The notes beneath the pieces were generated by a model. It was not told the origin of the DNA, did no database searches, and saw only the letters and a list, made by a program, of their open reading frames with translations. Shown here one piece after another: positions 1 to 64,000 of a DNA stretch of 64,000 nt. The stretch covers positions 35,634 to 99,633 of the forward strand of contig JACQZO010000020.1 of NCBI GenBank assembly GCA_016207805.1, given 5' to 3'. Source of the stretch: Candidatus Abawacabacteria bacterium. GTDB lineage: Bacteria > Patescibacteriota > Gracilibacteria > RBG-16-42-10. Positions within the stretch are counted from its first letter, which is position 1; each line of letters opens with the position of its first letter. The translations under genes were made by a program, and so were the position numbers.

Positions 1-2
1 TT

Positions 3-635
3 TGCTTGCACACTTGGAATAATATTCGGGATTTAGAATATTGTATTTATACTGCTGGCTCTAGCAATTGCTTCGGTTGTATAGGATTGAAGCGTAAGGA
101 ATATTGCATTCTCAATAAACAATATAGTAAGGAAGAATACTTCGATCTAACTGCGAAAATAAGAGAGCATATGAGAAAAAACAATACATATGGTGAGTTT
201 TTTCCACCCAGCATGAGCTATTGTCATTACAACGAATCCGAAGGAATGACTTATTGTCCCCTAACCAGAGAAGAAGCCTCAGCTCGAGGCTTTTCTTGGG
301 CAGAAGAAAAACTTACAGTGCCGCCTACTCACTCTGATTTACCTGACAACATTGCACAAGCCACTGATGAAGTCTTAACAAAGGCACATGCATGTATAAA
401 AACCGGTAAACCATATCGCTTAATCAAACAAGAATTAGATACCTATCGTGAGCGCAAAATTCCTCTACCACAAGTAGCACCCTTAGAAAGAATCAAAGAA
501 AAGCTATACCGCAATAAAATACTGCCTTTGAAGAATATTCAATGTTGTAAGTGTGGAATAAGTTTAACTAGCGTGCATAATCCAGCAGAAGAATTAGTTT
601 ATTGCGAGCAGTGTTTTGAGAATAGCCTGAGCTGA
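3..635 (+). CDS. Cys-rich zinc-ribbon-bookended family, array member 1 (5' end outside window)
   Basis: Open from the window edge in frame 3. Has the late family block FGCIGLKRKEYCILNKQYSKEEYF and YGEFFP. C-module: ACIKTGKPYRLIKQEL..VAPLERIK (C1 site degenerate) and QCCKCG..VYCEQCF (C2 intact). Closest to members 4 and 9. Confidence 0.85.
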   Translation, partial: CLHTWNNIRDLEYCIYTAGSSNCFGCIGLKRKEYCILNKQYSKEEYFDLTAKIREHMRKNNTYGEFFPPSMSYCHYNESEGMTYCPLTREEASARGFSWAEEKLTVPPTHSDLPDNIAQATDEVLTKAHACIKTGKPYRLIKQELDTYRERKIPLPQVAPLERIKEKLYRNKILPLKNIQCCKCGISLTSVHNPAEELVYCEQCFENSLS

Positions 636-984
636 AATCTCCCCCCTTCATCTTGAGATGAAAGTTTAAAAGCTAGAATCTAAAATCTAAATTAAAGCGG
701 CGAGTATCGAAAGACCTTCCAGCATATAGTTGGAAGTGTTATGAATATTCAATCAAAGAAGCTGGCTTACTTGCTTTCGTCAAAGCACATTATTTACCGA
801 GACCAGAAACGGCAGGATCCTTCCCATCGATAACACTCGGGGCAGGCACCTGCGCTGCGCTTTGTTTAGGATGAAAAGCAGGTAGATAAATGACGAACAT
901 CGGGACAAGCCTCAAAGAATTCTTGTTACTTCTAATAAATACATATACTCTTCTTCCGTCTCTAAATTCGTAACTTGGAATTTT

Positions 985-2661
985 ATGCAATGCCGTCAAT
1001 GCCAAGCTCATTATTTAGTTAGCAGTGAAGATCTCGCATTTTATGAAAGCATGTCACCAACTTTTGCTGGCAAAAAGTATCCTATACCTAACCCGACACT
1101 TTGCCCTCCATGCCGCCGCCAGAGAAGACTTTCCTTTCGTAATGAAAACAAACTCTACTCTAGAAAATGTGATCAATGCCAAAAAGACATTATTTCTATT
1201 TACTCGCCAGATAAAGAACAAGCTGTCTATTGTATGAAGTGCTGGTGGTCAGAAAAGCATGTACCCACTGACTTTGGCCGCGATTATGATTTTAACCGAC
1301 CTTTTTTTGTCCAATTAACTGAATTATTGAAAAAGACTCCCCTCCCTAATCTAATCGCTACTCCTGATGCTGAAGAAAGCAATTGCGCTTATGTGAATTG
1401 TGCTGGTCACAACAATAATTGTTATATGATCTTTGATGCTGACCATAGTGAAGATTCTCTCTATAGCAATGCTATCAAGGCCAGCAAAAATACGATTGAT
1501 TGCTCTTATATCCAGATGTCTGAGCTTTGTTATCAATGTGTAGATTGTACACAATGTTACAATCTCCTTTATAGCCAAGATTGTGCCAATTGTCGCGACA
1601 GTTATTTTTTGAAAAATTGCATTAGCTGTAATCATTGTATTCTCTGTGTCAATTTACAGCATAAAGAATATTGCATTATGAATCAGCAATATTCAAAAGA
1701 AGACTATGAACAATATGTAGCAAAGCTCAACTTGGGTAATCGTGATAGCATTCCTGCTTTATACGCAAAGCTCAAAGGTTTCGCCAAAGAGCACGCCAAC
1801 AAGTTTTTTCATGGCCATCAAGCAGAAAATAGCAGTGGAGACTATCTATATAATGTCAAAAATTGCAGACACTGCTTCATGACTACTAAAGGTGAAGATC
1901 TCACCTACTGTGACTCCTTAATTGATGCTCGTCATTCTTGTGATATTTCTTCTTTCGGTGAGAATATGGAGCGCTGCTATGAATCAAATGCAATCGGCGA
2001 CAATGTCTATGAAGTGTTTTTTTCTCAACTATGCGCTGGTAATATACGTAATGTCTATTTCAATTTAGGTTCGAGAAACAGCCATGACTGTTTTGGCTGT
2101 ATCGCACTTAAGAGCAATGAATACTGCATTCTGAACAAACAATATAGCAAAGACGACTATGAAAAAATGGTGGCACGAATCATTGAACATATGTTGAGTA
2201 CTGGTGGCTGGGGTGAAGGATTACCAATGTTTATGTCACCTTTTGGTTATAATGAAAGCATGGCCAATATATTTTTCCCCTTAACAAAAGAAGCAGCAAG
2301 CAAATTAGGCGCTAAATGGAAAGATGAAGTAGCTAATACTTCCTCTGCAGCACCAGTTACTGTGCCCGCTGATATTAAAGTAGTTACTGATACAATTATT
2401 AACGAAGTACTCACCTGCAGCAGCTGTCAGAAAAAGTACAAATTGGTAAAACAGGAATTACAATACTATCGAGACCACAATGTACCAGTGCCGATAAATT
2501 GCTTTGATTGCCGTTATCGTATGCGTTTAAGCATGCGAAATCCACAAAAACTTTGGGATAGTCACTGTCAAAAATGTGGCGTTAATTTTGAAACTAGTTA
2601 TGATCCAGCCAAGGAAGATCTGGTATATTGTGAAAAGTGCTACTTGGAAAATGTACATTAA
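985..2661 (+). CDS. Cys-rich zinc-ribbon-bookended family, array member 2 (sites N1+ N2+ C1+ C2+)
   Basis: 558 aa intact ORF. N-module CRQCQ..CPPCRRQRRLSFRNE..RKCDQC..VYCMKCWW. FDFNRPFF. KEYCIMNQQYSKEDYE mid-protein and NEYCILNKQYSKDDYE late. C-module CSSCQKKYKLVKQEL..CFDCRYR..HCQKC..VYCEKCY. Confidence 0.9.
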   Translation: MQCRQCQAHYLVSSEDLAFYESMSPTFAGKKYPIPNPTLCPPCRRQRRLSFRNENKLYSRKCDQCQKDIISIYSPDKEQAVYCMKCWWSEKHVPTDFGRDYDFNRPFFVQLTELLKKTPLPNLIATPDAEESNCAYVNCAGHNNNCYMIFDADHSEDSLYSNAIKASKNTIDCSYIQMSELCYQCVDCTQCYNLLYSQDCANCRDSYFLKNCISCNHCILCVNLQHKEYCIMNQQYSKEDYEQYVAKLNLGNRDSIPALYAKLKGFAKEHANKFFHGHQAENSSGDYLYNVKNCRHCFMTTKGEDLTYCDSLIDARHSCDISSFGENMERCYESNAIGDNVYEVFFSQLCAGNIRNVYFNLGSRNSHDCFGCIALKSNEYCILNKQYSKDDYEKMVARIIEHMLSTGGWGEGLPMFMSPFGYNESMANIFFPLTKEAASKLGAKWKDEVANTSSAAPVTVPADIKVVTDTIINEVLTCSSCQKKYKLVKQELQYYRDHNVPVPINCFDCRYRMRLSMRNPQKLWDSHCQKCGVNFETSYDPAKEDLVYCEKCYLENVH

Positions 2662-2723
2662 GGGCATTGGCTTAAGCAAGAATTGTTGGTATCATTAGAT
2701 GATACACAAATTAAAATCACCGT

Positions 2724-4622
2724 ATGGCACTTGAGAATGTTGGTCATAGACCAAATGATAGCGGAGAACAGAGTTTAAAATTACAGCCAGAACTTCGAGC
2801 AATAAATGCTGAGATTAGAGCCCAAGCTGCAGATGCACTTACAACAGCCCGAAGTGAATTGGCCCGAATGATTGGGGAAGGAGGCCCCTCTTCTCAACGA
2901 GACCGAGTAGGCTCTGGCACTGATCTGCGTGCAACTCCAATGACAGATGCAGAGTTGGCAAGCATGGCGAAAGCATGGTTTTTAGAACGATATATTCCAC
3001 TACGTGACAATACCACTAGAACAGCAACCTTAGAACAACTTCCTGACGCAATCCTGCCTTTATTAGAACGATTCATTGCTGCTCAGACCCCATCTAGTGG
3101 CACAAAAGATCGCATTGTATCAGCTAGTGATATGGCTAGAACGGCAACAAAGCTAACCTTAGCCTTGAAGAAAGATGTGGGAGAGCTAATGGGAGAGGAC
3201 CAACAACGACAGGCAAGAATCTCGAGACATCTCCGAGAAGTAGTAGACTATCAAATCACAACTGATAGCAAAAAAGAAGTTTCCCTAGCTTTCGAGCGAT
3301 TAAATAAACTATTGGGCAAACTAAAAGTATCAGCTCCCGAGATGGCTCAAAGACAGAAAATATTGCTTAGTCTCTTTCCTACTATTAATGATTTTAAAGG
3401 TATTATTTCACGCCTAGAAAAGCTTGCTCCAGAATCGGCTGAATACAAAGCAGCAGTAGCGACAGAGATTGAGCAATTAATGTCCATTTTACTGCCGAAG
3501 TTATATCTATTGGCTGCTACAAACAGCACAGGGAAAAAGCTCTTGGAAGACAATGGCAAGGGCTATTCTGTATCACAATATATAGAATCTATAGCTAAAC
3601 ATTTAGCTTTGGCTATTTTTCATGCACCCAAAACGGATGAATTAGATATTATTGAGATACCAGAAGCCTCAGATGAAGAACCCAAGCCGCGACAAATTCG
3701 AAGCCACCTTCGTGCACCAACAATGACTGGCCCTGTTTATACCCCACCAATACCACCGGAGGCCTTAAAAACAGGTAATGCTCATAATAAGAAAGTTGAC
3801 CGAGCCGCAACCATATCAGGACCTATATATAAGGCACCTCCACCACTTCCGCCCGAAGCCTTGAAGCAACAGGGCAGACTACAGCCAACACAAAAATTAC
3901 CAACTTACCAAGCAATCGTTGCTCAAGCTGGTCATCTAACAAATACCCCAATTATTAGAGCAACTCCGCCAGCTCTCGGACGAACACCAGTTAAACGTAA
4001 TCGCTCAGCCATTGCCGCAACAGCAGTAGCGGCAGCGGCAGCATTTGCTGCGATAGGACGCACTCCTCACTCTACTCCCTCACAAGCCGCTGAACATTCC
4101 ACCGTAACTAGACCAATACAAAGTTTAGCGCCGACACCTCCACCAAGTACTCCTGATATGGCATTTACACCTGAAAATTCTCCAAGCTCCAGTACTTTTC
4201 CTGAAGTTGCCTTCAACAGTCCTATTGCTATGGAGTTACGCAAAAGCTTAGAAGCAAGAGCAGCGGAAGAATATCTTGCGCATTGGATTGATCCTAATAG
4301 ACCAGATCGTCTTCGTCTCCGAGAAAGCATTCGCTTATTACGTGATGGTGTAATACACAAAATGTTAGCTGAACATCCGCGTATCGCAAATTTGCACTCT
4401 AGTCGCAATGGACACCCTTTGACACTAAAAATTGAACACACTGACACTCCTGGCGTATTTTTCATTAAAGTGAAAGATATGAGTAATAATAGCGAAGTAT
4501 TTTCTGAAGAAGTGGTCATTAATGTCAGCCCAACAGAATTAGTGGCTCAGAGAATGCGCTTTGAAGCAAATCAAGCTGCCCAGCAAAGAGCAAGACAACC
4601 TAATATAGATCTTTTTCGATAG
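2724..4622 (+). CDS. hypothetical protein, Pro/Ala-rich with duplicated GP(V/I)Y..PPEALK motif
   Basis: 632 aa ORF with no recognisable domain. Low-complexity Pro/Ala tracts. Motif GPVYTPPIPPEALK and GPIYKAPPPLPPEALK about 30 aa apart. Visibly more GC-rich than the flanking array genes. Confidence 0.7.
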   Translation: MALENVGHRPNDSGEQSLKLQPELRAINAEIRAQAADALTTARSELARMIGEGGPSSQRDRVGSGTDLRATPMTDAELASMAKAWFLERYIPLRDNTTRTATLEQLPDAILPLLERFIAAQTPSSGTKDRIVSASDMARTATKLTLALKKDVGELMGEDQQRQARISRHLREVVDYQITTDSKKEVSLAFERLNKLLGKLKVSAPEMAQRQKILLSLFPTINDFKGIISRLEKLAPESAEYKAAVATEIEQLMSILLPKLYLLAATNSTGKKLLEDNGKGYSVSQYIESIAKHLALAIFHAPKTDELDIIEIPEASDEEPKPRQIRSHLRAPTMTGPVYTPPIPPEALKTGNAHNKKVDRAATISGPIYKAPPPLPPEALKQQGRLQPTQKLPTYQAIVAQAGHLTNTPIIRATPPALGRTPVKRNRSAIAATAVAAAAAFAAIGRTPHSTPSQAAEHSTVTRPIQSLAPTPPPSTPDMAFTPENSPSSSTFPEVAFNSPIAMELRKSLEARAAEEYLAHWIDPNRPDRLRLRESIRLLRDGVIHKMLAEHPRIANLHSSRNGHPLTLKIEHTDTPGVFFIKVKDMSNNSEVFSEEVVINVSPTELVAQRMRFEANQAAQQRARQPNIDLFR

Positions 4623-4643
4623 CGTTTAACCGCTTTTCTATCC

Positions 4644-4686
4644 AGAGCTGATATACTATGCTTCATATAGTACTCAGCTCTTTTTG
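4644..4686 (+). terminator. putative intrinsic terminator after the 2724-4622 ORF
   Basis: agagctga (4644-4651) pairs with tcagctct (4674-4681), with further inner pairing tactatg/catagta. A ttttt run follows directly. Lies 22 nt after the stop codon. Confidence 0.5.
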
Positions 4687-4688
4687 AT

Positions 4689-6371
4689 ATGCCATCTTGC
4701 TCCCAATGCAGTGTTAGCTTCACCATCAGCGAATATGACAAAAAGTTCTATACTCAATTTATTTCTTGTCCCCAAAAAACGATTATTCCTCAGCCGGAAG
4801 CTTGTCCAGATTGTCGTAGACAAAGAAGATTAGCTTTTCGCAATGAAAGTAATTTGTACCAAAGAAAATGCGATCTCTGTAAAAAAGAGATAATCAGTAT
4901 CTACTCGGCCAAAAAGGAGTTTCCAGTATATTGCAGTTCTTGTTTTTGGAGTGATCAGTGGACACCTTTTACCTATGGCAAAGAATTCGACTTTTTTCGT
5001 CCTTTCTTTGAACAATTTAAAGAACTTTTTGATGCTGTGCCAAAGTTAAGCTTGATTTTAGCTGACAATGAAAATAGTGAATACAATAATAGCTGTGCCA
5101 ATCTCAAGAATTGTTATTTATGTTTTGATGGCGGTTTCGCTCAAGACTGTTACTATGGCGAAACATTCGATTATGTTCGGAATTGCGTAAACTTTTTGTG
5201 CTTACAACATTGCGAGCTTTGTTTTGCATGTATTAATTGTAGTAATTGCTATCATCTTTTCTATTCTCATTTCTGCCAAAATTGTTCAGATTCTTATTTT
5301 CTGCTTGATTGTATTGGCTGTAAAAATTGTTTCGGCTGCGCGAATCTCAAACAAAAGGAATATTGTTGGTTTAATGAACAACTGACCAAAGAAGAATTCG
5401 AAATGCGCAGTGCGAAGTTAGAAATGGGAAGCTTCAAAGCAGTAGAAGAGATGCACCAAAAAGTACTGGAATTTTGGCGGTCACAGCCTAAAAGAGCCTA
5501 TCGAGGCAACATGAGTGAAAATGTCACCGGAGATAATATCAACAATTGCACGAATAGCTTTGCTAATTTTGATTGTAATAATTTACAAGATTGCAATTAT
5601 TGTAATCAGGTGGTACTACCGGCCAAAGATTGTCAGGATATAGACAAATGGGGAGACAATATAGAATTGTGCTATAACAGTTCCGGAGTTGGTAACGGTG
5701 GCCAAAATGTAATAGCCAGTTACTATAGTGCATTCAATGCTAGTAATATATTCCATTCAGCTTACTGCTGGTTTAGCTGTAGTAACTTGTTTGGCTGTGT
5801 GGGGCTCAATAGACAAAAACAATACTGCATTTTGAACAAGCAATACTCTCAGGAAGCATATGAGAAGCTCATTAAGCAGATTATAGAGCACATGCAAATA
5901 AGTAAGGAGTGGACTGAATTTTTTCCTCCTCAACTATCTGCTTTTGGTTACAATGAATCCGTAGCTCAAGAATACTATCCCCTCAATAAGGATCAGGCCC
6001 TAGCTCAAGGCTTCAAATGGTCTGATGAAGAGCAAAACTTAGCACTACCCCACAACTCACAGTCAGCCGCAAATTTAGCAGACAATATCAAAGATGTTAC
6101 GGATGACATCCTCAACACAGCTGTTATTTGTAAGGAAACGCAAAAGTTGTTTCGCATCACCAAAGCCGAATTACAATTTTATCGTGCTCATAATATTCCA
6201 TTACCCCGTACCCATCCCAAGATACGCAATGCGTTTTTAAAAGCACAAAAGAATCCTCGCAAACTTTGGCAAAGACGGTGTGACAAATGTGGGCAAGAAA
6301 TCAGCAGCAGCTATTCTCCTAATAGAAAAGAATTAGTATATTGCGAAAAATGTTACACAGCAGAATTTTAG
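4689..6371 (+). CDS. Cys-rich family, array member 3 (N1+ N2+ C1- C2+)
   Basis: 560 aa. N-module CSQCS..CPDCRRQRRLAFRNE..RKCDLCKKEIISIY..VYCSSCFW. C-module ICKETQKLFRITKAEL..THPKIRN (C1 lost) and RCDKCGQ..VYCEKCY. Sister of member 8 (shared RAYRGNMSENVTGDNINNC type block). Confidence 0.9.
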   Translation: MPSCSQCSVSFTISEYDKKFYTQFISCPQKTIIPQPEACPDCRRQRRLAFRNESNLYQRKCDLCKKEIISIYSAKKEFPVYCSSCFWSDQWTPFTYGKEFDFFRPFFEQFKELFDAVPKLSLILADNENSEYNNSCANLKNCYLCFDGGFAQDCYYGETFDYVRNCVNFLCLQHCELCFACINCSNCYHLFYSHFCQNCSDSYFLLDCIGCKNCFGCANLKQKEYCWFNEQLTKEEFEMRSAKLEMGSFKAVEEMHQKVLEFWRSQPKRAYRGNMSENVTGDNINNCTNSFANFDCNNLQDCNYCNQVVLPAKDCQDIDKWGDNIELCYNSSGVGNGGQNVIASYYSAFNASNIFHSAYCWFSCSNLFGCVGLNRQKQYCILNKQYSQEAYEKLIKQIIEHMQISKEWTEFFPPQLSAFGYNESVAQEYYPLNKDQALAQGFKWSDEEQNLALPHNSQSAANLADNIKDVTDDILNTAVICKETQKLFRITKAELQFYRAHNIPLPRTHPKIRNAFLKAQKNPRKLWQRRCDKCGQEISSSYSPNRKELVYCEKCYTAEF

Positions 6372-6391
6372 AAGTAATTGCAGCTTCACCC

Positions 6392-7270
6392 ATGTTAAAA
6401 GCGCTACACAGAATATTTAGTAAAAACAAGCACAATTACTTTCTAGAAAATACCAAGTTCACCCCTTTGGCAGAAGTGACCATATTCATTGCTATCATTT
6501 CTGCTCTCTTTGCGGGCATTTATATCCTAGAGTTTTTCTTTCAATTGAGTACATTGATTCAATTTCTTTCTGATATTGCCAGCCCAATCAAGATTTCACC
6601 AGTAGAGGAATTAGGTAGCACGTCACGACATATCAATAGTCTTTTCTTCATTAATATCAGCCTTTATTTAGGCTGGTTATTTTTTGCCTATCAAAATCTT
6701 TACTCATTAGGATTCAAAACTACTAGCACACCAAGAAATGTAGTGCTAGAGAATCTCATCCCAGTAATTAATTTGCGAGGAATATATGTATATTTAAAAG
6801 AGATCTGGCTAAACACAGTAGATAGTACACAATGGGTACTAATTAAAGCATGGTGGTTTACTGCATTACTTCTAACGGCATTAAAACTAATTGGCGGTTT
6901 CAATGCTCTCAAAGTATTGAGAACACTATCCAACTATGAGACTCAACATCTCGAAAGATATTATGAGATCGTAACCATGTTGGTACTCAGCTGTACAATA
7001 CTATTACTATCTGCATTATTCTTTGTTATTACAATCAGAATTGTAATCAAAGTAACAACATTACAAAGAAAGCGATCTCAAGTACCAAACCTACCAGTAA
7101 GCCTCGACACAAACACTATTACCGATAAAAAGTTAGCAAACAAAAAATCATTATCAATTATCAGTAAAATTATATTCTTAGTCATTGCACTACTTATTTT
7201 GACTCCCTTGCTCATTGCTTTTCACATGGTGTTTCAAGCTCTATCAGAAAAAGCTATTAGTCAATTCTAA
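6392..7270 (+). CDS. multi-pass membrane protein, unknown function
   Basis: The ORF track starts at 6341, overlapping the end of member 3, so the ATG at 6392 (MLKALHRIF) is more plausible. Several long hydrophobic segments (FIAIISALFAGIYILEFFF, LVLSCTILLLSALFFVITIRIVI, IIFLVIALLILTPLLIAF). Confidence 0.65.
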   Translation: MLKALHRIFSKNKHNYFLENTKFTPLAEVTIFIAIISALFAGIYILEFFFQLSTLIQFLSDIASPIKISPVEELGSTSRHINSLFFINISLYLGWLFFAYQNLYSLGFKTTSTPRNVVLENLIPVINLRGIYVYLKEIWLNTVDSTQWVLIKAWWFTALLLTALKLIGGFNALKVLRTLSNYETQHLERYYEIVTMLVLSCTILLLSALFFVITIRIVIKVTTLQRKRSQVPNLPVSLDTNTITDKKLANKKSLSIISKIIFLVIALLILTPLLIAFHMVFQALSEKAISQF

Positions 7271-7279
7271 GTAATAATT

Positions 7280-8932
7280 ATGGAAAAAATCTGTAAAATC
7301 ACCGGCAAGCCTTTTACTATCTCCAAGGCCGAACAGGAATATTGTCGAAGTAATGACCTTCCTCTTCCTACTATTGCTCCTTATGAGCGCTTGCGACAAA
7401 TGTTTTACTTTTATAATCCGAGCTTTCTTTATAATGGAATATGTTCTTTCTCTGGCAAGCCCATGCTCAGTATTGTCCCTCCTGATAAGGGATTCAAAGT
7501 GTACGATATTGGCACTTGGATGGATGATACCGCTTGGGATCCTATGAGTTATGGTCGAGATTTTGATTTTTCGCGACCATTTTTTGCCCAGTTTGCCGAA
7601 CTTATGAAAGAAGTTCCTATTCCTAGCCGTTCCGTTGTTCTTTCCACCATGGAAAACAGCGACTATACCAATGGTGTCAGTCAGGTAAAAAATTGTTATT
7701 TAATCTTCGATTGTGATGTGGGCGAAGATTGTTATTTCTCCTATCAAATGCAACGAGTAAAAAACATCATTGATTCCATTAATGTCCGGGACTCGGAGCT
7801 TTGTTATGGCTGCAAACACATTAAAGACTGCTATAATTTACGATTTTGTGAAAATTGCGTCCATTGCTCCGATGCTACTTTTCTTTTTAATTGCCGCAAT
7901 GTCCGTAACTCTTATGGATCTACAAATTTAAGTAATAAAGAATATTGTTGGTTCAATGAACAATTAACTAAAGAAGAGTTCGAAATACGCAGCGCGAAAC
8001 TGAATTTGGGAAGTAGAAAGGAGTTAACACGAGCAAGGGAAGAGTTTGAGATCTTTAAAAAGGCTGCTTTCCTCAAAGCCGTGAATGGTCAATCTAATGA
8101 GAATTGTAGCGGTGATTATCTTAATGAATGCAAAAAGTGTACTGACACTTTTTTCTCAACCCAAGCTGAAGACTGTGAATACTGTGTCCAAGCAAATGGT
8201 GGCAAAAATTGTTATTTTTATACCACCTTCGGAAACAATGTTGAATTGGTCTACAACAGTGCTGTCTGTGGCCACAATGTCTACAATGTAAAATTTTGCT
8301 TAGGCAGCTTTGTCAATGTCCGAGATCTTGAATACTGCATGCATGTTGGCTTTGGTGCCAATAATTGTTTTGGCTGTATCGGTTTAAGAAAAAAACAGTA
8401 TTGCATCTTCAATAAACAGTATCCAAAAGAAGCATACTTTGAACTGTTAAAACGCATCAAGAACCATATGGTACTCACTGGTGAGTATGGTCAATTTTTC
8501 CCCTCAGAACTCTCCCCTTTCCACTACAATAAATCTGAAGCGTCGCTTTTCTTTCCACTCACTCGAGAAGAAGCCTTGGCGAGAGAACTGAGCTGGGAAG
8601 ATGAAATCATTGAAGAGTTTTCTACTGATTACATCATTCCCGATGACATTCGTGAAGTACCAGACAGCATACTTGAGCAAACTCTTAAATGTAGTGTTAG
8701 CGGTAAAAAGTATCGTATTATCAAACAAGAATTAGCGCTTTATCGCCATTGGCAAGTACCAATTCCGCTTATTGCTCCATTAGAAAGAATTAAGATTTCT
8801 TGCCAAGCCTTACGTCTACAAACAATAATTGAAAGACCTTGCTCACACTGCCATAAATCAATTAGAACTGCTTATAACAATCCTGAACAGAGTGTTCTTT
8901 GTGAAGAGTGCTATTCTAAGGCAATGATCTAA
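7280..8932 (+). CDS. Cys-rich family, array member 4 (N1- N2- C1- C2+)
   Basis: 550 aa. Degenerate N-module ICKITGKPFTISKAE..LPLPTIAPYERLR. Family core ENSDYTN, NCYLIF, SELCYGC, KEYCWFNEQLTKEEFE, VRDLEYC, FGCIGLRKKQYCIFNKQY, GEYGQFFP. C-module KCSVSGKKYRIIKQEL..IAPLERIK and PCSHC..VLCEECY. Sister of member 9. Confidence 0.9.
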   Translation: MEKICKITGKPFTISKAEQEYCRSNDLPLPTIAPYERLRQMFYFYNPSFLYNGICSFSGKPMLSIVPPDKGFKVYDIGTWMDDTAWDPMSYGRDFDFSRPFFAQFAELMKEVPIPSRSVVLSTMENSDYTNGVSQVKNCYLIFDCDVGEDCYFSYQMQRVKNIIDSINVRDSELCYGCKHIKDCYNLRFCENCVHCSDATFLFNCRNVRNSYGSTNLSNKEYCWFNEQLTKEEFEIRSAKLNLGSRKELTRAREEFEIFKKAAFLKAVNGQSNENCSGDYLNECKKCTDTFFSTQAEDCEYCVQANGGKNCYFYTTFGNNVELVYNSAVCGHNVYNVKFCLGSFVNVRDLEYCMHVGFGANNCFGCIGLRKKQYCIFNKQYPKEAYFELLKRIKNHMVLTGEYGQFFPSELSPFHYNKSEASLFFPLTREEALARELSWEDEIIEEFSTDYIIPDDIREVPDSILEQTLKCSVSGKKYRIIKQELALYRHWQVPIPLIAPLERIKISCQALRLQTIIERPCSHCHKSIRTAYNNPEQSVLCEECYSKAMI

Positions 8933-8953
8933 CAATTCTCCCCACAACTATAG

Positions 8954-9253
8954 TCAGTCTAATAACCTTCTAGCAGCAGTGAGATAAGCTTCACTATTTC
9001 TTCTAAAACCAACTTTAATGATAAACACCTCCACCTGTTGTTCCTTCACAGAATAAATCACTCGATAATCTCCCACCTTTAGTGCCCACATATTTTTCAA
9101 ACCATACTTTAATGACTTGCCATAGTGCTTAGGAGCAAAAGGCAGCTTTTTCATAATAGCTTTAAATATTCTCTTTTGGGTGGTCTTATCTAAAACACTT
9201 AAATCTTCTTTCCATACTAACTCATGAAAAGTAATCTGGTATTGCATAATCAA
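8954..9253 (-). CDS. type II toxin, RelE/ParE family
   Basis: 99 aa. Has the LKVGDYRVIYSV..VEVFIIKVGFRRN signature typical of RelE/StbE toxins. Overlaps the upstream antitoxin ORF by 4 nt. Confidence 0.85.
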   Translation of the reverse strand: MIMQYQITFHELVWKEDLSVLDKTTQKRIFKAIMKKLPFAPKHYGKSLKYGLKNMWALKVGDYRVIYSVKEQQVEVFIIKVGFRRNSEAYLTAARRLLD

Positions 9254-9522
9254 GAAAAGATAAGAGCCTGCATTTGCTCAGCAGAGATTTTCTTTCCCTT
9301 CTTTTTTAATCTTTCCTTGGCTAGTATGGCCAGAATAATATCCTCTAACACTTCAAGCTTCTTTTCTTTTTGTTCATAACTTTCAAAGCTTTCCATCACC
9401 CCAATAGGTTTTCCTTTTTGAGTCACTATTACTCTTTTCCCCTCAAGAGCCTTAAAAACCTTCCCCCCTTCACTTCGTAATTCACTAGTACCAACAATCA
9501 CCGCACCATCTGTTGTATACAT
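9250..9522 (-). CDS. type II antitoxin, Phd/YefM-like
   Basis: Best start is MYTTDGAVIVGTSELRS..GKRVIVTQKGKPIGVMESFESYE (Phd/YefM-like N-terminal fold signature). Translationally coupled with the RelE-like ORF. The longer ORF-track start at 9561 is less likely. Confidence 0.75.
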   Translation of the reverse strand: MYTTDGAVIVGTSELRSEGGKVFKALEGKRVIVTQKGKPIGVMESFESYEQKEKKLEVLEDIILAILAKERLKKKGKKISAEQMQALIFS

Positions 9523-9641
9523 ACTAATACAGTTAAATATACAATTAGTATTATAGCACAAACGTTGACCGTAACATAATTACCAATCTCGATTGTGCTC
9601 GTTACTAGAAAAAAGTAGACTCAATTCAGAAATCTTCCTCT

Positions 9642-10100
9642 ATGCAAAAAAAATTCCTGATCGGTTTTGCCTTGGTATTTTCTGTAGGAGTCTTCGCACC
9701 TGGTTACCTGGTGTACTATATGAAGACAAATCCAGCATCAATCCCCACTCTCATACCATATTTCATTTTTGGTTTCCCCATATTGATATTTGTCTTAGTA
9801 ATTGGCTTCAATATTTGGTTCCGTAAAGGCATGAGTCCCAGTAATAAGCAAAATAGCTACCTGCTACAAAACGGGGAAAAAGCCTCAGCAAAAATTCTCA
9901 CCGTCGAGGATACCGGTATTACTCTTGATCGCCTTTACCTGGTCATTCGAATCACTATGCAAGTAATGCCTACTGGTCGAAACCCTTTCTCTAGTATCTT
10001 AGAAATACCAGTGTCTCGAGTCCAAATCCCAAGGCCTGGAGATATGGTGCAAGTACTATTTGATCCTCAAAATCCTCAGAGCATTATGCTTACTCAATAG
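9642..10100 (+). CDS. small membrane protein, unknown function
   Basis: 152 aa. Two or three N-terminal hydrophobic helices (FLIGFALVFSVGVFAPGYLVYY, LIPYFIFGFPILIFVLVIGFNIWF) followed by a soluble C-terminal domain. Confidence 0.6.
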   Translation: MQKKFLIGFALVFSVGVFAPGYLVYYMKTNPASIPTLIPYFIFGFPILIFVLVIGFNIWFRKGMSPSNKQNSYLLQNGEKASAKILTVEDTGITLDRLYLVIRITMQVMPTGRNPFSSILEIPVSRVQIPRPGDMVQVLFDPQNPQSIMLTQ

Positions 10101-10112
10101 CTAACTATTTTT

Positions 10113-11810
10113 ATGGAAAAAACTTGCATCAAATGTAAGCAAATATTTCCTATTAGTGAAGCTGACTTAGCTATGTATGCGAAGTTGTCTCCCCAGGTAG
10201 GCAGTAAAGTTCTGGCTATACCCACTCCCACCTTGTGTAGACTATGTCGCTTACAAAGGCGCTTAGCCTACCGAAATGAACGCAACTTCTATCCCCGAAA
10301 ATGCAGCGCCACTGGAGAGGATATTATTGCTATCTACAATGAAACAGCAAAATTCCCTGTCTACAATCAGAAAACATGGTGGGGAGATAGCTGGGATCCT
10401 AAAGCTTTTGGTCGTGACTTTGATTTCAGCCGTCCCCTTTTCGATCAATTAGCGGAACAACGCGATCAAGTCCCTCGTTTGGCATTACTATCATATACGT
10501 CAGAAAACTCCACCTATACCAATCATTCTGGAGACAATAAAAACTGCTATCTTTCTACTATTGTTTGGGAGTGTGAAGATGTTTATTTCGGTAGAAAGGT
10601 ATTCAACTCACGACTAGTTTTTGACTCCACCTTTATCATCCACAATGGCCAAATTCTCTATCAGTGTTGCTGGGGAGAAAACCTCTACAATTGCCAGTTC
10701 ACAAATTTTTGTAATAATTCTTCAAATTTAAAGTTTTGTCATAACTGCAAAAGTAGCAAGGATTGTTTTATGAGTAGTAATCTCCGAAATAAACAATATG
10801 TCTTTGTTAATGAACAATTGTCAAAAGAAGCCTACGAAACCAAGTTAGCGACCATAGACTTGGGTAGTAGAAAAGTATTGGACAAATATCAAGCTGAATT
10901 TACTAAGTTGTGTGAAACCACAATCAAACAGGCGCAACATATTGATAAATGTGAAAATGCCACTGGTGATTATTTATTGGAGTGCAAAGATATGCACATG
11001 TGTTTCTGTGGTTATCGGGCTGAAAGTTGTCGCTATTGCATTGAATATGATGGTGCCGGAGGAATGAAAATGGTTAGGGATTGTATGGATGCCTATGGCT
11101 TTGGCGAAAGTGAATTATTATATGAAGTACAAGGCCAATCGAATGGTTATAACAACAAGTTTTGTTCACTCTCTTTCAACGTAGCGGACTCGCTCTACTT
11201 AGACATGTGCTTTGGAGTAAAAAATTGCTTTGGCTGTGTGGGACTCCACAATAAAGAACAGTACTGCATTTTAAACAAACAGTATTCTAAAGAGGAGTAT
11301 GAACAACTAGTACCTAAAATTGTTGATCAATTAATTGCGAATGGCGAATGGGGTGAATTCTTTCCTGCTCGTATTTCCCCATTTGGTTACAATGAAAGTG
11401 ATGCAAAAAACTTCTTTCCCTTGACTAAGGAAAAAGCTCGTGAACAAGGCTTCCACTGGAGTGATTATGTTACTCCTACTCCAAGTATCAAAACTATTTC
11501 AGCGAGTGAGTTACCTGATAATATCAAGGATACAGATACAAGCATTCTCAACGTCGCTATTGAATGCTCAGTGAGCAAAAAACCATTCCGTATTCTTAAA
11601 CAAGAGTTAGATTTCTATCAACAAAATAATATTGCTCTACCTCAGAAACATCCCGAAGTACGTTATACCGAACGCATTGCCGCCATTAATTTACCGTATC
11701 TCTACGATGGCCAATGTTCTAGCTGTCAAAAAGCATTAGCAACGAGTTATTCGCCAGAGAAACAAAACAATCTTTACTGCCAAGTTTGTTACGAAAAGAT
11801 GCTGTACTAA
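10113..11810 (+). CDS. Cys-rich family, array member 5 (N1+ N2- C1- C2+)
   Basis: 565 aa. CIKCKQ..CRLCRLQRRLAYRNE..RKCSATGEDII, no YCxxC. C-module ECSVSKKPFRILKQEL..KHPEVRY and QCSSCQ..LYCQVCY. Near-twin of member 6. Confidence 0.9.
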   Translation: MEKTCIKCKQIFPISEADLAMYAKLSPQVGSKVLAIPTPTLCRLCRLQRRLAYRNERNFYPRKCSATGEDIIAIYNETAKFPVYNQKTWWGDSWDPKAFGRDFDFSRPLFDQLAEQRDQVPRLALLSYTSENSTYTNHSGDNKNCYLSTIVWECEDVYFGRKVFNSRLVFDSTFIIHNGQILYQCCWGENLYNCQFTNFCNNSSNLKFCHNCKSSKDCFMSSNLRNKQYVFVNEQLSKEAYETKLATIDLGSRKVLDKYQAEFTKLCETTIKQAQHIDKCENATGDYLLECKDMHMCFCGYRAESCRYCIEYDGAGGMKMVRDCMDAYGFGESELLYEVQGQSNGYNNKFCSLSFNVADSLYLDMCFGVKNCFGCVGLHNKEQYCILNKQYSKEEYEQLVPKIVDQLIANGEWGEFFPARISPFGYNESDAKNFFPLTKEKAREQGFHWSDYVTPTPSIKTISASELPDNIKDTDTSILNVAIECSVSKKPFRILKQELDFYQQNNIALPQKHPEVRYTERIAAINLPYLYDGQCSSCQKALATSYSPEKQNNLYCQVCYEKMLY

Positions 11811-11819
11811 TTGAATTCT

Positions 11820-13517
11820 ATGAATAAACAGTGTGTCAAATGTAGCAACACATTCATGATCACTGAAATTGAAAAGGAAATCCTTCACAAGCTCTCACCG
11901 CAAATAGGCGGCAAAGTATATTCTTTGCCATTACCGACATTTTGCCCAGCTTGTAGATTGCAGAGACGATTTGTTTATCGCAATGAACGCCATTTTTATT
12001 CTCGGCTTTGTAGTTTTACTAAAGAACCGATTATTTCTATTTATAATGAAACAGTACCCTTCCCCGTCTACAATCAAGACATTTGGTGGAGTGACAGCTG
12101 GGATCCCAAAAGTTACAGCAGAGATTTTGATTACAGTCGTTCCTTTTTTGATCAGTGGCAAGAATTACGTGGTGTAGTTCCGAGAATAGCATTATTATCT
12201 AAAAATTCAGAGAATTCTGCTTATTCCAATCATGCCGGTAACAATAAAGACTGCTATCTTTCGACTATAGTTTTTAACTGTGAAAATGTTTACTTCTCTC
12301 GCAAGGTTTTGAGCTCACAGCAAATCTTTGATTCTAGTTTTATTCTCAAAAAAGGCGAAATCTTATACCAATGCTTATGGGGTGAGGCCTTATATCATTG
12401 CATCTATTGCCTGTTCTGCACCAATTCTTCGGACCTGCTTTTTTGCTATGATTGCAAAAGCTGCAAAGACTGTTTCATGAGTAGTAATCTGCGCAATAAA
12501 CAATATGTTTTTTGCAATCAGCAATGCAACAAGGAAGAATATGAAGCCAAGTTAGCATTCATTGATACTGGAAGCTTCAGCAAATTGGAAAGCTGCTTGC
12601 AAATGTTTCAGGACCTTTGCCAAAAAGCAATTAGACCAGCATTAAAAATTGAAAAGTCGGAAAATACGACCGGAGATTATTTATCAGAATGCAAAGACGT
12701 GCAAAATTGTTATTATGCCTATAAAGGAGAAAGTTGTTTCCACTGTATGGACTTCGATGCCACTATGAGCCATAAAATCAATAAGGATTGTATGGATTGT
12801 TATGGTTTTGGCAGCTCAGAATTACTTTATGAAGTCCAAGCTCAAGCCAATGGTTACAATAATAAGTTTTGTTCATTATCCTATGATGTTTCAGACTGTC
12901 TTTATGTCGATATGTGTTTCAATATTAAAAACTGTTTCGGCTGTGTCGGCTTACATGCCAAAGAAGAATATTGCGTTTTAAATAAGCAATACACTAAAGA
13001 GGAGTATGAAACATTGGTACCAAAAATCATTAACCATATGCGAACAACCAACGAATGGGGAGAGTTTTTCCCCAGCAGTACTTCACCATTTGGCTATAAT
13101 GAAACCAATGCCCAAGTTTTCTTTCCTTTAGATAAACATAGCGCGCTTAGCCAAGGTTTCTTCTGGAGTGATTATGCAATCCCACCACTGGAAGTAGAAA
13201 CTATCGCCACTGACCAATTACCAGATCATGTCCGAGATACTCCAGATAGTATTCTCACTAAGGCAATTGAGTGCGAAGTAAGCAAGAAGCCTTTCCGCCT
13301 TTTGAAACAAGAACTAGCTTTTTATCGGCAAAATAATATTGCCTTACCCAGAAAACATCCTGACATTCGTTACCAAGAACGGATGAAAAACTTAAATTTA
13401 CCATTTCTTTATCAAGCACTTTGTCACCAGTGTCAAAAAGAGATTGATACCAGCTACCCACCTTCAGAACAGCATAATATTTATTGTCAGACATGTTACG
13501 AAAAAGCTTTGTATTAA
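11820..13517 (+). CDS. Cys-rich family, array member 6 (N1+ N2- C1- C2+)
   Basis: ATG at 11820, 9 nt after the member 5 stop (the ORF track begins at TTG 11811). Collinear with member 5 along its whole length (CVKCSN..CPACRLQRR, ECEVSKKPFRLLKQEL..KHPDIRY, LCHQCQ..IYCQTCY). Confidence 0.9.
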   Translation: MNKQCVKCSNTFMITEIEKEILHKLSPQIGGKVYSLPLPTFCPACRLQRRFVYRNERHFYSRLCSFTKEPIISIYNETVPFPVYNQDIWWSDSWDPKSYSRDFDYSRSFFDQWQELRGVVPRIALLSKNSENSAYSNHAGNNKDCYLSTIVFNCENVYFSRKVLSSQQIFDSSFILKKGEILYQCLWGEALYHCIYCLFCTNSSDLLFCYDCKSCKDCFMSSNLRNKQYVFCNQQCNKEEYEAKLAFIDTGSFSKLESCLQMFQDLCQKAIRPALKIEKSENTTGDYLSECKDVQNCYYAYKGESCFHCMDFDATMSHKINKDCMDCYGFGSSELLYEVQAQANGYNNKFCSLSYDVSDCLYVDMCFNIKNCFGCVGLHAKEEYCVLNKQYTKEEYETLVPKIINHMRTTNEWGEFFPSSTSPFGYNETNAQVFFPLDKHSALSQGFFWSDYAIPPLEVETIATDQLPDHVRDTPDSILTKAIECEVSKKPFRLLKQELAFYRQNNIALPRKHPDIRYQERMKNLNLPFLYQALCHQCQKEIDTSYPPSEQHNIYCQTCYEKALY

Positions 13518-13582
13518 ATTTTGTCACCAACTATTGAACAGACAAAGGCAAATCTCTACACTAAAAGCAACTATCCATTGTG

Positions 13583-15307
13583 ATGTCGACAATATGTAGC
13601 AATTGTCAAAATACGTTTCTTATTAGCGAAAGTGACCAAGCATTTTATCAGAAAATTGCTCCTTTTTTTGCTGGTCAAAGTTATCCAATCCCTCCGCCCA
13701 CCCTCTGTCCTACTTGTCGTCAGCAAAGACGGCTGGCCACTAGAAATGATGACACGCTTTATAATCGTAACTGTTCAAAGTGTCACAAAAGCATCATTTC
13801 TATTTACCCAGAAGTAAAAGAATATCCTGTATATTGCAGCGCTTGTTGGTGGTCAGATCAGTGGGACGCTGGAGATCATTATGAAGAATACAATTTTAGT
13901 AAAAGCTTTTTCCCCCAATTCGAATCATTAAGAGCAAAAGTTCCACGCTTAGGGTTGATCAATAGAAATGCCGAAAATAGTGAATATACTCATTACACTT
14001 CTCATAATAAAAACTGTTATCTCATTTTTAATGCTGATGATAATCAAGATTGCTATTACTCTCACTCATTAGATGCTTGTCGCGATTGTATAGACATGTA
14101 TTGGTCAGGAAGATCAGAACTATGCTATGAGGGAATCTCAGTTGGAGCCAGTTACAATAGCCAGTTTTGTACTCATGTAGAAAATATGAGTGACTGCTAT
14201 TTTTGTTATGACTGCAAAGATTGTCATCATTGTTTTGGCTGCTTCAGCTTAGATCACAAAGAATATCATATTTATAATCAGCCTTATTCAAAGGAAGAAT
14301 ATGAAGAAGGAATACAAACTATTAGAAAACAGAAAAAAAGTCACACAGGCCTGATGGCTCTCAAAAAAGAGGTGGCACAGTTTTTTCTTACCTTACCCCA
14401 TCAATACGCCACTATTACTAATTGTGAAAATTGCACCGGAAATTATTTAGTTAGTTGTAATAACTGTATCAACTGTTTCAATCTCACTCGGGCTCAAGAT
14501 TGTAAATATATTTATGATGGCAGCAACATCAAAGATGCTTATGATGGCAACTTTTGCGGTCTTCAGAACTCACAGCTGATGTACGAGGTACAAGACTGTT
14601 GGTTTGGTTATCAAATGTTTTTTTCTACTACCTGCTGGAATTGCAATAATATGTATTATTGTGATCATTGTTTTTATTCTAACAATTGTTTTGGTTGTAT
14701 TGGTTTACGAAGAAAGGAATATTGTATTTTGAATAAACAATATACGAAGGAGGAATACGAAAAGCTGGTACCACAAATTATTAAGCAGATGAGTGGTGGT
14801 AGCAAGAATGAAGATACAGAGGAGCTAAGACGCAGACAAACACAAAGACCAAGACAAGAGGAGGCACTAGAAGGAAGACAAGAATGGGAATGGGGGGAGT
14901 TTTTTCCTATGTCTTTGGCACTGTTTGCATACCATGAGACTATGGCACAACAGTATTTCCCTCAACCGGGAAATGCAGCCCAAGTAGCCATATCAACTAC
15001 AGATTCTCTACCTGATACTATTGATGCTATTGGCGATGGGATTCTACAAAGTACCCTTCATTGCTCACAATGCCAAAAAGGCTATCGCATAGTCCCACAA
15101 GAACTTGCCTTCTATCGCCAAAGAGAATTACCAATACCGAGGAAATGTTTCATGTGCCGCCAGTCTGATCGTGTAACTTTATGTTTAGAACGAAAATTGT
15201 ATGAACGTCACTGTCATAAATGTAACAGAGAACTTTTATCCCCTTACCAGGTTGATCGCCCTGAAACTATATTCTGCAATCAGTGTTACTTAGATTATCA
15301 TCATTAG
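13583..15307 (+). CDS. Cys-rich family, array member 7 (N1+ N2+ C1+ C2+) with charged insert
   Basis: ATG at 13583 (GTG at 13580 is also possible). CSNCQ..CPTCRQQRR..RNCSKCHKSIISIY..VYCSACWW. C-module CSQCQKGYRIVPQEL..CFMCRQ..HCHKC..IFCNQCY. Unique insert SKNEDTEELRRRQTQRPRQEEALEGRQE just before WGEFFP. Sister of member 10. Confidence 0.9.
   Translation: MSTICSNCQNTFLISESDQAFYQKIAPFFAGQSYPIPPPTLCPTCRQQRRLATRNDDTLYNRNCSKCHKSIISIYPEVKEYPVYCSACWWSDQWDAGDHYEEYNFSKSFFPQFESLRAKVPRLGLINRNAENSEYTHYTSHNKNCYLIFNADDNQDCYYSHSLDACRDCIDMYWSGRSELCYEGISVGASYNSQFCTHVENMSDCYFCYDCKDCHHCFGCFSLDHKEYHIYNQPYSKEEYEEGIQTIRKQKKSHTGLMALKKEVAQFFLTLPHQYATITNCENCTGNYLVSCNNCINCFNLTRAQDCKYIYDGSNIKDAYDGNFCGLQNSQLMYEVQDCWFGYQMFFSTTCWNCNNMYYCDHCFYSNNCFGCIGLRRKEYCILNKQYTKEEYEKLVPQIIKQMSGGSKNEDTEELRRRQTQRPRQEEALEGRQEWEWGEFFPMSLALFAYHETMAQQYFPQPGNAAQVAISTTDSLPDTIDAIGDGILQSTLHCSQCQKGYRIVPQELAFYRQRELPIPRKCFMCRQSDRVTLCLERKLYERHCHKCNRELLSPYQVDRPETIFCNQCYLDYHH
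14827..14864 (+). repeat. heptamer-repeat-like segment inside the member 7 coding sequence
   Basis: aagacgcagacaaa (14827-14840) and gaccaagaca (14847-14856) match exactly the inverted-repeat arm at 41761-41784 that flanks a four-helix-bundle gene. Confidence 0.75.
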
Positions 15308-15310
15308 CCC

Positions 15311-15342
15311 AATTCTGAATTCAGCATTCAGAATTCAGAATT
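15311..15342 (+). repeat. heptamer tract, CTGAATT class, 3' of member 7 stop
   Basis: aattctg aattcag cattcag aattcag aatt, starting 4 nt after the stop. Confidence 0.8.
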
Positions 15343-15364
15343 AACTTCATATTTCCCACCACCT

Positions 15365-17071
15365 ATGACTACCTGCAAACAATGTTCTCTACAATTCGAA
15401 GTCACGCCCCAAGACTTAAGTTTCTATGCCAAAGTTTCACCAGTTTTCGCTGGCAAAAAGTATCAAGTTCTAGCCCCCACTCTTTGTCCTGATTGTAGAC
15501 AACAAAGACGCTTGGCATTTCGTAATGAGAGAAAACTCTACAACCGTATTTGTAATATTTGCAAACAGCCTTTCATTTCTATTTATTCTCCAGACAAAGT
15601 CACTGATTCCGGCAAAGCTCTATCAGTATATTGCACCAAATGTTGGTGGAGTGATCAATGGGATCCAATGACTTATGGACAAGAATACGATTTTTCTCAG
15701 ACATTCTTTAGTCAATGGAAAAAGTTATGGCAAACGATGCCTAGATTAGGTCTGTTGGTGTGGGGAGATGGCATTAATAGTGACTACACTCATGATGTAA
15801 TCAAATGCGTGAACAGTTATTTAATTTTTGATGGAGAACAAGCCCAGGAATGTTTTTATGGGGAAACATTTCATACCATTAAGGATTGCGTAGATTTCCT
15901 CAAGTTGCGCAGCTGCGAACTTGGTTATGAGATTATCGATTGTATTAACTGTTACAATATTCAGCACAGTCGTTTTTCCGAAAACTGTAGTGATTCCTAT
16001 TTCTTATTAGATTGTATTGGTTGCAAAAATTGCTTTGGTTGTGTCAATTTAAGACAAAAAGAATATTACATATTTAACCAACCTTTTAGCAAAGAAGAGT
16101 ATCAAAAATTTATTACCAACGCTCAATTAGGAAACTACCAAAATCGTGAAGCATGGAGAATGCAAGCAGAAACTTTTTTTGCCAGCCAACCAAAGAAAGC
16201 GTATCGGGGAAGAATGAATGAAAATAGTACCGGCAATAGCATTAACAACTGTCAAAACGCCTTCGATTCATTTGATTCTAATGGTCTCCGTGATAGTCGT
16301 TTTTGCACCAATATTATGTTGAGTGCGACTGATTGTTATGATGTAGACACGTGGGGAGAGAGTACTTCATTGATTTATAATTCTGCCATGGTTGGTCTAG
16401 GTAGTCAGCAAATGATTGGCGGTTATTATACTTGCTTTGATAGTCATGATATTTACCATTCCGCTTTTTGTTGGCAAGGATGCAATAATTTATTTGGTTG
16501 TGTCGGTCTAAAACATAAAGAATTTTGCATTTTAAACAAACAATACTCTAAAGAACAGTACCTTGAGCTAGTGCCCAAGATTATCGAAAATATGCAGAGC
16601 AATGGTGAATGGGCAGAATTTTTCCCTCCAATGCTTTCCGCCTTTGGTTACAATGAAACCGTAGCTAACGAATACTATCCTCTTTCCCGGGAAGAAGCAC
16701 TAAAAAAAGGCTTTTTGTGGAGTGATTATGAAGCACCAAAGCCTGCAGTAAAAAAGACTCTTAAAGCTGCAGAGTTGCCAATAGATATACAGTCGGTGAG
16801 TGATGAGATCTTAGATTATGCCATTGTTTGTGAAGTCAGTGGTAAGTTATTTCGTATTATCAAAGCAGAGTTAAACTTTTACCGACAACATAATATCCCA
16901 TTGCCACATCGTCACCCAGACCAAAGACATAGTGACAGAATGCAACTTCGCCCACCACGAAAGCTATGGTCCAGAAAGTGTATGCAATGTCAGATGGCAG
17001 TATCGAGTCCTTATGGTACAGATAGACCGGAGAGAATTTTATGTGAAAATTGCTATTCAGATGAATTATAG
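15365..17071 (+). CDS. Cys-rich family, array member 8 (N1+ N2+ C1- C2+)
   Basis: 568 aa. CKQCS..CPDCRQQRRLAFRNE..RICNICKQPFISIY..VYCTKCWW. C-module VCEVSGKLFRIIKAEL..RHPDQRH and KCMQCQ..ILCENCY. Sister of member 3. Confidence 0.9.
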   Translation: MTTCKQCSLQFEVTPQDLSFYAKVSPVFAGKKYQVLAPTLCPDCRQQRRLAFRNERKLYNRICNICKQPFISIYSPDKVTDSGKALSVYCTKCWWSDQWDPMTYGQEYDFSQTFFSQWKKLWQTMPRLGLLVWGDGINSDYTHDVIKCVNSYLIFDGEQAQECFYGETFHTIKDCVDFLKLRSCELGYEIIDCINCYNIQHSRFSENCSDSYFLLDCIGCKNCFGCVNLRQKEYYIFNQPFSKEEYQKFITNAQLGNYQNREAWRMQAETFFASQPKKAYRGRMNENSTGNSINNCQNAFDSFDSNGLRDSRFCTNIMLSATDCYDVDTWGESTSLIYNSAMVGLGSQQMIGGYYTCFDSHDIYHSAFCWQGCNNLFGCVGLKHKEFCILNKQYSKEQYLELVPKIIENMQSNGEWAEFFPPMLSAFGYNETVANEYYPLSREEALKKGFLWSDYEAPKPAVKKTLKAAELPIDIQSVSDEILDYAIVCEVSGKLFRIIKAELNFYRQHNIPLPHRHPDQRHSDRMQLRPPRKLWSRKCMQCQMAVSSPYGTDRPERILCENCYSDEL

Positions 17072-17073
17072 AG

Positions 17074-17095
17074 GCTAAAATCTAGAATCTAAATT
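17074..17095 (+). repeat. heptamer tract, AATCTAR class, 3' of member 8 stop
   Basis: gctaaaa tctagaa tctaaat t, starting 3 nt after the stop. Confidence 0.8.
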
Positions 17096-17127
17096 AATGA
17101 GAAAGCTCAGAATTAAGAGTTTTTCTA

Positions 17128-17156
17128 TCTTAGCTCTAAGCTCTCAGCTCTTAGCT
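17128..17156 (-). repeat. heptamer tract, AGAGCTR class, abutting the stop of the minus-strand ORF 17157-18488
   Basis: The plus strand reads tcttagc tctaagc tctcagc tcttagc t. In the sense of the minus-strand gene this is AGCTAAG AGCTGAG AGCTTAG AGCTAAG directly after its stop. Confidence 0.8.
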
Positions 17157-18488
17157 TTAAATAACTGGTATTTCTATCAAAATATCTGCCGTCCTACTGC
17201 CCACAGTAATAAGAAAACGCTGTCGGCCATTGGTAGTTTTTCCTTTATCAACTATTTCAACTTGTTCTCGACCATTATGGGTATGAAAGTCGGCAATAGC
17301 TAAGCGCATGCGCCTTGCTAAACGACTTACCACAGCTTGATATTGAGCTTCATTTAATTGTTTGTAAGGATAAAGCAAACTTACTAGCCTTTTTCCTTCA
17401 GGTGTTAATAGTTGATTTAATATTCCTCTTAGCACACCAGCATGATGACCCAATGTCTCAGATTCAGCAGCACTGACATTACCCCTAATGCGATTAAAGT
17501 TATCCTTATAAGGTGTCATATTTGCAGCAGCACTATTTGGTGATTGCCTAGCAATAGTTGCCGCAGTAACTGGTACTTCTGCTGGCACTTCAGACACCGG
17601 AGTCTTAGCCTTAGCAAATACTCCTAGTAAACCGACTAACAGTTTAGCACGTAGTGAACTAGAGAAATAACGCCTCTTCCGACGAGCCACGACTTTTTCT
17701 ATCATCTTTTTATAGTCTTCAAATTCTTGAGCTTTCTTTTTTTGTTTATAACGCATTCTGATAGTAAATAGCCAATTCTTAAAGCGGCATGCTGCTTTTT
17801 TACCAACAGAACGCCAACTACACCATTCCTCTAAGTTGCATGCTTGCTGAAAAATATTATTTACTCTAAATACCATTTCTTCTGCTTGCGCCGGAGATAA
17901 AGGATGGGTATTGCCTCGCATCTTTTGATGATACTGATGGAACCAGGTTTGTAAGGCAGCTTTTAAGTCTACAATCATTTGTGGCTTGATTTGGCGATAA
18001 TCAATACATTGAACAAGTGCATTGTATGGTCGCTGAAGAATAGCAGGTACTGTAGTAGCAGAGATAATTGATAAAAGTTTATGCAACTGAGCAAGCAGAA
18101 TAGTTTTTGCCGTTAAGATATTTTCGATAATATTTACACTTTTATCCGCTAGCCTGGGAGCATTAAATTGATTTTCAATCTTTTGCCAATCCCCACTAGT
18201 AGCTAATAGCATTGGCGCAATAGCTTGAGGAGCTTCAATGGGAGCAATTAGCTGAGGAGCTTCTAAATCAGGTTCAAGCATGGGCCCAGTAGGAACATCC
18301 AATACTACTGCCCGTTCTTCGGTCAAAGGAGCAAGAGTTGGCTGTATTGCATCTGGACCCGATTTTGCGTCTGCTCCAGATTCAGTCACTTCTGTTAAAG
18401 CTTGCTGTATTTTATCCCTTACAGGAGCTCTAGGAGCACGCAGTTTAGGCTGCTCACGATTCCGCAAATCAACATCTATTCCATCCAT
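17157..18488 (-). CDS. hypothetical protein (orphan), Pro/Ala-rich N-terminal third
   Basis: 443 aa ORF with no recognisable domain. Short repeat EAPQLIAPIEAPQAIAP. The C-terminal about 50 aa resemble the C terminus of the 2724-4622 protein. Confidence 0.65.
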   Translation of the reverse strand: MDGIDVDLRNREQPKLRAPRAPVRDKIQQALTEVTESGADAKSGPDAIQPTLAPLTEERAVVLDVPTGPMLEPDLEAPQLIAPIEAPQAIAPMLLATSGDWQKIENQFNAPRLADKSVNIIENILTAKTILLAQLHKLLSIISATTVPAILQRPYNALVQCIDYRQIKPQMIVDLKAALQTWFHQYHQKMRGNTHPLSPAQAEEMVFRVNNIFQQACNLEEWCSWRSVGKKAACRFKNWLFTIRMRYKQKKKAQEFEDYKKMIEKVVARRKRRYFSSSLRAKLLVGLLGVFAKAKTPVSEVPAEVPVTAATIARQSPNSAAANMTPYKDNFNRIRGNVSAAESETLGHHAGVLRGILNQLLTPEGKRLVSLLYPYKQLNEAQYQAVVSRLARRMRLAIADFHTHNGREQVEIVDKGKTTNGRQRFLITVGSRTADILIEIPVI

Positions 18489-18729
18489 AAACCTATTTCA
18501 ACCTTTAGTGTTTGTTAGCCTGTAAAAACTATATCTTTATATCATACCAATGAGCTTAAACCTGAGTCAACCTCAGCCAAAGCCATAAGATGGTTCATTT
18601 TGCAAAAAAAAACTAAATATTTAAATATCAGCTTAGTCTTTTCACATAAGTTTCTAATTCTGACTTCCATCTATACACACAAGACAAAAATTGCTTAACT
18701 AATTCTGAAAAATTGATGTCATAAGGTAT

Positions 18730-20388
18730 ATGCAAAAAAGAATATGCGCTATTACTGGCAAAGAGTTTGTAATTTCTGATCAAGAAGAAGCCTTTTGTCA
18801 GGAACACATGATCCCTTTACCTACTATTAGTCATGTCGAAAGATTGCGTCGTACTTGTGCCATGTTGAGCAGCGTCCATCTCTATCCTAGTACTTGCGCA
18901 CTTACTAAAAAACCGATACTCCCTTTCATTCCTCCCCACAAAGAGCTCGTGGTATATGACATTGATGCCTGGATGAGTGATGCCTGGGATCCATTAAGCT
19001 TCGGCCTGGACTATGATTTCTCGCGACCATTTTTTGCCCAAATGGCTGAATTGCTTAAGAAAGCCCCATTACCCAGCTTGGAATGTATTCGTTCCACCAT
19101 GGAAAATAGTGATTATACTAATGGGGTACTGAATGTTAAAAATTGCTATCTATCCTTCGGTGTCTTGAATGGCGAAGATGTGCTTTTTTCAAGAACCGTA
19201 TTAACAGCCAAAGATATCATCGATTCTACTTATGTCACTGATAGTGAGATCTGTTTAGGCTGTATTCATGTGAAAAATTGCTACAATCTCAAATACTCAG
19301 AAATCTGTGACAATTGCTCTGATTCAGCATTTCTGTTCGACTGCAAGAATTGTAAAAATTGCTATGGTTGTAGCAATTTAGTTAATAAAGAATATTGCTT
19401 CGATAATCAACAATTAACAGAAGCAGAATTTAAAACAAAAAGGGCTCAAATAGATTTAGGTAGCTATCAAACTGTTGAATCAGAAAAGAAAAAGTTTGGC
19501 GAGATGAAGTCTCGGGCCGCGATTAAATTCATGCAAGGTAAAAATAATGAGAATTCTCATGGTGACTTTTTAAATAACACCAAAGATTGTCGTAATTGTA
19601 TTTTTGCTTCCGATACAGAAAATGCTGAATGGTCAATTCAAATGATCAACCAAACTAGAAATGCTTTTGTCTGTGATGGTTTTGGTCAAAACGGTCAGAA
19701 TCTCTACTATTCTGCCGCTGTGGGAGAAAATGCTTACAATATTAAATTCTGCTTTGACTGTTATAGCAATGTCCGGGACTTGGAATACTGTATTTTTGTT
19801 GGCTTTGGCTGTATGGACTGCTTCGGCTGTATTGGCTTAAAAAAGAAACAATATTGTATTCTTAATAAGCAATATAGCAAAGAAGACTATTTCGCTCTGC
19901 TGCAAAAAATCAAAGCTCATATGTTGAGCACAGGAGAATATGGTCAATTCTTCCCTGCCTCAATGTCGCCTATGGATTATAACCGCTCCGAAGGACAAGT
20001 ATTTTTGCCTTTAGAAAAAGCTGAAGCAGAAAGACTGGGCTACACCTGGAAAGAAGATCTGCCAGAAGACTTCACAGCTACTTACCAAATCCCAGACAAT
20101 ATTGATGATGTCAAAGATGATATTCTCAATGCTGTGCTCAAATGTGAAGCGACTGGCAAAAAGTATAAAATCATTAAACAAGAATTAGCTGCCTATCGAA
20201 AGTTCCACGCTCCGATTCCTCATGTTTCCCCTATTGCTCGAGTAGAAAAAATTCAGAGCAGTTTAACAATGGCTGAAGTATTAACAAAACAATGTAGTCA
20301 ATGTGGCACAGAGATTATGACTGTCTATAATACAGAGAAGTTGCGCGTACTTTGTGAGAAATGTTATCAGAGAGAAGTGCATGGATGA
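18730..20388 (+). CDS. Cys-rich family, array member 9 (N1- N2- C1- C2+)
   Basis: 552 aa. Degenerate N-module ICAITGKEFVISDQE..IPLPTISHVERLR. Core ENSDYTN, NCYLSF, VRDLEYC, FGCIGLKKKQYCILNKQYSKEDYF, GEYGQFFP. C-module KCEATGKKYKIIKQEL..VSPIARVEK and QCSQCG..VLCEKCY. Sister of member 4. Confidence 0.9.
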   Translation: MQKRICAITGKEFVISDQEEAFCQEHMIPLPTISHVERLRRTCAMLSSVHLYPSTCALTKKPILPFIPPHKELVVYDIDAWMSDAWDPLSFGLDYDFSRPFFAQMAELLKKAPLPSLECIRSTMENSDYTNGVLNVKNCYLSFGVLNGEDVLFSRTVLTAKDIIDSTYVTDSEICLGCIHVKNCYNLKYSEICDNCSDSAFLFDCKNCKNCYGCSNLVNKEYCFDNQQLTEAEFKTKRAQIDLGSYQTVESEKKKFGEMKSRAAIKFMQGKNNENSHGDFLNNTKDCRNCIFASDTENAEWSIQMINQTRNAFVCDGFGQNGQNLYYSAAVGENAYNIKFCFDCYSNVRDLEYCIFVGFGCMDCFGCIGLKKKQYCILNKQYSKEDYFALLQKIKAHMLSTGEYGQFFPASMSPMDYNRSEGQVFLPLEKAEAERLGYTWKEDLPEDFTATYQIPDNIDDVKDDILNAVLKCEATGKKYKIIKQELAAYRKFHAPIPHVSPIARVEKIQSSLTMAEVLTKQCSQCGTEIMTVYNTEKLRVLCEKCYQREVHG

Positions 20389-20460
20389 AGGCAGAAGTCA
20401 GATGCCTGCCCTGAGTCGAATCGAAGGGGCAGGAGGCAGAAGTTAGGGGGAGGAAACTGC
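20389..20460 (+). repeat. heptamer tract, CAGAAGN class, with internal hairpin, 3' of member 9 stop
   Basis: ggcagaa gtcagat gcctgcc ctgagtc gaatcga aggggca ggaggca gaagtta ggggg. ctgccc pairs with gggcag. Confidence 0.7.
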
Positions 20461-20503
20461 AGATGGCTCAAAGATAAAAGCTTAGAAGTAAGTAAACAAA
20501 TGT

Positions 20504-21247
20504 ATGCAGGATTTTTTTATCATTGATGATGTCAAAGTGTTTGGGCGAAAAGTAGATGATGTGGCAATCAGAGATATCGATAATATCGTGATTACTCAAG
20601 AGAGCTTATTACATGTGGTAAGACACTTCTCACAACTTAGTCAACAAAGCAGAAAAAGTTTATTAGAGAAAAAGCATGATACTGAAAGGCAGATAGAAGT
20701 TACGGAAAAAATGATCGATGAATTGCTGCATACTGCTGGCTCCAAATTTCATCCTCAATTACAAGATTTGCATTACGTACTTTCATGCTTACTTAGCTAT
20801 ACTAAAGGACATGTTACTGCTGGCCTTAAGGCTCCTTGGATAGAGTTTTCTTCTTTGCCAGGAGAATACTATACAGAGATTCATTTCACTATTACATCTG
20901 AACAAAAAGAAGAGTTAGGACTATCACAAGACGAATTCATAGGTACACTAGGAGCTGTACCAATCAATGAAGAAAATATCGCTTTTGTTCAGCCAGAACA
21001 AAGAGGAGCAGGAGATAAAGCTGATGATATTATTGTGAATATAATTAAAGAATTAGATCCACCACTGACTGATACCATTACTATCGGCTTAGCAAAAAAC
21101 CCTGAAACATTAGTAGTACGACTAACTACTATCTTTACTTCCGATGGCAAGTTTTCGCCGCTATTTCCTAATGCCGAAAAGCAGTCACCAGAGGAGTTTG
21201 CCTATAATAAACAATGGTGGGAACAATACGCCTTTTTTAAGAGCTGA
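20504..21247 (+). CDS. hypothetical protein
   Basis: 247 aa ORF between members 9 and 10. No recognisable motif. Its stop codon lies inside an AGAGCTR heptamer tract. Confidence 0.6.
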   Translation: MQDFFIIDDVKVFGRKVDDVAIRDIDNIVITQESLLHVVRHFSQLSQQSRKSLLEKKHDTERQIEVTEKMIDELLHTAGSKFHPQLQDLHYVLSCLLSYTKGHVTAGLKAPWIEFSSLPGEYYTEIHFTITSEQKEELGLSQDEFIGTLGAVPINEENIAFVQPEQRGAGDKADDIIVNIIKELDPPLTDTITIGLAKNPETLVVRLTTIFTSDGKFSPLFPNAEKQSPEEFAYNKQWWEQYAFFKS

Positions 21248-21272
21248 GAGCTAAGAGCTAAATGCTAAGAGG
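21241..21272 (+). repeat. heptamer tract, AGAGCTR class, overlapping the stop of the 20504-21247 ORF
   Basis: gagctga gagctaa gagctaa atgctaa gagg. Confidence 0.8.
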
Positions 21273-21345
21273 TGTTTATGTAAATATTTAGCTTTGGCTT
21301 TAGGGACCAAATGAATTATGCTACTAGCAGGCATAATTTCATTGT

Positions 21346-22953
21346 ATGAATCAAAACTGTACTCAATGCCACAACAGTTTCCTCATCAGTGATCATGATA
21401 GTGCTTTTTATCAGAAAGTTTCACCGGAAATAAAAGGTAGCAAATACATTGTTCAAAATCCCCAGCTTTGTCCTGATTGTAGACAAAAGCGACGACTTCG
21501 CTTTAGAAACGAAAGGCATTTATATGCACGGCATTGTGATTTGTGCCAAAAAGATATCATTGCTCTTTATCCTCAGAGCACTTCTTTTCCCGTTTATTGT
21601 CCTAACTGTTGGTGGAGTGATAATTGGGATGCTACTCAATACGGTCTCGCCTTTTCCCCACAATCTGAAGTTTTTTCTCAGATCAAAACATTATTTCATA
21701 CTGTACCCAGAATATCGCTGATCAATATTGAAAGTGAAAATAGTACCTATGCCCATGATGCTAGTCACAATAAAAATTGCTATTTAGTTTTCTCTGCTGC
21801 TCACTGCCAGGATTCGCTCTATCTTACCGACTGTGGTTTTATTAGAAATTCTTTAGACTGTTATTGGTGTCTGGATTGTGAATTGTGCTACGAGGGCATT
21901 TCGCTCACTAAATGCTATCAAACTTTCTTTAGTATTCATTGCCATAATTTAAACTTTTCCTATTTTTGTTTTGATTGTCACAATTGCAACTATTGCTTTG
22001 GTTGCTTCAATCTGAATAACAAAGAATATTATATTTTTAATCAACCGTATACCAAAGAAGCTTATCTGCAAAAGTTAGCTCAATATCAAAAGCAGCTAAG
22101 CACTTGGTCGGGCAATCAACTTCTCTGCAATGAAGTGAAGATCTTTTGGCACAAACAACCACACAAGTATGCTAACACTAATATAATCGACAATTGCACT
22201 GGCGATTTCTTAGTGAATTGTAAAAATTGCCAAGATTGTTTTAATGTCGTAAATAGTCAAGATTGCAAATACTTATACGATAATCACACTCTCAAAGATA
22301 GCTATGATTGTAATATTTCCGGACAGTCTGATCTCCTCTATAATTGCCAAAGCTGTTGGGGATTTATGAATATTTGCTGTAGTTTTTCAGCTCATTGCAG
22401 TAATCTCTATTATTCAGATAGCTGCTTTTATTGCGAAAATTGTTTTGGTTGTGTAGGCCTGAACCACAAAAAGTATTGCATCTTTAATAAGCAATATACG
22501 AAAGAAGATTTTGATCGGCTTGCACCACAATTAATTCAGTTACTGGTAGATAAAAATGCTTGGGGTGAGTTTTTCCCAAGCGAGATTGCCCCGATAGAAG
22601 AAAGTGATTCCGTACTTCAATATTACTTTCCCCCGACTGATGAAATCCCAATTGATGAGATAGTAGGGCATTCTTCTTTAGAGTCCATTCTCACTCATGA
22701 ACAAAGCTGTAGAGCCTGTAGTAAAAAGTATCTCATTATTAAGCAAGAAGAAGATTTTTACTATCAGCATCAACTCCCATTTCCGCCACTATGCCCCACC
22801 TGTAGACATAAAAGGCGCATGCAGCAAAAAAATCCACGAAAATTGTACAGTAGACACTGCCAGCAATGTCAGCAAGCAGTGTCATCTTCATACCCGGATA
22901 TTGATCCTAGAGTAATTTATTGTGAACAATGTTATGCCCAAAGTGCTCTATAA
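21346..22953 (+). CDS. Cys-rich family, array member 10 (N1+ N2+ C1+ C2+), shortest copy
   Basis: 535 aa. CTQCHN..CPDCRQKRRLRFRNE..RHCDLCQKDIIALY..VYCPNCWW. C-module SCRACSKKYLIIKQEE..CPTCRHKRR..HCQQCQ..IYCEQCY. Sister of member 7 (shared PH(Q/K)YA..NCTG(N/D)(Y/F)LV.C.NC.(N/D)CFN...(A/S)QDCKY(I/L)YD block). Confidence 0.9.
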   Translation: MNQNCTQCHNSFLISDHDSAFYQKVSPEIKGSKYIVQNPQLCPDCRQKRRLRFRNERHLYARHCDLCQKDIIALYPQSTSFPVYCPNCWWSDNWDATQYGLAFSPQSEVFSQIKTLFHTVPRISLINIESENSTYAHDASHNKNCYLVFSAAHCQDSLYLTDCGFIRNSLDCYWCLDCELCYEGISLTKCYQTFFSIHCHNLNFSYFCFDCHNCNYCFGCFNLNNKEYYIFNQPYTKEAYLQKLAQYQKQLSTWSGNQLLCNEVKIFWHKQPHKYANTNIIDNCTGDFLVNCKNCQDCFNVVNSQDCKYLYDNHTLKDSYDCNISGQSDLLYNCQSCWGFMNICCSFSAHCSNLYYSDSCFYCENCFGCVGLNHKKYCIFNKQYTKEDFDRLAPQLIQLLVDKNAWGEFFPSEIAPIEESDSVLQYYFPPTDEIPIDEIVGHSSLESILTHEQSCRACSKKYLIIKQEEDFYYQHQLPFPPLCPTCRHKRRMQQKNPRKLYSRHCQQCQQAVSSSYPDIDPRVIYCEQCYAQSAL

Positions 22954-22967
22954 TTTTACCACTACAC

Positions 22968-23384
22968 TTACTTTAGTGATTCCACGTATTTTTTAAAGTT
23001 ATCTAATATCGCTTGCCAACCAGTTCGTTGCTGCTCTTCACTATGGGTATTTTCCATTTCAAATGTTTCAACTATTTTTGTTCCATCTCCTTCAGTAGAA
23101 AATACTACCTGCACTTTGCGCCCATCATCAATAGTATATTCAATAATTTTATGTTCTTGAACATCAGTATATTGTCCAGTGAAGTCAAAACTAGAAGATA
23201 AATCTTTTGCACGCATAGTTGAAGAAAACCGTCCCCCAACTCGTAAGTCATTGTGAGCTTCTGGACATTCCCAATCATCCTGAGCAAAGAGCCATTGGCA
23301 AATATGGGCAGGTTCTACCCAACATTGCCAAACCTTTTCTACTGGAGCGTTGATACTAATTTCTACCGTAATACTCTTCGCCAT
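22968..23384 (-). CDS. SRPBCC superfamily protein, AHSA1 (activator of Hsp90 ATPase homolog 1-like) domain
   Basis: 138 aa. ITVEISINAPVEKVWQCWVEPAHICQW..TGWQAILDNFKKYVE is the typical AHSA1/START-like pattern. Confidence 0.8.
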   Translation of the reverse strand: MAKSITVEISINAPVEKVWQCWVEPAHICQWLFAQDDWECPEAHNDLRVGGRFSSTMRAKDLSSSFDFTGQYTDVQEHKIIEYTIDDGRKVQVVFSTEGDGTKIVETFEMENTHSEEQQRTGWQAILDNFKKYVESLK

Positions 23385-23405
23385 AAATTTTTTAGTTAAT
23401 TCTAA

Positions 23406-23843
23406 TTACACTTTACTAGCACAATTAAACATCCATTGCACACCATACTTATCAGTACAAGTACCGAAGTAGTCCCCCCAAAACATTTCTTGCAAGGCCA
23501 TTTCTACTTTACCCCCAGCTGATAAAGCAGCAAACAGTTTATCTGTTTCAGATCGAGTATCGGGTTCCAGATTAATATAGATATTATTGCCAAACTTCAC
23601 TTGAAAACCCATTGATTCTGGTGCATCAGTACCCATTAACAAATGTCCCCCCAAGATAGGGAGCGCAATATTCATAATCAGATTCTTGTCTTCTTCTGCC
23701 ATGGGTGGTTGACCTGGTTGCACAGGTACCTCAGAAAACCGGCTTACTTTACCCTGGAATTCTGTACCAAATACACTTTTGTAAAAATTAAAAGCCTCCT
23801 CCGTCTGTCGAGTAAAATTGAGGTAAGTACTGACGCTAGCCAT
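23406..23843 (-). CDS. VOC (glyoxalase/bleomycin resistance fold) family protein, PhnB-like
   Basis: 145 aa. YLNFTRQTEEAFNFYKSVFG..LMGTD..MFWGDYFGTCTDKYGVQWMFN matches the PhnB/3-demethylubiquinone methyltransferase-like VOC signature. This family is often adjacent to AHSA1 genes. Confidence 0.8.
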   Translation of the reverse strand: MASVSTYLNFTRQTEEAFNFYKSVFGTEFQGKVSRFSEVPVQPGQPPMAEEDKNLIMNIALPILGGHLLMGTDAPESMGFQVKFGNNIYINLEPDTRSETDKLFAALSAGGKVEMALQEMFWGDYFGTCTDKYGVQWMFNCASKV

Positions 23844-24090
23844 AGAAATTTAGTTATGAAATAAACCGGACTTTCCTACAGTACTTTCTCCCTAAAAAGA
23901 GTGCAAGAATATTTTAAGACTCTCCACAAACAGGCTTGTTGTAAAAAACTTTCTACAGATTTTCAAAGAGAAAGTAATAGCTTTAGTTAGCGAAGAATGA
24001 TCAAACAGACCAGGCTAGACGTATCGGTCACTGTTTACAGTTATTCACGACATGCTATACTGCACATAGTTACAAAACAATTTAGCATTT

Positions 24091-25743
24091 ATGGCAAGCA
24101 AACAATACGCATGCCAGGACTGCTCTGCTCTTTATTTTGTCTCAGACAAAGAGCAGGCTTTCTTGAACAAGCTGCAAATTCCCAATCCAGTAACTTGTTT
24201 CGAATGTGGCCAAAAACAACGTTTGAGCTTTAGAAACAGTAGTTCCTTATACAATCGTAAATGCGATCATTCAGGAGAGGCAATTATTTCTATTTACGCT
24301 CCCGACAAACCATATAAAGTCTATAAAAGTGACTATTGGTTTAGTGACAAATGGGATGCAGCTGATTATGGCCAAGAAATTGATTTTTCTCGTCCTTTGT
24401 TCCCTCAACTAAAAGAGTTGCAACTTAAAGTGCCCCGGTTAGCATTGTTAAACTTTAATGCAGAAAACAGTGATTACTGTAATTCCACAGTTGGTAATAA
24501 AAATTGTTACTTAATTTTTGGTGGAGACCACAATCAGGATTGTCTATTTGGGAATCTCAGTATGCACAATGAAAAAGTAGTAGATAGTGATGTCAGCAAT
24601 CAGAACAAAGTATGTTACATGATGAGTGACTGTACCAATTGCTATCAGTGCCAATTTGCTTTCGACTGCAAAAGTTGCAGTAATTGTTTTTTCATTAGCG
24701 ACTGTAGCAATTGCCAAGACTGTATTCTTTGCACCAACCTTCATAACAAACAATTTTGTATTAACAATGAACAATTAAGTAAAGAGGCTTATCAACAAAA
24801 AGCAAATGAACTTTTAAATGGCAGCAGAAAGATGCAAAAAGAGCTAATGGAGCAATTTCAATCTTTACGGAGTACACGCACTGTAAAATTCTCTCATATG
24901 GTTTCATGTGAAGATTCCAGTGGGGATTATCTGAAAAGTTGTAAGGGATGTCACAATTGCTTCGACTCTTCAGAAAGCGAAGATCTATCGAATGTTATCT
25001 TTGCTACTAAAGCTAAAGACACTCATAACTCAAGCATGCTCGGTGATCAAACTGAGCTTAGCTATGATATTATCAGCACTTCAAATTGTTATAATTCTAA
25101 ATATTCTTTTGGTGTCTTAGATAGCTCCAATGTGGAGTATTCTGATCTGGTTTTGAATTGCCATGACTTATTTGGCTGTGTGTGTTTGAAAGGAAAAGAA
25201 TATGCAATTTTAAACAAAGTATATTCTAAAACTGACTTCAATATACTACGCAGTAAACTAATAGAGCACATGAAGAAAACTGGTGAATGGGGAAAGTTCT
25301 TGCCCAAAGAACTTTCTTGCTTTGGTTATAATGAATCTTGTGCCCAAGAATATTATCCCTTAACAAAAGAAGAGGCTCTAAAGAGCGGCTTTAGTTGGTA
25401 TGAAAAAGACAATTCTAATAGCTATCAAGGACCTGATGTGATTATTGCCGATAATATCAAAGACATAACAGACAGCATTACCAAAGACATTTTAACTTGC
25501 ATTACTTGCCATCGAAACTACCGTGTCGTGCCGCAAGAACTGAGTTTTTATCGTGAACAAAACATTCCTGTACCACAAAGTTGTTATGCGTGCCGCTACA
25601 AATTTAGACAATCTCTACGCAATCCACGTATTCTCTGGGATCGTACTTGTATGAATTGCGATATAGCACTAAAGACTACCTATGCTCCGGAAAGAAGCGA
25701 AAGAATTTTGTGCGAAGCTTGTTATTTAAAAGAAACCTATTAA
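24091..25743 (+). CDS. Cys-rich family, array member 11 (N1+ N2- C1+ C2+)
   Basis: 550 aa. CQDCS..CFECGQKQRLSFRN..RKCDHSGEAIISIY, no YCxxC. C-module CITCHRNYRVVPQEL..CYACRYKFR..TCMNC..TTYAPERSERILCEACYLKETY. Confidence 0.9.
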   Translation: MASKQYACQDCSALYFVSDKEQAFLNKLQIPNPVTCFECGQKQRLSFRNSSSLYNRKCDHSGEAIISIYAPDKPYKVYKSDYWFSDKWDAADYGQEIDFSRPLFPQLKELQLKVPRLALLNFNAENSDYCNSTVGNKNCYLIFGGDHNQDCLFGNLSMHNEKVVDSDVSNQNKVCYMMSDCTNCYQCQFAFDCKSCSNCFFISDCSNCQDCILCTNLHNKQFCINNEQLSKEAYQQKANELLNGSRKMQKELMEQFQSLRSTRTVKFSHMVSCEDSSGDYLKSCKGCHNCFDSSESEDLSNVIFATKAKDTHNSSMLGDQTELSYDIISTSNCYNSKYSFGVLDSSNVEYSDLVLNCHDLFGCVCLKGKEYAILNKVYSKTDFNILRSKLIEHMKKTGEWGKFLPKELSCFGYNESCAQEYYPLTKEEALKSGFSWYEKDNSNSYQGPDVIIADNIKDITDSITKDILTCITCHRNYRVVPQELSFYREQNIPVPQSCYACRYKFRQSLRNPRILWDRTCMNCDIALKTTYAPERSERILCEACYLKETY

Positions 25744-25745
25744 CC

Positions 25746-25810
25746 AGAGCTGAGAGCGAAGAGCTAAGATAGAAAAATTCTCAGCTCTCAGTATTTAGCT
25801 CTTAGCTCTA
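25746..25810. repeat. heptamer inverted repeat (AGAGCTR arms) filling the member 11/12 spacer
   Basis: Left arm agagctg agagcga agagcta agat. Right arm tctcagc tctcagt atttagc tcttagc tcta. Near-identical element at 34439-34489. Confidence 0.8.
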
Positions 25811-25817
25811 ACATCCT

Positions 25818-27488
25818 ATGTACAGTACTTGCCCACAATGCTACTCACAATTCGCCATCACCCAGGATGATCTAGACTTTTATGAAAAAGTTTCTCCTGT
25901 GATTGCAGGAAAGAAATATCTTATTCCTGAACCAACTCTTTGTCCACCCTGCAGGCAGCAAAGACGCATGGCCAGAAGGAATGAGCGAAAGTTATATAAT
26001 AGAAAGTGCAACTTTTCAGGTAAACAAATTATTTCTATTTATTCATCTGATTCTCCATATAAAGTATATGAAAGCAAAATATGGTGGAGTGACGAGATTG
26101 ACGCTAAGCAGTATGGACAAAGCTTTGACTTCTCTCGCCCATTCTTTGAGCAATTTTATGAATTACAACAGCAGGTCCCTCGTCCTTCGCTTTTCAATAA
26201 AACAGTAGAGAATAGTGAATATAGTAACCATGCTGATCAACTGAAAAGTTGCTACTTAATTATGAATGGTGGCTTGTGTGAGAATTGTATGTATGGCAAT
26301 TGGATTGTATCTGCCAAAGATTGCGTCGATTGTTCCTATATTGAAGGCTGTGAGTTATGTTATGAAACAAGTTATAGCGTCAATTGTTATAATTGCCATT
26401 TCTCCATACATTGTGAAAACTGTTCTGACTCGACTTTTCTCTATGATTGCAAAAGTGTACAGCACTGTACTATGTGCGTTGGGCTCAGAAACAAAGAGTA
26501 TTGTATTTTGAATCAACAATACTCAAAAGAAGAATATGAACAAAAGTTAACTGCATTACAGTTGCATTCTTTTAATCGATTACAATCAGCTAAAGAACAA
26601 TTTCAAGAATTATTGCTCAAGGCCCCCCATCGGTCACAATTTATCGTTAATAGTGAGAACTGCAGTGGAGAAAATATTTATAATTGCCGCAATGCTGAGC
26701 AATGTTTTTATGTTCATAATTCTCAAGATACTAAATATTGCTACAACTCTTTAGGAATTACTGACGGTTACGATGTCTATGAAACTGGTATGGAATGTGA
26801 ATTGCAGATTGAAACTCATGCTATGAATCGTTCCAAAAATGTCGGCTTCTCTAGCGCATCCTATGACAATAGCAATATTTGGTATTGTGACCTTTGTCAT
26901 AATTCTCAAAATCTATTTGGCTGTATTGGATTAAAAGGAGAAAAGTATTGTATTTTGAACAAACAGTATAGCAAAGAAGAGTACGAAATACTGGTTCCTC
27001 AAATTATTGTTCACATGCAAGCTACTGGCGAATGGGGTGAATTTTTTCCTATACCTCATGCTCCTTTTTCTTATAATGAAACTCTAGCCAACGAAGCCTT
27101 TCCCATGACAAAGGAAGCGGTATTAGCAAAGTCTTGGCTTTGGCATGAAGACAAGCTCGGCAGCACATATCAAGGTGAAGTTGTGAAAGTTCCCGATACC
27201 TCTGCCGAGGCAACAGATACTTTTATTGAAAAGATTTTGACTTGTGAAAAGTGCCAAAAACATTATCGCCTGATCAAACAAGAACTTAACTTCTACCGAG
27301 AACACCTGATTCCCATTCCCCATTGCTGCATTGAATGCCGTCACCGTCATCGCACAGCAGAAACAAATCGAATTACTCTTTTTTCGAGGAATTGTGCCAA
27401 GTGTAAGAAAACAATTGAAACAACTTATCCACCAACAGCTCCAGAAGTTATTTACTGTGAAGACTGCTATTTAAGACATACCTATTGA
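25818..27488 (+). CDS. Cys-rich family, array member 12 (N1+ N2- C1+ C2+)
   Basis: 556 aa. CPQCYSQFAITQDDLDFYEKVSP..CPPCRQQRR..RKCNFSGKQIISIY. C-module CEKCQKHYRLIKQEL..CIECRHRHR..NCAKC..IYCEDCY. Confidence 0.9.
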   Translation: MYSTCPQCYSQFAITQDDLDFYEKVSPVIAGKKYLIPEPTLCPPCRQQRRMARRNERKLYNRKCNFSGKQIISIYSSDSPYKVYESKIWWSDEIDAKQYGQSFDFSRPFFEQFYELQQQVPRPSLFNKTVENSEYSNHADQLKSCYLIMNGGLCENCMYGNWIVSAKDCVDCSYIEGCELCYETSYSVNCYNCHFSIHCENCSDSTFLYDCKSVQHCTMCVGLRNKEYCILNQQYSKEEYEQKLTALQLHSFNRLQSAKEQFQELLLKAPHRSQFIVNSENCSGENIYNCRNAEQCFYVHNSQDTKYCYNSLGITDGYDVYETGMECELQIETHAMNRSKNVGFSSASYDNSNIWYCDLCHNSQNLFGCIGLKGEKYCILNKQYSKEEYEILVPQIIVHMQATGEWGEFFPIPHAPFSYNETLANEAFPMTKEAVLAKSWLWHEDKLGSTYQGEVVKVPDTSAEATDTFIEKILTCEKCQKHYRLIKQELNFYREHLIPIPHCCIECRHRHRTAETNRITLFSRNCAKCKKTIETTYPPTAPEVIYCEDCYLRHTY

Positions 27489-27514
27489 ATACAGAGTAGT
27501 CGATTCCAGATTCA

Positions 27515-27547
27515 TTTATAATTTGTAATTCGTAATTTGTAATTAAT
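27515..27547 (+). repeat. heptamer tract, GTAATTY class, directly 5' of member 13 start
   Basis: tttataa tttgtaa ttcgtaa tttgtaa ttaat, then ATG. Confidence 0.85.
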
Positions 27548-29233
27548 ATGACCCAATCCTGTAAACATTGCCAACAAAGCTTCACCATCACTCAAGATGA
27601 TTTAAATAAAATCGCTCATCTTTCCCCTACTATTGCAGGTATTAAATTAACTCTACCACCACCGAAACTTTGTCCTGAATGTCGCAAACAAAGAAGAGCA
27701 ACCTATAGGAATGAACGGAAGCTCTATCACAGGAAATGTAATCATTGCCAGAAAGAAATTATTTCTGTCTATGCACCAGAAAAACCTTACAATGTCTTCT
27801 GTCTCACTTGTTGGTGGGATGACAAACATAATCCTGCTGATTATGGTCAAGAGTTCGACTTCAGTAGACCTTTCTTTGCTCAATATGATGAATTACTTAA
27901 GAAAGTCCCGCTACCAGCTTTAATTTCTTCGCCTGATGCTGAAGAAAATAATTGCTCGTATATCAACTATGCCGGTAATAGCAAAAATTGCTACATGACA
28001 TTTGATGCTGATTTTAATGAAGATTCATATTATTCCAATATCTTGAAACATTCTAAGAATTGCATGGAATGTTCTTCACTGCAGGAATCTGAATTATGTT
28101 ATGAGACATTAATATCCACGGGTTGTTATCATACCTTCTTTTCTCAAGAACTTACCAATTGCCAAGATTGTTACTTTCTCAAAAACTGTATTGGCTGTCG
28201 TAATTGTTTGCTTTGTGTGAATCTTAACCACAAAGAATATTGCATCATGAATAAGCAATACACTAAGGAACAATACTTAGAGTATATGAGCAAGATAGAT
28301 TTGGGTGATCGCAAGACTATTCAAGCATTAGAACAAGAACTAGAAAAACTAGCGGCATCAGCACCTCATAAGTTTATTCATGGCGTAAACTTAGAGAATT
28401 GTACCGGAGACTATATGGTCAACGCTAAAAATTGCCAGAATTGTTTTATGGTGGGAAATGTAGAAGATCTCACCTACTGTGACTCACTTTATCGAGCAAA
28501 AGACTGCATGGATGTCTCCTCCTTTGGCGAACAATTAGAGCGCGCCTATGAAACTGTTTCCAGCGGTATCAATGCCTACGAATTACAATTTTGCCAAGTT
28601 TGCGCCACCAATACCTATAATCTTCAATACAATTATGGCTCCAGAAATAGTAAAAATAGCTTTGGCTCAGTAGCCCTAAAATCGAATGAATACTGCATTC
28701 TTAATAAGCAATATACAAAAGACACATATGAAAAGTTAGTGTCTAAGATTGTTGAGCATATGAAGAGCACTGGTGAATGGGGTGAATATTTCCCGATGTC
28801 TATTTCTCCCTATGCTTACAATGAAACAGTAGCCAATGAATTCTTTCCCCTAAGCAAAGAACAAGCTCTTAAACTGGACGCTACCTGGAAAGAAGAAGAT
28901 CTGATGAATCGTTATGAAGGCCCTAAAGTGGTAGTGCCAGAAAATATCAAAGATGTTTCGGAGCAAGTTTTAAAACAGATACTTACCTGCGATAAATGTG
29001 GCAAAAACTATAAACTCATTGCCCAAGAATTAAAGTTTTATCAAGAACAAAAACTACCTTTACCAATATGGTGCTTCAATTGTCGTCATGAAAAAAGGAT
29101 GAGCAAACGAAACCCACAACATTTATGGGATCGCAATTGTAGCCAGTGCAATACCTCATTAAAGACTAGCTACTCTCCTAATCGCCCAGAAAAAATCTAC
29201 TGCGAGCCTTGCTACCAAAAACTAGTTTTCTAA
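27548..29233 (+). CDS. Cys-rich family, array member 13 (N1+ N2+ C1+ C2+), partial Cys erosion in core
   Basis: 561 aa, collinear with member 2 (PDAEE.NC.Y.N.AG, EDLTYCDSL, GSRNS). Several core Cys are replaced (SFGSVALKSNEYC versus CFGCIALKSNEYC; YETLISTGCYHTFFSQELTNC versus YQCVDCTQCYNLLYSQDCANC). Confidence 0.9.
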   Translation: MTQSCKHCQQSFTITQDDLNKIAHLSPTIAGIKLTLPPPKLCPECRKQRRATYRNERKLYHRKCNHCQKEIISVYAPEKPYNVFCLTCWWDDKHNPADYGQEFDFSRPFFAQYDELLKKVPLPALISSPDAEENNCSYINYAGNSKNCYMTFDADFNEDSYYSNILKHSKNCMECSSLQESELCYETLISTGCYHTFFSQELTNCQDCYFLKNCIGCRNCLLCVNLNHKEYCIMNKQYTKEQYLEYMSKIDLGDRKTIQALEQELEKLAASAPHKFIHGVNLENCTGDYMVNAKNCQNCFMVGNVEDLTYCDSLYRAKDCMDVSSFGEQLERAYETVSSGINAYELQFCQVCATNTYNLQYNYGSRNSKNSFGSVALKSNEYCILNKQYTKDTYEKLVSKIVEHMKSTGEWGEYFPMSISPYAYNETVANEFFPLSKEQALKLDATWKEEDLMNRYEGPKVVVPENIKDVSEQVLKQILTCDKCGKNYKLIAQELKFYQEQKLPLPIWCFNCRHEKRMSKRNPQHLWDRNCSQCNTSLKTSYSPNRPEKIYCEPCYQKLVF

Positions 29234-29273
29234 TTTCTAATTTGTAATTCGTAATCCGTAATTTGTAATTCTT
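29231..29273 (+). repeat. heptamer tract, GTAATTY class, forming the whole member 13/14 spacer
   Basis: taatttc taatttg taattcg taatccg taatttg taattct t, then ATG. The first unit includes the member 13 TAA stop. Confidence 0.85.
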
Positions 29274-30929
29274 ATGACCACCAATTGCCATCAATGCCAA
29301 AATGCTTTCACGCATACTCCCGAAGACCAAAAGTTCTATACATTATTTAATGTACCAGCTCCTAAGACTTGTCCTAGTTGTCGTATGCATCGCCGCATGA
29401 TGGAACGTAATGTCAAAAGTCTTTACTACCGCAAATGTGATCTCACTGGAGAGCAAATTATTTCACAGTATCATAGTAATGTGCCATTTCCTGTCTATCA
29501 AACAAGTGCTTGGTGGGGAGACGGCTGGGATGCTAGTCAATATGGACAAGACTTTGATTTCTCTCGCCCATTTTTTGAGCAATTGAAAGAGTTACAAAAT
29601 AAAGTACCTCGTGTTGCTCTATGGATTATTCCCACCCTAGAAAATAGTGATTTCACTAATAATACAGGCTATTTAAAGAACTGTTATTTGATCATGGAAA
29701 GTGATTACGACGAAGATTGCTACTATTCCAATTTACTTAAGAAGTCTAAAAATCTCTGTGATTGTTCAGTCTGTTATGAAGCTGAGCTTTGCTATGAATG
29801 TATTGATTGCCAAAACTGCCATGAACTGCGTTATTCACAAGATTGTAAAGGCTGCCAAAATAGTTGGTTCTTAAACAATTGCCAAAGCTGTAAGGATTGC
29901 ATTGGTTGTATCAATCAACGCCATAAGCAATACATGATTTTCAATCAGCAATATAGCAAAGATGAATATGAAAAAATCAAAGCTGAATTAGCTTTACACA
30001 CTAGAAGCGGGGTAAAAAAAGTAGCCGAAAAAGCAAAAACACTTTTCTTATTGCATCCTTATAAAAATGTTAGCAGTGAAAAAGTAGAGAACTGCATTGG
30101 TGACCATCTCTATAATGCTAAAGATTGTTACTTCTGCTTTGATTGTAAAGACATCGAAGATGCCCGTTACTGTACCAAACTTTCTTTGCAGGTAAAAACC
30201 TGTATGGATTATAGCTCTTGGGGCGACAAAGCTGAGCTGGTTTATCAATGTAGCTCCAGTGGCGATGGTGCTTACAATATCAAGTTCTGCACCACCTGTA
30301 CCACCAATGTCCGGGACTTAGAATATTGCGATCTCTGTACTTCATCATCTGATTTATTTGGTTGTGTAGGTATGAAGAAAAAACAATATTGTATTCTTAA
30401 TAAACAATACTCGAAGGATGAATACTTTGCGCTCAAAGCAAAAGTTATCGAACACATGAAAGTAACCGGTGAGTATGGAGAATACTTCCCTGCGGCTAAT
30501 TGTCCCTTCGCCCACAATGAAACCATGGCCCAAGACTTTTTTCCTTTAACTAAAGAAGAAGCACTAGCTCAAGGATATCGCTGGCATGATGAAGACACGA
30601 CCAATCGTTACCAAGGCACTCAAGTAACGGTACCTGAAACCAGTGAAGAAGTTTCTGATGATATCACTAAGCATATTCTTACTTGTGCTACTTGTGGTAA
30701 GAACTACCGTTTCATCATCCAAGAATTACGACTATATCGTCAATTAGGAGTACCACCACCAGTACAATGTTTCGATTGTCGCCACAAAAGAAGAATCAAT
30801 GCGCGCACCCCATTTCAAATTTGGCAAAGAGATTGTGCTAAGTGTCAGCAAAAAATGTACAGCAGCTATGCCCCAAACAGACCAGAAATTGTTTACTGTG
30901 AACAGTGTTATCAAGAAACGGTTTATTAA
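29274..30929 (+). CDS. Cys-rich family, array member 14 (N1+ N2- C1+ C2+)
   Basis: 551 aa, 42 Cys by my count. CHQCQ..CPSCRMHRR..RKCDLTGEQIIS. Core ELCYECIDCQNCHELRYSQDCKGCQNSWFLNNCQSCKDCIGC. VRDLEYC. GEYGEYFP. C-module CATCGKNYRFIIQEL..CFDCRHKRR..DCAKC..VYCEQCY. Confidence 0.9.
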   Translation: MTTNCHQCQNAFTHTPEDQKFYTLFNVPAPKTCPSCRMHRRMMERNVKSLYYRKCDLTGEQIISQYHSNVPFPVYQTSAWWGDGWDASQYGQDFDFSRPFFEQLKELQNKVPRVALWIIPTLENSDFTNNTGYLKNCYLIMESDYDEDCYYSNLLKKSKNLCDCSVCYEAELCYECIDCQNCHELRYSQDCKGCQNSWFLNNCQSCKDCIGCINQRHKQYMIFNQQYSKDEYEKIKAELALHTRSGVKKVAEKAKTLFLLHPYKNVSSEKVENCIGDHLYNAKDCYFCFDCKDIEDARYCTKLSLQVKTCMDYSSWGDKAELVYQCSSSGDGAYNIKFCTTCTTNVRDLEYCDLCTSSSDLFGCVGMKKKQYCILNKQYSKDEYFALKAKVIEHMKVTGEYGEYFPAANCPFAHNETMAQDFFPLTKEEALAQGYRWHDEDTTNRYQGTQVTVPETSEEVSDDITKHILTCATCGKNYRFIIQELRLYRQLGVPPPVQCFDCRHKRRINARTPFQIWQRDCAKCQQKMYSSYAPNRPEIVYCEQCYQETVY

Positions 30930-30967
30930 TTCTGAATGCAGAATGCTGAATTCTGAATTTAATTCAG
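30928..30967 (+). repeat. heptamer tract, CTGAATK class, 3' of member 14 stop
   Basis: aattctg aatgcag aatgctg aattctg aatttaa ttcag. Confidence 0.8.
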
Positions 30968-30992
30968 CACCTTGCACTAAATTGATTCTTCT

Positions 30993-32672
30993 ATGAAAAC
31001 AGTCTGTATAAATTGCCGAAATCCCTATGAAATCACTGAGAGTGATATGGATTTCTACGACAAAATCTCGCCAGTAATTGATGGTAAAAAGTATCCCCTG
31101 CCGGCACCAACCAAATGTCCGAGTTGTCGTGTGCAAAGAAGAATGGCCTGGAGAAATGAAAGAACCCTTTATAATCGCAAATGCGATCTTTGCAAAAAGA
31201 GTATTATTTCCATTTTTACTCCTGAAGCTAAACATCCAGTCTATTGTCCTACCTGCTTTGTTAGTGATAAATGGGATGCTACGCACTATGGTAGAAATTT
31301 TGATTTCTCTCGCCCTTTTTTCGAACAATATAGCGAATTACAAAAGGTCGTTCCCATGACTGCATTGCATCATGAAAGAGAAAATGAAAATTGCGAATAT
31401 ACGAATCTTACTTCCGATAACAAAAATTGCTACCTCGTATTTGCCGCTGGTAACAATGAATTTGCTTTCTATACGACCTACCTCCAAAGATGTCGTGATA
31501 TCGCTGATTGCTTTTTTATCTTTGATAGTGAGCTTTGTTACGAATGTATCGATTGTTATCATGGCTACAATTTACTCTATAGTCACAACTGTCAGAATTG
31601 CTCTGATTCACAATTACTCTTTGATTGTAAAAGCTGCAAACATTGTTTCGGTTGTGTAAATCTCACCAATAAGGAGTTCTACATTTTTAATCAACCCTAT
31701 ACTAAAGAAGAATACGCTAACAAAATAAAAGAGTTAACCAACTCTCGTGAATCTTTTGCCGAAGCAAGAAAAGAAGTAGAAAAAATAAAATTAGCTTTAC
31801 CTCATAAATACTATTCTGGGCACAACAATGAAAACTTTTCTGGGGACCATATATTCTCCTCAAAAAATGCCTTCAACTGTTTTGACTGTAACAATTTAGA
31901 GGATTGCAGCTATTGCACTTGGATGACCAAGAGCAAAGACTGTCAGGATTGTTACGCTTGGGGAAATACTGGAGAGCTTGGTTATGAAAATCATTTATGC
32001 GGCAATGGCTATCACAATGTGAAGTTCTGTGATGGTTGTAGCAATGATATTTCCAACTTGATGTACTCAGAATGTATTCGCAACAGTTCCCATGATATCT
32101 TTGGTTGCATCAGTTTATTTAGAAAAGAATACTGTATCCTCAATAAACCATATGCTAAAGAAGACTACTTTAAGCTACTCGCTCAGATTATGGAGCACAT
32201 GCAAAGAAACGGTGAATGGGGTCAGCCTTTCCCTATTTCTTTATCACGCTTTGCTTACAATGAAACAATAGCCCAGGAGTATGCCCCTTTAAGCAAAGAA
32301 GCGGTGATCTCTTTAGGTGGCAGATGGAAAGAAGAAGAACTAAAAACTCATTACCAAGGTAAATCCACGGCTATTCCCTATGATATCAACGAAGTATCCG
32401 ACGATATTTTGAAAGAGATTTTAAGTTGTAAAACGTGTGGCAAAAATTATCGTTTGATTGCCCAAGAGCTTAACCTGTATCGAAAGCTAAAAGTTTCAGT
32501 ACCAGAAAACTGTTTTGCCTGCCGTTACAAAAATAGATTCAATCAAAGAAATCCTAGAAAGTTATATGAGCGCATCTGTCATTCTTGCCAAATAGAAATT
32601 CAAACCACTTATGATCCCCAGAGACCAGAAACCATACTCTGTGAAACATGTTACTTAAAAGAAACACATTGA
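30993..32672 (+). CDS. Cys-rich family, array member 15 (N1+ N2+ C1+ C2+)
   Basis: 559 aa. CINCRN..CPSCRVQRRMAWRNE..RKCDLCKKSIISIF..VYCPTCFV. C-module CKTCGKNYRLIAQEL..CFACRYKNR..ICHSC..ILCETCYLKETH. Confidence 0.9.
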   Translation: MKTVCINCRNPYEITESDMDFYDKISPVIDGKKYPLPAPTKCPSCRVQRRMAWRNERTLYNRKCDLCKKSIISIFTPEAKHPVYCPTCFVSDKWDATHYGRNFDFSRPFFEQYSELQKVVPMTALHHERENENCEYTNLTSDNKNCYLVFAAGNNEFAFYTTYLQRCRDIADCFFIFDSELCYECIDCYHGYNLLYSHNCQNCSDSQLLFDCKSCKHCFGCVNLTNKEFYIFNQPYTKEEYANKIKELTNSRESFAEARKEVEKIKLALPHKYYSGHNNENFSGDHIFSSKNAFNCFDCNNLEDCSYCTWMTKSKDCQDCYAWGNTGELGYENHLCGNGYHNVKFCDGCSNDISNLMYSECIRNSSHDIFGCISLFRKEYCILNKPYAKEDYFKLLAQIMEHMQRNGEWGQPFPISLSRFAYNETIAQEYAPLSKEAVISLGGRWKEEELKTHYQGKSTAIPYDINEVSDDILKEILSCKTCGKNYRLIAQELNLYRKLKVSVPENCFACRYKNRFNQRNPRKLYERICHSCQIEIQTTYDPQRPETILCETCYLKETH

Positions 32673-32680
32673 GACTAGAA

Positions 32681-32753
32681 AGCAAAGAGCAAAGAGCAAG
32701 GAGCAAAGATATAGCTCCCCTAAACACCTTGCTCTTTGCTCTCTACTCTTTGC
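32681..32753. repeat. heptamer inverted repeat (AGCAAAG class) in the member 15/16 spacer
   Basis: agagcaaagagcaagg (32686-32701) is perfectly complementary to ccttgctctttgctct (32727-32742), a 16 bp stem with a loop of about 25 nt. The arms are AGCAAAG AGCAAAG AGCAAGG AGCAAAG and CCTTGCT CTTTGCT CTCTACT CTTTGC. Confidence 0.85.
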
Positions 32754-32768
32754 ACTTTAACCTATTCT

Positions 32769-34436
32769 ATGTCTCAAGCCTGCATCAATTGTCATCAGCC
32801 ATTCGAAATATTTCCCGAAGATTCACACTTCTATGAAAAGGTTTCACCGGTGGTTCATGGCCAAAAGCTTTTGATCCCATCACCTACTCATTGTCCTACT
32901 TGCCGAATGCAGAGACGATTAGCGTTTAGGAATATGTGGCACCTGTATAACAGAAAGTGTGATCTGAGTGGCAAGGCGATTATTTCCATGTATGCTCCAG
33001 ACAGCGGTTACACAGTATATGAAAATCAGGAATGGTGGTCAGACAAATGGGATGCTCTTTCTTATGGTCGAGAAATAGATTGGAATAAGTCTATCATTAT
33101 GCAAATACATGAATTAATAAAAGTAGTACCGAAGTTTGCTACCCAAAACTCTACCTCAGAAAATTGCAATTATTCTAATATGGTATCGCAGAGTAAGAAT
33201 TGCTATCTCGCATTTGGTTGCGTAGAAAGTGAAGATTGTTTCTACGGCCATATAATTGGCAAATGTAAGCAGTCGATGGATATTATGTATACGTATGGAT
33301 CGGAACGATGCTATGAATGTGTCGACTGCCGCGATTCATACAATCTCAAATTTAGTAAAGATTGTGATAATTGTAGCGACAGTAGTTTTTTAGAAAATTG
33401 CAAAAGCTGTAAACATTGTTTTGGCTGTTTTGGCTTGAGACACAAAGAGTATCATTTCTTTAATCAGCCGTGCTCCCAAGAACAATATGAACATAAGTTA
33501 GCAGAATTTCGCGTGATTTCTACAGAAAAGAAAAAAGTTATTCAGAGTCAATTAGCTGAACTGAGAAAGCAAACACCTGTTCTTTATATGCACTGTATTG
33601 GTAATGAAGATTGCAGTGTCGATTACATCTACTACAGTAAAAATGTTCATGACTCATATGATGTCACTCATGCCGAAGACTGTCGTTATTGCACTACCAC
33701 CAAGGGCAAAGACTGTTATGATATTACTTATGCTAGGGTAGAAAATGAACTGGGTTATGAAGACTTATTTGTACAAGGTTATAATATTCTTTTTTCCCGA
33801 GATTGCGTCGTCAATAACCAACACTTAATTTATTGTGGCAATTGTTTTTCTTGCAAAAACTGCTTTGCTTGTGTGGGGCTACGTAGTAAGGAGTACTGTA
33901 TTTTAAACAGGCAATATTCTAAGGAAGAATATGAAAGTCTCCTGCCAAAGTTAGTAACCTTAATGCAACAACATAATGAATGGGGTGAGTTTTTTCCCAT
34001 GACTCTTTCACTTTTCGCTTACAATGAAAGTGCTGCCAATGAATACTTCCCCTTAACGAAAGAACAAGCTCAAGCACAAGGATTACGCTGGAAAGACAAT
34101 AATGAAATAAACCAATATACTGGACCAAAAGTACAACCTCCTGATGACATTACTCAAGTTTCAGAAAGTATTCTCAAAGAAATTCTCACCTGCGAAACCT
34201 GCCAAAAAAATTACCGTATCGTAGCTCAAGAATTTGCTTTTTATCAAGAGCAAAATATCAGCATCCCTAAAGAATGCTTCTTTTGCAGAAATAAAAGACG
34301 CTTACTTTCACGCAACCCAAGAAAACTTTTTCATCGTAATTGCACCAAATGTAACACCGCGTTACAGACCACTTATGCTCCGGAAAGACCTGAAAAGATT
34401 TTGTGTGAGAATTGTTACTTGAAAGAAACCTATTAA
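32769..34436 (+). CDS. Cys-rich family, array member 16 (N1+ N2- C1+ C2+)
   Basis: ATG at 32769 (MSQACINCHQ) is preferred, because the ORF-track start at 32736 lies inside the repeat arm. CPTCRMQRRLAFRN..RKCDLSGKAIISMY. C-module CETCQKNYRIVAQEF..CFFCRNKRR..NCTKC..TTYAPERPEKILCENCYLKETY. Confidence 0.9.
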   Translation: MSQACINCHQPFEIFPEDSHFYEKVSPVVHGQKLLIPSPTHCPTCRMQRRLAFRNMWHLYNRKCDLSGKAIISMYAPDSGYTVYENQEWWSDKWDALSYGREIDWNKSIIMQIHELIKVVPKFATQNSTSENCNYSNMVSQSKNCYLAFGCVESEDCFYGHIIGKCKQSMDIMYTYGSERCYECVDCRDSYNLKFSKDCDNCSDSSFLENCKSCKHCFGCFGLRHKEYHFFNQPCSQEQYEHKLAEFRVISTEKKKVIQSQLAELRKQTPVLYMHCIGNEDCSVDYIYYSKNVHDSYDVTHAEDCRYCTTTKGKDCYDITYARVENELGYEDLFVQGYNILFSRDCVVNNQHLIYCGNCFSCKNCFACVGLRSKEYCILNRQYSKEEYESLLPKLVTLMQQHNEWGEFFPMTLSLFAYNESAANEYFPLTKEQAQAQGLRWKDNNEINQYTGPKVQPPDDITQVSESILKEILTCETCQKNYRIVAQEFAFYQEQNISIPKECFFCRNKRRLLSRNPRKLFHRNCTKCNTALQTTYAPERPEKILCENCYLKETY

Positions 34437-34438
34437 CC

Positions 34439-34489
34439 AGAGCTAAGAGCTGAGAGCGAAGAGCTAAGATCGGCTCACTCTTAGCTCTA
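34439..34489. repeat. heptamer inverted repeat (AGAGCTR arms) in the member 16/17 spacer
   Basis: agagcta agagctg agagcga agagcta agat cggctcac tcttagctcta. Homologous to the 25746-25810 element. Confidence 0.8.
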
Positions 34490-34496
34490 ACACCCT

Positions 34497-36161
34497 ATGT
34501 CCAATACTTGCCCACAATGTTCCTCACAATTCACCATCGCCCAGGAAGACCTAGACTTTTATGAAAAGGTTTCACCCGAAATTAACTGCAAAAAGTTTTT
34601 AATTCCAGCACCATTACAATGTCCTGATTGTCGGGAACGTAATCGCATTGCTTTTCGAAATGAGCGAAAACTTTATCAAAGAAAATGTGATCTTTGTAAA
34701 AAAGAAATCATTGCCGTTCATGCTTCAGAAAAAAAGACCAAGGTATATTGCACTACTTGTTGGTGGAGTGATAATTGGAACTCCGAAGATTCTGGCCAAG
34801 ATTTCGATTTCAGCAGACCATTTTTTGCTCAACTTCAGGAAGTATTGCTCAAGGCACCTCTGCTCAATCTATTTGCCAAGAATAATGTCAATAGTGACTA
34901 TGTAAACCAAGAGACTGATGACAAAAACTGCTATCTAAATGCCGGGGGACATTTTAATGAAGATTGTTATTACAATACTTACTGTATCAAAGGGAAAAAT
35001 AATGTAGATAATTACTGGCTGATGAGTTCAGAACTTTGTTATATGTGCCTGCACTCGGAAAGTTGCTATCAAAGTAGTTACTTACAATTTTGCCAAAATG
35101 TCAGAGATAGTCAGTACTGTTTTGATTGCAAAGATTGTGATCACTGTTTTGGTTGTTATGGCTTAAGGCATAAAAAGTATTACTTTTTTAATGAACAATT
35201 GACGAAAGAAGCTTACGAAGAAAAAGTAGCCCAGGCTACGAGAGACTATGAAGCGAGAGAATTAACGAAACAAAAAGCAGCTGAGTACTTTCTCAAGTAT
35301 CCTCACAAAGCAACCCAAAATACTCAATGTGAAGACGTTACTGGTGATCAGCTCACTCAATGTAAAAATGCTTATAACTGCTTTAATTCCGAAAAGCTCC
35401 AAGATTGTAAAAATGTTTTTATTGCAGTGGAACTTAAGGATGTTCAAGATATTGGCTCAATTGGTTGGGGAGAGTTAGTGTATTTTTCTGCTTCTTCGAT
35501 GCAATGTTATCAAGTTTGTTTTTGTTCTCATTCATCCGAGATCAAGCAGGCACTTTATTGTTTCCAATGCTTCAATATTCAGCATTGCTTCGGCTGCGTC
35601 GGTTTGCATAATAAAGCATATTGCATTCTCAATAAGCAATATAGCAAAGAACAATATGAAGAACTGCTAGCAAAAGTTATTGCCCATATGCAAAACACAG
35701 GAGAATGGGGACAGTTTTTTCCTATGGCATTATCGCCTTTCGCCTACAATGAAACGGTTGCTCAAGAATATTTTCCTAGAACTCAAGAAGAAATTATTGA
35801 TGAAGGACTCAATTGGCATGATCCACATTCTTTAAATCGTTATGAAGGACCAAAAGTTGCCATTCCTAATCGTATTGAAGAAACACAAGATGAGTTGGTA
35901 AAACAAATTTTAACTTGCGAAGGCTGTGGCAAAAACTACAAGCTCATTCAACAAGAGTTAGAGTTCTATCGTCACATGCATTTGCCAGTGCCTCATCATT
36001 GTTGGGAATGCCGTCATCGTGAACGGATTAATCGTAATCCGCCAAGAAAGCTCTGGAATAGAGAATGTTCATCATGCCAAATAAAGTTACAAACTACTTA
36101 CGCTCCCGAAAGAAAAGAACAAATTGTTTGTGAGCCCTGCTACCTAAAAGAAACGTATTGA
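34497..36161 (+). CDS. Cys-rich family, array member 17 (N1+ N2+ C1+ C2+)
   Basis: 554 aa. CPQCSSQFTIAQEDLDFYEKVSP..CPDCRERNR..RKCDLCKKEIIAVH..VYCTTCWW. C-module CEGCGKNYKLIQQEL..CWECRHRER..ECSSC..TTYAPERKEQIVCEPCYLKETY. Confidence 0.9.
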   Translation: MSNTCPQCSSQFTIAQEDLDFYEKVSPEINCKKFLIPAPLQCPDCRERNRIAFRNERKLYQRKCDLCKKEIIAVHASEKKTKVYCTTCWWSDNWNSEDSGQDFDFSRPFFAQLQEVLLKAPLLNLFAKNNVNSDYVNQETDDKNCYLNAGGHFNEDCYYNTYCIKGKNNVDNYWLMSSELCYMCLHSESCYQSSYLQFCQNVRDSQYCFDCKDCDHCFGCYGLRHKKYYFFNEQLTKEAYEEKVAQATRDYEARELTKQKAAEYFLKYPHKATQNTQCEDVTGDQLTQCKNAYNCFNSEKLQDCKNVFIAVELKDVQDIGSIGWGELVYFSASSMQCYQVCFCSHSSEIKQALYCFQCFNIQHCFGCVGLHNKAYCILNKQYSKEQYEELLAKVIAHMQNTGEWGQFFPMALSPFAYNETVAQEYFPRTQEEIIDEGLNWHDPHSLNRYEGPKVAIPNRIEETQDELVKQILTCEGCGKNYKLIQQELEFYRHMHLPVPHHCWECRHRERINRNPPRKLWNRECSSCQIKLQTTYAPERKEQIVCEPCYLKETY

Positions 36162-36185
36162 ATTCTGAATTAAACTTAATCTTCT

Positions 36186-44006: not shown

Positions 44007-45110
44007 TTATCTGAGCGCCTTTAATGACCCCGATGAACTTCTGGTCGAATTATGGACAGATCTCATATGGTGGCCAAGCCATTCTGACCATGGCGGTCTC
44101 TTTCTGAGAGCACGTGTTTGGAGAGATTGTAATGTCCTGCGTTGAAACCCCTGTACTGCTTTAACTTTTGTGTGAAAGTTTTCTGAACTTATTTCTACCC
44201 AATGCATATCAGAAGGCACTGATGAAGAAAGTCCATACCCTTCGGCTTGCAGTACCATAGCCATTTTTGCCCGTACATCTCTAGTGTGGCGATTCTGACT
44301 AAGCTCTAACTTTAACAAAGCTTGAGCAAATGGTAGTTTCGCTTTATCCGGAATTGCATCTCTAAGGACATCATTAATATGCTGGCCAGGAGCCAAATGA
44401 CAACTTGATAGCACATGATCCCTTTTAGACATCAATACATTACCCCCTCCTTCAGAAAGAACTAAAGGCAAAACTTCCACATCTACTCCCGAGGTAAGTG
44501 CGTCCAAGATTACGCCACGAACAGCACAAGCAGCAAAAACCCTCCTTAAATAAGGCTCTAAATTAGGCACAAAATTACCACTTTCCCGATCAGGATCAGG
44601 ACTAGCCAGCTCTAAAAACCTTTGTTCTGTAAGCCATTCTACCTTATCGTGGCCATGCCTTTCTGGCTTCAAAGCTAATCGAGATGACTTTTTTAAGACC
44701 GCCACAATACGATGAATCAAAAAACGATATTTCCCATCCTCAGTATCATAATAAGGACAGTCTCTATCCAATTGCCAAACATCCCAATAGTGCTGGCCCA
44801 CAATCATACCAATTTCTTCCTCTAGTTCACGCAATATAGTAAACCACAAATTCCTATCCTCAGGACTTTCTTTACCACTAATAAGCTCCCATTTTCCCCC
44901 ATTACGCACGGAATCGCTCCTTCTCCTAGCTATTAAAACCGCTTTAAAATCAGCCCTCAGCATAGCAACGGATGCTACGATAACTTTTTTTCGTAAATCA
45001 TCCCCAGTTTCACTAGGTGACGGCGGAGTCGAAGGAGGAATTGATCCCACAAGATCATGATGAAGAATTGAAGCCATATGCAAAAGCCGGAAAATAAAAT
45101 ACCACATCAA
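44007..45110 (-). CDS. hypothetical protein with Nudix-like box
   Basis: 367 aa. SGKESPEDRNLWFTILRELEEEIGM matches the Nudix box G-x5-E-x7-REUxEExGU apart from a one-residue spacing difference and D for the first E. The C-terminal half is unassigned. More GC-rich by eye. Confidence 0.55.
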   Translation of the reverse strand: MMWYFIFRLLHMASILHHDLVGSIPPSTPPSPSETGDDLRKKVIVASVAMLRADFKAVLIARRRSDSVRNGGKWELISGKESPEDRNLWFTILRELEEEIGMIVGQHYWDVWQLDRDCPYYDTEDGKYRFLIHRIVAVLKKSSRLALKPERHGHDKVEWLTEQRFLELASPDPDRESGNFVPNLEPYLRRVFAACAVRGVILDALTSGVDVEVLPLVLSEGGGNVLMSKRDHVLSSCHLAPGQHINDVLRDAIPDKAKLPFAQALLKLELSQNRHTRDVRAKMAMVLQAEGYGLSSSVPSDMHWVEISSENFHTKVKAVQGFQRRTLQSLQTRALRKRPPWSEWLGHHMRSVHNSTRSSSGSLKALR

Positions 45111-45232
45111 TAAAGGATGTCAATAGTCTTAGCGTTGTTTTAGTCCATCAACCACTATTAGTTGATTTTTACTATCAGCCGATCACCAGCATTATTATCC
45201 GGCCCAGGTCATATTACTGGTGAGAAGCAGCA

Positions 45233-46318
45233 TTAACTTACTATCAAGCCCATCAGGTAAAGCCGTGCCGCCTCATAACGCTCACGAGGTATTCTTCGCC
45301 AGGTGCCAAAATGATCAAGAATATCTTGCAAATGATTCAACACAACTTCCTTCTTTAGCAGAGTCCACCAGTTTGCTGGCAATTGACTAATTGCCTCAGG
45401 ATAATGTTGTACTAAAGAATAGGTAATAGTCGCCAAGCTAGCACGTTCACGAGTAATTGAATCTGCAACACCGCTACAACGTCTTCGTTCCTGATGATTT
45501 GAAATTTTTGTATTCAATAAATCAAGCACCCAATCATAGTGAGACTGAGCTACAGAAGAAGTTCGTCCGATATAGATAGCTGAATCATTGCGCCCCATAG
45601 CAATATCTAAAGCGTTTGGCATAGTCCTATTCACATCAGGTTCCACTCCTAACTCAATCCCAAGAGTAAGAACAAAAGCACGTTCACGATCGGCACCATT
45701 AGCACTCTGAAGCCAAGCTTGAATTTTATCAGTATATAATCTTTCCCATACTGGTAGAATGGCATGTACAGGATAACTATCTCTATGGGTAGAAGAATCC
45801 CATCTAGCTACCTCACAGGCATTATTATAGTTAGTATTACTCGGACCAATGTCGGGCCCAAACTGGCTAATAAATGCTGCATGGATGCCTTCAGCTTTTT
45901 CTCTACGAGAACGTGCCTGATCCACCCTGGCACTAATGTCAGCAACCCAGCTCTCAGAAATACTTTGAGCAGTGATAGCCGCTTCATTAGCAGCTCGCTC
46001 TTGTTGTTGAGCAAAACGTTCCTGAGCAAGATGAGTGAGAGCAGAAGAAGCGGACTCATTAGTAACTAACAAAGAATGGTGAGAAGGTAGCGAATCAGTT
46101 GAGTTATTTGTGATCGGCCTATGAATTATTCCATCTGAATTCACCTGGGCTGTTTCGTTCCTATGGGCAGAAGGATTGGAAGGCTCACCTGAATTCAGTA
46201 TATGTTTAATAGCCCCCACTAAACCAAGTGTAGCAACCAAGGCCAAAACTTTTCTATCAATTTTTAATCTTTTTCTAGATTCAAGAGAGTGATCTGATTC
46301 TGAAGGCAACCGAGACAT
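45233..46318 (-). CDS. hypothetical protein with N-terminal membrane anchor
   Basis: 361 aa. Single hydrophobic segment VLALVATLGLVGAI near the N terminus. No recognisable domain. Confidence 0.6.
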   Translation of the reverse strand: MSRLPSESDHSLESRKRLKIDRKVLALVATLGLVGAIKHILNSGEPSNPSAHRNETAQVNSDGIIHRPITNNSTDSLPSHHSLLVTNESASSALTHLAQERFAQQQERAANEAAITAQSISESWVADISARVDQARSRREKAEGIHAAFISQFGPDIGPSNTNYNNACEVARWDSSTHRDSYPVHAILPVWERLYTDKIQAWLQSANGADRERAFVLTLGIELGVEPDVNRTMPNALDIAMGRNDSAIYIGRTSSVAQSHYDWVLDLLNTKISNHQERRRCSGVADSITRERASLATITYSLVQHYPEAISQLPANWWTLLKKEVVLNHLQDILDHFGTWRRIPRERYEAARLYLMGLIVS

Positions 46319-46621
46319 ATTGTATTTTTATAAATAATACCATAAATGCATTGAATCACCTATGCTACTCACATAAAAAAGCCATAGATCATTTACTTAA
46401 TTTTATTCATCTTCGATCTCCTGGTATGCCTGCGTGCATTAGCACTTCCTCTTGCGCAAAGCCTTCAGAGGACACAGTCGGCAGCCTAACACTGCACTGG
46501 CTCAGCTGCTGGCCTTTTATTCATAATAACGTACATGTAAAATTAGCCTATCAGCGTTGGCCTACCTACACCGAAAGTTTCGGCAGACTGGCCTGCCAAC
46601 CGAAGCTCGCAGAGCGCAGGT

Positions 46622-46711
46622 TGGCGGAGAGAAGGAGATTCGAACTCCTGATCCCCTTGCGAGGATGCACGCTTTCCAAGCGTGTGCACTAGACCACTAT
46701 GCGATCTCTCC
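46622..46711 (-). tRNA. tRNA-Ser (anticodon GGA), CCA encoded
   Basis: The reverse complement reads GGAGAGATCGCATAGTGGTCTAGTGCACACGCTTGGAAAGCGTGCATCCTCGCAAGGGGATCAGGAGTTCGAATCTCCTTCTCTCCGCCA. 7 bp acceptor stem, anticodon stem CACGC/GCGTG with loop TTGGAAA, long variable arm, T-loop GTTCGAATC. Confidence 0.9.
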
Positions 46712-46883
46712 AAATAAAAGAATGAAGAATGAAGCGAGGAGAATGTGGATTAGAAAGACCTGCTTTCCCATTATTCTTATCCTTATACTAATCCTTCGAG
46801 TCCGTTTCGACTGTCCTTTACAAAAAGGCAGCCTTATTAATCGAGGATAAAGATTAGGATAAGACGAGTTCCTTCGGACTCGT
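46712..46883. repeat. tRNA-Tyr/tRNA-Ser spacer built from heptamer tracts and an inverted repeat
   Basis: aagaatg aagaatg aagcgag gagaatg (46718-46745). attctta tccttat actaatc ctt faces aggataa agattag gataaga. Hairpin acgagt tccttcgg actcgt abuts tRNA-Tyr. Confidence 0.75.
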
Positions 46884-46969
46884 TGGTGGGCCGGGACGGA
46901 TTCGAACCGCCGAAGGCGTAAGCCAGCAGATTTACAGTCTGCCCCGTTTGGCCACTTCGGTACCGACCC
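46884..46969 (-). tRNA. tRNA-Tyr (anticodon GTA), CCA encoded
   Basis: The reverse complement reads GGGTCGGTACCGAAGTGGCCAAACGGGGCAGACTGTAAATCTGCTGGCTTACGCCTTCGGCGGTTCGAATCCGTCCCGGCCCACCA. Anticodon stem GCAGA/TCTGC with loop CTGTAAA, long variable arm as in bacterial tRNA-Tyr. Confidence 0.9.
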
Positions 46970-47016
46970 CCATAAAGCGCTCACACTCTATAAACTTCTG
47001 CTTGCCACGTCAACAC

Positions 47017-47056
47017 GGAATTAGAATTATAGATTCTAGATTCTAAAATCTAGATG
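47017..47056. repeat. heptamer tract, AATCTAR class, between tRNA-Tyr and ABC-F
   Basis: ggaatta gaattat agattct agattct aaaatct agatg. Confidence 0.75.
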
Positions 47057-47079
47057 AAATATAGTGAAGAAGTCTCCCA

Positions 47080-47114
47080 TTTCTAATTCCTAATTACTAA
47101 TTCACAATTTTCTT
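47080..47114 (+). repeat. heptamer tract, CTAATTN variant of the leader class, directly 5' of the ABC-F start
   Basis: tttctaa ttcctaa ttactaa ttcacaa ttttctt, then GTG. Confidence 0.8.
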
Positions 47115-48539
47115 GTGCTTCAAATCACCAATCTCACTATCAATCACACTGGCACTGACTTACTCAAAGACTTCAGCGTTAATATCGAGGGTAAAGCAAA
47201 AAAACGGATTGCTATTGTCGGCAAAAATGGTTCTGGCAAATCTTCACTATTAAAAAGCATCGTGGGTATTTATGAAACGATTCCGGGTGAAGTGAATATT
47301 TATCAAGAAATAGTTTCCTATCTACCGCAAGAACCAAATTTCGGCGAGCATCAATTAGTGGGAGAATATTTAGAGAGCTTGATGGCGGAAGCATGGCACA
47401 ATTACAAAGTGGATATTGCCATGCAAGCTGTGGGCTTAGCACCAGAATACTTAATCGCTGAAATACATCACTTGAGTGGCGGCGAAAAAATTAAGGTTGC
47501 CCTAGCCGGATTATTACTGAGTGAGCCCACAATTTTACTTTTAGACGAACCAACCAATAATCTTGATCAAAAAGGTATTGATTGGCTAGAAGACTTTATC
47601 CGCAACTTCAAAGGCACCATTTTGATTGTTTCTCATGATCGCAGTCTTATCTGCCATGTTATCCCAGAGATCTGGGAAATGGATAGTCAATATCAGACTA
47701 TCCAGAAATATACAGGCAACTATGAAAACTTCTTAATCCAAAGAGCACATTATCGTAATCGTCTTCTCCATCAATATGAAAAAGAGGAAGCAGAAATCGA
47801 AGAACTTCGTCTCTGGGTAAGAGCCAACAGCAATCAGCAAAAGTTACGCTTTAGCAGCTTACTAGCGAGCAAAAAAGCCGCACTGGAAAGAGCTCAAGAA
47901 CAACACATTAGTAAACCAATTATTGATCCAGTAATGAAACCTGCTAGGATTCCTGCCACTACTATTGGCTTAGCCTTAAAAGTTGATATTCAAGGGAAAC
48001 AATTTGCTGATAAACAATTACTTGCTGGGGTGAAGTTCAAAGTTCATGGTACCGAGAAAGTATTGATCCAAGGTAAAAATGGAGCCGGGAAAACTACTCT
48101 ACTCAACATTCTCGCCGGTTTAGATACAGACTATCAAGGCTTAGTAGAATATGGTGACAAATTAGTAATCGGTTATTTACGTCAACACAGTGAACTAGCG
48201 AAAAACAAAACTGTACTTGATGCCTTCAGTGATGCTACCAGAAAACCAGAAAGCATTGCTCGTAGTATTCTCCATCGCTTTCTTTTCCCCACCGACTTTA
48301 TCGACAACAAAATTGTCACTTTAAGTTATGGTGAACAAAGACGTTTAGAATTAGCTATTATGCTTTGCCAAGAACCTAGTTTATTAATTTTAGATGAACC
48401 CACGAATCATCTCGATATTTTCTCCCGCGAAGTGCTAGAAAAACTTATTATCGAACAACCTATTCCCATGATCATTGTCTCTCATGATCGTTATTTTATT
48501 GAAAAGCTGAGAATAGAAAAGATTATTACCATTGAGTAA
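47115..48539 (+). CDS. ABC-F family ATPase (two ABC domains, no membrane domain)
   Basis: 474 aa, GTG start. Walker A GKNGSGKSS and GKNGAGKTT. Signatures LSGGEKIKV and LSYGEQRRL. Walker B LLLDEPTNNLD and LILDEPTNHLD. VSHDR after each. Confidence 0.9.
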   Translation: MLQITNLTINHTGTDLLKDFSVNIEGKAKKRIAIVGKNGSGKSSLLKSIVGIYETIPGEVNIYQEIVSYLPQEPNFGEHQLVGEYLESLMAEAWHNYKVDIAMQAVGLAPEYLIAEIHHLSGGEKIKVALAGLLLSEPTILLLDEPTNNLDQKGIDWLEDFIRNFKGTILIVSHDRSLICHVIPEIWEMDSQYQTIQKYTGNYENFLIQRAHYRNRLLHQYEKEEAEIEELRLWVRANSNQQKLRFSSLLASKKAALERAQEQHISKPIIDPVMKPARIPATTIGLALKVDIQGKQFADKQLLAGVKFKVHGTEKVLIQGKNGAGKTTLLNILAGLDTDYQGLVEYGDKLVIGYLRQHSELAKNKTVLDAFSDATRKPESIARSILHRFLFPTDFIDNKIVTLSYGEQRRLELAIMLCQEPSLLILDEPTNHLDIFSREVLEKLIIEQPIPMIIVSHDRYFIEKLRIEKIITIE

Positions 48540-48610
48540 TTAGGTATATAGTGCAATTAGTAAGAGGTATCTCCAACTTAGCATGTTTCCTTATCCTAAT
48601 TCCTTCCATT

Positions 48611-48647
48611 TTCATTTGTAATTCGTAATTAGTAATTCGCAATTGTT
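48611..48647 (+). repeat. heptamer tract, GTAATTY class, directly 5' of msrB start
   Basis: ttcattt gtaattc gtaatta gtaattc gcaattg tt, then ATG. Confidence 0.85.
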
Positions 48648-49025
48648 ATGATTGATTTTAAAGACCAACTTACCCCTGAGCAATACAACATTTGTTTTTT
48701 AAAGGGTACCGAGCCACCATTTTCTGGTAAGTATTATCAAAATAAGGAACCCGGAGTATATCATTGTGCTGCTTGCAAAAATCCCCTTTTCTCTTCCGAG
48801 ACAAAGTTTGATTCAGGGACAGGTTGGCCCAGCTTTTGGGACCCGATGTATCAGGCAAATATTAAAAAAGTTCTTGATGAAGGTCATGGTATGGTGCGCA
48901 CAGAAGTAACCTGTGCCAATTGTGGCGCTCATCTCGGTCACGTTTTTGATGATGGCCCCGCTCCGACAAATCAACGCTACTGCATCAATTCTTTAGCATT
49001 AGATTTTATCCCTAAAGCATCATGA
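48648..49025 (+). CDS. msrB: peptide-methionine (R)-S-oxide reductase
   Basis: 125 aa. [56 protein letters not shown] are canonical MsrB (SelR) motifs, including both CxxC zinc pairs. Confidence 0.95.
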
Positions 49026-49477
49026 TGTTAAAAGCCTACTATCATTCTCCCATCGGGATAATCGAGATCACTAGCCAGAATAGCGCTATTCATTCCATTC
49101 TGTTTGTGGAACAAGCATTCAAGAATGATGCAGATGAATTGCTCAATAATTGCCTACTCCAGTTAGACGAATACTTCCAAGGACAAAGAAAAGAATTTAG
49201 TATCCCTTATCAACAAGAAGGCACCGCTTTCCAGCAAAAAGTATGGGAAGCTCTGACCCATATTCCTTATGGCCAAACCTGGTCCTATAGCGACCAAGCT
49301 AAATTCATTCACAAATCCCAAGCCATCAGAGCTGTAGGAGGCACCAATGGCAAAAATCAACTAACTATCCTAGTGCCCTGCCATCGCGTAATAGGCAAAG
49401 ATGGTTCACTAACTGGCTATGGTGGTACTCTCCCCCGAAAAAAGTGGCTGCTAGAACATGAAAGAAAATTCAGCTAG
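49022..49477 (+). CDS. ogt: methylated-DNA--protein-cysteine methyltransferase
   Basis: 151 aa. [18 protein letters not shown], active site [16 protein letters not shown]. 4 nt overlap with msrB. Confidence 0.9.
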
Positions 49478-49525
49478 ACTCAATACACAATAAGGACTAG
49501 CAAATCTTTGTCCCATTACTTGTGC

Positions 49526-49563
49526 CTTCATTTGTAATTCGTAATTCATAATTTGTAATTTCT
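49526..49563 (+). repeat. heptamer tract, GTAATTY class, directly 5' of nitroreductase start
   Basis: cttcatt tgtaatt cgtaatt cataatt tgtaatt tct, then ATG. Confidence 0.85.
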
Positions 49564-50193
49564 ATGTCTTTCCTCGATTCCCTCAATTGGCGTTATGCAA
49601 CCAAAGTATTCGATACCAATAAAAAATTGTCAGCAGAACAACTTCATCTCGTTACTGAATCTTTACGCTTATCTCCCTCTTCTTTTGGCTTACAACCATG
49701 GAAGTTTGTAGTAGTAAGTGATCCAGCCCTCAGAGTAAAGTTGCGCGAAGCTGCCTGGGGACAAGCTCAAGTTACCGACGCATCTCATTTAATTGTTTTA
49801 TGTACCTTAAATACACTTGATACAGCCTACATTGATAGATTTGTGGATTTCATTGTCCAAGAAAACGGTGCTCCAAGAGAAGCATTACAAGGTTATCGTG
49901 ACATGATGGTTGGTTCCATATCCCCACTTAATCCTGAACAATTACAAGCATGGATGCAAAAACAAGTTTACATAGCCCTAGGCGTAGCATTAAGCGCATG
50001 TGCTGTTAATCAAATTGATGCCGCACCGATGGAAGGCTTTGACAAAAATAAATTTGACGAAATTCTAGGACTGAATGCATTAGGAATAAAATCTGCTGTA
50101 CTTTGTGCTGTAGGTTTTAGAAGTGACACGGACAGCAATGCTCAGCAACAAAAAGTACGTTGGCCAGAAAACGAAGTAATTATGGGGAAATAA
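49564..50193 (+). CDS. NAD(P)H nitroreductase family protein
   Basis: 209 aa. RYATKVFD..LSPSSFGLQPWKFVVV..AAWGQAQV..IDAAPMEGF is typical of NfsB/oxygen-insensitive nitroreductases. Confidence 0.85.
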   Translation: MSFLDSLNWRYATKVFDTNKKLSAEQLHLVTESLRLSPSSFGLQPWKFVVVSDPALRVKLREAAWGQAQVTDASHLIVLCTLNTLDTAYIDRFVDFIVQENGAPREALQGYRDMMVGSISPLNPEQLQAWMQKQVYIALGVALSACAVNQIDAAPMEGFDKNKFDEILGLNALGIKSAVLCAVGFRSDTDSNAQQQKVRWPENEVIMGK

Positions 50194-50198
50194 TATAT

Positions 50199-50822
50199 AT
50201 GCAACAAAAAACAATAACCGAGCAGCACAGAAAAACATACCAGGATGCCATCAATCAGCATAATAACGGATTACATGCTATGCACTGGCCTTTTTACAAG
50301 CCGGCTGCCAGAAGATACAAAGAATTACTTGTTGATATTGAGCTAGAAAAAAGATCCATTCTTGATGTTGGCTGTGGCTTGGGTAATCTATTGCCTTATA
50401 TAGCAAGTAAATCAAACAACTTCACCTACCATGGCATAGATATCATGCCCGAATTTATTGCTCAAGCACAGGCATCTTATCCCGAATTCAACTTCAGTGT
50501 GGCAGATTTCTGGTCAGATGATTTTCAAGAAAAAGCTGATATTGTGCTGACTAGTGGCACACTCAACTTTGCAATTCTTGATATCGAGCAGAGAAAAAAA
50601 ATGATCAAAAAGCTTTTTGATCAATCCAATTCAGCTACGGTCTTTAACATGTCAGGACAACATCCAGTGTCTAAAGATATTTCTAGTAAAGGCCTGATTA
50701 GATACGTTGATGCTCTAGAAATTTTTAATTATTGCTTTTCTCTCACCAAAAAAATTGTTTTTCGACACCATTATCATAAATATGATTTCACCATTGCAAT
50801 GTTTCACCAGAAGCGGAAATAA
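50199..50822 (+). CDS. class I SAM-dependent methyltransferase
   Basis: ATG at 50199 is preferred over the ORF-track start at 50160, which overlaps the nitroreductase. Motif I ILDVGCGLGNLLPYI. Confidence 0.7.
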   Translation: MQQKTITEQHRKTYQDAINQHNNGLHAMHWPFYKPAARRYKELLVDIELEKRSILDVGCGLGNLLPYIASKSNNFTYHGIDIMPEFIAQAQASYPEFNFSVADFWSDDFQEKADIVLTSGTLNFAILDIEQRKKMIKKLFDQSNSATVFNMSGQHPVSKDISSKGLIRYVDALEIFNYCFSLTKKIVFRHHYHKYDFTIAMFHQKRK

Positions 50823-51546
50823 TATCCGTAGTAAGAAAATCTTTTTTCAGAAATTGGTATTTATCAAGACTATGGCTGTCTACTAAGCATAGTTTCACAT
50901 GCGTTGAATTACTGCCGCAGTGGCCTTCAAATGCTAAGATATCATTAGTGCCATTCCATTCAATTTCATCTACCATTGCCACCTTACTCGATATATAAGG
51001 ACGCGCATTCATCATTAGTTTATAATTAGCCAAACCGACTGAGCCATAGTGACCATAGGGATTTCTGTCCATCCCTAAGCTATAATATTCTTTTTTTTGT
51101 TTAATCGCCTCATCCACGAGTAGAATATCCGACAAACGTGCCAGCGGTGCTGGTAAATAAAAAGCTACTTTATATGGCAGTACCCGATAACATAAATTGA
51201 TTGATTTCTCTTTTAGACGAAATATCATACCACCAATATAAGAAGATCCTTCATATAAAGAGAGTGCTTGGTATGGCCACTGATTTGGTGCCAAAAGCTT
51301 GGCAAAATTAGCCACAAAGTCACTACCACGACTGAGCATAAGCGCTCTATGAAGGGGAGCAAACTGGGCAATAAGCTCTTCACTTACAGCTTCAAATACA
51401 AATTGGTAATTGCTTTCTTTCAAGAGAGAAAACGCCTTTTTTAAGTGTCTCAGCGACTTCCCTTTAAATAAATCTTGGCCAGAACTTAGTTCTAGCACAT
51501 TGATACGCCAAGTAATATGGTTGGGAAAAGAACCTGTTAACTTCAT
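50788..51546 (-). CDS. hypothetical protein, possibly GNAT/FemAB-like acyltransferase fold
   Basis: 252 aa. The only hint is a weak GLANYKLMMNARP-type C-terminal motif. Convergent 35 nt overlap with the methyltransferase. Confidence 0.45.
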   Translation of the reverse strand: MKLTGSFPNHITWRINVLELSSGQDLFKGKSLRHLKKAFSLLKESNYQFVFEAVSEELIAQFAPLHRALMLSRGSDFVANFAKLLAPNQWPYQALSLYEGSSYIGGMIFRLKEKSINLCYRVLPYKVAFYLPAPLARLSDILLVDEAIKQKKEYYSLGMDRNPYGHYGSVGLANYKLMMNARPYISSKVAMVDEIEWNGTNDILAFEGHCGSNSTHVKLCLVDSHSLDKYQFLKKDFLTTDIISASGETLQW

Positions 51547-51716
51547 AGGTAATTATTCCATTATTAGCTAAAGGACAGCATCTTTATCATCGCACCACAA
51601 CAAAACAACTTAATCCATCATGTTTTCCCAAATAAATAAGACCTAGCATTATTGTAGCATACAACTTTCTCTAATAGTGCAAAATGTGCTATCAGTAGAC
51701 TGGTATTCTCAATTGC

Positions 51717-53456
51717 ATGCTTGATCCTATAGTAGAAATTAAAGCAAAGTTATCGATCGAAGATGTCGTTAAAGATTATGTACAGCTCAAAAGAGCAGGC
51801 CGTAATTTAAAGGGCTTGTGCCCCTTTCATCAAGAAAAGACACCTTCTTTTATGGTCAGTCCTGACAAAGGCATTGCTTATTGTTTTGGCTGTCATCAAG
51901 GCGGTGATATCTTTAAGTTTTATATGGCTGTAGAAAAGGTTGATTTTGCTGAAGCCCTAAATGATTTAGCCGAACGAGTCGGTGTTGTTTTAGAAAAGCA
52001 AAACCCTCAGTTTCTCTCAGCCCAAAAAGAACAGAAAAATAGTTTAAAAAATCTGCTCCACAAAGCTACTCAGTTTTTCCAAGAGCAACTCAAAACCAAT
52101 GCCAAAGCCCAAACTTACCTGACTGAGCGCGTTTTGGAGCCAAGAACTGTGACAATGTTTGGTCTGGGCTATGCCCCAGAGGGTTGGCATGGACTGAGTG
52201 ACTATCTAACCAACCTTGGTTTCTCGACAGACCTGTTGGTACAAGCTGGCGTAGCTATCGCTGACGAACAAAATATCAAAAAGATCCACGATAAGTTTCG
52301 TGACCGCATTATGTTCCCTTTTTATAATGATCGCGGAGATATTATTGGCTTCACTGGCAGAGCTTTGACCAATGAGAATGAACCTAAGTACTTAAACTCT
52401 CCTGAAACTATCCTATTTCACAAAAGCTCATTTATCTATGGACTTCACCAAGCCAAGGAACATATCCGCAAAACAGGCCAAGTATATATAGTAGAGGGCC
52501 AAATAGACTGTTTACAAGCTCAACAAAACAACTTTCCCAATACGGTTGCCGTCTCTGGTACAGCATTTACTATGCAACACTTAGATATTCTCCATCGTTT
52601 TGCTGAAAAGTTAATTTTTGTGTTTGATGGCGACAAAGCAGGAAAAAATGCTGCCTTACGTATTATGCCTGAGCTATTAGCGAATGATATTAATTGTAGT
52701 TTTGCCTTGCTACCTAATGATAGTGATCCCGACTCATTACTACGCCAAGACCAAGCTCTATATCATACACTCTTAGCCAAGCCACTATACTGGCTTGATT
52801 ACATTCATCAGGCTCATTTTGAACATGTATCGCTTAAGGATCCCGAACAATTAAAACTATTTACCGATATTTGCTTGCCCCTAATCAAGAAGCTACCCAA
52901 ACCATTAGATCAAGAAGAGGCATTAACCAAAATCGCCCTGGTCACTGGTAAATCTCCCCACATTTTGCATAAAGCATTACAAAAGACGCGTAGCGAAAAA
53001 CATCGTAATAACACTATCAACAAGACACAGATGCCAGATATGGTGAGCTATTATTTGGCATTTTGTTGTCAATTCCCTCAATTCATCAATGACCTCATTG
53101 ATACGCATCTATTAGCATTTTTAGCTCCTACGGAACAAGACATTTACAGAAAAGCACATGCATATTATAGTGAGCCGCGAACAGCGTTACCCTCAACTTC
53201 GCTGCTAGATGCTTTGCCTATCCCTCAAGATACATTTTCTTTACTGCTCTTAGAGATTGAAGAACGCTATGGGGCCTATAATGAAGAACGAGTTGCTGAA
53301 GAGAGAAATACCTTGTTCAAAAGAACAAAAGAGACATTAAAGAAAAAACAACTCATTATTTTGAAGCAAAGACTAGAAGAAGCAAGAAAAGAAAACAATA
53401 AGGAACTACAAAAGCAAATTCTGGCCGAGACGGCCCAAACTCTCAAATACACTTAA
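51717..53456 (+). CDS. dnaG: DNA primase
   Basis: 579 aa. CHC2 zinc finger [54 protein letters not shown]. Confidence 0.95.
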
Positions 53457-53467
53457 CATATTATCCC

Positions 53468-55351
53468 GTGGGTAAGAAAAGCATCAAGCGCGAACAAGAT
53501 TCACTTGCCAAGTATCCTGCGGAAGTCCGGTTATTGATCAAAAAGGGTAAAGAACAAGGCTTTGTCACTCAGCAAGAAGTCATGCACGCCATTCCTGAAT
53601 TTGAAACCAATTTGGCATTGGTGGAAGAAATCATGATGCAATTTTTGGAACATGGTATCGAAATTGTCGATAGTCAACAAGAATTTATTTGGAAAGATGC
53701 TCAAAAAGAAAATGCTGAAACAAAGGAAAAAAGCTCAGAAGATAAATTACGTGACAAATTTCTTTCTACCAATAAGAAAAATTTCGCTCTAGGCGATATT
53801 GCTGGCGACTCCATTAGAATGTATTTACGAGAAATTGGCCGTGTAGAACTTTTGACTGCCGAAGAAGAGGTGATGCTCGCAAAACGAATTACCAAGCATG
53901 ATCCTGTAGCTAAAAGACAACTTGCTGAAGCTAACCTTCGTTTGGTAGTAAGCATTGCCAAAAAGTATGTTGGTCGTGGCCTTTCTCTCTTGGATTTAAT
54001 TCAAGAAGGAAATATTGGTTTATTTCGAGCAGTAGAAAAGTTTGATTATCGTAAAGGCTTCAAATTTTCCACTTATGCTACTTGGTGGATACGGCAAGCT
54101 ATTACTCGAGCAATAGCTGATCAAGCTCGTACCATTCGTATTCCCGTACATATGGTGGAAACAATTAATAAATTTACCCACACTCAACGTCGCCTCGTCC
54201 AAGAATTGGGACGTGAACCATTGATCGAAGAAATCGCCCAAGAAATGGGCATGGATGTAAAAAAAATCCGCTATATCAAAAAGATTTCCCAAGATATTGT
54301 CTCTCTAGAAGCACCAGTAGGATCAGATGGTGATAATTCTGGTAGATTGGGCGACTTTATTGAAGATGACGTTACCTTGAGTCCTTCATCTCAAGCTTCA
54401 AGACAACTTTTGAAAGAAGATGTTCACCGTTTGTTGCAATCTCTCACTCCACGTGAGCAGAAAATTATTAGCATGCGTTTTGGTCTAGAAGATGGTATTG
54501 GCCATACTTTGGAAGAAGTAGGCCAAGAATTTGGCGTCACTCGTGAACGTATCCGTCAAATTGAAGCCAAGGCTTTGGTCAAATTACGCGAACATCCTGA
54601 AAGTGTTCGTATCAATTTAAGTAAAGCCGAACAAGCTCAAGATAATGATCTCAACTTTTTGAGTACGAGCATGAGTTTTACCTACTTTCCTGATTTAGTA
54701 TTTTTAGGACCACCAGGTAGTGGCAAAACATCTCAGGCCCACAAGCTAGCAGAGCGTTATGATATGACCATTTTTGACTTACAACATGAGCTGCAAAAAA
54801 CAATGAAATTGGACAATAATGTGGGCAGACGTGTGAAACATTTACTCACTGCTGGACAAATTGTCCCTAGTGAAATTTTACAACAAATATTAGAACAATT
54901 TCTTATTACGGTACCAGCAGACAAACCCATTATTTTTGATAGTTTCCCTCGTAATTTAGCTCAAGCAGACTTCTTCAATCGCATGATGAGCCAAAACAAA
55001 AGGAATTTTGTCGTCGTCCTCTTCAATACCAGTGACGACCATGCTCTTACCCGCATCACCAAAAAGAAAGTGTGTGGCTACTGTCAGACTGTTTATTCAG
55101 CAGATTCCACACTAGAAACATGTGAAAAGTGTCAGCATGAATTGAAATTAGTCAAAGAAGAAAACATGGTAGGCATGAAGCTGAGATTGAGCTCCTACTA
55201 CCAAGAAACAGCGCCAATAGTCCCCCTATACGAAAAAATCGGCAAAGTAATCAGTATCAATGCCGATGAAAACGAATTTGAAGTAAATTTAGCTCTCACG
55301 GATAGATTAGAGACTTTTGGCCTGGAGAAGAAAAGAAAGGGAGGGAAATAA
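53468..55351 (+). CDS. rpoD: RNA polymerase sigma-70 (RpoD) fused in frame to an adenylate kinase domain
   Basis: 627 aa, GTG start. Sigma regions [81 protein letters not shown]. From about aa 402 (ATG at 54671): P-loop [25 protein letters not shown], lid [27 protein letters not shown]. Confidence 0.85.
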
Positions 55352-55355
55352 CTCC

Positions 55356-55387
55356 GAATTCTGAATGCGGAATGCTGAGTTCTGAAT
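55356..55387. repeat. inverted-repeat arm (CTGAATK heptamers), 3' of rpoD-adk stop
   Basis: gaattctgaatgcggaatgctgagttctgaat. The reverse complement of 55471-55502 is gaattctgaatgcagaaagctgaattcagaat (about 27 of 32 identical). Confidence 0.8.
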
Positions 55388-55470
55388 TGAATGAGGAGGC
55401 TGCGTCCCTTTCTGCTTTTCAAAAAAATCATACATTATCGTCTATTCAACAACTTTCGTTCCCACTGTCC

Positions 55471-55502
55471 ATTCTGAATTCAGCTTTCTGCATTCAGAAT
55501 TC
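55471..55502. repeat. inverted-repeat arm (CTGAATK heptamers) overlapping the PGM/PMM stop
   Basis: attctgaattcagctttctgcattcagaattc. Partner of 55356-55387, about 83 nt away. Confidence 0.8.
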
Positions 55503-56913
55503 ATTTCAAAGCTTCCACATTCACTCCCTCACTCCAATCAATATTGGCAAATTGGTGTAATATTGCACTAATTTGTTCTTTGAGTAGATTATATTTTTGT
55601 AGCGTTTTTGCTTCAAATTTAATTGTTAAATAGGGACCATTTTGAGAAGCACGCATAATTACCATTTCATCTTTGGTGTCTAGTCTCACACCATCAATAG
55701 TGACATATTCTGCTTCAGGATAAAGTCTTCTTAATTCAGCTTGAATTTCATTATCTATCAAATGAAACTTCTCATTATCGGGACAGCCTAGTTTAATTTC
55801 TGGACTAGAAATATAGCTGGGGAAAGTAGCAAGCACTTGCCCCAATGTCTTTTTCTTACGAGTTAAATAAGCCAATAAACGCAATGATGCGATAGCACCA
55901 TCATCATGACCGTAAAAATTATCAACGAAGTAAAAATGGCCACTCAATTCGCCCCCAAATGCCGCTCCCTCTTCTCGCACTTTCGCTTTAATAAAAGAAT
56001 GTCCCGTCTTCCACATTACCGGCACTCCGCCACTACGCTTAATGACTTCAGTAACTTGCTTAGAACACAAAGTATTAAATACGATTTTAGCACCAGGTAA
56101 ATTATCCAAAATGTCACCAGCAAATAATGACACCAATGTATCATTCCACAATAGCTTCCCCTGTTCATCTACTGCCCCCATTCGATCACCATCAGCATCA
56201 TAAGAGAAACCTACATCAGCTTGTTCGAGTTTGACCCGATCAGCCAAACGCCTTTGGACAATTGACTCAGTAGGATCAGGAGTACCAACAGGGAAATTGC
56301 CATCTGGAACAGTATTTTGTTCAATCACAGTACAACCAAATTCACGTAAAATCTGGGGCAAAAATGCACCAGCAGTAGCTGCACAAGCATCAATTACCAC
56401 CTTGAATGATTTAATGGGACCAATATAGCGTTTCAAATCAGCTATATAAGCCGGGAAAATAGTACTACGAATATGCTTGCCGGCGACCGGTAAAGCGACA
56501 AATTCTCCCTCATTCACCATGTGCTTAAACAATTGAATATCTTCAGTCAACATCGTCTCAGAGTAGCCAGTACCAAATTTAAAACCATTATATTCTTTAG
56601 GATTATGTGAAGCTGTAATCATAATCATTCCCCGAGTACGAAAATAATACTGAGCGAAATAAGCAACCTGAGTCAATGTCATGCCGATGTCATAGACGGT
56701 AATACCTGCTGAAAGCAACGTTTCAACAACAATATCCCGAAAATGAGGACTACTTAACCGACAATCAAAACCAACAACACAATCAGGAATACGGCGTTTA
56801 ATTAACCACGTAGCATATGCCTTGGCTATGGTTGCAACCACTTCATCACTTAGTTCTTTCTCCACCAAGCCGCGAATATCATAACCTCGAAAAATGTGTT
56901 GAGAAACAGACAT
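55501..56913 (-). CDS. phosphoglucomutase/phosphomannomutase family protein
   Basis: 470 aa. Active-site loop ITASHNPKEYNGFK, metal loop SYDADGDRMG, sugar-binding GELSGHF. Confidence 0.9.
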   Translation of the reverse strand: MSVSQHIFRGYDIRGLVEKELSDEVVATIAKAYATWLIKRRIPDCVVGFDCRLSSPHFRDIVVETLLSAGITVYDIGMTLTQVAYFAQYYFRTRGMIMITASHNPKEYNGFKFGTGYSETMLTEDIQLFKHMVNEGEFVALPVAGKHIRSTIFPAYIADLKRYIGPIKSFKVVIDACAATAGAFLPQILREFGCTVIEQNTVPDGNFPVGTPDPTESIVQRRLADRVKLEQADVGFSYDADGDRMGAVDEQGKLLWNDTLVSLFAGDILDNLPGAKIVFNTLCSKQVTEVIKRSGGVPVMWKTGHSFIKAKVREEGAAFGGELSGHFYFVDNFYGHDDGAIASLRLLAYLTRKKKTLGQVLATFPSYISSPEIKLGCPDNEKFHLIDNEIQAELRRLYPEAEYVTIDGVRLDTKDEMVIMRASQNGPYLTIKFEAKTLQKYNLLKEQISAILHQFANIDWSEGVNVEALK

Positions 56914-56947
56914 AGAAATTACAAATTACGAATTACAAATTCCAAAT
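56914..56947 (-). repeat. heptamer tract, GTAATTY class, directly 5' of the minus-strand PGM/PMM start
   Basis: The minus strand reads catttgg aatttgt aattcgt aatttgt aatttct ATG. Same sequence and orientation relative to the gene as the plus-strand leader tracts. Confidence 0.85.
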
Positions 56948-56989
56948 GGTCGGAACAAATAAGGAAGGAAATTATAGAAACATATTTCC

Positions 56990-57024
56990 CTAAAAAACGG
57001 AAGGATGAACTGGTTCATCCTTCC
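56990..57024 (-). terminator. intrinsic terminator after the TPR/holB-like genes
   Basis: The minus strand reads GGAAGGATGAAC CA GTTCATCCTTCC G TTTTTT: a 12 bp perfect palindromic stem (56999-57024) followed by a U run. Confidence 0.7.
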
Positions 57025-57040
57025 ATTTTCCCTGAGCCCT

Positions 57041-57071
57041 ATTTGTAATTTGGCATTTGTAATTCGTAATT
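57041..57071. repeat. GTAATTY heptamer tract, inverted partner of 56914-56947
   Basis: atttgta atttggc atttgta attcgta att abuts the stop of the TPR ORF. Together with 56914-56947 it brackets about 90 nt that contain the terminator. Confidence 0.8.
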
Positions 57072-57662
57072 TCACCGACTACGGTGAATATCCTGATAAA
57101 TTTCTCTCGCTTTATCATGTTGTTTCAGCTTGCGATATGTTTTGGCCAAAAGTTCTAAATAGTCTCTACGTCCCGGATCTAATTGCAAAAGCTGCTGCAC
57201 AGTTCTGACCGCATCTTCATAATGACCTGCTACTAACTGGATAGAAACAGCTTGTTCCAACCACACCGCTTCTCGAGGGAAATGAAGGATTAATTTATTA
57301 ATCACTACCAAAGCACGCATATAGTCCCTTAGGGCGGTATAGGCTTCAGCTAGCAATACATGAATACGAATATAATGATCTGCAGGAATTTCACGTTTCA
57401 AAGCTTCTTCCAAATATTTTACTACCTTACGATAATCTTTCTTAGCATTAGCTTTTTCTGCTAATTCCGAAAGCTCACCAAAACCCATTTGATGGAGATT
57501 GCTTTGAAACATCCTTTCCAATGAAATCGTCTGTTCCAAAATTTGATCAATAGGTGCAAATGTTTCTTCAGCAGCCAAACGTGTTCCCGTGGAATAAAGG
57601 AATAGTCTGCGGCCAATAATAGCTAATGCTAAAAGCCATGAGATAAATGCTATATAAACCAT
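57072..57662 (-). CDS. TPR-repeat protein with N-terminal membrane anchor
   Basis: 196 aa. Hydrophobic N terminus IAFISWLLALAIIG, then TPR-like helical repeats (YRKVVKYLEEAL, LLAEAYTALRDYMRAL, GHYEDAVRTVQQLLQLDP). Confidence 0.65.
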   Translation of the reverse strand: MVYIAFISWLLALAIIGRRLFLYSTGTRLAAEETFAPIDQILEQTISLERMFQSNLHQMGFGELSELAEKANAKKDYRKVVKYLEEALKREIPADHYIRIHVLLAEAYTALRDYMRALVVINKLILHFPREAVWLEQAVSIQLVAGHYEDAVRTVQQLLQLDPGRRDYLELLAKTYRKLKQHDKAREIYQDIHRSR

Positions 57663-57665
57663 AAT

Positions 57666-58322
57666 CTAAGTAAGAAAAAAGTATTCTAATGCATTACGCA
57701 AAGTAGTAGTATGACGGGTATATGATAATGTAGAAAACCATTTTTGTAGAGTGCTGGAGTCAGCACCTTTACGCCAAAGATAATGAGACAGATTGTAAAG
57801 CAAAGTATCGCTATCATATGACTTAAGTAATTTCTCCAGCATTTGTTGTTTTTCAAAAAGCAGTTTTTGAGGATCAAATAATACATCTGCCTTTGCGATA
57901 AAATCCTGATCGATCAGAGTTTCCTTATCTGGAATACGAAGCAAACGTAGACGTGACAGTATCGGCCGCGACAAGGTTCGGGGCTTGGTGGTAGTAAGTA
58001 AAAAGAGTACCTGTTTAGGAGCTTCTTCCAAAAGCTTCAACAACATTTGTTGAGCAGGAATAGTCATCTTATCTACTTGCTCGATAATACCCAAAGAAAT
58101 AGTAGTCACGCTTTGCAAACTAAATGACTGGCGAAAGCGACGTGCAGCTTCTACATCTATTTTGCCCTCTTCAGGGACAAGAGATTGGGCAAAAGCTCGC
58201 ATTTCAGCGGCACCATTTTGCAAGAAATGGGTCAATTCTAAATGTAAAGTATCATTTTGACTGGCTACCAATAAATAGGCATGCGAGCGCTGAGGATCTT
58301 GTAAAATACTAGTAAGTGACAT
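57666..58322 (-). CDS. holB: DNA polymerase III delta-prime-like (HolB-like), short form
   Basis: 218 aa. HAYLLV, QQMLLKLLEEAPKQVLFLLTT, PILSRLRLLRI correspond to the clamp-loader delta-prime sensor motifs. No Walker A is present. Confidence 0.6.
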   Translation of the reverse strand: MSLTSILQDPQRSHAYLLVASQNDTLHLELTHFLQNGAAEMRAFAQSLVPEEGKIDVEAARRFRQSFSLQSVTTISLGIIEQVDKMTIPAQQMLLKLLEEAPKQVLFLLTTTKPRTLSRPILSRLRLLRIPDKETLIDQDFIAKADVLFDPQKLLFEKQQMLEKLLKSYDSDTLLYNLSHYLWRKGADSSTLQKWFSTLSYTRHTTTLRNALEYFFLT

Positions 58323-58375
58323 GCTTGCTTATCATCTGGCAAGAAGATACCATAACGCTGCTTTAGGTCCTAGCT

Positions 58376-60868
58376 ATGAAAAAGCTCACCCCAATGCTCC
58401 AACAGTACTTTGCAATCAAAGCACAGTACCCAGACTGTGTATTATTGTTTCGTCTTGGAGATTTTTATGAAATGTTTGGCACCGATGCCGAGCTGGCTAG
58501 TCAAATTCTCCATATTGCTTTAACAGCCCGGAACAAAGGGACTGAAAATGAGATTGCCATGTGTGGTTTTCCCCACTTTAGTGCCGATCAGTATACCAAG
58601 AAGCTAATTCGTGCTGGGCACAAAGTAGCTATTTGTGATCAAATCAGTGATCCCAATTTACCTGGTATCGTCGAGCGTGATGTTACTAGAGTCATTACTC
58701 CTGGCACCTTGCTTAGCGATGATGAAGATGAGACGAAATTGAGATTATTGGCTGCAGTATCTTACCAAGGACAGAATTGGGAAGTGCTTTTTTGTAATGT
58801 TAGCACCGGTGAATTAATGCCCGGCTTTGGTACCACCTTGCCCGATATTCTAGAACAATTACATATTCGGCAACCGACAGAAATTTTGTTAGCTAAAGAG
58901 CATGAAGAAAAAGTTCAATCATTACTAAGACAAAGTAATATTATAGCTACCGTCACAGGTCTCAGCGGGGTATATGAAGCTGAAGGCATGATTCGCCACT
59001 ACATTGAGAGAACCCAAAAAAGTGCCACTAATTATCTTCATCAAGAATTGCATAGGGAAGCTAAGACTATAGCCATTGATGAAATGACTTTGCGCAATCT
59101 AGAAATTGTCCGCAACAATCATGATGGCAAAATCTATGGCTCTCTACTCGACACCATCAATGCCACCATCACCGCCGCTGGTTTTCGCCTACTTCATACT
59201 ATGCTCTTACATCCCTTAGCTGATGCTAACGCAATTATGTATCGTCAAGATATAGTCGCCGGTTTCACTGAGGAAAGTATTGTTCGAAAATCAATTCAAA
59301 ACTTATTAAAACAGGTACATGATATCGAAAAAATCATTGCCAAAATCGTGCTTCGTAGTGGATCGCCACGTGATCTTGGCAACCTGAGTCAGACACTCAA
59401 TTTATTACCCAATCTTTACCAGGCACTCCAAAAAAGCCTCAAGCCACTGATTAGAGAATTGGCAGAAACAATTAATTATCAGGGTCCCTTAACTGAATTG
59501 TTGAATAAAGCCTTGGTATCAGACACTCTGCCATTAACTCCTCAAGAAGGACACTGGTTACAAAGTGGTTTTGACTCAGAACTAGATGAAATCCGACGCC
59601 GTGTTTCTCATACTCAAGAGTGGCTGAGAGAATATGAAGAAATGGAAAAACAAAAAACAGGTATTGAGCAATTAAAAGTACGATTCAATACTATTAGTGG
59701 CTTTTATATTGAAATATCTAAAACCAGCCTAAAAAACATTGCTTTAGAAAAGATTGCCCATCTCACCCGCAAACAAACATTAGTCAATGTTGAGCGCTAT
59801 TCTTCAGTAGAATTACACAATTTTGAGAGTGAATATTTAGCCGCTGAAGAAAAAATGAAAGCGAGACAAAATGTTCTTTTTAGCCACTTATGTCAGCAAG
59901 TATTGGCTGAGAAAGATAATTTGCAAAAATTAGCCAAAAACATTGCTCTCATCGATGTTTTTTCCAGCCTAGCACAAATAGCGGAAGAATATCATTACAC
60001 CAGACCAGAAATCAGTATCGATAATAGCCTAGTGATTGAAGAGGGAAAGCACCCCATGATTGCCAGGAAGCTGGGTAGTTCTTTTGTAGCCAATGATACC
60101 ATCCTAAATCATGACCAGCAGCAATTAATTTTGATCACTGGTCCCAATATGGGAGGTAAAAGCACCTATCTCAGACAAGTGGCTTTAATTGAAATATTAT
60201 TTTTGATTGGCAGCTTCGTGCCCGCCCAAAAAGCACGACTGCCATTAGTAGATCATATTTTCACTCGCATCGGCGCTCAAGATCATCTCCTCCGAGGCAT
60301 GTCTACCTTTATGGTAGAAATGTCTGAAACTGCTAATATTTTACGTTCAGCAACAGAAAAAAGTCTCATTATTTTAGATGAAATCGGTCGAGGCACTTCC
60401 ACCTATGATGGTCTGAGCATTGCCTGGGCAATCTGTGATTATTTAGTACACAGCGTTAAAGCAAAAACTCTTTTTGCTAGCCATTACCATGAACTAATCC
60501 AAGTAATTGAGGATTTACCACATGCCAGTAATGCCAGCGTTGCTATCGCCGAACAAGCCGATCAAATTACTTTTCTTTACAAAGTAGTTCCTGGTGGCAT
60601 CGGCAAAAGTTACGGCTTAGAAGTAGCCAAAAGAGCAGGACTCCCCCCCAGTGTAGTGCAATACGCACGTCACATTTTACAAGAACTAGAATCTGGAATA
60701 CCAGTACCAACCCAAGCTAAAGAAGATGCCACTTTATTTTCTGTACCCATTGCTCCCGTGCAATCTAAGCTCGAACAAACCTTAGAGCAACTAGACATCA
60801 ATACCCTAAGCCCCATCGACGCCCTACTACTACTCAAAACATGGAAAGAAAAATTAAAACAGATCTAA
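58376..60868 (+). CDS. mutS: DNA mismatch repair protein MutS
   Basis: 830 aa. TPMLQQYFAIKAQYPDCVLLFRLGDFYEMF, Walker A TGPNMGGKST, DEIGRGTSTYDG. Confidence 0.95.
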   Translation: MKKLTPMLQQYFAIKAQYPDCVLLFRLGDFYEMFGTDAELASQILHIALTARNKGTENEIAMCGFPHFSADQYTKKLIRAGHKVAICDQISDPNLPGIVERDVTRVITPGTLLSDDEDETKLRLLAAVSYQGQNWEVLFCNVSTGELMPGFGTTLPDILEQLHIRQPTEILLAKEHEEKVQSLLRQSNIIATVTGLSGVYEAEGMIRHYIERTQKSATNYLHQELHREAKTIAIDEMTLRNLEIVRNNHDGKIYGSLLDTINATITAAGFRLLHTMLLHPLADANAIMYRQDIVAGFTEESIVRKSIQNLLKQVHDIEKIIAKIVLRSGSPRDLGNLSQTLNLLPNLYQALQKSLKPLIRELAETINYQGPLTELLNKALVSDTLPLTPQEGHWLQSGFDSELDEIRRRVSHTQEWLREYEEMEKQKTGIEQLKVRFNTISGFYIEISKTSLKNIALEKIAHLTRKQTLVNVERYSSVELHNFESEYLAAEEKMKARQNVLFSHLCQQVLAEKDNLQKLAKNIALIDVFSSLAQIAEEYHYTRPEISIDNSLVIEEGKHPMIARKLGSSFVANDTILNHDQQQLILITGPNMGGKSTYLRQVALIEILFLIGSFVPAQKARLPLVDHIFTRIGAQDHLLRGMSTFMVEMSETANILRSATEKSLIILDEIGRGTSTYDGLSIAWAICDYLVHSVKAKTLFASHYHELIQVIEDLPHASNASVAIAEQADQITFLYKVVPGGIGKSYGLEVAKRAGLPPSVVQYARHILQELESGIPVPTQAKEDATLFSVPIAPVQSKLEQTLEQLDINTLSPIDALLLLKTWKEKLKQI

Positions 60869-60877
60869 CTATTCCTT

Positions 60878-60922
60878 CCCTTACTTCTGCCCTCTGCCTC
60901 CTGCCTTCTAACTTCACCTCAA
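60878..60922 (+). repeat. heptamer tract (pyrimidine strand of the CAGAAGN class), directly 5' of mutL start
   Basis: ccttact tctgccc tctgcct cctgcct tctaact tcacctc aa, then ATG. Confidence 0.75.
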
Positions 60923-62659
60923 ATGATCCGCATTCTCCCCGAACATGTCATCAATCAAATTGCTGCTGGAGAAGTAGTAGAGCGCCCAGCTTCTATTGTA
61001 AAAGAATTGATAGAAAACAGTTTAGACGCCAAGGCTGATCACATCGTGATCAATTTACGCAATGGTGGCAAAGGATTAATTCGGATTAGTGACAATGGTA
61101 CTGGTATCGCCCCAGAAGAATTAGACCAAGCTGTGCTTCGTCATGCTACTAGCAAAATCGCCAAGATTGAAGATTTAGATCATGTGCTCACTTTAGGCTT
61201 TCGCGGTGAAGCATTGGCCAGTATCGCTTCAGTAAGCCAGATGTATCTTGAAAGTAAAACATCAACGAGTAATAGCGCAAGTACTATTACCATGGACCAT
61301 GGCCGTATCGAGAATAAAAATACCGCAGCGCGCGAACAAGGAACCACGGTCAATATTGAAAATTTATTTGCTAAGATTCCTGCTCGCCGCAAGTTTCTCA
61401 AAAGTGATCGCCAAGAATTGGCAGTGATTGTGCGTCTAATCCAAGAAATCGCCTTAGCCAATCCCGCTGTTCATTTCGAACTCAATCATAATGGTCAAGA
61501 ATTACTAAACACACCGCCAAGAAAAAGCTTATTAGAAAAGTTTTATGACATTTTTCCCAGTCCCGATTTGCCAGGGAAAATGATGGCCATTGAACAAGAA
61601 GAAAATGGCCTAAAACTGCAAGCAATTATTTCTCAGCCAATCATAAAACGCGCCAGCAAAGGACAACAAATGGTAGCAGTCAATCAGCGCACCATTCGTG
61701 ACTATCGTATTAATAAAACCATTGAAGACGCCTATCATACTTTTCTGCTCAGTTCAGAACATCCAATATTCTTCCTTCACCTATCAGTAAACCCTCAAGA
61801 AATAGACGTCAATGTCCACCCCCGAAAAAATGAGGTGCGCTTTGAACATTTGGACCACATACTAAGCTTCATTTATCGCTCAGTGAAAGGAACCCTAGAA
61901 AAGCAGATTCTGTCAGTTAACCCAAGTTTTAATTCGAAATTCGAAATTCCAAATGCACAGTTGAGCCCCACTTCGAACTTCGAATTTCGCACTTCGCACT
62001 CCCCATCAAATTCCGTAGCCTCTCCCTCAAATACATATCAAGCAGCCCAATTCAATCAATTATTTACAGAGGAAACGCCTCCTCGGCCTATCAAGGTTGT
62101 AAGCCAAATCAAGAATTCTTATATTTTGTGTACTGCAGAACAAAGTCTCATTTTGTTTGATCAACATGCAGCCCATGAACGCTTTATTTATGAAGAATTA
62201 AAAAAAACTAGAGCACAAAAGAGTACTCAGCAATTGATGAACCCACTAGAATTGACAGCCACCGCTGAGCAAAGCATTTTATTAGCTGAGCAACAACAAA
62301 ACTTTGCCAATTTTGGTATTCAGTTAGAACAAAGCGGCCCTAATAATTGGCTAATCACAGACGTTCCTAATATGCCCCGTTCATATAAAATTGATTGGTC
62401 ACAAGTTGTACTCAATAGCTTAGATCAAGTACATGCTGAATCTCTAACTCATAGCCTGCAAGATCACGAAGATGACATTTTGCACACTATGGCCTGCAAA
62501 GCAGCAGTAAAGTTTAATGATCATTTAAGTCTCAGTGAATTACAGCGCCTCATAGATGATGTCGCCTATTTACCAGGCATCTATACCTGTCCCCATGGGA
62601 GGCCGTTTAGATTAGAGCTGACTTTTAATGAGTTAGATAGATATTTCAAGAGACACTGA
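60923..62659 (+). CDS. mutL: DNA mismatch repair protein MutL
   Basis: 578 aa. IRILPEHVINQIAAGEVVERPASIVKELIENSLDA, GFRGEALASI, C-terminal CPHGRP. Confidence 0.95.
   Translation: MIRILPEHVINQIAAGEVVERPASIVKELIENSLDAKADHIVINLRNGGKGLIRISDNGTGIAPEELDQAVLRHATSKIAKIEDLDHVLTLGFRGEALASIASVSQMYLESKTSTSNSASTITMDHGRIENKNTAAREQGTTVNIENLFAKIPARRKFLKSDRQELAVIVRLIQEIALANPAVHFELNHNGQELLNTPPRKSLLEKFYDIFPSPDLPGKMMAIEQEENGLKLQAIISQPIIKRASKGQQMVAVNQRTIRDYRINKTIEDAYHTFLLSSEHPIFFLHLSVNPQEIDVNVHPRKNEVRFEHLDHILSFIYRSVKGTLEKQILSVNPSFNSKFEIPNAQLSPTSNFEFRTSHSPSNSVASPSNTYQAAQFNQLFTEETPPRPIKVVSQIKNSYILCTAEQSLILFDQHAAHERFIYEELKKTRAQKSTQQLMNPLELTATAEQSILLAEQQQNFANFGIQLEQSGPNNWLITDVPNMPRSYKIDWSQVVLNSLDQVHAESLTHSLQDHEDDILHTMACKAAVKFNDHLSLSELQRLIDDVAYLPGIYTCPHGRPFRLELTFNELDRYFKRH
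61931..62003 (+). repeat. heptamer-periodic inverted repeat inside the mutL linker coding region
   Basis: aattcga aattcga aattcca aatgcac ... cacttcg aacttcg aatttcg cacttcg cactccc. cgaaattcgaa (61935-61945) is complementary to ttcgaatttcg (61979-61989). Translated in frame as NSKFEIPNAQLSPTSNFEFRTSHS. Confidence 0.75.
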
Positions 62660-62742
62660 TTGAAGTCAGAGGTCAGAAGGCAGAAGTAAGTAAGAAGTTA
62701 GTAATTATTACTTCTGAATTCTGCCTTCTGCCATCTGCCTTT
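62660..62742. repeat. heptamer inverted repeat (CAGAAGN class), terminator-like, 3' of mutL
   Basis: tgaagtc agaggtc agaaggc agaagta agtaaga faces acttctg aattctg ccttctg ccatctg cc. cagaaggcagaa (62674-62685) is perfectly complementary to ttctgccttctg (62719-62730). A ttttt run follows. Confidence 0.75.
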
Positions 62743-62773
62743 TTATGTTACTTTTTCGCTGAATATCTTTCCT

Positions 62774-64000
62774 ATGTACCAAACAGCCTTAACTATTATC
62801 CAAAGACTACATTCCAGCGGTTTTGAGGCTTATCTAGCTGGCGGTTGTGTGCGTGATATTTTGCTCAAAAAAGAGCCTAAAGATTATGACATCGTTACCA
62901 ATGCTTCCCCAGAACAGATAGAATCATTATTTGCTGACAAAAGCCGCGCTATTGGCAAACATTTTGGTGTGATGCAGGTGAAAGAGAATGGTCATCATTT
63001 CGAAATCGCTACTTTTCGTTCCGATAGCAGTTATAGTGATGGTCGTAGACCAGACTTTGTCACTTTTACCTCGGCAGCAGAAGATGCCAAGAGACGCGAC
63101 TTTACTATCAATGGTCTCTTCCTCAATCCTTTCACTAACGAAATTAAAGATTTTGTTGGCGGTCAAATAGATATTAAGGAAAGACTGATCCGTTTTATTG
63201 GCAATGCAGAAGATCGCATCAAAGAAGACTATTTACGCATTCTCCGAGCAGTCAGATTTAAAAATCGTTTAAACTTCCGTTTTGATCCGGCTACTTTTCA
63301 AGCCTTACGAAGCAATGCTGAGCTATGCCGCAAAATTGCTCCCGAAAGAATACGGGATGAACTCAACAAAATGTTATTGCATCCTAATCGTATCCAAGCA
63401 ATCCAAGATCTAGCTGAACTGAATATTTTGCCGATTATATTACCTGAAATAGCTAAGCTCAAAGGGATTACTCAACCATATGAATATCATACTGAGGGCG
63501 ATGTATTCGAGCATACATTATTAGCCTTAAAAAGTATCAAGTCACAGCGTAACTTAGCCTTAATCTGGGCCACGCTATTACATGATGCCGGTAAGGCAGA
63601 AACCTACCAGGTCAAAGAGCGTATCCGTTTTGACAGTCATGCTGAGCACTCGGCTAAAATAGCTAAAGATATTCTCAGCAGATTACACTTTCCAAACAGT
63701 TTTATCGCTGAAGTATGCTTTCTGGTGCTACATCATATGATGTGGGTAAGCTTGCGCGACATGCCAGATAGTAGAAAACAACATTGGATTTTCGGTCCTC
63801 ATTTTGCCAATTTATTACGCCTATTCAAAGCTGATGCTAGCGGCTCAAAACCCCTTGACTTGAGCCTCTATCAAGAAATAAAATTGATTGTCCAGAAGAT
63901 TAAAACCCAATACAAAAAGCTGCCACGGCCTTTACTCGATGGACACATAATCCAAAAAGAATTAAAGTTGGCACCAAGCCCATTGATTGGGCAATTACTT
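62774..64000 (+). CDS. cca: CCA-adding tRNA nucleotidyltransferase (3' end outside window)
   Basis: Absent from the ORF track because there is no stop in the window. ATG at 62774, open for 409 codons to the window edge. Translation MYQTALTIIQRLHSSGFEAYLAGGCVRDILLKKEPKDYDIVT..RRDFTINGLF, later an HD-type segment HTEGDVFEHT..LLHDAGK. Confidence 0.9.
   Translation, partial: MYQTALTIIQRLHSSGFEAYLAGGCVRDILLKKEPKDYDIVTNASPEQIESLFADKSRAIGKHFGVMQVKENGHHFEIATFRSDSSYSDGRRPDFVTFTSAAEDAKRRDFTINGLFLNPFTNEIKDFVGGQIDIKERLIRFIGNAEDRIKEDYLRILRAVRFKNRLNFRFDPATFQALRSNAELCRKIAPERIRDELNKMLLHPNRIQAIQDLAELNILPIILPEIAKLKGITQPYEYHTEGDVFEHTLLALKSIKSQRNLALIWATLLHDAGKAETYQVKERIRFDSHAEHSAKIAKDILSRLHFPNSFIAEVCFLVLHHMMWVSLRDMPDSRKQHWIFGPHFANLLRLFKADASGSKPLDLSLYQEIKLIVQKIKTQYKKLPRPLLDGHIIQKELKLAPSPLIGQLL

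Follow-up and report, generated by a model that had tools for sequence, protein, structure and literature searches.

What are the tandem 7-base repeats that crowd the short intergenic gaps of Candidatus Abawacabacteria, an uncultured CPR bacterium, and that are often paired there as complements? We analysed 64 kb of its DNA (hereafter the window, to which all coordinates refer) together with about 180 kb from relatives, and compared the repeats with known systems.

Heptamer arrays in intergenic spacers

Identity at lags 7, 14, 21 and 28 in non-coding DNA was 0.333, 0.316, 0.296 and 0.282, respectively, against a baseline of ~0.27, whereas coding DNA of the window (ORF-based gene models) showed period 3 only and no period-7 signal. 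Across 35 spacers, lag-7 identity was 0.358, compared with 0.275 ± 0.007 in dinucleotide shuffles (z = 12.5). A strict detector (3 units, ≥5/7 columns invariant) returned 27 arrays in the window, 23 of them within non-coding DNA, which makes up 9% of it, and zero arrays at periods 8–12. The 35 spacers held 23 arrays against 0.15 ± 0.40 expected from dinucleotide shuffles. Array density per 10 kb was 4.2 in the window and about 40 in its non-coding DNA, compared with 0.66 in eighty unrelated loci (1.33 Mb). These results confirm that the heptamer arrays in the spacers are real and non-coding, as an earlier sequence-only reading had observed.

The classes GTAATTY, AGAGCTR, AATCTAR, CTGAATK, AGCAAAG and CAGAAGN listed by that reading were every one recovered; its "AGAC-type" heptamers do form arrays, but with a period of 6–7 rather than strictly 7. 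The orientation of CTGAATK is ambiguous because the unit is quasi-palindromic. Over the window and the relatives, several distinct unit sequences were dispersed across many non-coding loci. Arrays in coding DNA include:

61929..62000, plus strand: two in-frame arrays, AATTCGA and ACTTCGM, within the MutL linker coding region

Arrays at gene boundaries

Arrays abut stops and starts, in line with the earlier statement that they fill cistron boundaries, and three stop codons (21245-21247, 29231-29233 and 55501-55503) do lie within repeat units. Divergent promoter spacers were depleted of arrays (4/21 vs 35/67, p = 0.011) although they are longer. The polarity previously described, with purine-rich arrays after stops and pyrimidine-rich arrays before starts, held in the window, where the purine fraction was 0.60 in stop-proximal and 0.40 in start-proximal arrays (p = 0.007) and followed gene sense on both strands, minus-strand genes included; it did not reach significance in five relatives (0.46 vs 0.39, p = 0.34) and was likewise not significant for (GTAATTY)n arrays across metagenomes in general. 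Part of this polarity stems from a lineage-wide G-poor, Shine-Dalgarno-less leader: Shine-Dalgarno cores were found for 7/142 genes, and leaders are G-poor.

Some spacers consist of one unstructured array shortly before a start. At six genes, the GTAATTY array has a constant four units and a constant 3-nt distance from its end to the ATG. GTAATTY units were also present in >120 metagenome contigs with GC of 25–67%. The start-proximal arrays are:

27514..27548, plus strand: (GTAATTY)x4 array, unstructured, ending 3 nt before ATG
29226..29271, plus strand: GTAATTY/CTAATTT array occupying the entire 40-nt spacer (dG 0), with the upstream stop codon (29231-29233) inside and its end 3 nt before ATG
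47025..47104, plus strand: YTAGATT/AATCTAG array and CTAATTY array, located between tRNA-Tyr and an ABC-F gene start
48612..48645, plus strand: (GTAATTY)x4 array ending 3 nt before the msrB ATG
49530..49564, plus strand: (GTAATTY)x4 array ending 3 nt before a nitroreductase ATG
60884..60909, plus strand: solo CTTCTGC array, unstructured, 13 nt before the mutL start

Hairpins formed by the arrays

RNA folding of the spacers partly bore out the description of complementary arms forming stems: hairpins at z < -3, far better than shuffles, were found in about 9/29 spacers, but several arrays are solitary and unstructured. Both stems reported as perfect proved to be so (32686-32701/32727-32742, 16 bp; 62674-62685/62719-62730, 12 bp). 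Sense and antisense folds of the spacers were equally stable, with no compensatory pattern or G:U bias in favour of the sense strand. T-tracts accompany three hairpins, and most stems have none; the intrinsic-terminator layout (stem-loop then T-tract) was seen at 4644-4685, 56999-57024 and 62662-62748 and was absent from most array hairpins. The hairpin at 4644..4685 looks terminator-like. The ORF at 32736 most likely has its true start at ATG 32769, and the pyrimidine-rich arm before that gene would therefore be non-coding. Hairpins and stop-proximal arrays are:

4644..4685, plus strand: hairpin CCAGAGCTGA...TCAGCTCT then T5, with a single AGAGCTR unit; z = -4.2
15311..15344, plus strand: CTGAATK/CAGAATT quasi-palindromic array 3 nt past a stop; 12-bp hairpin, z = -9.0
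20389..20420, plus strand: CAGAAG-type purine-rich units immediately after a stop codon
21237..21271, plus strand: AGAGCTR array that starts within an ORF and includes its stop (21245-21247); weak complementary partner downstream
25744..25810, plus strand: hairpin of an AGAGCTR arm, a loop and a YAGCTCT arm, with paralog genes on either side; dG -28.9, z = -3.7
30928..30959, plus strand: CTGAATK array that overlaps a stop and pairs into a hairpin with a partner further downstream
32677..32758, plus strand: AGCAAAG and CTTTGCT arms that pair into a hairpin whose core is perfect over 16 bp; dG -33.5
34437..34489, plus strand: AGAGCTR/YAGCTCT hairpin with flanks near-identical to those of the 25744 hairpin
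55353..55500, unstranded: convergent spacer rpoD::adk / pgm with a CTGAATK arm at either end, immediately past a stop in each case; the two arms pair over about 30 bp; dG -43, z = -3.9
56913..57071, minus strand: canonical terminator hairpin (56999-57024, then a T-run) enclosed by a RAATTAC arm, which follows a TPR-gene stop, and a GTAATTY arm, which precedes the pgm start; dG -60.4, z = -9.6
62662..62748, plus strand: CAGAAGN arm and CTTCTGC arm, a hairpin then T5 at the mutL-cca junction; dG -35.1, z = -3.8

Arrays bracket IVP genes

Each of the two IVP genes (PF05635, Avd-like) in the window lies between heptamer arrays in inverted orientation, and a third spacer carries an IVP remnant:

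37854..38344, plus strand: IVP1 cassette, with the IVP gene at 37961-38311 (PF05635)
41755..42245, minus strand: IVP2 cassette, with the IVP gene at 41796-42149; dG -52.7
17072..17160, minus strand: convergent spacer with an IVP remnant 92% identical to 38281-38332

The IVP1 arms (5' 37854-37887, AATCTAR; 3' 38310-38344, YTAGATT) pair over about 30 bp, with a duplex dG of -30.7, and are paired in the whole-cassette MFE. IVP2 lies between GAAGACN arrays (period 6–7) at 42205-42245 and 41755-41795, an arrangement kept in the relative L210 (dG -55.8). In minus-strand order, spacer 17072..17160 consists of an AGAGCTR array directly after the stop of gene 17157..18488, a ~52-nt IVP 3'-end remnant and a YTAGATT array; at least this one ORF-less spacer (17072-17160) is a decayed IVP cassette.

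Across phyla, an array lay ≤100 nt from 37/50 IVP gene boundaries, compared with 2/82 neighbouring-gene boundaries (p = 2.5e-19), in small, array-blind samples from IMG/VR and named plasmids whose plasmid matches were hand-picked, though blind to their arrays. Conversely, IVP homologs were about 11-fold enriched, with arrays on both sides, in loci picked solely for (GTAATTY)4. The 5' arm was the more purine-rich in 17/20 IVP cassettes (p = 5e-5), which agrees with the window polarity. Close IVP proteins share the same heptamer, and at 74–76% identity heptamers can differ. The window holds at least 6 heptamer classes and only 2 IVP genes, and among its roughly 19 array-bearing spacers an IVP gene is next to just 2 sites, with 1 remnant in addition; the others could be independent slippage products.

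Dispersed families and turnover among relatives

The arrays form families common to non-orthologous sites. Shared 11-mers and non-periodic flanks or loops occur in 3–5 spacers whose neighbouring genes are only 35–60% identical. The arm and loop of 25744..25810 recur in spacer 17072 and in a non-orthologous L210 spacer, and the 25744 and 34437 hairpins have near-identical flanks, yet neighbouring genes only about 41–43% identical. One solo array matches an IVP cassette arm:

667..693, plus strand: solo AATCTAR array 31 nt past a stop codon; over 30 nt it is 100% identical to the IVP1 5' arm

No transposase was found in the 64 kb of the window, and neither a target-site duplication nor a clean filled-versus-empty site was found.

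Near-identical assemblies revealed no array copy-number polymorphism. Relatives at 60–74% MutS identity carry the same heptamer classes in different spacers; lag-7 identity was 0.34–0.38 in L082, L084, L087, L088 and L210, compared with 0.277 in the outgroup L089, and at 44% MutS identity the outgroup carried none of these classes. Orthologous spacers in relatives bear other heptamer classes, are empty in some cases, or are missing altogether. At most junctions neither array sequence nor position is conserved, and close relatives have spacers of 2–20 nt there; the mutL-cca and pgm 3' junctions keep arrays in several relatives, with the heptamer changed. The arrays are a lineage trait, yet positionally labile. 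The rnc gene lies in the syntenic block of 5/5 relatives and was not seen within the 64-kb window.

Comparison with known systems

The STRR repeats of heterocystous cyanobacteria, reportedly described by Mazel in 1990, had been proposed as the closest analogue; we take the STRR1-3 units to be CCCCAGT, TTGGTCA and CAACAGT. The analogy holds for multi-class, dispersed, non-coding heptanucleotide tandem arrays, but the host is a CPR bacterium, not a cyanobacterium, and the classic units do not occur: the window contains no tandem STRR1-3 units and no TAACTGA units. REP/BIME and MITE-like sequences are, like the present families, dispersed, imperfect intergenic palindromes after stops within operons that may stabilise mRNA 3' ends. 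The arms here differ in being tandem heptamers, and the window yielded no transposase, RAYT or other, no target-site duplications and no terminal inverted repeats.

Heptanucleotide tandem arrays have been described for Nostocales, Xanthomonas and Beggiatoaceae (PMC4679880, PMC4692102, PMC2670836); our literature search found no report of such repeats in CPR bacteria. Common features are 7-nt tandem units in 3–7 copies, several classes per genome, intergenic location, frequent inverted pairs able to form stem-loops and variation between related genomes. The differences are the small-genome CPR host and the fact that arrays here make up most of very short cistron spacers. TAACTGA repeats lie upstream of start codons in marine Beggiatoaceae and are sporadically distributed, Cyanobacteria and Bacteroidetes included (PMC4679880). 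The present arrays similarly end a few nt before starts without Shine-Dalgarno sites and are phyletically sporadic, whereas their heptamers differ, fall into many classes and are in many cases stop-proximal or paired.

IVP/S23p intervening sequences (IVSs) of 23S rRNA are known from Leptospira, Coxiella, Brucella and Xanthomonas (PMC4990558), and IVSs also occur in CPR rRNA genes (bioRxiv 10.1101/2024.02.27.582315). In the Coxiella 23S IVS, stem and leader contain GACAGAT heptamers in tandem upstream of S23p, in a copy number that differs among strains; the terminal stem spans 28 bp, and RNase III cuts at the first repeat (PMC4990558). Likewise, in the two window cassettes and one ortholog a long terminal stem surrounds a PF05635 ORF of about 120 aa, and ORF-less versions exist. 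Unlike those IVSs, the elements here sit between protein-coding cistrons rather than in rRNA helices, and their arms are longer multi-unit arrays; rRNA is absent from the window, as is any insertion into a 23S/16S helix.

Alternative explanations

Each array might be a neutral SSR that expanded locally from a 7-nt seed through replication slippage, with no function and no IVP link, and that survives only where frameshifts are harmless; heptamers would be favoured for reasons to do with the polymerase (Mrazek 2007, cited in PMC4679880). This would fit the fast turnover among relatives with some orthologous spacers empty, the stops within units, as though arrays extended from gene ends, the arrays in the tolerant MutL linker, the similar sense and antisense fold energies, and the fact that in many bacteria heptamers outnumber all other long SSRs (PMC4679880, PMC4692102). 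It accounts poorly for the non-periodic flanks and loops common to non-orthologous spacers, the GTAATTY module with its fixed four units and fixed 3-nt ATG offset at six genes, the highly specific IVP gene association, the consistent purine-to-pyrimidine polarity and the depletion of divergent spacers despite their greater length, and we consider it unlikely.

We regard as unlikely to a similar degree the view of the sequence-only reading, in which the arrays are selected host cis-acting RNA elements at each junction, independent of mobile or IVS-like elements, with intercistronic hairpins serving termination, 3'-end protection or translational coupling and unstructured leaders serving Shine-Dalgarno-independent initiation. 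Orientation that tracks gene sense on both strands, strong hairpins, three of them with T-tracts, and an arm pair around a canonical terminator are consistent with it, as are the arrays retained at the mutL-cca and pgm 3' junctions in several relatives despite the heptamer change, the start-proximal arrays in ribosome-binding position in a lineage without Shine-Dalgarno sites, and comparable proposals for TAACTGA and hupS-hupL repeats (PMC4679880, PMC2670836). However, most junctions are unconserved in sequence and position, with close relatives managing on 2–20 nt spacers, many arrays are partnerless, and the sense strand has neither a compensatory pattern nor a G:U bias. An RNA-level reading as such gets indirect support from the two long stems that enclose IVP genes, like RNase III-cut rRNA intervening sequences (PMC4990558), from the T-tracts on three hairpins and from a polarity that follows the sense of the gene on either strand. 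A conserved sequence-specific RNA function is disfavoured, because orthologous spacers differ in class or are missing, many arrays are single-armed, sense and antisense folds are equally stable and polarity arises partly from the G-poor leader.

It is improbable that the arrays are binding sites of a repeat-recognising protein in a regulon-like network, the candidates being S1/Csp-type proteins or the IVP/Avd-like protein itself, which is pentameric and binds nucleic acids. IVP genes between arrays do resemble autoregulation, close IVP proteins retain the same heptamer, Avd homologs in DGRs bind nucleic acids (PMC10053308), and MacGregor proposed a repeat-binding protein as mobile agent (PMC4679880). 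Against this stand the at least 6 heptamer classes for 2 IVP genes in the window, the IVP proteins at 74–76% identity with different heptamers, and the apparently unexpressed Coxiella S23p (PMC4990558).

A chimeric assembly, or contamination of the MAG with cyanobacterial DNA, conceivable in that heptamer repeats are best known from Nostocales and can confuse assemblers, was rejected as extremely improbable, since an independently assembled Logan contig matches the window at 100% identity over 6,959 nt, six related genomes obtained from other samples have arrays between their syntenic CPR genes, and the window has zero cyanobacterial genes.

Arrays as proposed arms of IVS-like elements

On balance, we lean towards reading the STRR-type heptamer arrays as the stem-forming arms of IVS-like elements that colonise cistron junctions. 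Such an element would consist of a purine-rich array, a cargo and a complementary pyrimidine-rich array; the cargo may be absent, or it may be a terminator hairpin or a small gene of the IVP/S23p type (PF05635, Avd-like). Elements may spread or recombine into cistron junctions, where their arms could lengthen and shorten by 7-nt slippage invisible to mismatch repair. Arrays would be purged from ORFs, presumably because 7 is not a multiple of 3, and near start codons only the G-poor orientation would be tolerated. Solitary arrays may be leftover arms that now serve as unstructured, Shine-Dalgarno-less leaders. RNA processing at the stems is suggested by analogy with IVP-carrying IVSs in 23S rRNA, where it has been demonstrated experimentally (PMC4990558). 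In the transcript, the 12-38-bp stems would then keep cistrons apart or stabilise them, as RNase III or 3'-end structures.

Genomic context of the heptamer arrays

The window has a GC content of 38% and is 91% coding, and its DNA was also assembled independently in a Logan contig. A cyanobacterial host was rejected, and the DNA was assigned to CPR/Patescibacteria, its MutS being 100% identical to that of a Candidatus Abawacabacteria MAG. The housekeeping block includes an ABC-F gene, msrB, ogt, genes for a nitroreductase and a methyltransferase, dnaG, rpoD fused to adenylate kinase, pgm, TPR and holB-like genes, mutS, mutL and cca. The window also carries two tRNAs, the sole Rfam families detected in it, and two PF05635 "23S rRNA IVP" genes (IVP1 and IVP2), members of an Avd-like family known from rRNA intervening sequences (IVSs). 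The main genes are located as follows.

6-635: partial copy of the ~555-aa paralog
985-43998: tandem array of ~555-aa paralogs (for example 985-2661, 4689-6371 and 42316-43998)
2724-4622 (+): 632-aa Pro/Ala-rich protein
17157-18488 (-): 443-aa Pro/Ala-rich protein
37961-38311: IVP1
41796-42149: IVP2
53468-55351: RpoD-adenylate kinase fusion
60923-62659: mutL

About 19 full-length paralogs make up the tandem array; the protein is uncharacterised and Cys-rich, its ends resemble zinc ribbons, and its sole Pfam match (zf_Tbcl_2) was weak. Homologs numbered more than 6,800 (E ≤ 1e-5), and the named ones among the top matches, from Gracilibacteria, Peregrinibacteria and other Patescibacteria, were without exception labelled hypothetical. 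The paralogs share 35-60% identity among themselves, and the array is ancient, because each paralog has orthologs of 65-82% identity in relatives. The two Pro/Ala-rich proteins within the array had no Pfam match, and their C-terminal ends look alike. The primary sigma factor RpoD (regions 1.1-4) and the adenylate kinase domain form one ORF directly after dnaG, a fusion kept across Abawacabacteria relatives (L084, 5002-6876; L086, 6367-8256; L087, 4908-6800).

Period-7 arrays are concentrated in the spacers

We searched for strict period-7 arrays (three units, at least 5/7 invariant columns) and found 27, of which 23 lay in the non-coding 9% of the window, while the same detector set to periods 8-12 returned zero arrays in the window. 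Dinucleotide-preserving shuffles of the 35 spacers yielded 0.15 ± 0.40 arrays against the 23 observed, and lag-7 identity exceeded that of the shuffles with z = 12.5. Identity at lags 7, 14, 21 and 28 was raised in non-coding DNA alone, bearing out the sequence-only reading that many spacers are built from 7-nt-periodic repeats. The background in 80 unrelated bacterial loci was 0.66 arrays per 10 kb, compared to ~40 in the non-coding DNA of the window, ~13% of which consists of heptamer repeats.

The specific stems and in-repeat stop codons read from the sequence were all exact. Among the proposed heptamer classes, the AGAC-type arrays have a period of 6-7, and CTGAATK is quasi-palindromic. 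A next gene start mechanically called at TTG 32736 did not hold up: this codon lies inside a pyrimidine-rich hairpin arm, and ATG 32769 is more likely the true start, judging by its paralog-like N-terminus and TCTATG context. A proposed rule that stop triplets always fall on the sense orientation failed on inspection across heptamer classes. Within the coding DNA, the MutL linker is partly encoded by two in-frame heptamer arrays at 61929-62000 (FNSKFEIPN...SNFEFRTSHS), and lag-7 periodic DNA and NSEF-like motifs also occur in the MutL linkers of the relatives L082, L084 and L087.

Folding, orientation and leader context of the arrays

About 9 of 29 spacers folded far better than shuffles (z -3 to -9.6), with stems of 12 to ~30 bp, and other arrays were solitary and unstructured. 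T-runs follow three hairpins (4644-4685, 62662-62748 and the terminator at 56999-57024), the last being a canonical terminator hairpin enclosed by heptamer arms at 56913-57071. Many individual arrays may possibly be host-selected RNA hairpins; an argument for RNA-level selection from sense versus antisense fold energies was dropped, since the difference was not consistent and the stabilities were equal.

The claim that purine-rich arms follow stops and pyrimidine-rich arms precede starts stood in the window (purine fraction 0.60 vs 0.40, p = 0.007), minus-strand genes included, and was not significant in the relatives (p = 0.34). Arrays were scarcer in divergent, promoter-only spacers (4/21 vs 35/67, p = 0.011). 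We assessed the 25 nt upstream of 142 starts in the window and relatives, and the results revealed Shine-Dalgarno cores at 7/142 genes, 12% G, and T at -1 in 56% of starts, giving a YTATG context. This suggests, at the level of sequence, initiation independent of Shine-Dalgarno pairing in the Abawacabacteria lineage. Because the leaders of the lineage are G-poor and nearly devoid of Shine-Dalgarno cores, G-rich classes stand in their G-poor orientation before starts.

The clearest example of a solitary, unstructured array is the (GTAATTY)4 module, which stops precisely 3 nt short of the ATG at six genes, including msrB, the nitroreductase gene and pgm. This geometry is not universal: of 87 metagenomic (GTAATTY)n arrays, only 8 ended no more than 10 nt from the start of a long ORF, and the arrays were only weakly biased in orientation. 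A sigma-70 promoter reading of GTAATTY arrays was rejected, since the scan matched none of them and the total promoter count equalled that of shuffles.

Arrays form dispersed families and are a labile lineage trait

Spacers after different paralogs, as well as after housekeeping genes, have 11-mers, non-periodic flanks and loop sequence in common. The shared motifs are listed below, and one of them was also found at a non-orthologous site in L210, a locus from a relative.

Motifs shared between spacers
CCAGAGCT...AGCTCTAACAYCCT
GAGCTAAGATAGAAAAA
TTCATTTRTAATT
AATCTAAATTAA

Duplication of the spacers along with the paralogs was rejected as the source of spacer similarity, given that identity among the paralogs is just 35-60%. 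These similarities argue for dispersed families rather than independent slippage as the origin of the spacer arrays, although purely neutral slippage may possibly account for many individual arrays.

Relatives were obtained via homologs of MutS and the paralogs (L082, L084, L086, L087, L088, L210 and L211); their MutS proteins are 60-74% identical to that of the window, and synteny is kept. Most showed raised lag-7 and lag-14 identity in non-coding DNA and shared many heptamer classes with the window, whereas the period-7 signal was absent from the outgroup L089 (MutS 44% identity). Orthologous spacers nonetheless differed, as at the mutL-cca junction.

Content of the mutL-cca junction
Window: CAGAAG/CTTCTGC hairpin
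L082: (ATTCAGA)6 array
L084: AATTAGC/AATTCGT array
L087: GCGGARA hairpin
L086 and L088: 2-6 nt only, array absent

Likewise, at paralog-array junctions between genes of 65-82% identity, the heptamer class differed or the spacer was absent. The heptamer arrays are a lineage trait whose place is not conserved. Between the near-identical assemblies compared, no array copy-number polymorphism was found. Elsewhere, AT-rich heptamer arrays (TTCGTAA, ATACGAA, CCGACCG) were seen in a metagenome contig of 65% GC (L091), and some Nitrospirota control loci (L024, L038) had raised counts of 5-8 arrays per locus; therefore, heptamer-rich genomes may be commoner than published reports indicate.

IVP genes in the window lie between inverted arrays

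Both window IVP genes are located between inverted arrays, whose arms pair in the minimum-free-energy fold of the whole cassette (arm duplex dG: IVP1, -30.7; IVP2, -52.7; IVP2 ortholog in L210, -55.8). All three cassettes thus have terminal inverted repeats forming a long stem around the PF05635 ORF. In the spacer at 17072-17160, 52 nt derived from the 3' end of an IVP gene remain together with its arm (92% identity), and the other half of this element is shared by the spacer at 25744. The 349-nt spacer at 636-984 was rejected as a decayed IVP cassette: only its 5' arm matched, as an exact copy of that of IVP1, and a protein or IVP remnant, a long ORF and an Rfam match were all absent from it.

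IVP genes are associated with heptamer arrays across phyla

In metagenomes, (GTAATTY)4 was found on more than 120 contigs, with GC contents of 25-67%. Across 716 kb, these loci contained 6 IVP homologs, 5 of which had an array on either side, compared to a single homolog in the control loci (1.33 Mb). That control homolog, on a Zixibacteria chromosome (L074), was flanked on both sides by a different heptamer.

We also inspected IVP loci picked regardless of arrays, comprising 14 distinct loci from IMG/VR and 10 named plasmids from Nostoc, Anabaena, Planktothrix, Euhalothece, Bernardetia, Chondrinema, Treponema, Monoglobus and Chlorohelix. Their IVP genes were flanked by arrays, mostly inverted, and the heptamer differed from locus to locus. 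Across these loci and L074, an array lay within 100 nt of 37/50 IVP boundaries, compared to 2/82 boundaries of other genes in the same loci (Fisher p = 2.5e-19). The 5' arm was richer in purine than the 3' arm in 17/20 cassettes (0.58 vs 0.40, p = 5e-5), a polarity matching that of the window spacers. Closely related IVP proteins kept the same heptamer, and distant ones did not. IVP1-like genes were present in 30 of 72,556 plasmids, 25 of them cyanobacterial (Nostoc, 16); Nostoc and other cyanobacteria are the classic hosts of the heptameric repeats termed STRRs.

On the plasmids (L228-L237), cassettes of the IVP gene, annotated as "four helix bundle protein", sit between cistrons of operons and defence loci, as in Monoglobus (L231), Anabaena cylindrica (L233), Chondrinema (L235) and Bernardetia (L230). 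Their neighbours include hsdS/hsdR, cas2/cas1, an RND adaptor/permease pair and DUF1156/HEPN genes, and one position is upstream of recF. In Chlorohelix (L237), a ~85-nt hairpin-containing segment is duplicated on either side of the IVP gene.

Discussion

Heptamers are the commonest long SSRs in several phyla (PMC4679880, PMC4692102). For STRR hairpins located between hupS and hupL, roles in transcript stabilisation, translational coupling or transcription termination were proposed (PMC2670836), and heptamers near recF and recO affect expression in Nostoc (bioRxiv 10.1101/2022.06.06.494920). The proposed analogy to STRRs holds, in a CPR host and not a cyanobacterial one: the window system belongs to an already known kind of repeat, now in a new lineage. 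An RNA role is plausible.

IVP proteins form an uncharacterised, Avd-like family that occurs in rRNA intervening sequences, among them CPR ones (PMC10053308; bioRxiv 10.1101/2024.02.27.582315). The Coxiella 23S rRNA IVS has a 28-bp terminal stem and, upstream of its S23p (IVP) ORF, 2-3 tandem GACAGAT heptamers in strain-dependent number, with RNase III cleavage at the first repeat (PMC4990558). In rRNA IVSs the IVP ORF resides in 23S rRNA, whereas in the window the inverted arrays bracketing IVP genes lie at cistron junctions, and this arrangement ties two known, unexplained phenomena together. Our literature search found no report generalising the IVP-heptamer link and none of heptamer repeats in CPR.

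The best-supported reading is that these STRR-type arrays are arms of IVS-like elements, with or without an IVP gene, which in the Abawacabacteria lineage have settled at cistron junctions. Slippage would set unit number; frameshift and stop-codon costs would keep arrays out of ORFs, the MutL linker being a tolerated exception; and orientation would follow from the G-poor leader constraint and the element's intrinsic purine-to-pyrimidine polarity. The stems may serve RNase III processing or 3'-end stabilisation, given the IVS precedent and the presence of rnc in relatives. Many individual arrays might also possibly be protein-binding sites.

A broader proposal, which we hold tentatively and consider rather more likely wrong than right, is that STRRs and IVP/S23p (Avd-like, PF05635) genes constitute one widespread selfish or processing element, in which a purine-rich heptamer arm is followed, with or without an IVP gene in between, by a complementary pyrimidine-rich arm. 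Classical 23S rRNA IVSs would be its rRNA-resident subset, and ORF-less derivatives would have spread through cistron junctions in lineages such as Abawacabacteria and Nostocales, where RNase III cleavage of the stems would cut or stabilise polycistronic mRNAs. If true, this would account for the origin of STRRs, a question since 1990, and give the IVP family a context.

The 32736 start illustrates how easily the annotation of CPR and cyanobacterial genomes can go wrong at spacers, start codons and small IVP cassettes. A streamlined CPR genome spends ~13% of its scarce non-coding DNA on these repeats. The cross-phylum link between repeats and IVP genes is statistically strong, with one experimental precedent for RNase III cutting such repeats, and if it holds, it would provide a testable model in which the repeats are IVS-like elements acting on mRNA junctions.

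Follow-up and report, generated by a model that had tools for sequence, protein, structure and literature searches.

The window, the whole 64,000-nucleotide stretch of DNA analysed here, corresponds to positions 35634-99633 of contig C16 in the genome of a CPR bacterium (genome G000; C-numbers below denote its contigs). The genome is a MAG of 1.23 Mb in 28 contigs, with 40% G+C and an estimated completeness of 96%. Within the window lies member 7 of a Cys-rich family of 39 paralogs (27-42% identity to member 7). This family makes up about 5% of the genome, its genes being found at 985-43998 of the window and on five other contigs, and it has more than 6,000 relatives in databases, every one annotated as hypothetical. 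An AlphaFold model of member 7, based on 120 sequences, reached a pLDDT of 87.5 overall and a pTM of 0.89, and its comparison with the PDB gave no match below E = 2.6. The reading frame is intact and the conserved C-terminal CxxC motifs are all kept. The gene and the segment that sets it apart are located as follows:

13580-15307, plus strand: member 7, 575 residues, Cys-rich, treble-clef zinc fingers at both termini; belongs to the 39 paralogs
14804-14887, plus strand: the insert, 84 nt or 28 codons, in frame and without stops, as placed by DNA decomposition
14792-14875, plus strand: alternative placement of the insert, from the protein alignment

By aligning all 39 paralogs with MAFFT we identified a clean insertion of 28 residues that is confined to member 7. 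It follows a helix that ends in ...IIKQM and precedes the WGEFFP motif, at a site that is otherwise constant in length across the remaining 38 paralogs. None of the seven orthologs (539-546 residues, 55-60% identical) has the insert, and it is also missing from the closest ortholog in the compared genomes, that of G005. When the insert region was searched alone against 5.8 billion proteins, the window's own protein was the sole match. Since the segment is missing from paralogs, orthologs and protein databases, it is derived rather than ancestral to the subfamily, and it is unique to member 7. An earlier note on this DNA had described an extra segment of about 28 amino acids before WGEFFP in member 7 alone, and the paralog alignment and the orthologs bear this out.

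The limits of the insert are ambiguous over about 12 nt, depending on whether the protein alignment or the DNA decomposition is followed. By DNA decomposition it comprises residues 409-436 of member 7 and encodes ...KNEDTEELRRRQTQRPRQEEALEGRQEW; it is Arg-rich and includes the peptide stretch EELRRRQTQRPRQEE. AlphaFold gives a pLDDT of 56-79 over residues 405-435, against at least 95 on both flanks, and places a low-confidence loop between the helix at 390-404 and WGEFFP. This prediction fits an exposed, flexible, charged loop. The suggestion that the segment is tolerated as a charged loop thus agrees with the model as far as the loop is concerned, on the basis of a prediction, and we consider the product probably neutral for the function of member 7. 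The segment is presumably translated into protein. The mRNA fold around the insert was no better than that of shuffles (z = -0.9), and the idea of an mRNA hairpin was rejected on this ground.

The DNA of the insert resembles that of hairpin repeats found elsewhere in the genome. The genome contains about 234 short arrays with a period of 6 or 7 nt (median 31 nt, 4.5-5 units), usually located in spacers as inverted pairs, that is, as hairpins. Six of the seven PF05635 genes lie within inverted arms of about five units, and the unit differs from cassette to cassette (AATTACG, AATCTAR, GGCAGAR, AGAGCTR, AGACNN and GAATGRA). Large ORF-less array families use these same cassette units, as if each had one gene-bearing 'master' copy. 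Most of these cassette PF05635 genes are preceded by a TTTCATAAT motif. Two cassettes are present in the window:

37857-38343: PF05635 cassette
41754-42247: PF05635 cassette 2, made up of the following three parts
41754-41795, plus strand: left arm, GATCAT followed by AGACGC AGACAA AGACCA AGACAG A AGACAGG
41796-42149, minus strand: PF05635 gene in the loop, encoding a 117-residue four-helix bundle (23S rRNA intervening sequence protein, E = 2.4e-19)
42206-42247, minus strand: right arm, an inverted copy of the left arm

The AGACNN family to which cassette 2 belongs has 16 full copies of GATCAT-(1-3 nt)-(AGACNN)x5-AGG genome-wide. Most of them are arranged in inverted pairs, giving stems of about 45 bp around loops of 12 to about 400 nt, and one further arm is solo and truncated. 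The third unit is frequently ACACNN or ATACNN. All copies are intergenic, between protein genes. A location in rRNA was considered and rejected, none of the hairpins being found in rRNA genes; the single 23S gene (C21:17465-20461) measures 2997 nt against a model of 2925 positions and contains no large insertion. The inverted repeat runs 5-7 nt past GATCAT, into flanks that are copy-specific yet complementary. Hairpins with such extended complementary flanks are found at C5:23605-23787, C6:26752-26935, C7:18514-18625, C18:10033-10145 and C25:5164-5262. The two arms of one element also have private variants in common, for example ATACTA in both C25 arms, which points to either selection for pairing or arm-to-arm conversion. 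The GATCAT-(AGACNN) family is missing from 30 relatives, a genome of the same genus included, as are the AGAGCTR arms.

One part of the insert is directly comparable with these arms:

14827-14856, plus strand: the insert core, AAGACGCAGACAAACACAAAGACCAAGACA, 30 nt in five AGACNN/ACACNN hexamers, corresponding to one complete arm core

The core reads R-R-R-Q-T-Q-R-P-R-Q, the AGA-CNN frame of a hexamer arm giving Arg followed by Gln, Arg, Pro or Thr. It is identical to the arms at C18:10102-10131 and C7:18580-18609 at 27 of 30 ungapped positions, including an ACAC variant in third place, where genuine arms carry it. With the cassette 2 left arm it shares 24 of 24 positions, the core having one extra unit. 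Compared over 28 positions with the arms, the best agreement is 25 and the median 22, within the arm-to-arm range. A profile of the 16 arms (nhmmer, 2.5 Mb, E < 1) recovered, apart from the arms and the truncated solo arm, two sequences only, namely the insert (E = 8e-4 genome-wide) and an acidic linker.

The likeness had been noticed earlier through two exact matches, which we confirm: AAGACGCAGACAAA occurs at 14827-14840 and 41761-41774, and GACCAAGACA at 14847-14856 and 41775-41784. Genome-wide, the 14-mer has two occurrences in 1.23 Mb, both in the window. The inference drawn from it, that such a match is not expected by chance in 64 kb, does not stand, as we estimate that about 15 such pairs would be expected in random sequence. 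The valid statistic is therefore the match to the arm family as a whole, namely the nhmmer E value, the 27 of 30 identities and the fact, described below, that 300 other genomes lack the pattern. The matching arm had also been called a heptamer repeat; it actually consists of hexamers (AGACNN x5), and TRF reports period 6 at both the core and the cassette 2 arm.

TRF calls both sites AGACAA arrays, as would also be expected if the core had grown in place by slippage of an Arg-Gln codon pair (AGA CAA), its likeness to the arms reflecting shared AGAC-rich hexamers and preferred codons. A GAATGG GAATGG tandem duplication within the insert is typical of slippage as well. An unrelated acidic linker, EDEDTDQDEEEE, of an SLH-like protein (C6:17959-17988, E = 4e-3) also yields an AGACNN-like run, read in another frame, an example of how purine-rich coding sequence of low complexity can imitate such runs. 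However, slippage into a coding microsatellite should give homogeneous units, and the five units of the core are heterogeneous (GC, AA, ACAC-AA, CA, AA), exactly five in number, with ACAC in third place as in the arms. The heterogeneous five-unit pattern is missing from 300 other genomes of the class, which lack the arm family; a five-unit pattern occurs in them at three loci, every one a perfect microsatellite. Since the heterogeneous pattern is found in just the genome that owns the family, an independent origin of such a run is improbable. Moreover, the AGACGC-AGAC start of the core is rare, with three occurrences in the genome of which the two others are in arms, and the insert also bears recognisable sequence of another arm family. 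We thus regard slippage in situ as unlikely, and that the core belongs to the AGACNN arm family, from which its sequence is indistinguishable, as well supported. The C6 linker itself ends in ...AGACGAAGAGGAGG, like the 3′ end of the member 7 core, and may represent either chance or a second capture.

Mis-joins in assemblies classically arise at repeats, and the genome is a MAG in 28 contigs, so that a chimeric join could in principle have put repeat sequence inside member 7. We consider such an assembly artefact highly improbable. The segment lies within a 175-kb contig, keeps the reading frame exactly and contains no stop. Conserved codons of the same gene are colinear on both its flanks, and both arm copies in the insert differ from every other copy in the genome.

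The second arm family was recognised in the sequence around the core, where the insert can be decomposed into an outer shell and an interrupting segment:

14804-14822, plus strand: 5′ piece of the outer shell, AAGAATGAAGATACAGAGG, aligned with the right arm C19:55446-55476(-) over its initial 20 nt
14823-14879, plus strand: interrupting segment, 57 nt, consisting of the AGACNN core with 4 nt on its 5′ side and 23 nt on its 3′ side
14880-14890, plus strand: 3′ piece of the outer shell, AAGAATGGGAA, identical at 11 of 11 positions to the 11 nt that follow in that C19 arm

The matched sequence C19:55446-55476(-) is the right arm of a heptamer hairpin of the AAGAATG/GAATGRA type. In a whole-genome scan that tolerates long gaps, the two outer pieces, which are contiguous in the C19 arm, agree with it at 29 of 30 positions plus one gap (score 42), and the best other window outside the AGACNN type scores at most 32. 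The 5′ piece alone scores 30, top genome-wide yet no outlier. Most simply, these matches suggest an arm within an arm, in which a heptamer arm of about 27 nt would later have been interrupted by a 57-nt segment bearing a hexamer arm (27 + 57 = 84 nt). We put the odds on this nesting at about even, because the 3′ 11-mer overlaps Glu-Trp codons that may be native and because 27 nt of the interrupting segment (4 + 23) match nothing. Orthologs also carry K-N at positions similar to the outer-arm match, and those codons could likewise be native.

Other derivations of the outer sequence were considered and rejected. The 5′ part aligns colinearly with 41716-41743 (score 20, P about 0.01-0.05), as if cassette 2 had been copied directly with its flank; this derivation is superseded by the GAATGRA-type arm, which fits the same bases better (30, or 42 in the split alignment). 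An AGAGCTR-type origin had been read into GAGCTAAGA, which precedes the core. That string has about eight occurrences outside arrays, which is chance level, and the AGAGCTR-arm profile, built from 26 arms, does not match the insert; a heptamer origin of GAGGAGCTAAG fails likewise, the 9-mer being at chance frequency. Putative target-site duplications (AGAGGAG x2, AAGAATG x2) are at the level estimated for chance at this purine-rich composition, about two pairs per 100 nt, and direct repeats of 7-8 nt within the insert are equally expected (an estimated two pairs or so). The length of 84 nt had been given meaning as a multiple of both 7 and 3; it carries no weight, as 84 can equally be written 14 x 6 and an insert has to be a multiple of three to be retained at all. 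Neither a GTCT-type partner arm nor a GATCAT terminus was found in or near the insert. With a lone arm per family and no GATCAT terminus, the segment is therefore not the insertion of a whole element.

Arms occur in further genes of the same genome. In TrmD (C9:38280-38312) an insertion of 11 residues relative to the E. coli protein coincides exactly with an AATTCAG array. In ArgRS (C7:90753-90784) 33 nt, or 11 codons of the conserved anticodon-binding helix, have been overwritten at unchanged length by a perfect AGAGCTG-type arm, so that KAENEEQKASR of the same-genus ortholog, whose DNA is unrelated here, reads RAESEELRAER. In-frame arrays are also present in linkers of PriA (C27:5880-5912), DnaX (C18:22137-22166) and a DHH protein (C7:26262-26388), and within the window in the interdomain linker of MutL (60923-62659), where two partly complementary AATTCGA and ACTTCGA arrays at 61931-62000 encode NSKFEIPNAQLSPTSNFEFRTSHS.

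The ArgRS case, together with an array in a THUMP methylase that entails almost zero net insertion, raises a different account of member 7, in which ectopic gene conversion gave part of an older, unrelated loop insert the sequence of an arm and the arms did not cause the gain in length. The 27 nt of the inner segment without explanation would also be accommodated in this way. Against this, TrmD shows arms adding length, and the orthologs and paralogs have no extra residues at this site, so that any earlier insert would have to be equally young. Overwriting of a pre-existing loop is accordingly an unlikely source of the 28 residues.

We favour the reading, with a probability of about 0.72, that the 28 residues are a young, lineage-specific, in-frame insertion derived from arm DNA of the genome's own hairpin repeats. 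The central proposal of the earlier note, that spacer repeat sequence entered a coding region, was kept in frame and can remodel proteins, is thereby upheld, given a core that equals a full arm, the restriction of the pattern to this genome and the arms in TrmD and ArgRS. As to mechanism, arm DNA may have been copied into sites already resembling arm units, through template switching or ectopic recombination as DNA is replicated or repaired. We propose copying into look-alike sites because of two cases, the ArgRS motif and the native Gly-Glu-Trp codons GAATGGGG of member 7, which would resemble a GAATGGG unit. Survivors would be those events of multiple-of-three length that were stop-free and fell at permissive sites; a 30-nt run of hexamers and a 33-nt run of heptamers are both multiples of three.

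The association of such arms with PF05635 genes extends to relatives. In genomes G001-G012 (loci L041-L050), with 2-11 PF05635 genes per genome, such genes likewise lie between inverted arrays of about 4.5 heptamers, and the unit depends on the cassette. Judged from these sequences, the PF05635-in-hairpin architecture is clade-wide and the unit sequences are species-specific. A diversity-generating or retrohoming origin (DGR or retrohoming) was rejected, as the genome has no match to PF00078 (reverse transcriptase); the A positions of AGAC are conserved in the arms, contrary to adenine mutagenesis.

A broader, rather doubtful proposal is that PF05635 cassettes are the 'autonomous' members of an undescribed selfish hairpin element of Peribacteria and their relatives, whose arms would spread by homology-guided copying, inserting, nesting and overwriting in coding sequence even of essential genes, with neither transposase nor reverse transcriptase. 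PF05635 proteins have a pentameric Avd-like fold, which, if the proposal is true, would fit one unit per subunit at about five units per arm, and the member 7 insert would be a two-step footprint of homology-guided arm copying. The hairpin arms are moreover tied here to the PF05635 family of 'intervening sequence proteins', a functional puzzle for decades, and this tie leads to the testable suggestion that every PF05635 paralog recognises its own arm unit. The arm families are so young that a genome of the same genus is without them, and they may thus provide a natural experiment in how selfish repeats make new protein loops and recode the conserved helices of essential enzymes (TrmD, ArgRS).

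Our search of the literature yielded no description of repeats like these, whether in Peribacteria or around PF05635 genes, and several known systems resemble them in part. The STRR heptamer repeats of cyanobacteria are tandem heptanucleotide arrays in intergenic spacers, and here too tandem heptanucleotide arrays fill such spacers. We know of no STRR arrays of fixed length that are paired as hairpins around PF05635 genes or that lie in conserved genes. MITEs and REP/BIME hairpins are likewise short, ORF-less inverted repeats, mostly intergenic and in tens of copies. Unlike them, the arms described here are internally periodic, being built of tandem units, and keep to a fixed length near 31 nt, and the inverted repeat extends into copy-specific flanks. 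In contrast to MITEs, the ORF-bearing copies encode PF05635 four-helix-bundle proteins and no transposase. The GATCAT flanks are complementary rather than direct, and a non-systematic look noticed no target-site duplication.

The intervening sequences of 23S rRNA (PMC10053308; bioRxiv 10.1101/2024.02.27.582315) are comparable in that the PF05635 gene of cassette 2 lies in the loop of a long inverted repeat. They differ in location, the cassettes here being situated between protein genes and the 23S rRNA gene being of normal length, and in structure, with stems built of about five tandem short units and ORF-less copies present genome-wide.

The closest known analogue is the insertion of Rickettsia palindromic elements (RPEs), which are found in frame within protein-coding genes (reviewed in PMC10969869). 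In both cases a multi-copy, genome-specific palindromic family has copies in frame inside ORFs, and short peptides are added, housekeeping genes included. RPE peptides lie at sites compatible with the fold, and for member 7 the model predicts such a site. An RPE is inserted as a complete element, about 100-150 bp long and encoding a conserved peptide, whereas the genes here contain only single arms of about 30 nt made of tandem 6- or 7-nt units, which can also overwrite codons at constant length, as in ArgRS. The two have no sequence relationship, and the repeats described here are linked to PF05635 cassettes. In-frame repeat capture, classically a Rickettsia phenomenon, would thus extend to a CPR host with a 1.2-Mb genome, in which single tandem-unit arms are used instead of whole palindromes.

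Follow-up and report, generated by a model that had tools for sequence, protein, structure and literature searches.

Why should one short repeat stand directly before the start codons of several unrelated genes? The question is raised by the 64,000-nt stretch of DNA analysed here (the window), in which tandem heptamers of the form GTAATTY precede genes as different as those for MsrB, a nitroreductase and a phosphomutase (PGM/PMM). We pursued it in the genome (G000, 1.23 Mb, Peribacteria-like) and in its relatives, and established where the tracts lie and which way they point, how their cassettes are built, how well the core is conserved and which genomes have them. As to function, we propose that the tract is the arm of a cassette and that this arm serves as a transcribed, G-poor, weakly structured and stop-rich leader working without a Shine-Dalgarno (SD) sequence, a reading to which we give a probability of about 0.45.

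Position, polarity and composition of the tracts

All six sites that a first-pass annotation had listed in the window are present as described, and Pfam confirmed the identities of the genes at the window tracts (Table 1). The list was nevertheless incomplete, as a seventh tract, opposite in sense to its neighbour, had been missed (the partner arm in Table 1). The two-unit pattern matches the window 16 times, against 0.25 matches expected from shuffles. At paralog 14 the stop codon TAA of paralog 13 (29231-29233) lies inside the first unit of the tract, and the six units occupy the 40-nt spacer. The GTG start of the ABC-F gene is backed by an ortholog alignment beginning at residue 1. Among known RNA families, Rfam reported two tRNAs in the window and no other.

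Table 1. Tracts, partner arm and cassette elements in the window; units and flanks are written in the sense of the given strand unless stated otherwise.
Feature	Coordinates	Strand	Composition	Units	Start codon	Remark
Paralog 13 (Cys-rich) tract	27513-27547	+	CATTT + ATAATTT GTAATTC GTAATTT GTAATTA + at	27518-27545	ATG 27548	single arm
Paralog 14 tract	29230-29273	+	CTAATTT CTAATTT GTAATTC GTAATCC GTAATTT GTAATTC + tt	29230-29271	ATG 29274	
ABC-F variant arm (CTAATTN)	47078-47114	+	CATTT + CTAATTC CTAATTA CTAATTC ACAATTT + tctt	47083-47110	GTG 47115	
msrB tract	48597-48647	+	C/U-rich flank + CATTT + GTAATTC GTAATTA GTAATTC GCAATTG + tt	48618-48645	ATG 48648	
Nitroreductase tract	49513-49563	+	C/U-rich flank + CATTT + GTAATTC GTAATTC ATAATTT GTAATTT + ct	49534-49561	ATG 49564	
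PGM/PMM tract	56914-56970	-	C/U-rich stretch + CATTT (56948-56944) + GGAATTT GTAATTC GTAATTT GTAATTT + ct	56943-56916	ATG 56913	right half of ORF-less cassette
TATAAT box, putative promoter -10	56971-56976	-	TATAAT			read directly; directed outward through C/U-rich stretch and arm to PGM/PMM
Terminator-like cassette core	56992-57024	-	11-bp G+C-containing hairpin (56999-57024), then GTTTTTT on minus strand			
Partner arm	57041-57072	+	on gene strand: AAATTAC GAATTAC AAATGCC AAATTAC			opposite sense; pairs with 56916-56947 in predicted fold

Genome-wide, 56 GTAATTN tracts were found at a threshold of at least three units; they hold three to six units, most often four. A tract was called start-adjacent when a sense ATG lay no more than 11 nt away and began an ORF of 40 codons or more. 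By this definition 34 of the 56 tracts end 1-11 nt before a start codon, 28 of them within 1-5 nt, and the modal gap is 2 nt. On the antisense side only three are adjacent to a start, and random intergenic placement yields 3.7 +/- 1.9 adjacent tracts (maximum 12 in 1000 trials). Orientation and distance thus strongly favour a start-directed tract, and the earlier description of a common, orientation-specific element before the starts of unrelated genes holds for the genome as a whole. Approximately 3% of the genes are preceded by a GTAATTY tract, in a genome that contains 245 period-7 arrays of all kinds, 181 of them mostly intergenic. Most tracts (42/56) are single arms, among which 22 adjoin a start codon and 6 a stop codon.

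The downstream genes have no common functional theme, and housekeeping genes are among them. SufS, SufU and SufC each have a separate arm within one gene row, and in divergent gene pairs each gene has its own outward-facing tract. Not all tracts point to a coding sequence: one ends 4 nt upstream of tRNA-Leu, a placement kept in a congener, and about eight lie against the stop codons of convergent genes.

The repeated unit is GTAATT followed by any base, with the 6-nt core kept and the seventh base free. In two orthologous tracts of equal length in G000 and its congener G001, whose coding DNA is approximately 70% identical, core identity is 46/48 and identity at the seventh position 2/8. That each unit has six fixed bases and a single free one looks like a signature of selection; ectopic conversion among tracts could mimic this pattern. 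Adjacent units are no more similar than shuffled ones (56 against 62.8 +/- 5.9), only 29 of 165 adjacent pairs are identical, and unit number differs between orthologs (4 and 6 at ftsA, 4 and 5 at the C9 4464 gene). From direct reading, the TAA within GTAATTN gives stops in all three frames of the forward sense, since 7 is coprime to 3 and three units therefore put TAA in every frame, while the reverse unit RAATTAC contains no stop codon. Conservation extends into the 5' flank, which is about 80% pyrimidine at -16 to -6 and is followed by C-A-T-T-Y, with the A at 95%; a C-rich-ATTY flank is also found in G001 and in G007, a genome of the sister genus.

Cassettes, PF05635 genes and relatives

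The GTAATTY tracts belong, as arms, to inverted-repeat cassettes built with heptamers. Several families of such heptamer-armed hairpin cassettes occupy stop-to-start gaps, and this one is the most abundant. A full cassette consists of two outward-facing arms around a PF05635 gene (23S-rRNA-IVS/Avd-like four-helix bundle) or a short core. The usual copy is a single arm in which a C/U-rich stretch of about 12-25 nt, CATTY and three to six GTAATTN units follow each other, ending 1-5 nt before the start codon. All seven PF05635 genes in G000, among them one in the window at 37961-38311, are flanked by inverted heptamer arrays. One of them (C7 64969-65322) has GTAATTY arms at C7 64881-64911 and 65314-65345, and its G001 ortholog, 59% identical, has retained the right arm. 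The cassette copies examined all lie between protein or tRNA genes, and none of them within a 23S rRNA helix.

ORF-less arm pairs likewise occupy stop-to-start gaps and are predicted to fold into long stems. An example is found in the window (56916-57072) between a TPR gene and PGM/PMM, where the partner arm starts directly past the TGA of the TPR gene (57074-57072). The gap measures 158 nt with the cassette in G000 and 11 nt in G001. At PGM and at C7 64880 an outward -10 box precedes the arm by 25-33 nt; a consensus scan at the PGM/PMM TATAAT called no full -35/-10 pair. When 125-nt flanks of the G000 tracts were compared all against all by BLAST, they shared only partner tracts and no longer common element. 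As no sequence beyond the tract is common to the G000 copies, we consider that they do not derive from a recent shared mobile copy.

A survey of 401 genomes from the phylum detected tracts in 22, and their distribution is patchy: G007 has 87 matches and its congeners none. G003, G005 and G006 are among the tract-free congeners. In G007 the tracts are placed 30-80 nt upstream of the ATG, so start adjacency is not a conserved property. Individual sites turn over. Approximately 4 of 10 G001 tract sites are common to G000 (four orthologous sites in all), and 0-1 of 9 for those of G007. The msrB tract is reduced in G001 to a two-unit relic, and at the ABC-F ortholog the variant arm is absent, with a different repeat in its place. 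G130 has a repeated element about 190 bp long, in at least 12 copies, with inverted termini whose outer part is the tract and with a conserved, invertible core. PF05635 occurs in tract-free relatives and is missing from tract-rich G130, and in G035 and G205 arms of GTAATT type surround PF05635 genes of a different subfamily.

A proposed leader function and its alternatives

An SD signal is absent genome-wide, though the 16S rRNA ends in CCTCCTT. The earlier remark that the genes named in the window have no purine-rich SD is true, but it does not set them apart, because the signal is absent across the whole genome. The suggestion of a poorly structured leader agrees with the predicted folds: the predicted minimum free energy at -40 to +20 is -3.0 kcal/mol for tract genes and -6.3 kcal/mol for other genes (p = 6e-9). 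The predicted unpaired probability at -20 to +10 is no different between the two groups (p = 0.23).

We hypothesize that the arm is co-transcribed with the downstream gene, of which it would make all or most of the 5' leader or of the intercistronic spacer. This leader would be G-poor, weakly structured, free of AUG and provided with TAA in three frames, and 30S subunits could load on it without an SD, possibly to the benefit of initiation. In two-armed cassettes, the stem of 28-45 bp may be an RNase III substrate, so that cleavage would split two messages; an RNase III gene is present in G000. There is a counter-point to this leader model: if lack of structure were all that a landing pad required, there would be no need to fix six bases in every unit. 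The turnover of sites weighs against the model too, and so does the lack of enrichment of -10-like hexamers upstream of the tracts (about 23 against about 21 expected). The tract before tRNA-Leu, those at convergent stop codons and the 30-80 nt placement in G007 also stand against a purely translational signal.

If the fixed bases are read by a protein, several candidates can be discarded. A cold-shock-domain (Csp) reader with a 7-nt footprint has no gene in G000, G001 or G007, nor elsewhere in the family, and the genes for CsrA and Hfq are absent as well. The window's 20-member family of Cys-rich zinc-ribbon paralogs is present in tract-free relatives and missing from tract-rich G035. RNase E/G had been considered from an S1-domain match, but the third S1-domain ORF, inspected by eye, resembles NusA. 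Of the classical single-strand RNA binders, only S1 turned up in G000. The first-pass idea of a repeat-reading protein does gain a concrete candidate, since some of the cassettes carry a PF05635 gene. A dedicated post-transcriptional regulon could be built on it: a sequence-specific factor would recognise GUAAUU in a register of 7 nt, each of its subunits or domains taking one unit, and would co-regulate or recruit ribosomes to about 34 genes. Avd, to which the candidate can be compared, is a nucleic-acid-binding pentamer. The PF05635 protein is homologous to the Avd of diversity-generating retroelements (PMC10053308), and the gene that has GTAATTY arms is retained in both G000 and G001. The fixation of six in seven positions, with three to six units per tract, would suit such a reader. 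The distribution of PF05635 among tract-free and tract-rich relatives, the change of subfamily in G035 and G205, the loss of the Csp, CsrA and Hfq candidates and the lack of a common function in the gene set all speak against it, and we regard a regulon of this kind as unlikely.

A more serious competitor, possible but in our opinion still improbable, holds that the tracts are selfish or neutral ends of mobile hairpin cassettes (MITE- or IVS-like) that land in the tiny gene junctions of a compact genome or survive only there. Start adjacency would then reflect the geometry of insertion together with purifying selection acting on coding DNA, and expression would gain nothing from it. The G130 element with the tract in its inverted termini, the patchy distribution, the turnover of sites (including the TPR-PGM cassette absent in G001), and the tracts beside stop codons and a tRNA gene, with no functional theme downstream, are what such elements should leave behind. 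Against this, the G000 copies have nothing in common beyond the tract, the core is kept while the seventh position is saturated at orthologous sites, single arms prefer the start side over the stop side, and tract lengths are narrowly distributed. That the tract is a promoter or an UP-like DNA element, as had also been put forward earlier, seems to us very unlikely. By direct reading, a four-unit tract does offer TTGTAA as -35 and TAATTT as -10 at 18 nt from each other, or else the AT-rich tract could act upstream of a promoter; some G007 tracts precede TTGAC or TATAAT-like boxes, and the tract upstream of the tRNA gene and the outward tracts of divergent pairs would fit. No conserved -35 is found upstream of the tracts, however. 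Where the gap has its modal length of 2 nt, a -10 placed in the final unit would put the transcription start inside the ORF, and at this gap the geometry suits neither a promoter within the tract nor leaderless mRNAs. The canonical TATAAT boxes of the genome's promoters lie 25-30 nt before the ATG, the position of the tract relative to candidate -10 boxes differs between G000 and G007, and tracts occur within closely packed rows of genes, among them suf and the paralog array. Least probable, to the point of being scarcely credible, is that the tracts are contingency loci in which slipped-strand changes of unit number switch or tune expression. Heptamer repeats in the promoter or leader of Haemophilus hmw1A reportedly tune expression, and unit numbers do differ between orthologs. 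The arrays are nonetheless short, with few identical neighbours and no excess of likeness between adjacent units over shuffles, and their targets are housekeeping genes. A metagenome scan for the msrB locus with a variable tract length gave no match.

Comparison with other heptamer repeats

The closest parallel to the proposed leader is the TAACTGA direct repeat of marine Beggiatoaceae, some Cyanobacteria and Bacteroidetes, whose function is unexplained (MacGregor 2015, PMC4679880). Both are direct heptamers (2-6 copies of TAACTGA, 3-6 units of GTAATTY), mostly intergenic and facing forward toward a start. The largest class of TAACTGA repeats ends 1-2 nt before a start without a ribosome binding site, much as GTAATTY ends most often at 2 nt without an SD. 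Both carry stops when read forward and have open frames in reverse, some copies of both extend into an upstream ORF's end, their downstream genes share no function (ribosomal protein genes included for TAACTGA), and their phyletic spread is patchy. GTAATTY differs in being an unrelated heptamer with a free seventh base, found in Patescibacteria, with a conserved C/U-rich-CATTY 5' flank and a link to inverted-repeat cassettes and PF05635 genes. Its length has a mode at four units, whereas TAACTGA declines monotonically with copy number. Of the readers proposed for TAACTGA (S1, Csp and CsrA), the last two are absent in G000. As the unit is not TAACTGA, we treat GTAATTY as an analogue and not as the same sequence family.

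Contiguous heptanucleotide repeats also occur near the starts of recF and recO in Nostoc PCC 7120, where reporters hint at effects on regulation or translation without resolving them (bioRxiv 10.1101/2022.06.06.494920). Like GTAATTY, they lie within about 30 nt of the starts of a dozen or more unrelated genes, but their units and lineage are others and no cassette or PF05635 link has been described. We take these Nostoc repeats to be of the STRR type.

The cassettes themselves recall the 23S rRNA intervening sequences of Coxiella and other bacteria, in which an S23p/PF05635 ORF lies between inverted repeats that form a long stem (PMC4990558). In the IVS systems described, such stems are cut by RNase III. 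The G000 cassettes share the PF05635 ORF between inverted repeats able to form a long stem, but they sit at protein-gene junctions, have tandem-heptamer arms and are mostly single arms with neither ORF nor partner. Another comparison is offered by the Correia elements of Neisseria, small inverted-repeat MITEs of intergenic junctions that end next to genes, are co-transcribed, have possible outward promoters and form hairpins sensitive to RNase III. With its GTAATTY-type ends, conserved core and at least 12 copies, the G130 element fits the MITE picture of common termini and conserved interior. The G000 copies do not, having no conserved core and nothing shared beyond the tract, and no target-site duplication or transposase was noticed in passing; variable unit numbers blur their ends.

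It is tempting to go further and propose that heptamer-armed cassettes are an undescribed class of junction-seeking elements, that the Avd-like, oligomeric four-helix-bundle PF05635 protein reads one heptamer per subunit, and that in SD-independent Patescibacteria dozens of housekeeping genes have domesticated the start-side arms, which now serve ribosomes as their landing site. We consider this speculative and give it little credence. If true, a single phenomenon with a common mechanism would underlie GTAATTY, TAACTGA and the heptamer repeats of cyanobacteria.

In summary, start-proximal heptamer repeats were known from Beggiatoaceae and cyanobacteria without a mechanism, and G000 extends them to a third lineage that is very distant, has a small genome and does not use the SD. 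Of the three readers that the literature has put forward, Csp and CsrA are excluded here, and the link to PF05635/IVS-type hairpin cassettes supplies a candidate reader and a candidate origin. Should initiation depend on the arms, they would constitute a ribosome entry module that is portable and needs no SD; should it not, they would exemplify the way in which selfish elements at junctions mould the gene starts of compact genomes.

Tracts at start codons in a genome without a Shine-Dalgarno signal

The genome under study (G000; 1.23 Mb, 28 contigs, 40% G+C) contains the window as C16:35634-99633, and the closest match of its MutS is a Candidatus Peregrinibacteria MAG (42%). Gene calling relied on a greedy ORF caller of our own, whose 1140 ORFs take up 90% of the genome. 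All gene-based counts for G000 rest on these calls, and the key count of start adjacency was repeated without them.

The first-pass annotation had placed GTAATTY heptamer tracts directly before six genes, namely array members 13 and 14, ABC-F, msrB, nitroreductase and PGM/PMM. All six sites were found as described, with gene identities backed by Pfam. The tract ends 2 nt before the start at five of them; at ABC-F, which carries a CTAATTN variant, it ends 4 nt before a GTG start that ortholog alignment supports. Within the window, the two-unit pattern matches at 16 places, where 0.25 would be expected. Genome-wide, 56 tracts contain at least three units (four units in 37, three in 13, five or six in 6). 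For 34 of them, the ATG of a sense ORF with at least 40 codons lies no more than 11 nt downstream, most often at 2 nt (n=14), 4 nt (n=7) or 3 nt (n=5), with other gaps scattered. A start-adjacent ATG on the antisense side was found in only 3 of the 56, and random placement in intergenic DNA would yield 3.7 +/- 1.9 start-adjacent sense tracts. Thus, the proposed sense orientation and start-codon proximity withstand the genome-wide test that the first-pass annotation had itself suggested. The downstream genes are varied housekeeping genes, including those for L19, L28, DnaX, FtsA, GrpE and pyruvate kinase; SufS, SufU and SufC, within one gene row, have a tract each.

The tract genes had also been said to lack a Shine-Dalgarno (SD) sequence. 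This is true, but it is a genome-wide trait and not special to them. G accounts for 9-14% at -15 to -1, T reaches 63% at -1, and no enrichment of GGAG, GAGG or AGGA was found before starts genome-wide, even though the 16S rRNA 3' end (...GGATCACCTCCTTTC) keeps its CCTCC tail. In ordinary genes, TATAAT-like boxes are most frequent 25-30 nt upstream of the ATG, a spacing that implies leaders that are very short and lack an SD.

Anatomy and distribution of the tract

The core GTAATT is nearly invariant, a purity inflated by the detection rule, which allowed no more than a single mismatch in each unit's core, and the seventh base is C about as often as T, with some A and G. Sense tracts contain TAA in all three reading frames, and the antisense is open in all three. 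The 5' flank is also conserved, with about 80% pyrimidines at -16 to -6 and then C-A-T-T-Y, the A at 95%. In two related genomes, too, a comparable C-rich-ATTY flank stands before the tract.

Pattern matches number 84 in G000, 31 in its congener G001, 87 in G007 (a sister genus of the same family) and 25 in G035 (another family); three congeners of G007 have none. Elsewhere the tract is sporadic, with matches in 22 of 401 genomes of the phylum versus 1 for a reversed control pattern. Coding DNA identity between G000 and G001 is only ~70%, and the majority of tract sites are not common between genomes. Those before ftsA, the C9 4464 gene, rpmB and tRNA-Leu are common to both; in G001 the msrB ortholog has a two-unit relic and the ABC-F and PGM orthologs have no tract.

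Cassettes and placements away from protein starts

A signal acting in translation alone would not account for several placements. The mature 5' end of tRNA-Leu(GAG) lies 4 nt downstream of one tract, a placement kept in G001, and 8 tracts of G000 sit directly against a convergent gene's stop codon (3.0 +/- 1.8 expected). An ATG or tRNA lies within 10 nt in 6 of 16 tracts examined in G001 and in only 1-2 of 25 in G007, where most tracts, embedded in longer repeats, have a co-oriented ORF 30-80 nt downstream. Co-orientation is therefore conserved, close adjacency is not.

All seven PF05635 genes of G000 lie between paired inverted heptamer arrays, each pair of a different heptamer family. For the one with GTAATTY arms, the left arm lies 4 nt from the ATG of the adjacent leftward gene and doubles as its leader, and the G001 ortholog (59% identical) of the PF05635 gene has kept the right arm. 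The two PF05635 genes in the window sit among Cys-rich paralogs. Homologs of these paralogs in G049, of the same class, each contain 12-20 in-frame TGA codons, suggesting that TGA is read as a sense codon there. ORF-less, outward-facing GTAATTY arm pairs occupy several gaps, with long stems in the predicted fold; the TPR-PGM gap, which holds one, measures 11 nt in G001. By our own partner search, 42 of the 56 tracts are single arms, and G000 tract flanks have nothing in common beyond partner tracts.

Features of G000 by location (bare positions are in the window)
Feature	Location	Strand	Details
PF05635 gene with GTAATTY arms	C7 64969-65322		arms 64881-64911 (antisense), 65314-65345 (sense)
PF05635 (23S-rRNA-IVS/Avd-like) gene	37961-38311	+	cassette 37854-38343, inverted AAGCTAA and ATTTTAG arrays
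PF05635 (23S-rRNA-IVS/Avd-like) gene	41796-42149	-	cassette 41760-42239, inverted GAAGACA and GTCTTC arrays
ORF-less cassette	56916-57072		on the gene strand: TPR TGA, antisense arm, 11-bp hairpin and T run, TATAAT, C/U-rich stretch, CATTT, sense arm, 'ct', PGM ATG
Stop-abutting tract	57041-57072
Period-7 array examples (TRF)	15311-15342, 21238-21271, 30928-30959, 32681-32758, 34439-34469
127-aa gene, VOC/glyoxalase-like by eye	C27 9660-10103		between inward-facing GTAATTY arms; mRNA would carry complementary 5' and 3' ends
Hairpin flanked by inverted AATTCTG/CAGAATT arrays	C15 ~16780-16950		upstream of 16S gene, between surface-protein-like gene and rRNA operon
ParE-like toxin	8954-9247	-	paired with the next, within the paralog array
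Phd/YefM-like antitoxin	9250-9522	-

In G130, a genome of another family that shows a GGAGG SD, GTAATTY/GTCATTY tracts form the outer ends of ~60-nt inverted termini of a ~190-bp repeated element; it has at least 12 copies (L169-L180), and its conserved core is found in either orientation. GTAATT-type arms in G035 and in a further genome, G205, flank another PF05635 subfamily. The window Cys-rich paralogs were considered as readers of the tract and rejected, as their occurrence does not follow it. The occurrence of PF05635 as a family does not follow it either: PF05635 occurs in tract-free relatives and has no match in G130. TRF reports 245 period-7 arrays in G000, of many heptamer families and far above period 6 or 8. 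AAGAGCT, AAAATCT and AATGCTG arrays follow stop codons at a distance of at most 8 nt and have the stop-codon-bearing orientation.

The tract as a proposed leader, alternatives and analogues

We tentatively propose, with a probability of about 0.45, that the arm serves an SD-independent system as a leader that is poor in G, weakly structured and rich in stop codons. It would be transcribed with the downstream gene and, where both arms are present, would form a stem sensitive to RNase III. The evidence for this reading is indirect: arms are located within gene rows, and predicted folding energy at -40 to +20 is -3.0 kcal/mol for tract genes versus -6.3 for others (p = 6e-9). Near the start, the predicted probability of being unpaired is no different in the two groups. 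At two cassettes the arm is preceded by an outward -10 box, which we also count in favor of a leader. A promoter or UP role for the tract itself is quite improbable.

The main rival, that arms are selfish or neutral remnants positioned by insertion geometry, is rather unlikely in our judgment. The start-side surplus among single arms (22 start-adjacent, 6 stop-adjacent) is counted as support for the leader. In two equal-length G000/G001 tract pairs, 46 of 48 core positions and 2 of 8 seventh bases are identical, a pattern consistent with selection on the core, and ectopic conversion among tracts could also yield a conserved core with a free seventh base. Likeness of the seventh base between adjacent units is not above that of shuffled units (56 vs 62.8 +/- 5.9) and neighboring units are identical in only 29 of 165 pairs, which argues against recent slippage; phase variation loci are hardly credible. 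A dedicated reader or regulon behind the tracts is improbable. For the closest analogue, S1, Csp or CsrA were proposed as readers (PMC4679880); G000 has an S1 gene with four domains, and CSD, CsrA and Hfq are absent from it.

That analogue, the TAACTGA repeat of Beggiatoaceae (PMC4679880), is the nearest described phenomenon. It has in common with GTAATTY the copy number, orientation, start distance, lack of a ribosome binding site, stop-codon asymmetry and absence of a functional theme downstream. As the units are unlike, GTAATTY is an analogue and not a member. Heptamers near start codons in Nostoc are a second analogue (bioRxiv 10.1101/2022.06.06.494920). PF05635-bearing rRNA intervening sequences (PMC4990558) resemble the G000 cassettes in having an ORF between inverted repeats and in RNase III processing, which for the paired GTAATTY stems is a proposal; unlike the cassettes, they lie inside 23S rRNA.

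Follow-up and report, generated by a model that had tools for sequence, protein, structure and literature searches.

Several described systems resemble parts of the protein family analyzed here. PF13451 (zf_Tbcl, "probable treble clef domain") comprises small bacterial and phage "zinc-ribbon domain" proteins, for which, as for the present family, we know of no function. [quoted passage not shown] LIM domains, as in CRP1/CRP2 and muscle LIM protein, are double zinc fingers in which the two fingers lie 2 residues apart. Among solenoid proteins, the left-handed beta-helix hexapeptide proteins (LpxA, LpxD, GlmU, and gamma-carbonic anhydrase) have a period of 18 with inward Ile, Val, or Leu. The beetle antifreeze protein TmAFP is a narrow, Cys-laddered beta-helix of 12-residue coils with interior cysteines instead of a hydrophobic core; it is secreted and disulfide bonded, and its cysteines are spaced by 6. 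Finally, many known substrates of type IV secretion carry positively charged C-terminal signals, and the clients of type IV coupling proteins (VirD4/TraD/TrwB) offer a comparison for genes that adjoin a VirD4-like ATPase.

The window, by which we mean the whole 64-kb stretch of DNA analyzed, holds 19 full-length paralogs of the family on the + strand, in an array that spans 985..43998 with a few unrelated genes in between. The paralogs start at 985, 4689, 7280, 10113, 11811, 13580, 15365, 18730, 21346, 24091, 25818, 27548, 29274, 30993, 32736, 34497, 36186, 39241, and 42316. In addition, the start of the window cuts a further paralog of which the C-terminal ~210 aa are left (3..629, + strand), and this truncated copy is closest to members 4 and 9 (tblastn, 190-192 bits). 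With the truncated copy counted as member 1, the focal open reading frame (29274..30929, + strand) is member 14. It encodes 551 aa with 42 Cys, the paralogs having 31-47 Cys per ~550-aa protein, and its AlphaFold2 model had a pLDDT of 88.6 and a pTM of 0.89. Orthologues in a Candidatus Abawacabacteria genome were 56-71% identical, compared to 41-47% for the best paralog within the window. Because orthologue identity exceeds paralog identity, we conclude that the 19-20 copies are, as judged by sequence comparison, old and individually conserved paralogs and not the product of recent amplification. Rfam and tRNA scans returned two tRNAs as their sole matches, both lying outside the array. A promoter and terminator scan of 24000..39300 gave counts equal to those in shuffled sequence, and operon structure therefore cannot be judged from it.

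An earlier note on this DNA had proposed that each paralog begins and ends with homologous modules, and profile comparison bore this out. The N-terminal ~82-100 aa were homologous to the C-terminal ~85 aa in 19/19 full-length paralogs: a hidden Markov model (HMM) built from the 19 N modules matched all 19 C modules over the whole module length with scores of 23-65 bits, and the reverse search with a C-module HMM matched 19/19 N modules as well. Alignment of the two profiles by hhalign gave a probability of 99.7 and an E value of 3.6e-26 over 78 columns, and BLASTP of the N against the C module within the focal open reading frame alone gave an E value of 1.4e-9 over 71 aa. As controls, 950 shuffles with Cys positions held fixed scored 0.2±3.1 bits (maximum, 18.8) versus a real mean of 48.3 bits, and the N-versus-C mean was still 24.8 bits when all Cys were masked to X. 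Because the shuffles score near 0 and the masked sequences do not, the similarity between the ends exceeds shared CxxC spacing. Moreover, the predicted order of secondary-structure elements is the same at the two ends, as both read beta-beta-alpha-alpha-beta-beta-(beta)-alpha in the AlphaFold2 model. We conclude that the ends are homologous modules of ~80 aa, in each of which an Arg-rich helix connects two treble-clef fingers.

In the focal protein, finger 1 of the N module (aa 1-42; 29274..29399, + strand) is a zf_Tbcl-type treble clef with C5, C8, C33, and C36 intact, and finger 2 (aa 43-82; 29400..29519, + strand) is degenerate, with C55, T58, Q76, and A79 at the ligand positions and a fold that is kept in the model. 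The fourth element of the template that the earlier note assigned to both ends, YC-x2-C, is accordingly absent from the N end of this open reading frame, and the ligand table indicated that it is missing from the N end in 11/19 paralogs. The C module (aa 467-551; 30672..30926, + strand) is basic (pI 9.1) and has all eight ligands intact (C471, C474, C499, and C502 in finger 1; C521, C524, C542, and C545 in finger 2); modelled by itself, it reached a pLDDT of 90.9. The strings that had been quoted as "member 15" do not belong to 29274..30929: they lie at 31005..31259 (N end) and 32427..32654 (C end), that is, within 31005..32654 of the open reading frame 30993..32672 (+ strand), a paralog in which all four zinc sites are intact.

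The label "zinc ribbon" was also misplaced. In a zinc ribbon both ligand pairs sit on beta-hairpin knuckles, and this arrangement was rejected as the second CxxC begins a helix in every finger. In the AlphaFold2 model, all four fingers have the first CxxC in a beta-hairpin (hairpins E2-4/E11-13, E51-54/E61-64, and E517-520/E527-530) and the second at the N terminus of a helix (H34-42, H77-81, H500-510, and H543-550), with C33/C36 at H34-42, C499/C502 at H500-510, and C542/C545 at H543-550. We conclude that the fingers have a predicted treble-clef arrangement.

The first finger of each module resembles PF13451 in its CxxC-x3-F/Y...FY...P.P..C..CR pattern. The focal protein matched that model at 32.1 bits (gathering cutoff, 24) in two stretches, the best of which was aa 2-41, and the four zinc ligands of the PF13451 type, in two CxxC pairs, are present in either module, as C5/C8/C33/C36 and C471/C474/C499/C502. 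Among 85 family members, 36 matched PF13451 at an E value of ≤0.01, and phage "putative zinc-ribbon domain" proteins superposed on the model over 36-41 residues with 0.6-0.8 A rmsd and 32-33% identity. Unlike in PF13451 proteins, a different finger invariably comes after this one in the family, and each protein has two such pairs, one on either side of a 300-aa core. The second finger of each module is matched by PF23477/TIGR04272, the M. mazei members of which lack the multi-module build of the family. The focal copy scored 15.5 bits against PF23477, below the curated cutoff of 27, and the paralog at 30993..32672 scored 26.4 bits against the same cutoff and 19.9 bits against TIGR04272 (cutoff, 36). 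Because 46/85 family members matched PF23477 at an E value of ≤0.01, with a best value of 7.6e-9, finger 2 is a relative of zf_Tbcl_2 although the focal copy falls below threshold. The CxxC-x17-CxxC spacing, seen in the focal C module as C521-x2-C524-x17-C542-x2-C545, was intact in 19/19 C modules versus 8/19 N modules.

Finger 2 also aligned with the second LIM finger (PDB 1b8t, E value of 1.6e-4, C..C..(17)..YC..CY), and a search of whole-family and module profiles against PDB sequences gave weak matches to that finger and nothing else. The fingers of a LIM domain, however, are separated by 2 residues and those of the family by an 18-residue Arg-rich helix (C36 to C55), PF00412 matched just 4/85 members at an E value of ≤0.01, finger 2 alone aligned, and Foldseek found no LIM match. 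Identity with LIM domains was rejected.

Many zinc sites have been lost among the 19 paralogs, at N finger 2 in 11/19 and at C finger 1 in 6/19. Members 4 and 9 have a broken finger 1 ligand set in their N module, and the paralogs starting at 4689, 10113, 11811, and 15365 lost the first zinc site in the C module only. One way in which losses at the two ends could be connected is if the first fingers share a ligand or contact, such that loss of zinc from one frees the other to decay, a reading that involves no exchange of sequence between modules. Consistent with such correlated relaxation, loss of N site 1 was associated with loss of C site 1 among 245 homologues (odds ratio, 3.8; Fisher P value of 0.0035, phylogeny ignored): C site 1 was missing in 20/27 proteins without N site 1 versus 94/218 with it. 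Moreover, the window paralogs that lost N site 1 fall inside the clade that lost C site 1. The association ignores phylogeny, however, in a sample skewed to relatives of the focal protein, and C site 1 loss is frequent by itself, as the 94 cases indicate. We consider correlated relaxation possible, at somewhat unfavorable odds.

The core between the modules had been described as a duplication too, and it is one. Block 1 (aa 93-236; 29550..29981, + strand) and block 2 (aa 237-388; 29982..30437, + strand), of ~145 aa each, aligned over 135 columns in hhalign (probability of 99.9; E value of 4.5e-35). The real mean for block 1 versus block 2 was 69.1 bits, compared to -2.9±3.8 for Cys-fixed shuffles, and it stood at 49.7 bits with Cys masked and at 29.2 bits without the shared FGC..KEY..YSKEEYE tail. 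That tail ends both blocks, as the earlier note had stated, at aa 209-233 and aa 362-385 of the focal open reading frame. Block 1 consists of a helix and then a solenoid with a 12-residue period, ending in CIGCINQRHKQYMIFNQQYSKDEYE; block 2 consists of variable helices and then a solenoid, ending in FGCVGMKKKQYCILNKQYSKDEYF. The core is followed by a helix and a conserved linker with the motif GE(W/Y)GE(F/Y)FP...YNET...FPLTKEEA (aa 389-436) and by a variable linker (aa 437-466; together 30438..30671, + strand). The order of module, block, block, GEWGEFFP linker, and module is therefore real, and its ends and its blocks are true homologues. We conclude that the blocks are homologous units of ~145 aa in which a narrow solenoid of 12-residue period lies between a helix and a KEY..N.QYSKEEYE helix.

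The solenoid in block 1 has a Cys at every third residue, as in C173/176/179/182, C191/194, and C203/206/209/212. Cys-Cys spacings were enriched 3- to 4-fold at multiples of 3 up to a lag of 36 and stood at ~0.1 elsewhere, the autocorrelation of column profiles peaked at lags 12 and 24, and when the sequence was written in 12-residue rows, Cys was confined to columns 1, 4, 7, and 10. The modelled strands of block 2 repeat as EEEE--E--E-- over aa 334-374. None of the Pfam models covered the 300-aa core. Foldseek searches of the whole model and of the isolated C module against PDB returned nothing at an E value of ≤1e-3, and function therefore cannot be transferred by fold. The one viral match of the whole model in BFVD below that value, a phage baseplate protein (E value of 7e-4), is uninformative because its TM-scores were ~0.1; other weak matches were left-handed beta-helix proteins, tandem C2H2 fingers, and short phage zf_Tbcl proteins. 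The hexapeptide proteins were the top, nonsignificant matches of the whole model, and in both these proteins and the family core the period of the solenoid is a multiple of 3 or 6. The period of the family is 12, with inward Cys at every third position, as opposed to 18 with Ile/Val/Leu, and the hexapeptide fold was rejected (Foldseek E values of ≥3.4e-3, TM-scores of ≤0.23, and no Hexapep Pfam match). We conclude that the solenoid of each block, whose period is 12 residues and whose Cys recur every three residues, lacks a PDB match and is new here.

The Cys ladder invites comparison, by description only, with TmAFP. The family protein has no signal peptide that we could see, starts with a zinc finger, and is predicted to be cytoplasmic, and its Cys spacing is 3; metal coordination is therefore more likely than disulfides. 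Alternatively, the CxxCxxCxxC runs of block 1 might bind iron-sulfur clusters or buffer metal, the protein being a redox protein or a metal store. Ten Cys do fall within 40 residues of block 1, where conservation is 72-94% for two Cx2Cx2Cx2C quartets (88-94% for C203/206/209/212), and the model is uncertain in this Cys-richest part (pLDDT of just 60-68 over aa 150-220). Block 2, however, has Leu, Ser, or Ala in place of most block 1 Cys and keeps the fold, which fits residues that fill a core rather than catalytic ones. Moreover, no ferredoxin or other iron-sulfur Pfam family was matched, and long-lived, individually conserved paralogs would be unexpected for a bulk metal store. An iron-sulfur or storage role is improbable.

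The family is found throughout the Patescibacteria, with more than 6,000 proteins, every one labelled hypothetical, and homologues across the phylum share the ~550-aa layout. Tandem arrays of old paralogs are common in the family. Literature searches on PF13451, on CPR cysteine-rich tandem paralogs, and on Patescibacteria zinc-finger families turned up no account of it, and an NCBIfam search gave nothing informative. Within the window, a gene for a TrmB-family regulator (38343..39101, - strand) is divergent from the paralog at 39241..40908, with 140 bp between them. Two further - strand open reading frames, 40918..41670 and 50788..51546, were tested as diverged TrmB copies and rejected. In 78 related loci with 262 family copies (maximum, 12 copies in 22 kb), drawn from related genomes picked by similarity to the focal protein so that neighbor counts are nonindependent and have no genome-wide background, a TrmB gene was present in ~27, on the opposite strand with very few exceptions and mostly 0-400 bp away, and a VirD4/TrwB-like ATPase gene was present in 21. 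No more than 500 bp separated the ATPase gene from a family gene in 15 of those loci, where the two nearly always shared a strand and the ATPase gene was mostly directly downstream of the last family gene. Two neighboring ATPases that were tested carried a zf_Tbcl_2 finger (48.7-50 bits), and a third matched the module profile. The family copy beside the ATPase came from no fixed orthogroup, and neither a relaxase nor VirB4 was noted beside related arrays. No coupling-ATPase gene was found in the 64-kb window, and the link to the ATPase is therefore one by family and not by locus. Patescibacteria have ~2 VirD4-like genes per genome, of which 148/5,713 were near virB4, and a survey found these ATPases nearly all away from secretion genes and of unknown role; most of the coupling protein homologues are orphan, and they may have been exapted (PMC12102498).

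Large tandem arrays of proteins with variable surfaces could also be a repertoire of defense or immunity sensors in which diversified paralogs recognize different invaders. PADLOC, however, matched none of three paralogs and five uncharacterized open reading frames in or just beyond the array at an E value of ≤0.01, tblastn against 50,697 phage records returned no homologue, orthologues are stable across genera instead of turning over rapidly, and the protein has no nuclease, NTPase, or other effector domain. We regard a defense repertoire as very improbable.

An order of module, block, block, and module cannot arise from a single tandem duplication of a module-block unit, and at least two separate duplications are therefore required. 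Both duplications predate the radiation of the family, given the reciprocal monophyly of N and C modules and the retention of the ~550-aa layout by homologues across Patescibacteria. Nested duplication in itself is an ordinary mode of protein evolution. In members 4 (7280..8932, + strand) and 9 (18730..20388, + strand), the earlier note had seen the same degenerate forms at both ends and proposed that the ends evolve in concert. The C..(T/S)GK and (A/S)P.ER-type forms were indeed found at both ends: site 1 is degenerate in both modules of member 4 (CTAE in N and CSAE in C), N finger 2 being degenerate as well, and its sister, member 9, has the same pattern (CTSE in N and CTSA in C). The proposal of concert failed, as a joint tree placed all 19 N modules in one clade and all 19 C modules in the other. 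The own C module ranked 8 and 9 of 19 in closeness to the N module in members 4 and 9, and there has therefore been no intragenic homogenization. Among the paralogs, member 4 is closest to member 9 and vice versa (49% identity), the two are sisters in both subtrees, and the double zinc-site loss is therefore one event. Retention of the first Cys with replacement of the second by S/T was also seen at N finger 2 in 10/11 members with that finger degenerate. Gene conversion within the gene, which would keep the N and C modules of one protein alike, might account for the similar first fingers of members 4 and 9 and for the associated site 1 losses in the 245 homologues, but we consider it highly implausible given the reciprocal monophyly, N-C identities within a protein (21-37%) that are no higher than those across different proteins, the single event in two sisters, the four members with C-site loss only, and the independent origin of the same form at N finger 2. 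We conclude that the shared degenerate form, as its distribution among the sequences suggests, is a stereotyped route of zinc loss and not copied sequence.

What the protein does is approached here from its charge, its predicted metal sites, and its neighbors, and each functional step, whether binding, metal, or secretion, is one that we infer. The solenoid core is acidic (pI ~5) and the finger modules are basic (pI ~9). We give roughly even odds to the family being a zinc-held binding scaffold, most likely a client or adaptor of an orphan VirD4-like ATPase under TrmB-type control. Zinc would hold the fingers together and probably the Cys ladders inside block 1 as well. The product would be a rigid acidic solenoid with a basic finger module at either end; the modules may share one binding partner, which would be nucleic acid or an acidic surface on a protein, and specificity among paralogs may come from the more variable solenoid faces and the helices between blocks. 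The paralogs would then act as clients or adaptors of the ATPase, with the divergent TrmB-type regulator in control. A client or adaptor role is suggested because related arrays adjoin a VirD4-like ATPase gene, usually just upstream of it and on the same strand, and the ATPase sometimes carries the same finger; the basic C-terminal module is a further likeness to type IV clients. Folded zinc proteins are poorly suited to passage through a type IV channel, which counts against the ATPase-client part. The zinc-scaffold part has its own difficulty, as many zinc sites appear dispensable (N finger 2 lost in 11/19 paralogs and C finger 1 in 6/19). In a bolder form, which we hold to be improbable, the family would supply the partner that the orphan VirD4-like ATPases lack: ~20 zinc-cored solenoids, in a fold without a solved counterpart, in which the four inward Cys of each 12-residue coil would hold one zinc, the modules would dock the ATPase or DNA, and the paralogs would be delivered into a host bacterium or would hand cargo over.

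Patescibacteria genomes are very small, roughly 1 Mb, and that of one complete relative is 1.3 Mb. In a genome of this class, ~32 kb is nevertheless given over to one uncharacterized family. The domain map, with two treble-clef modules and two Cys-ladder blocks, provides defined constructs and predicted metal sites, and the solenoid, with its 12-residue period and a Cys in every third position, could be a new way to build a protein core around metal. The adjacency of the arrays to orphan VirD4-like ATPases offers a testable suggestion for what those ATPases act on.

The ORF at 29274..30929 (+; 551 aa) belongs to an array of 19 full-length paralogs of 535 to 575 aa, all on the + strand within 985..43998, which share 34 to 45% identity with it; a further copy, 3..629, is cut by the window start. 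When that fragment is counted as member 1, members 4, 9, and 15 are 7280..8932, 18730..20388, and 30993..32672, respectively, and the focal ORF is member 14. The strings that the earlier note quoted for member 15 and placed in 29274..30929 are actually found at 31005..32654, outside that span.

Modules were cut from the family alignment, with the N module running to ...WW (aa 1 to 81 of the focal ORF) and the C module starting at aa 467. An HMM built from the N modules matched all C modules over their full length (23 to 65 bits), the reverse search matched all N modules, and hhalign aligned the two over 78 columns with 37% identity (probability 99.7; E 3.6e-26). The similarity goes past shared CxxC spacing, as the real mean was 48.3 bits compared to 0.2 ± 3.1 bits (maximum, 18.8) in 950 shuffles that held every Cys in place, and 24.8 bits were still obtained when all Cys residues were masked. 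Within single proteins, BLASTP matched the N module to the C module at E values of 1e-9 (focal ORF), 7e-13 (paralog 30993), 9e-8 (paralog 7280), and 4e-6 (paralog 18730).

The core is likewise repeated. Block 1 (aa 93 to 236) and block 2 (aa 237 to 388) aligned over 135 columns (hhalign probability 99.9; E 4.5e-35), with a real mean of 69.1 bits compared to −2.9 ± 3.8 bits in Cys-fixed shuffles; 49.7 bits were obtained with Cys masked and 29.2 bits without the shared FGC..KEY..YSKEEYE tail. The repeated core motif reported earlier was found at aa 209 to 233 and aa 362 to 385. The homology of the ends and of the blocks bears out the layout of module, block, block, GEWGEFFP linker, and module. 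Because the order is module-block-block-module, one tandem duplication of a module-block unit would be insufficient, and at least two events are implied. We conclude that the observation of homologous ends around a duplicated core, a nested duplication, is correct and far beyond chance.

Pfam recognized the fingers alone in the focal ORF: zf_Tbcl (PF13451) matched two stretches, with a score of 32.1 bits (cutoff, 24), and zf_Tbcl_2 (PF23477), which matches 46 of 85 family members, was subthreshold. The NCBIfam model TIGR04272 (CxxC-x17-CxxC) gave a weak match in a neighboring paralog. [quoted passage not shown] An AlphaFold2 model of the focal ORF, built from an 85-sequence alignment (pLDDT 88.6; pTM 0.89), has elements in like order at both ends, beta-beta-alpha-alpha-beta-beta-(beta)-alpha, with the first CxxC of every finger located on a hairpin and the second at the start of a helix. 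In the model, that placement makes the fingers treble clefs rather than the zinc ribbons of the earlier description.

No covering match to the core was found in Pfam, NCBIfam, or PDB sequences. Cys-Cys spacings in block 1 were 3- to 4-fold enriched at all lags through 36 that are multiples of 3, compared to values of about 0.1 at the remaining lags; column-profile autocorrelation had a 3-residue period and peaked at 12 and 24; and rows of 12 residues put Cys in columns 1, 4, 7, and 10 only. Across the family, the quartets C173/176/179/182 and C203/206/209/212 are 72 to 83% and 88 to 94% Cys, respectively; in block 2, Leu, Ser, or Ala replaces many of the ladder Cys residues. In the model, the strand pattern EEEE--E--E-- recurs over aa 334 to 374, and confidence is lowest (pLDDT 60 to 68) in the Cys-richest stretch, aa 150 to 220. 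Foldseek of the model against the PDB returned nothing at E ≤ 1e-3, and its weak top matches were left-handed beta-helix enzymes (TM ≤ 0.23). Each block, in our reading, forms a narrow solenoid whose coils span 12 residues and have Cys at the inward positions, and these Cys residues are probably metal linked. The proteins have 31 to 47 Cys residues each. An Fe-S protein or metal storage is a less likely reading; on the preferred reading, zinc would hold both the fingers and the block 1 Cys ladders.

Basic modules (pI about 9; net charge, up to +11) flank an acidic core (pI about 5; net charge, −11 to −25), and the modules may bind nucleic acid or an acidic partner. Among paralogs, the block-ending helices and the GEWGEFFP...YNET linker are most conserved, and the interblock helices and solenoid faces are least conserved. 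The variable solenoid surface could set the specificity of each paralog. Defense sensors are a less likely identity for these proteins.

Zinc sites are unevenly retained, being intact in 17 (N finger 1), 8 (N finger 2), 13 (C finger 1), and 19 (C finger 2) of the 19 paralogs. In the focal ORF, N finger 2 is degenerate, with C, T, Q, and A at the ligand positions. Degenerate sites throughout the window, such as 29436..29456 in the focal ORF, keep the first Cys and have Ser or Thr in place of the second, often in the form C-x-x-[ST]-G-K, the sole exception being N finger 2 of 42316..43998. Thus, the "same degenerate form" noted at both ends of members 4 and 9 is a general route of zinc loss for the fold. 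The two ends had also been proposed to evolve in concert, a reading contradicted by a neighbor-joining tree of all 38 modules, which places the N modules in one clade and the C modules in another. The C module closest to a protein's N module is not its own, which ranks 8 and 9 in the case of members 4 and 9. These two members are sisters (49% identity), and their double loss is therefore a single event; moreover, C finger 1 alone was lost in paralogs 4689, 10113, 11811, and 15365. Among 245 wider homologues, loss at the zinc site of N finger 1 was associated with loss at that of C finger 1 (124/94/7/20; odds ratio, 3.8; P = 0.0035, ignoring phylogeny), which hints that the two first fingers are functionally coupled. 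We conclude that concerted evolution should be dropped in favor of, at most, correlated loss.

The family comprises more than 6000 clusters (90% identity) matching at E ≤ 1e-5, and exhaustive search gave 1622 clusters (50% identity) at E ≤ 1e-30; almost all of these proteins have a length of about 550 aa, and every one is labeled "hypothetical." Genome matches were to Patescibacteria (Peribacteria, Gracilibacteria, Saccharibacteria, Nomurabacteria, and others), the closest being Ca. Abawacabacteria RBG_16_42_10 (71%). One full-length homologue (42% identity) lies on a contig binned as the archaeon Candidatus Micrarchaeota (DUGF01000091.1), which could mean that the contig was misbinned or that the gene moved between episymbiont lineages. 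Another homologue (P0177; 731 aa) has a GNAT acetyltransferase domain N-terminal to a full-length family protein, and may be either a genuine fusion or two genes merged during gene calling. Tandem arrays are the norm, with 262 copies in 78 loci and up to 12 copies in 22 kb. Orthologues of six window paralogs in the Abawacabacteria locus share 56 to 71% identity with them, compared to 41 to 47% for the best in-window match, which indicates that the paralogs are old and individually maintained.

The array is broken between paralogs 21346 and 24091 by two small genes (22968..23384 and 23406..23843, both −). It also holds a DUF4328 protein gene (6341..7270, +), which overlaps the end of paralog 4689..6371, and overlapping small ORFs (8954..9253 and 9250..9561, both −) that by eye resemble a RelE/ParE-type toxin and a Phd/YefM-type antitoxin. 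Downstream lie tRNA-Ser(GGA) (46622..46711, −) and tRNA-Tyr(GTA) (46884..46969, −), the sole Rfam matches in the window, which has a G+C content of 38.5% and also carries dnaG, rpoD, mutS, and mutL. At 53468..55351 (+), a complete sigma-70 factor (RpoD, regions 1.1 to 4) is joined to adenylate kinase in one 627-aa ORF, with no in-frame stop between the parts and a Met just ahead of the kinase P-loop; in relatives, rpoD is separate and shorter. A genuine fusion, loss of a stop codon, or misassembly could account for the ORF.

A TrmB-type regulator gene occurs in about 27 of the 78 loci; it is almost always encoded on the opposite strand, in most cases 0 to 400 bp away from a family gene. The copy in the window, 38343..39101 (−), is separated by 140 bp from paralog 39241. 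In three loci (L004, L024, and L033), a divergent TrmB regulator recurs several times inside one array. The TrmB regulator is a candidate dedicated regulator.

A VirD4/TrwB-like type IV coupling ATPase is encoded in 21 of the 78 loci, across several Patescibacteria classes. In 15 loci, no more than 500 bp separate the ATPase gene from a family gene; the two nearly always share a strand, and in most cases the ATPase gene comes immediately after the final family gene. Genes directly beside family arrays include L023:13369-15621, L013:11633-13906, L076:7178-9424, L042:11670-13925, L054:5870-8182, and L051:2287-4383. Among the ATPases tested, those of L054 and L051 carry a zf_Tbcl_2 finger after the ATPase domain (48.7 to 50 bits), and that of L047 matches the module profile. 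No coupling ATPase gene was found in the window. A 632-aa ORF with a Pro/Ala-rich middle (2724..4622, +) follows the first full paralog by 62 bp in the same orientation; it had no Pfam or PADLOC match and no similarity to the coupling ATPases that hold that position in other genomes. A 2025 survey counted 5,713 VirD4-like genes in 2,918 Patescibacteria genomes, 148 of them near virB4, and its authors suggested exaptation (PMC12102498). Given about two of these genes in each genome, 15 of 78 loci with one directly adjacent would be far above the naive expectation, with the loci not being independent. We infer that, under TrmB control, family proteins may work together with the neighboring coupling ATPase or be handled by it. 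As protein evolution, the duplication is of an ordinary kind; what makes the family of interest is a Cys-ladder solenoid without a match, the scale it reaches in genomes that are very small, and a new link to orphan coupling ATPases.
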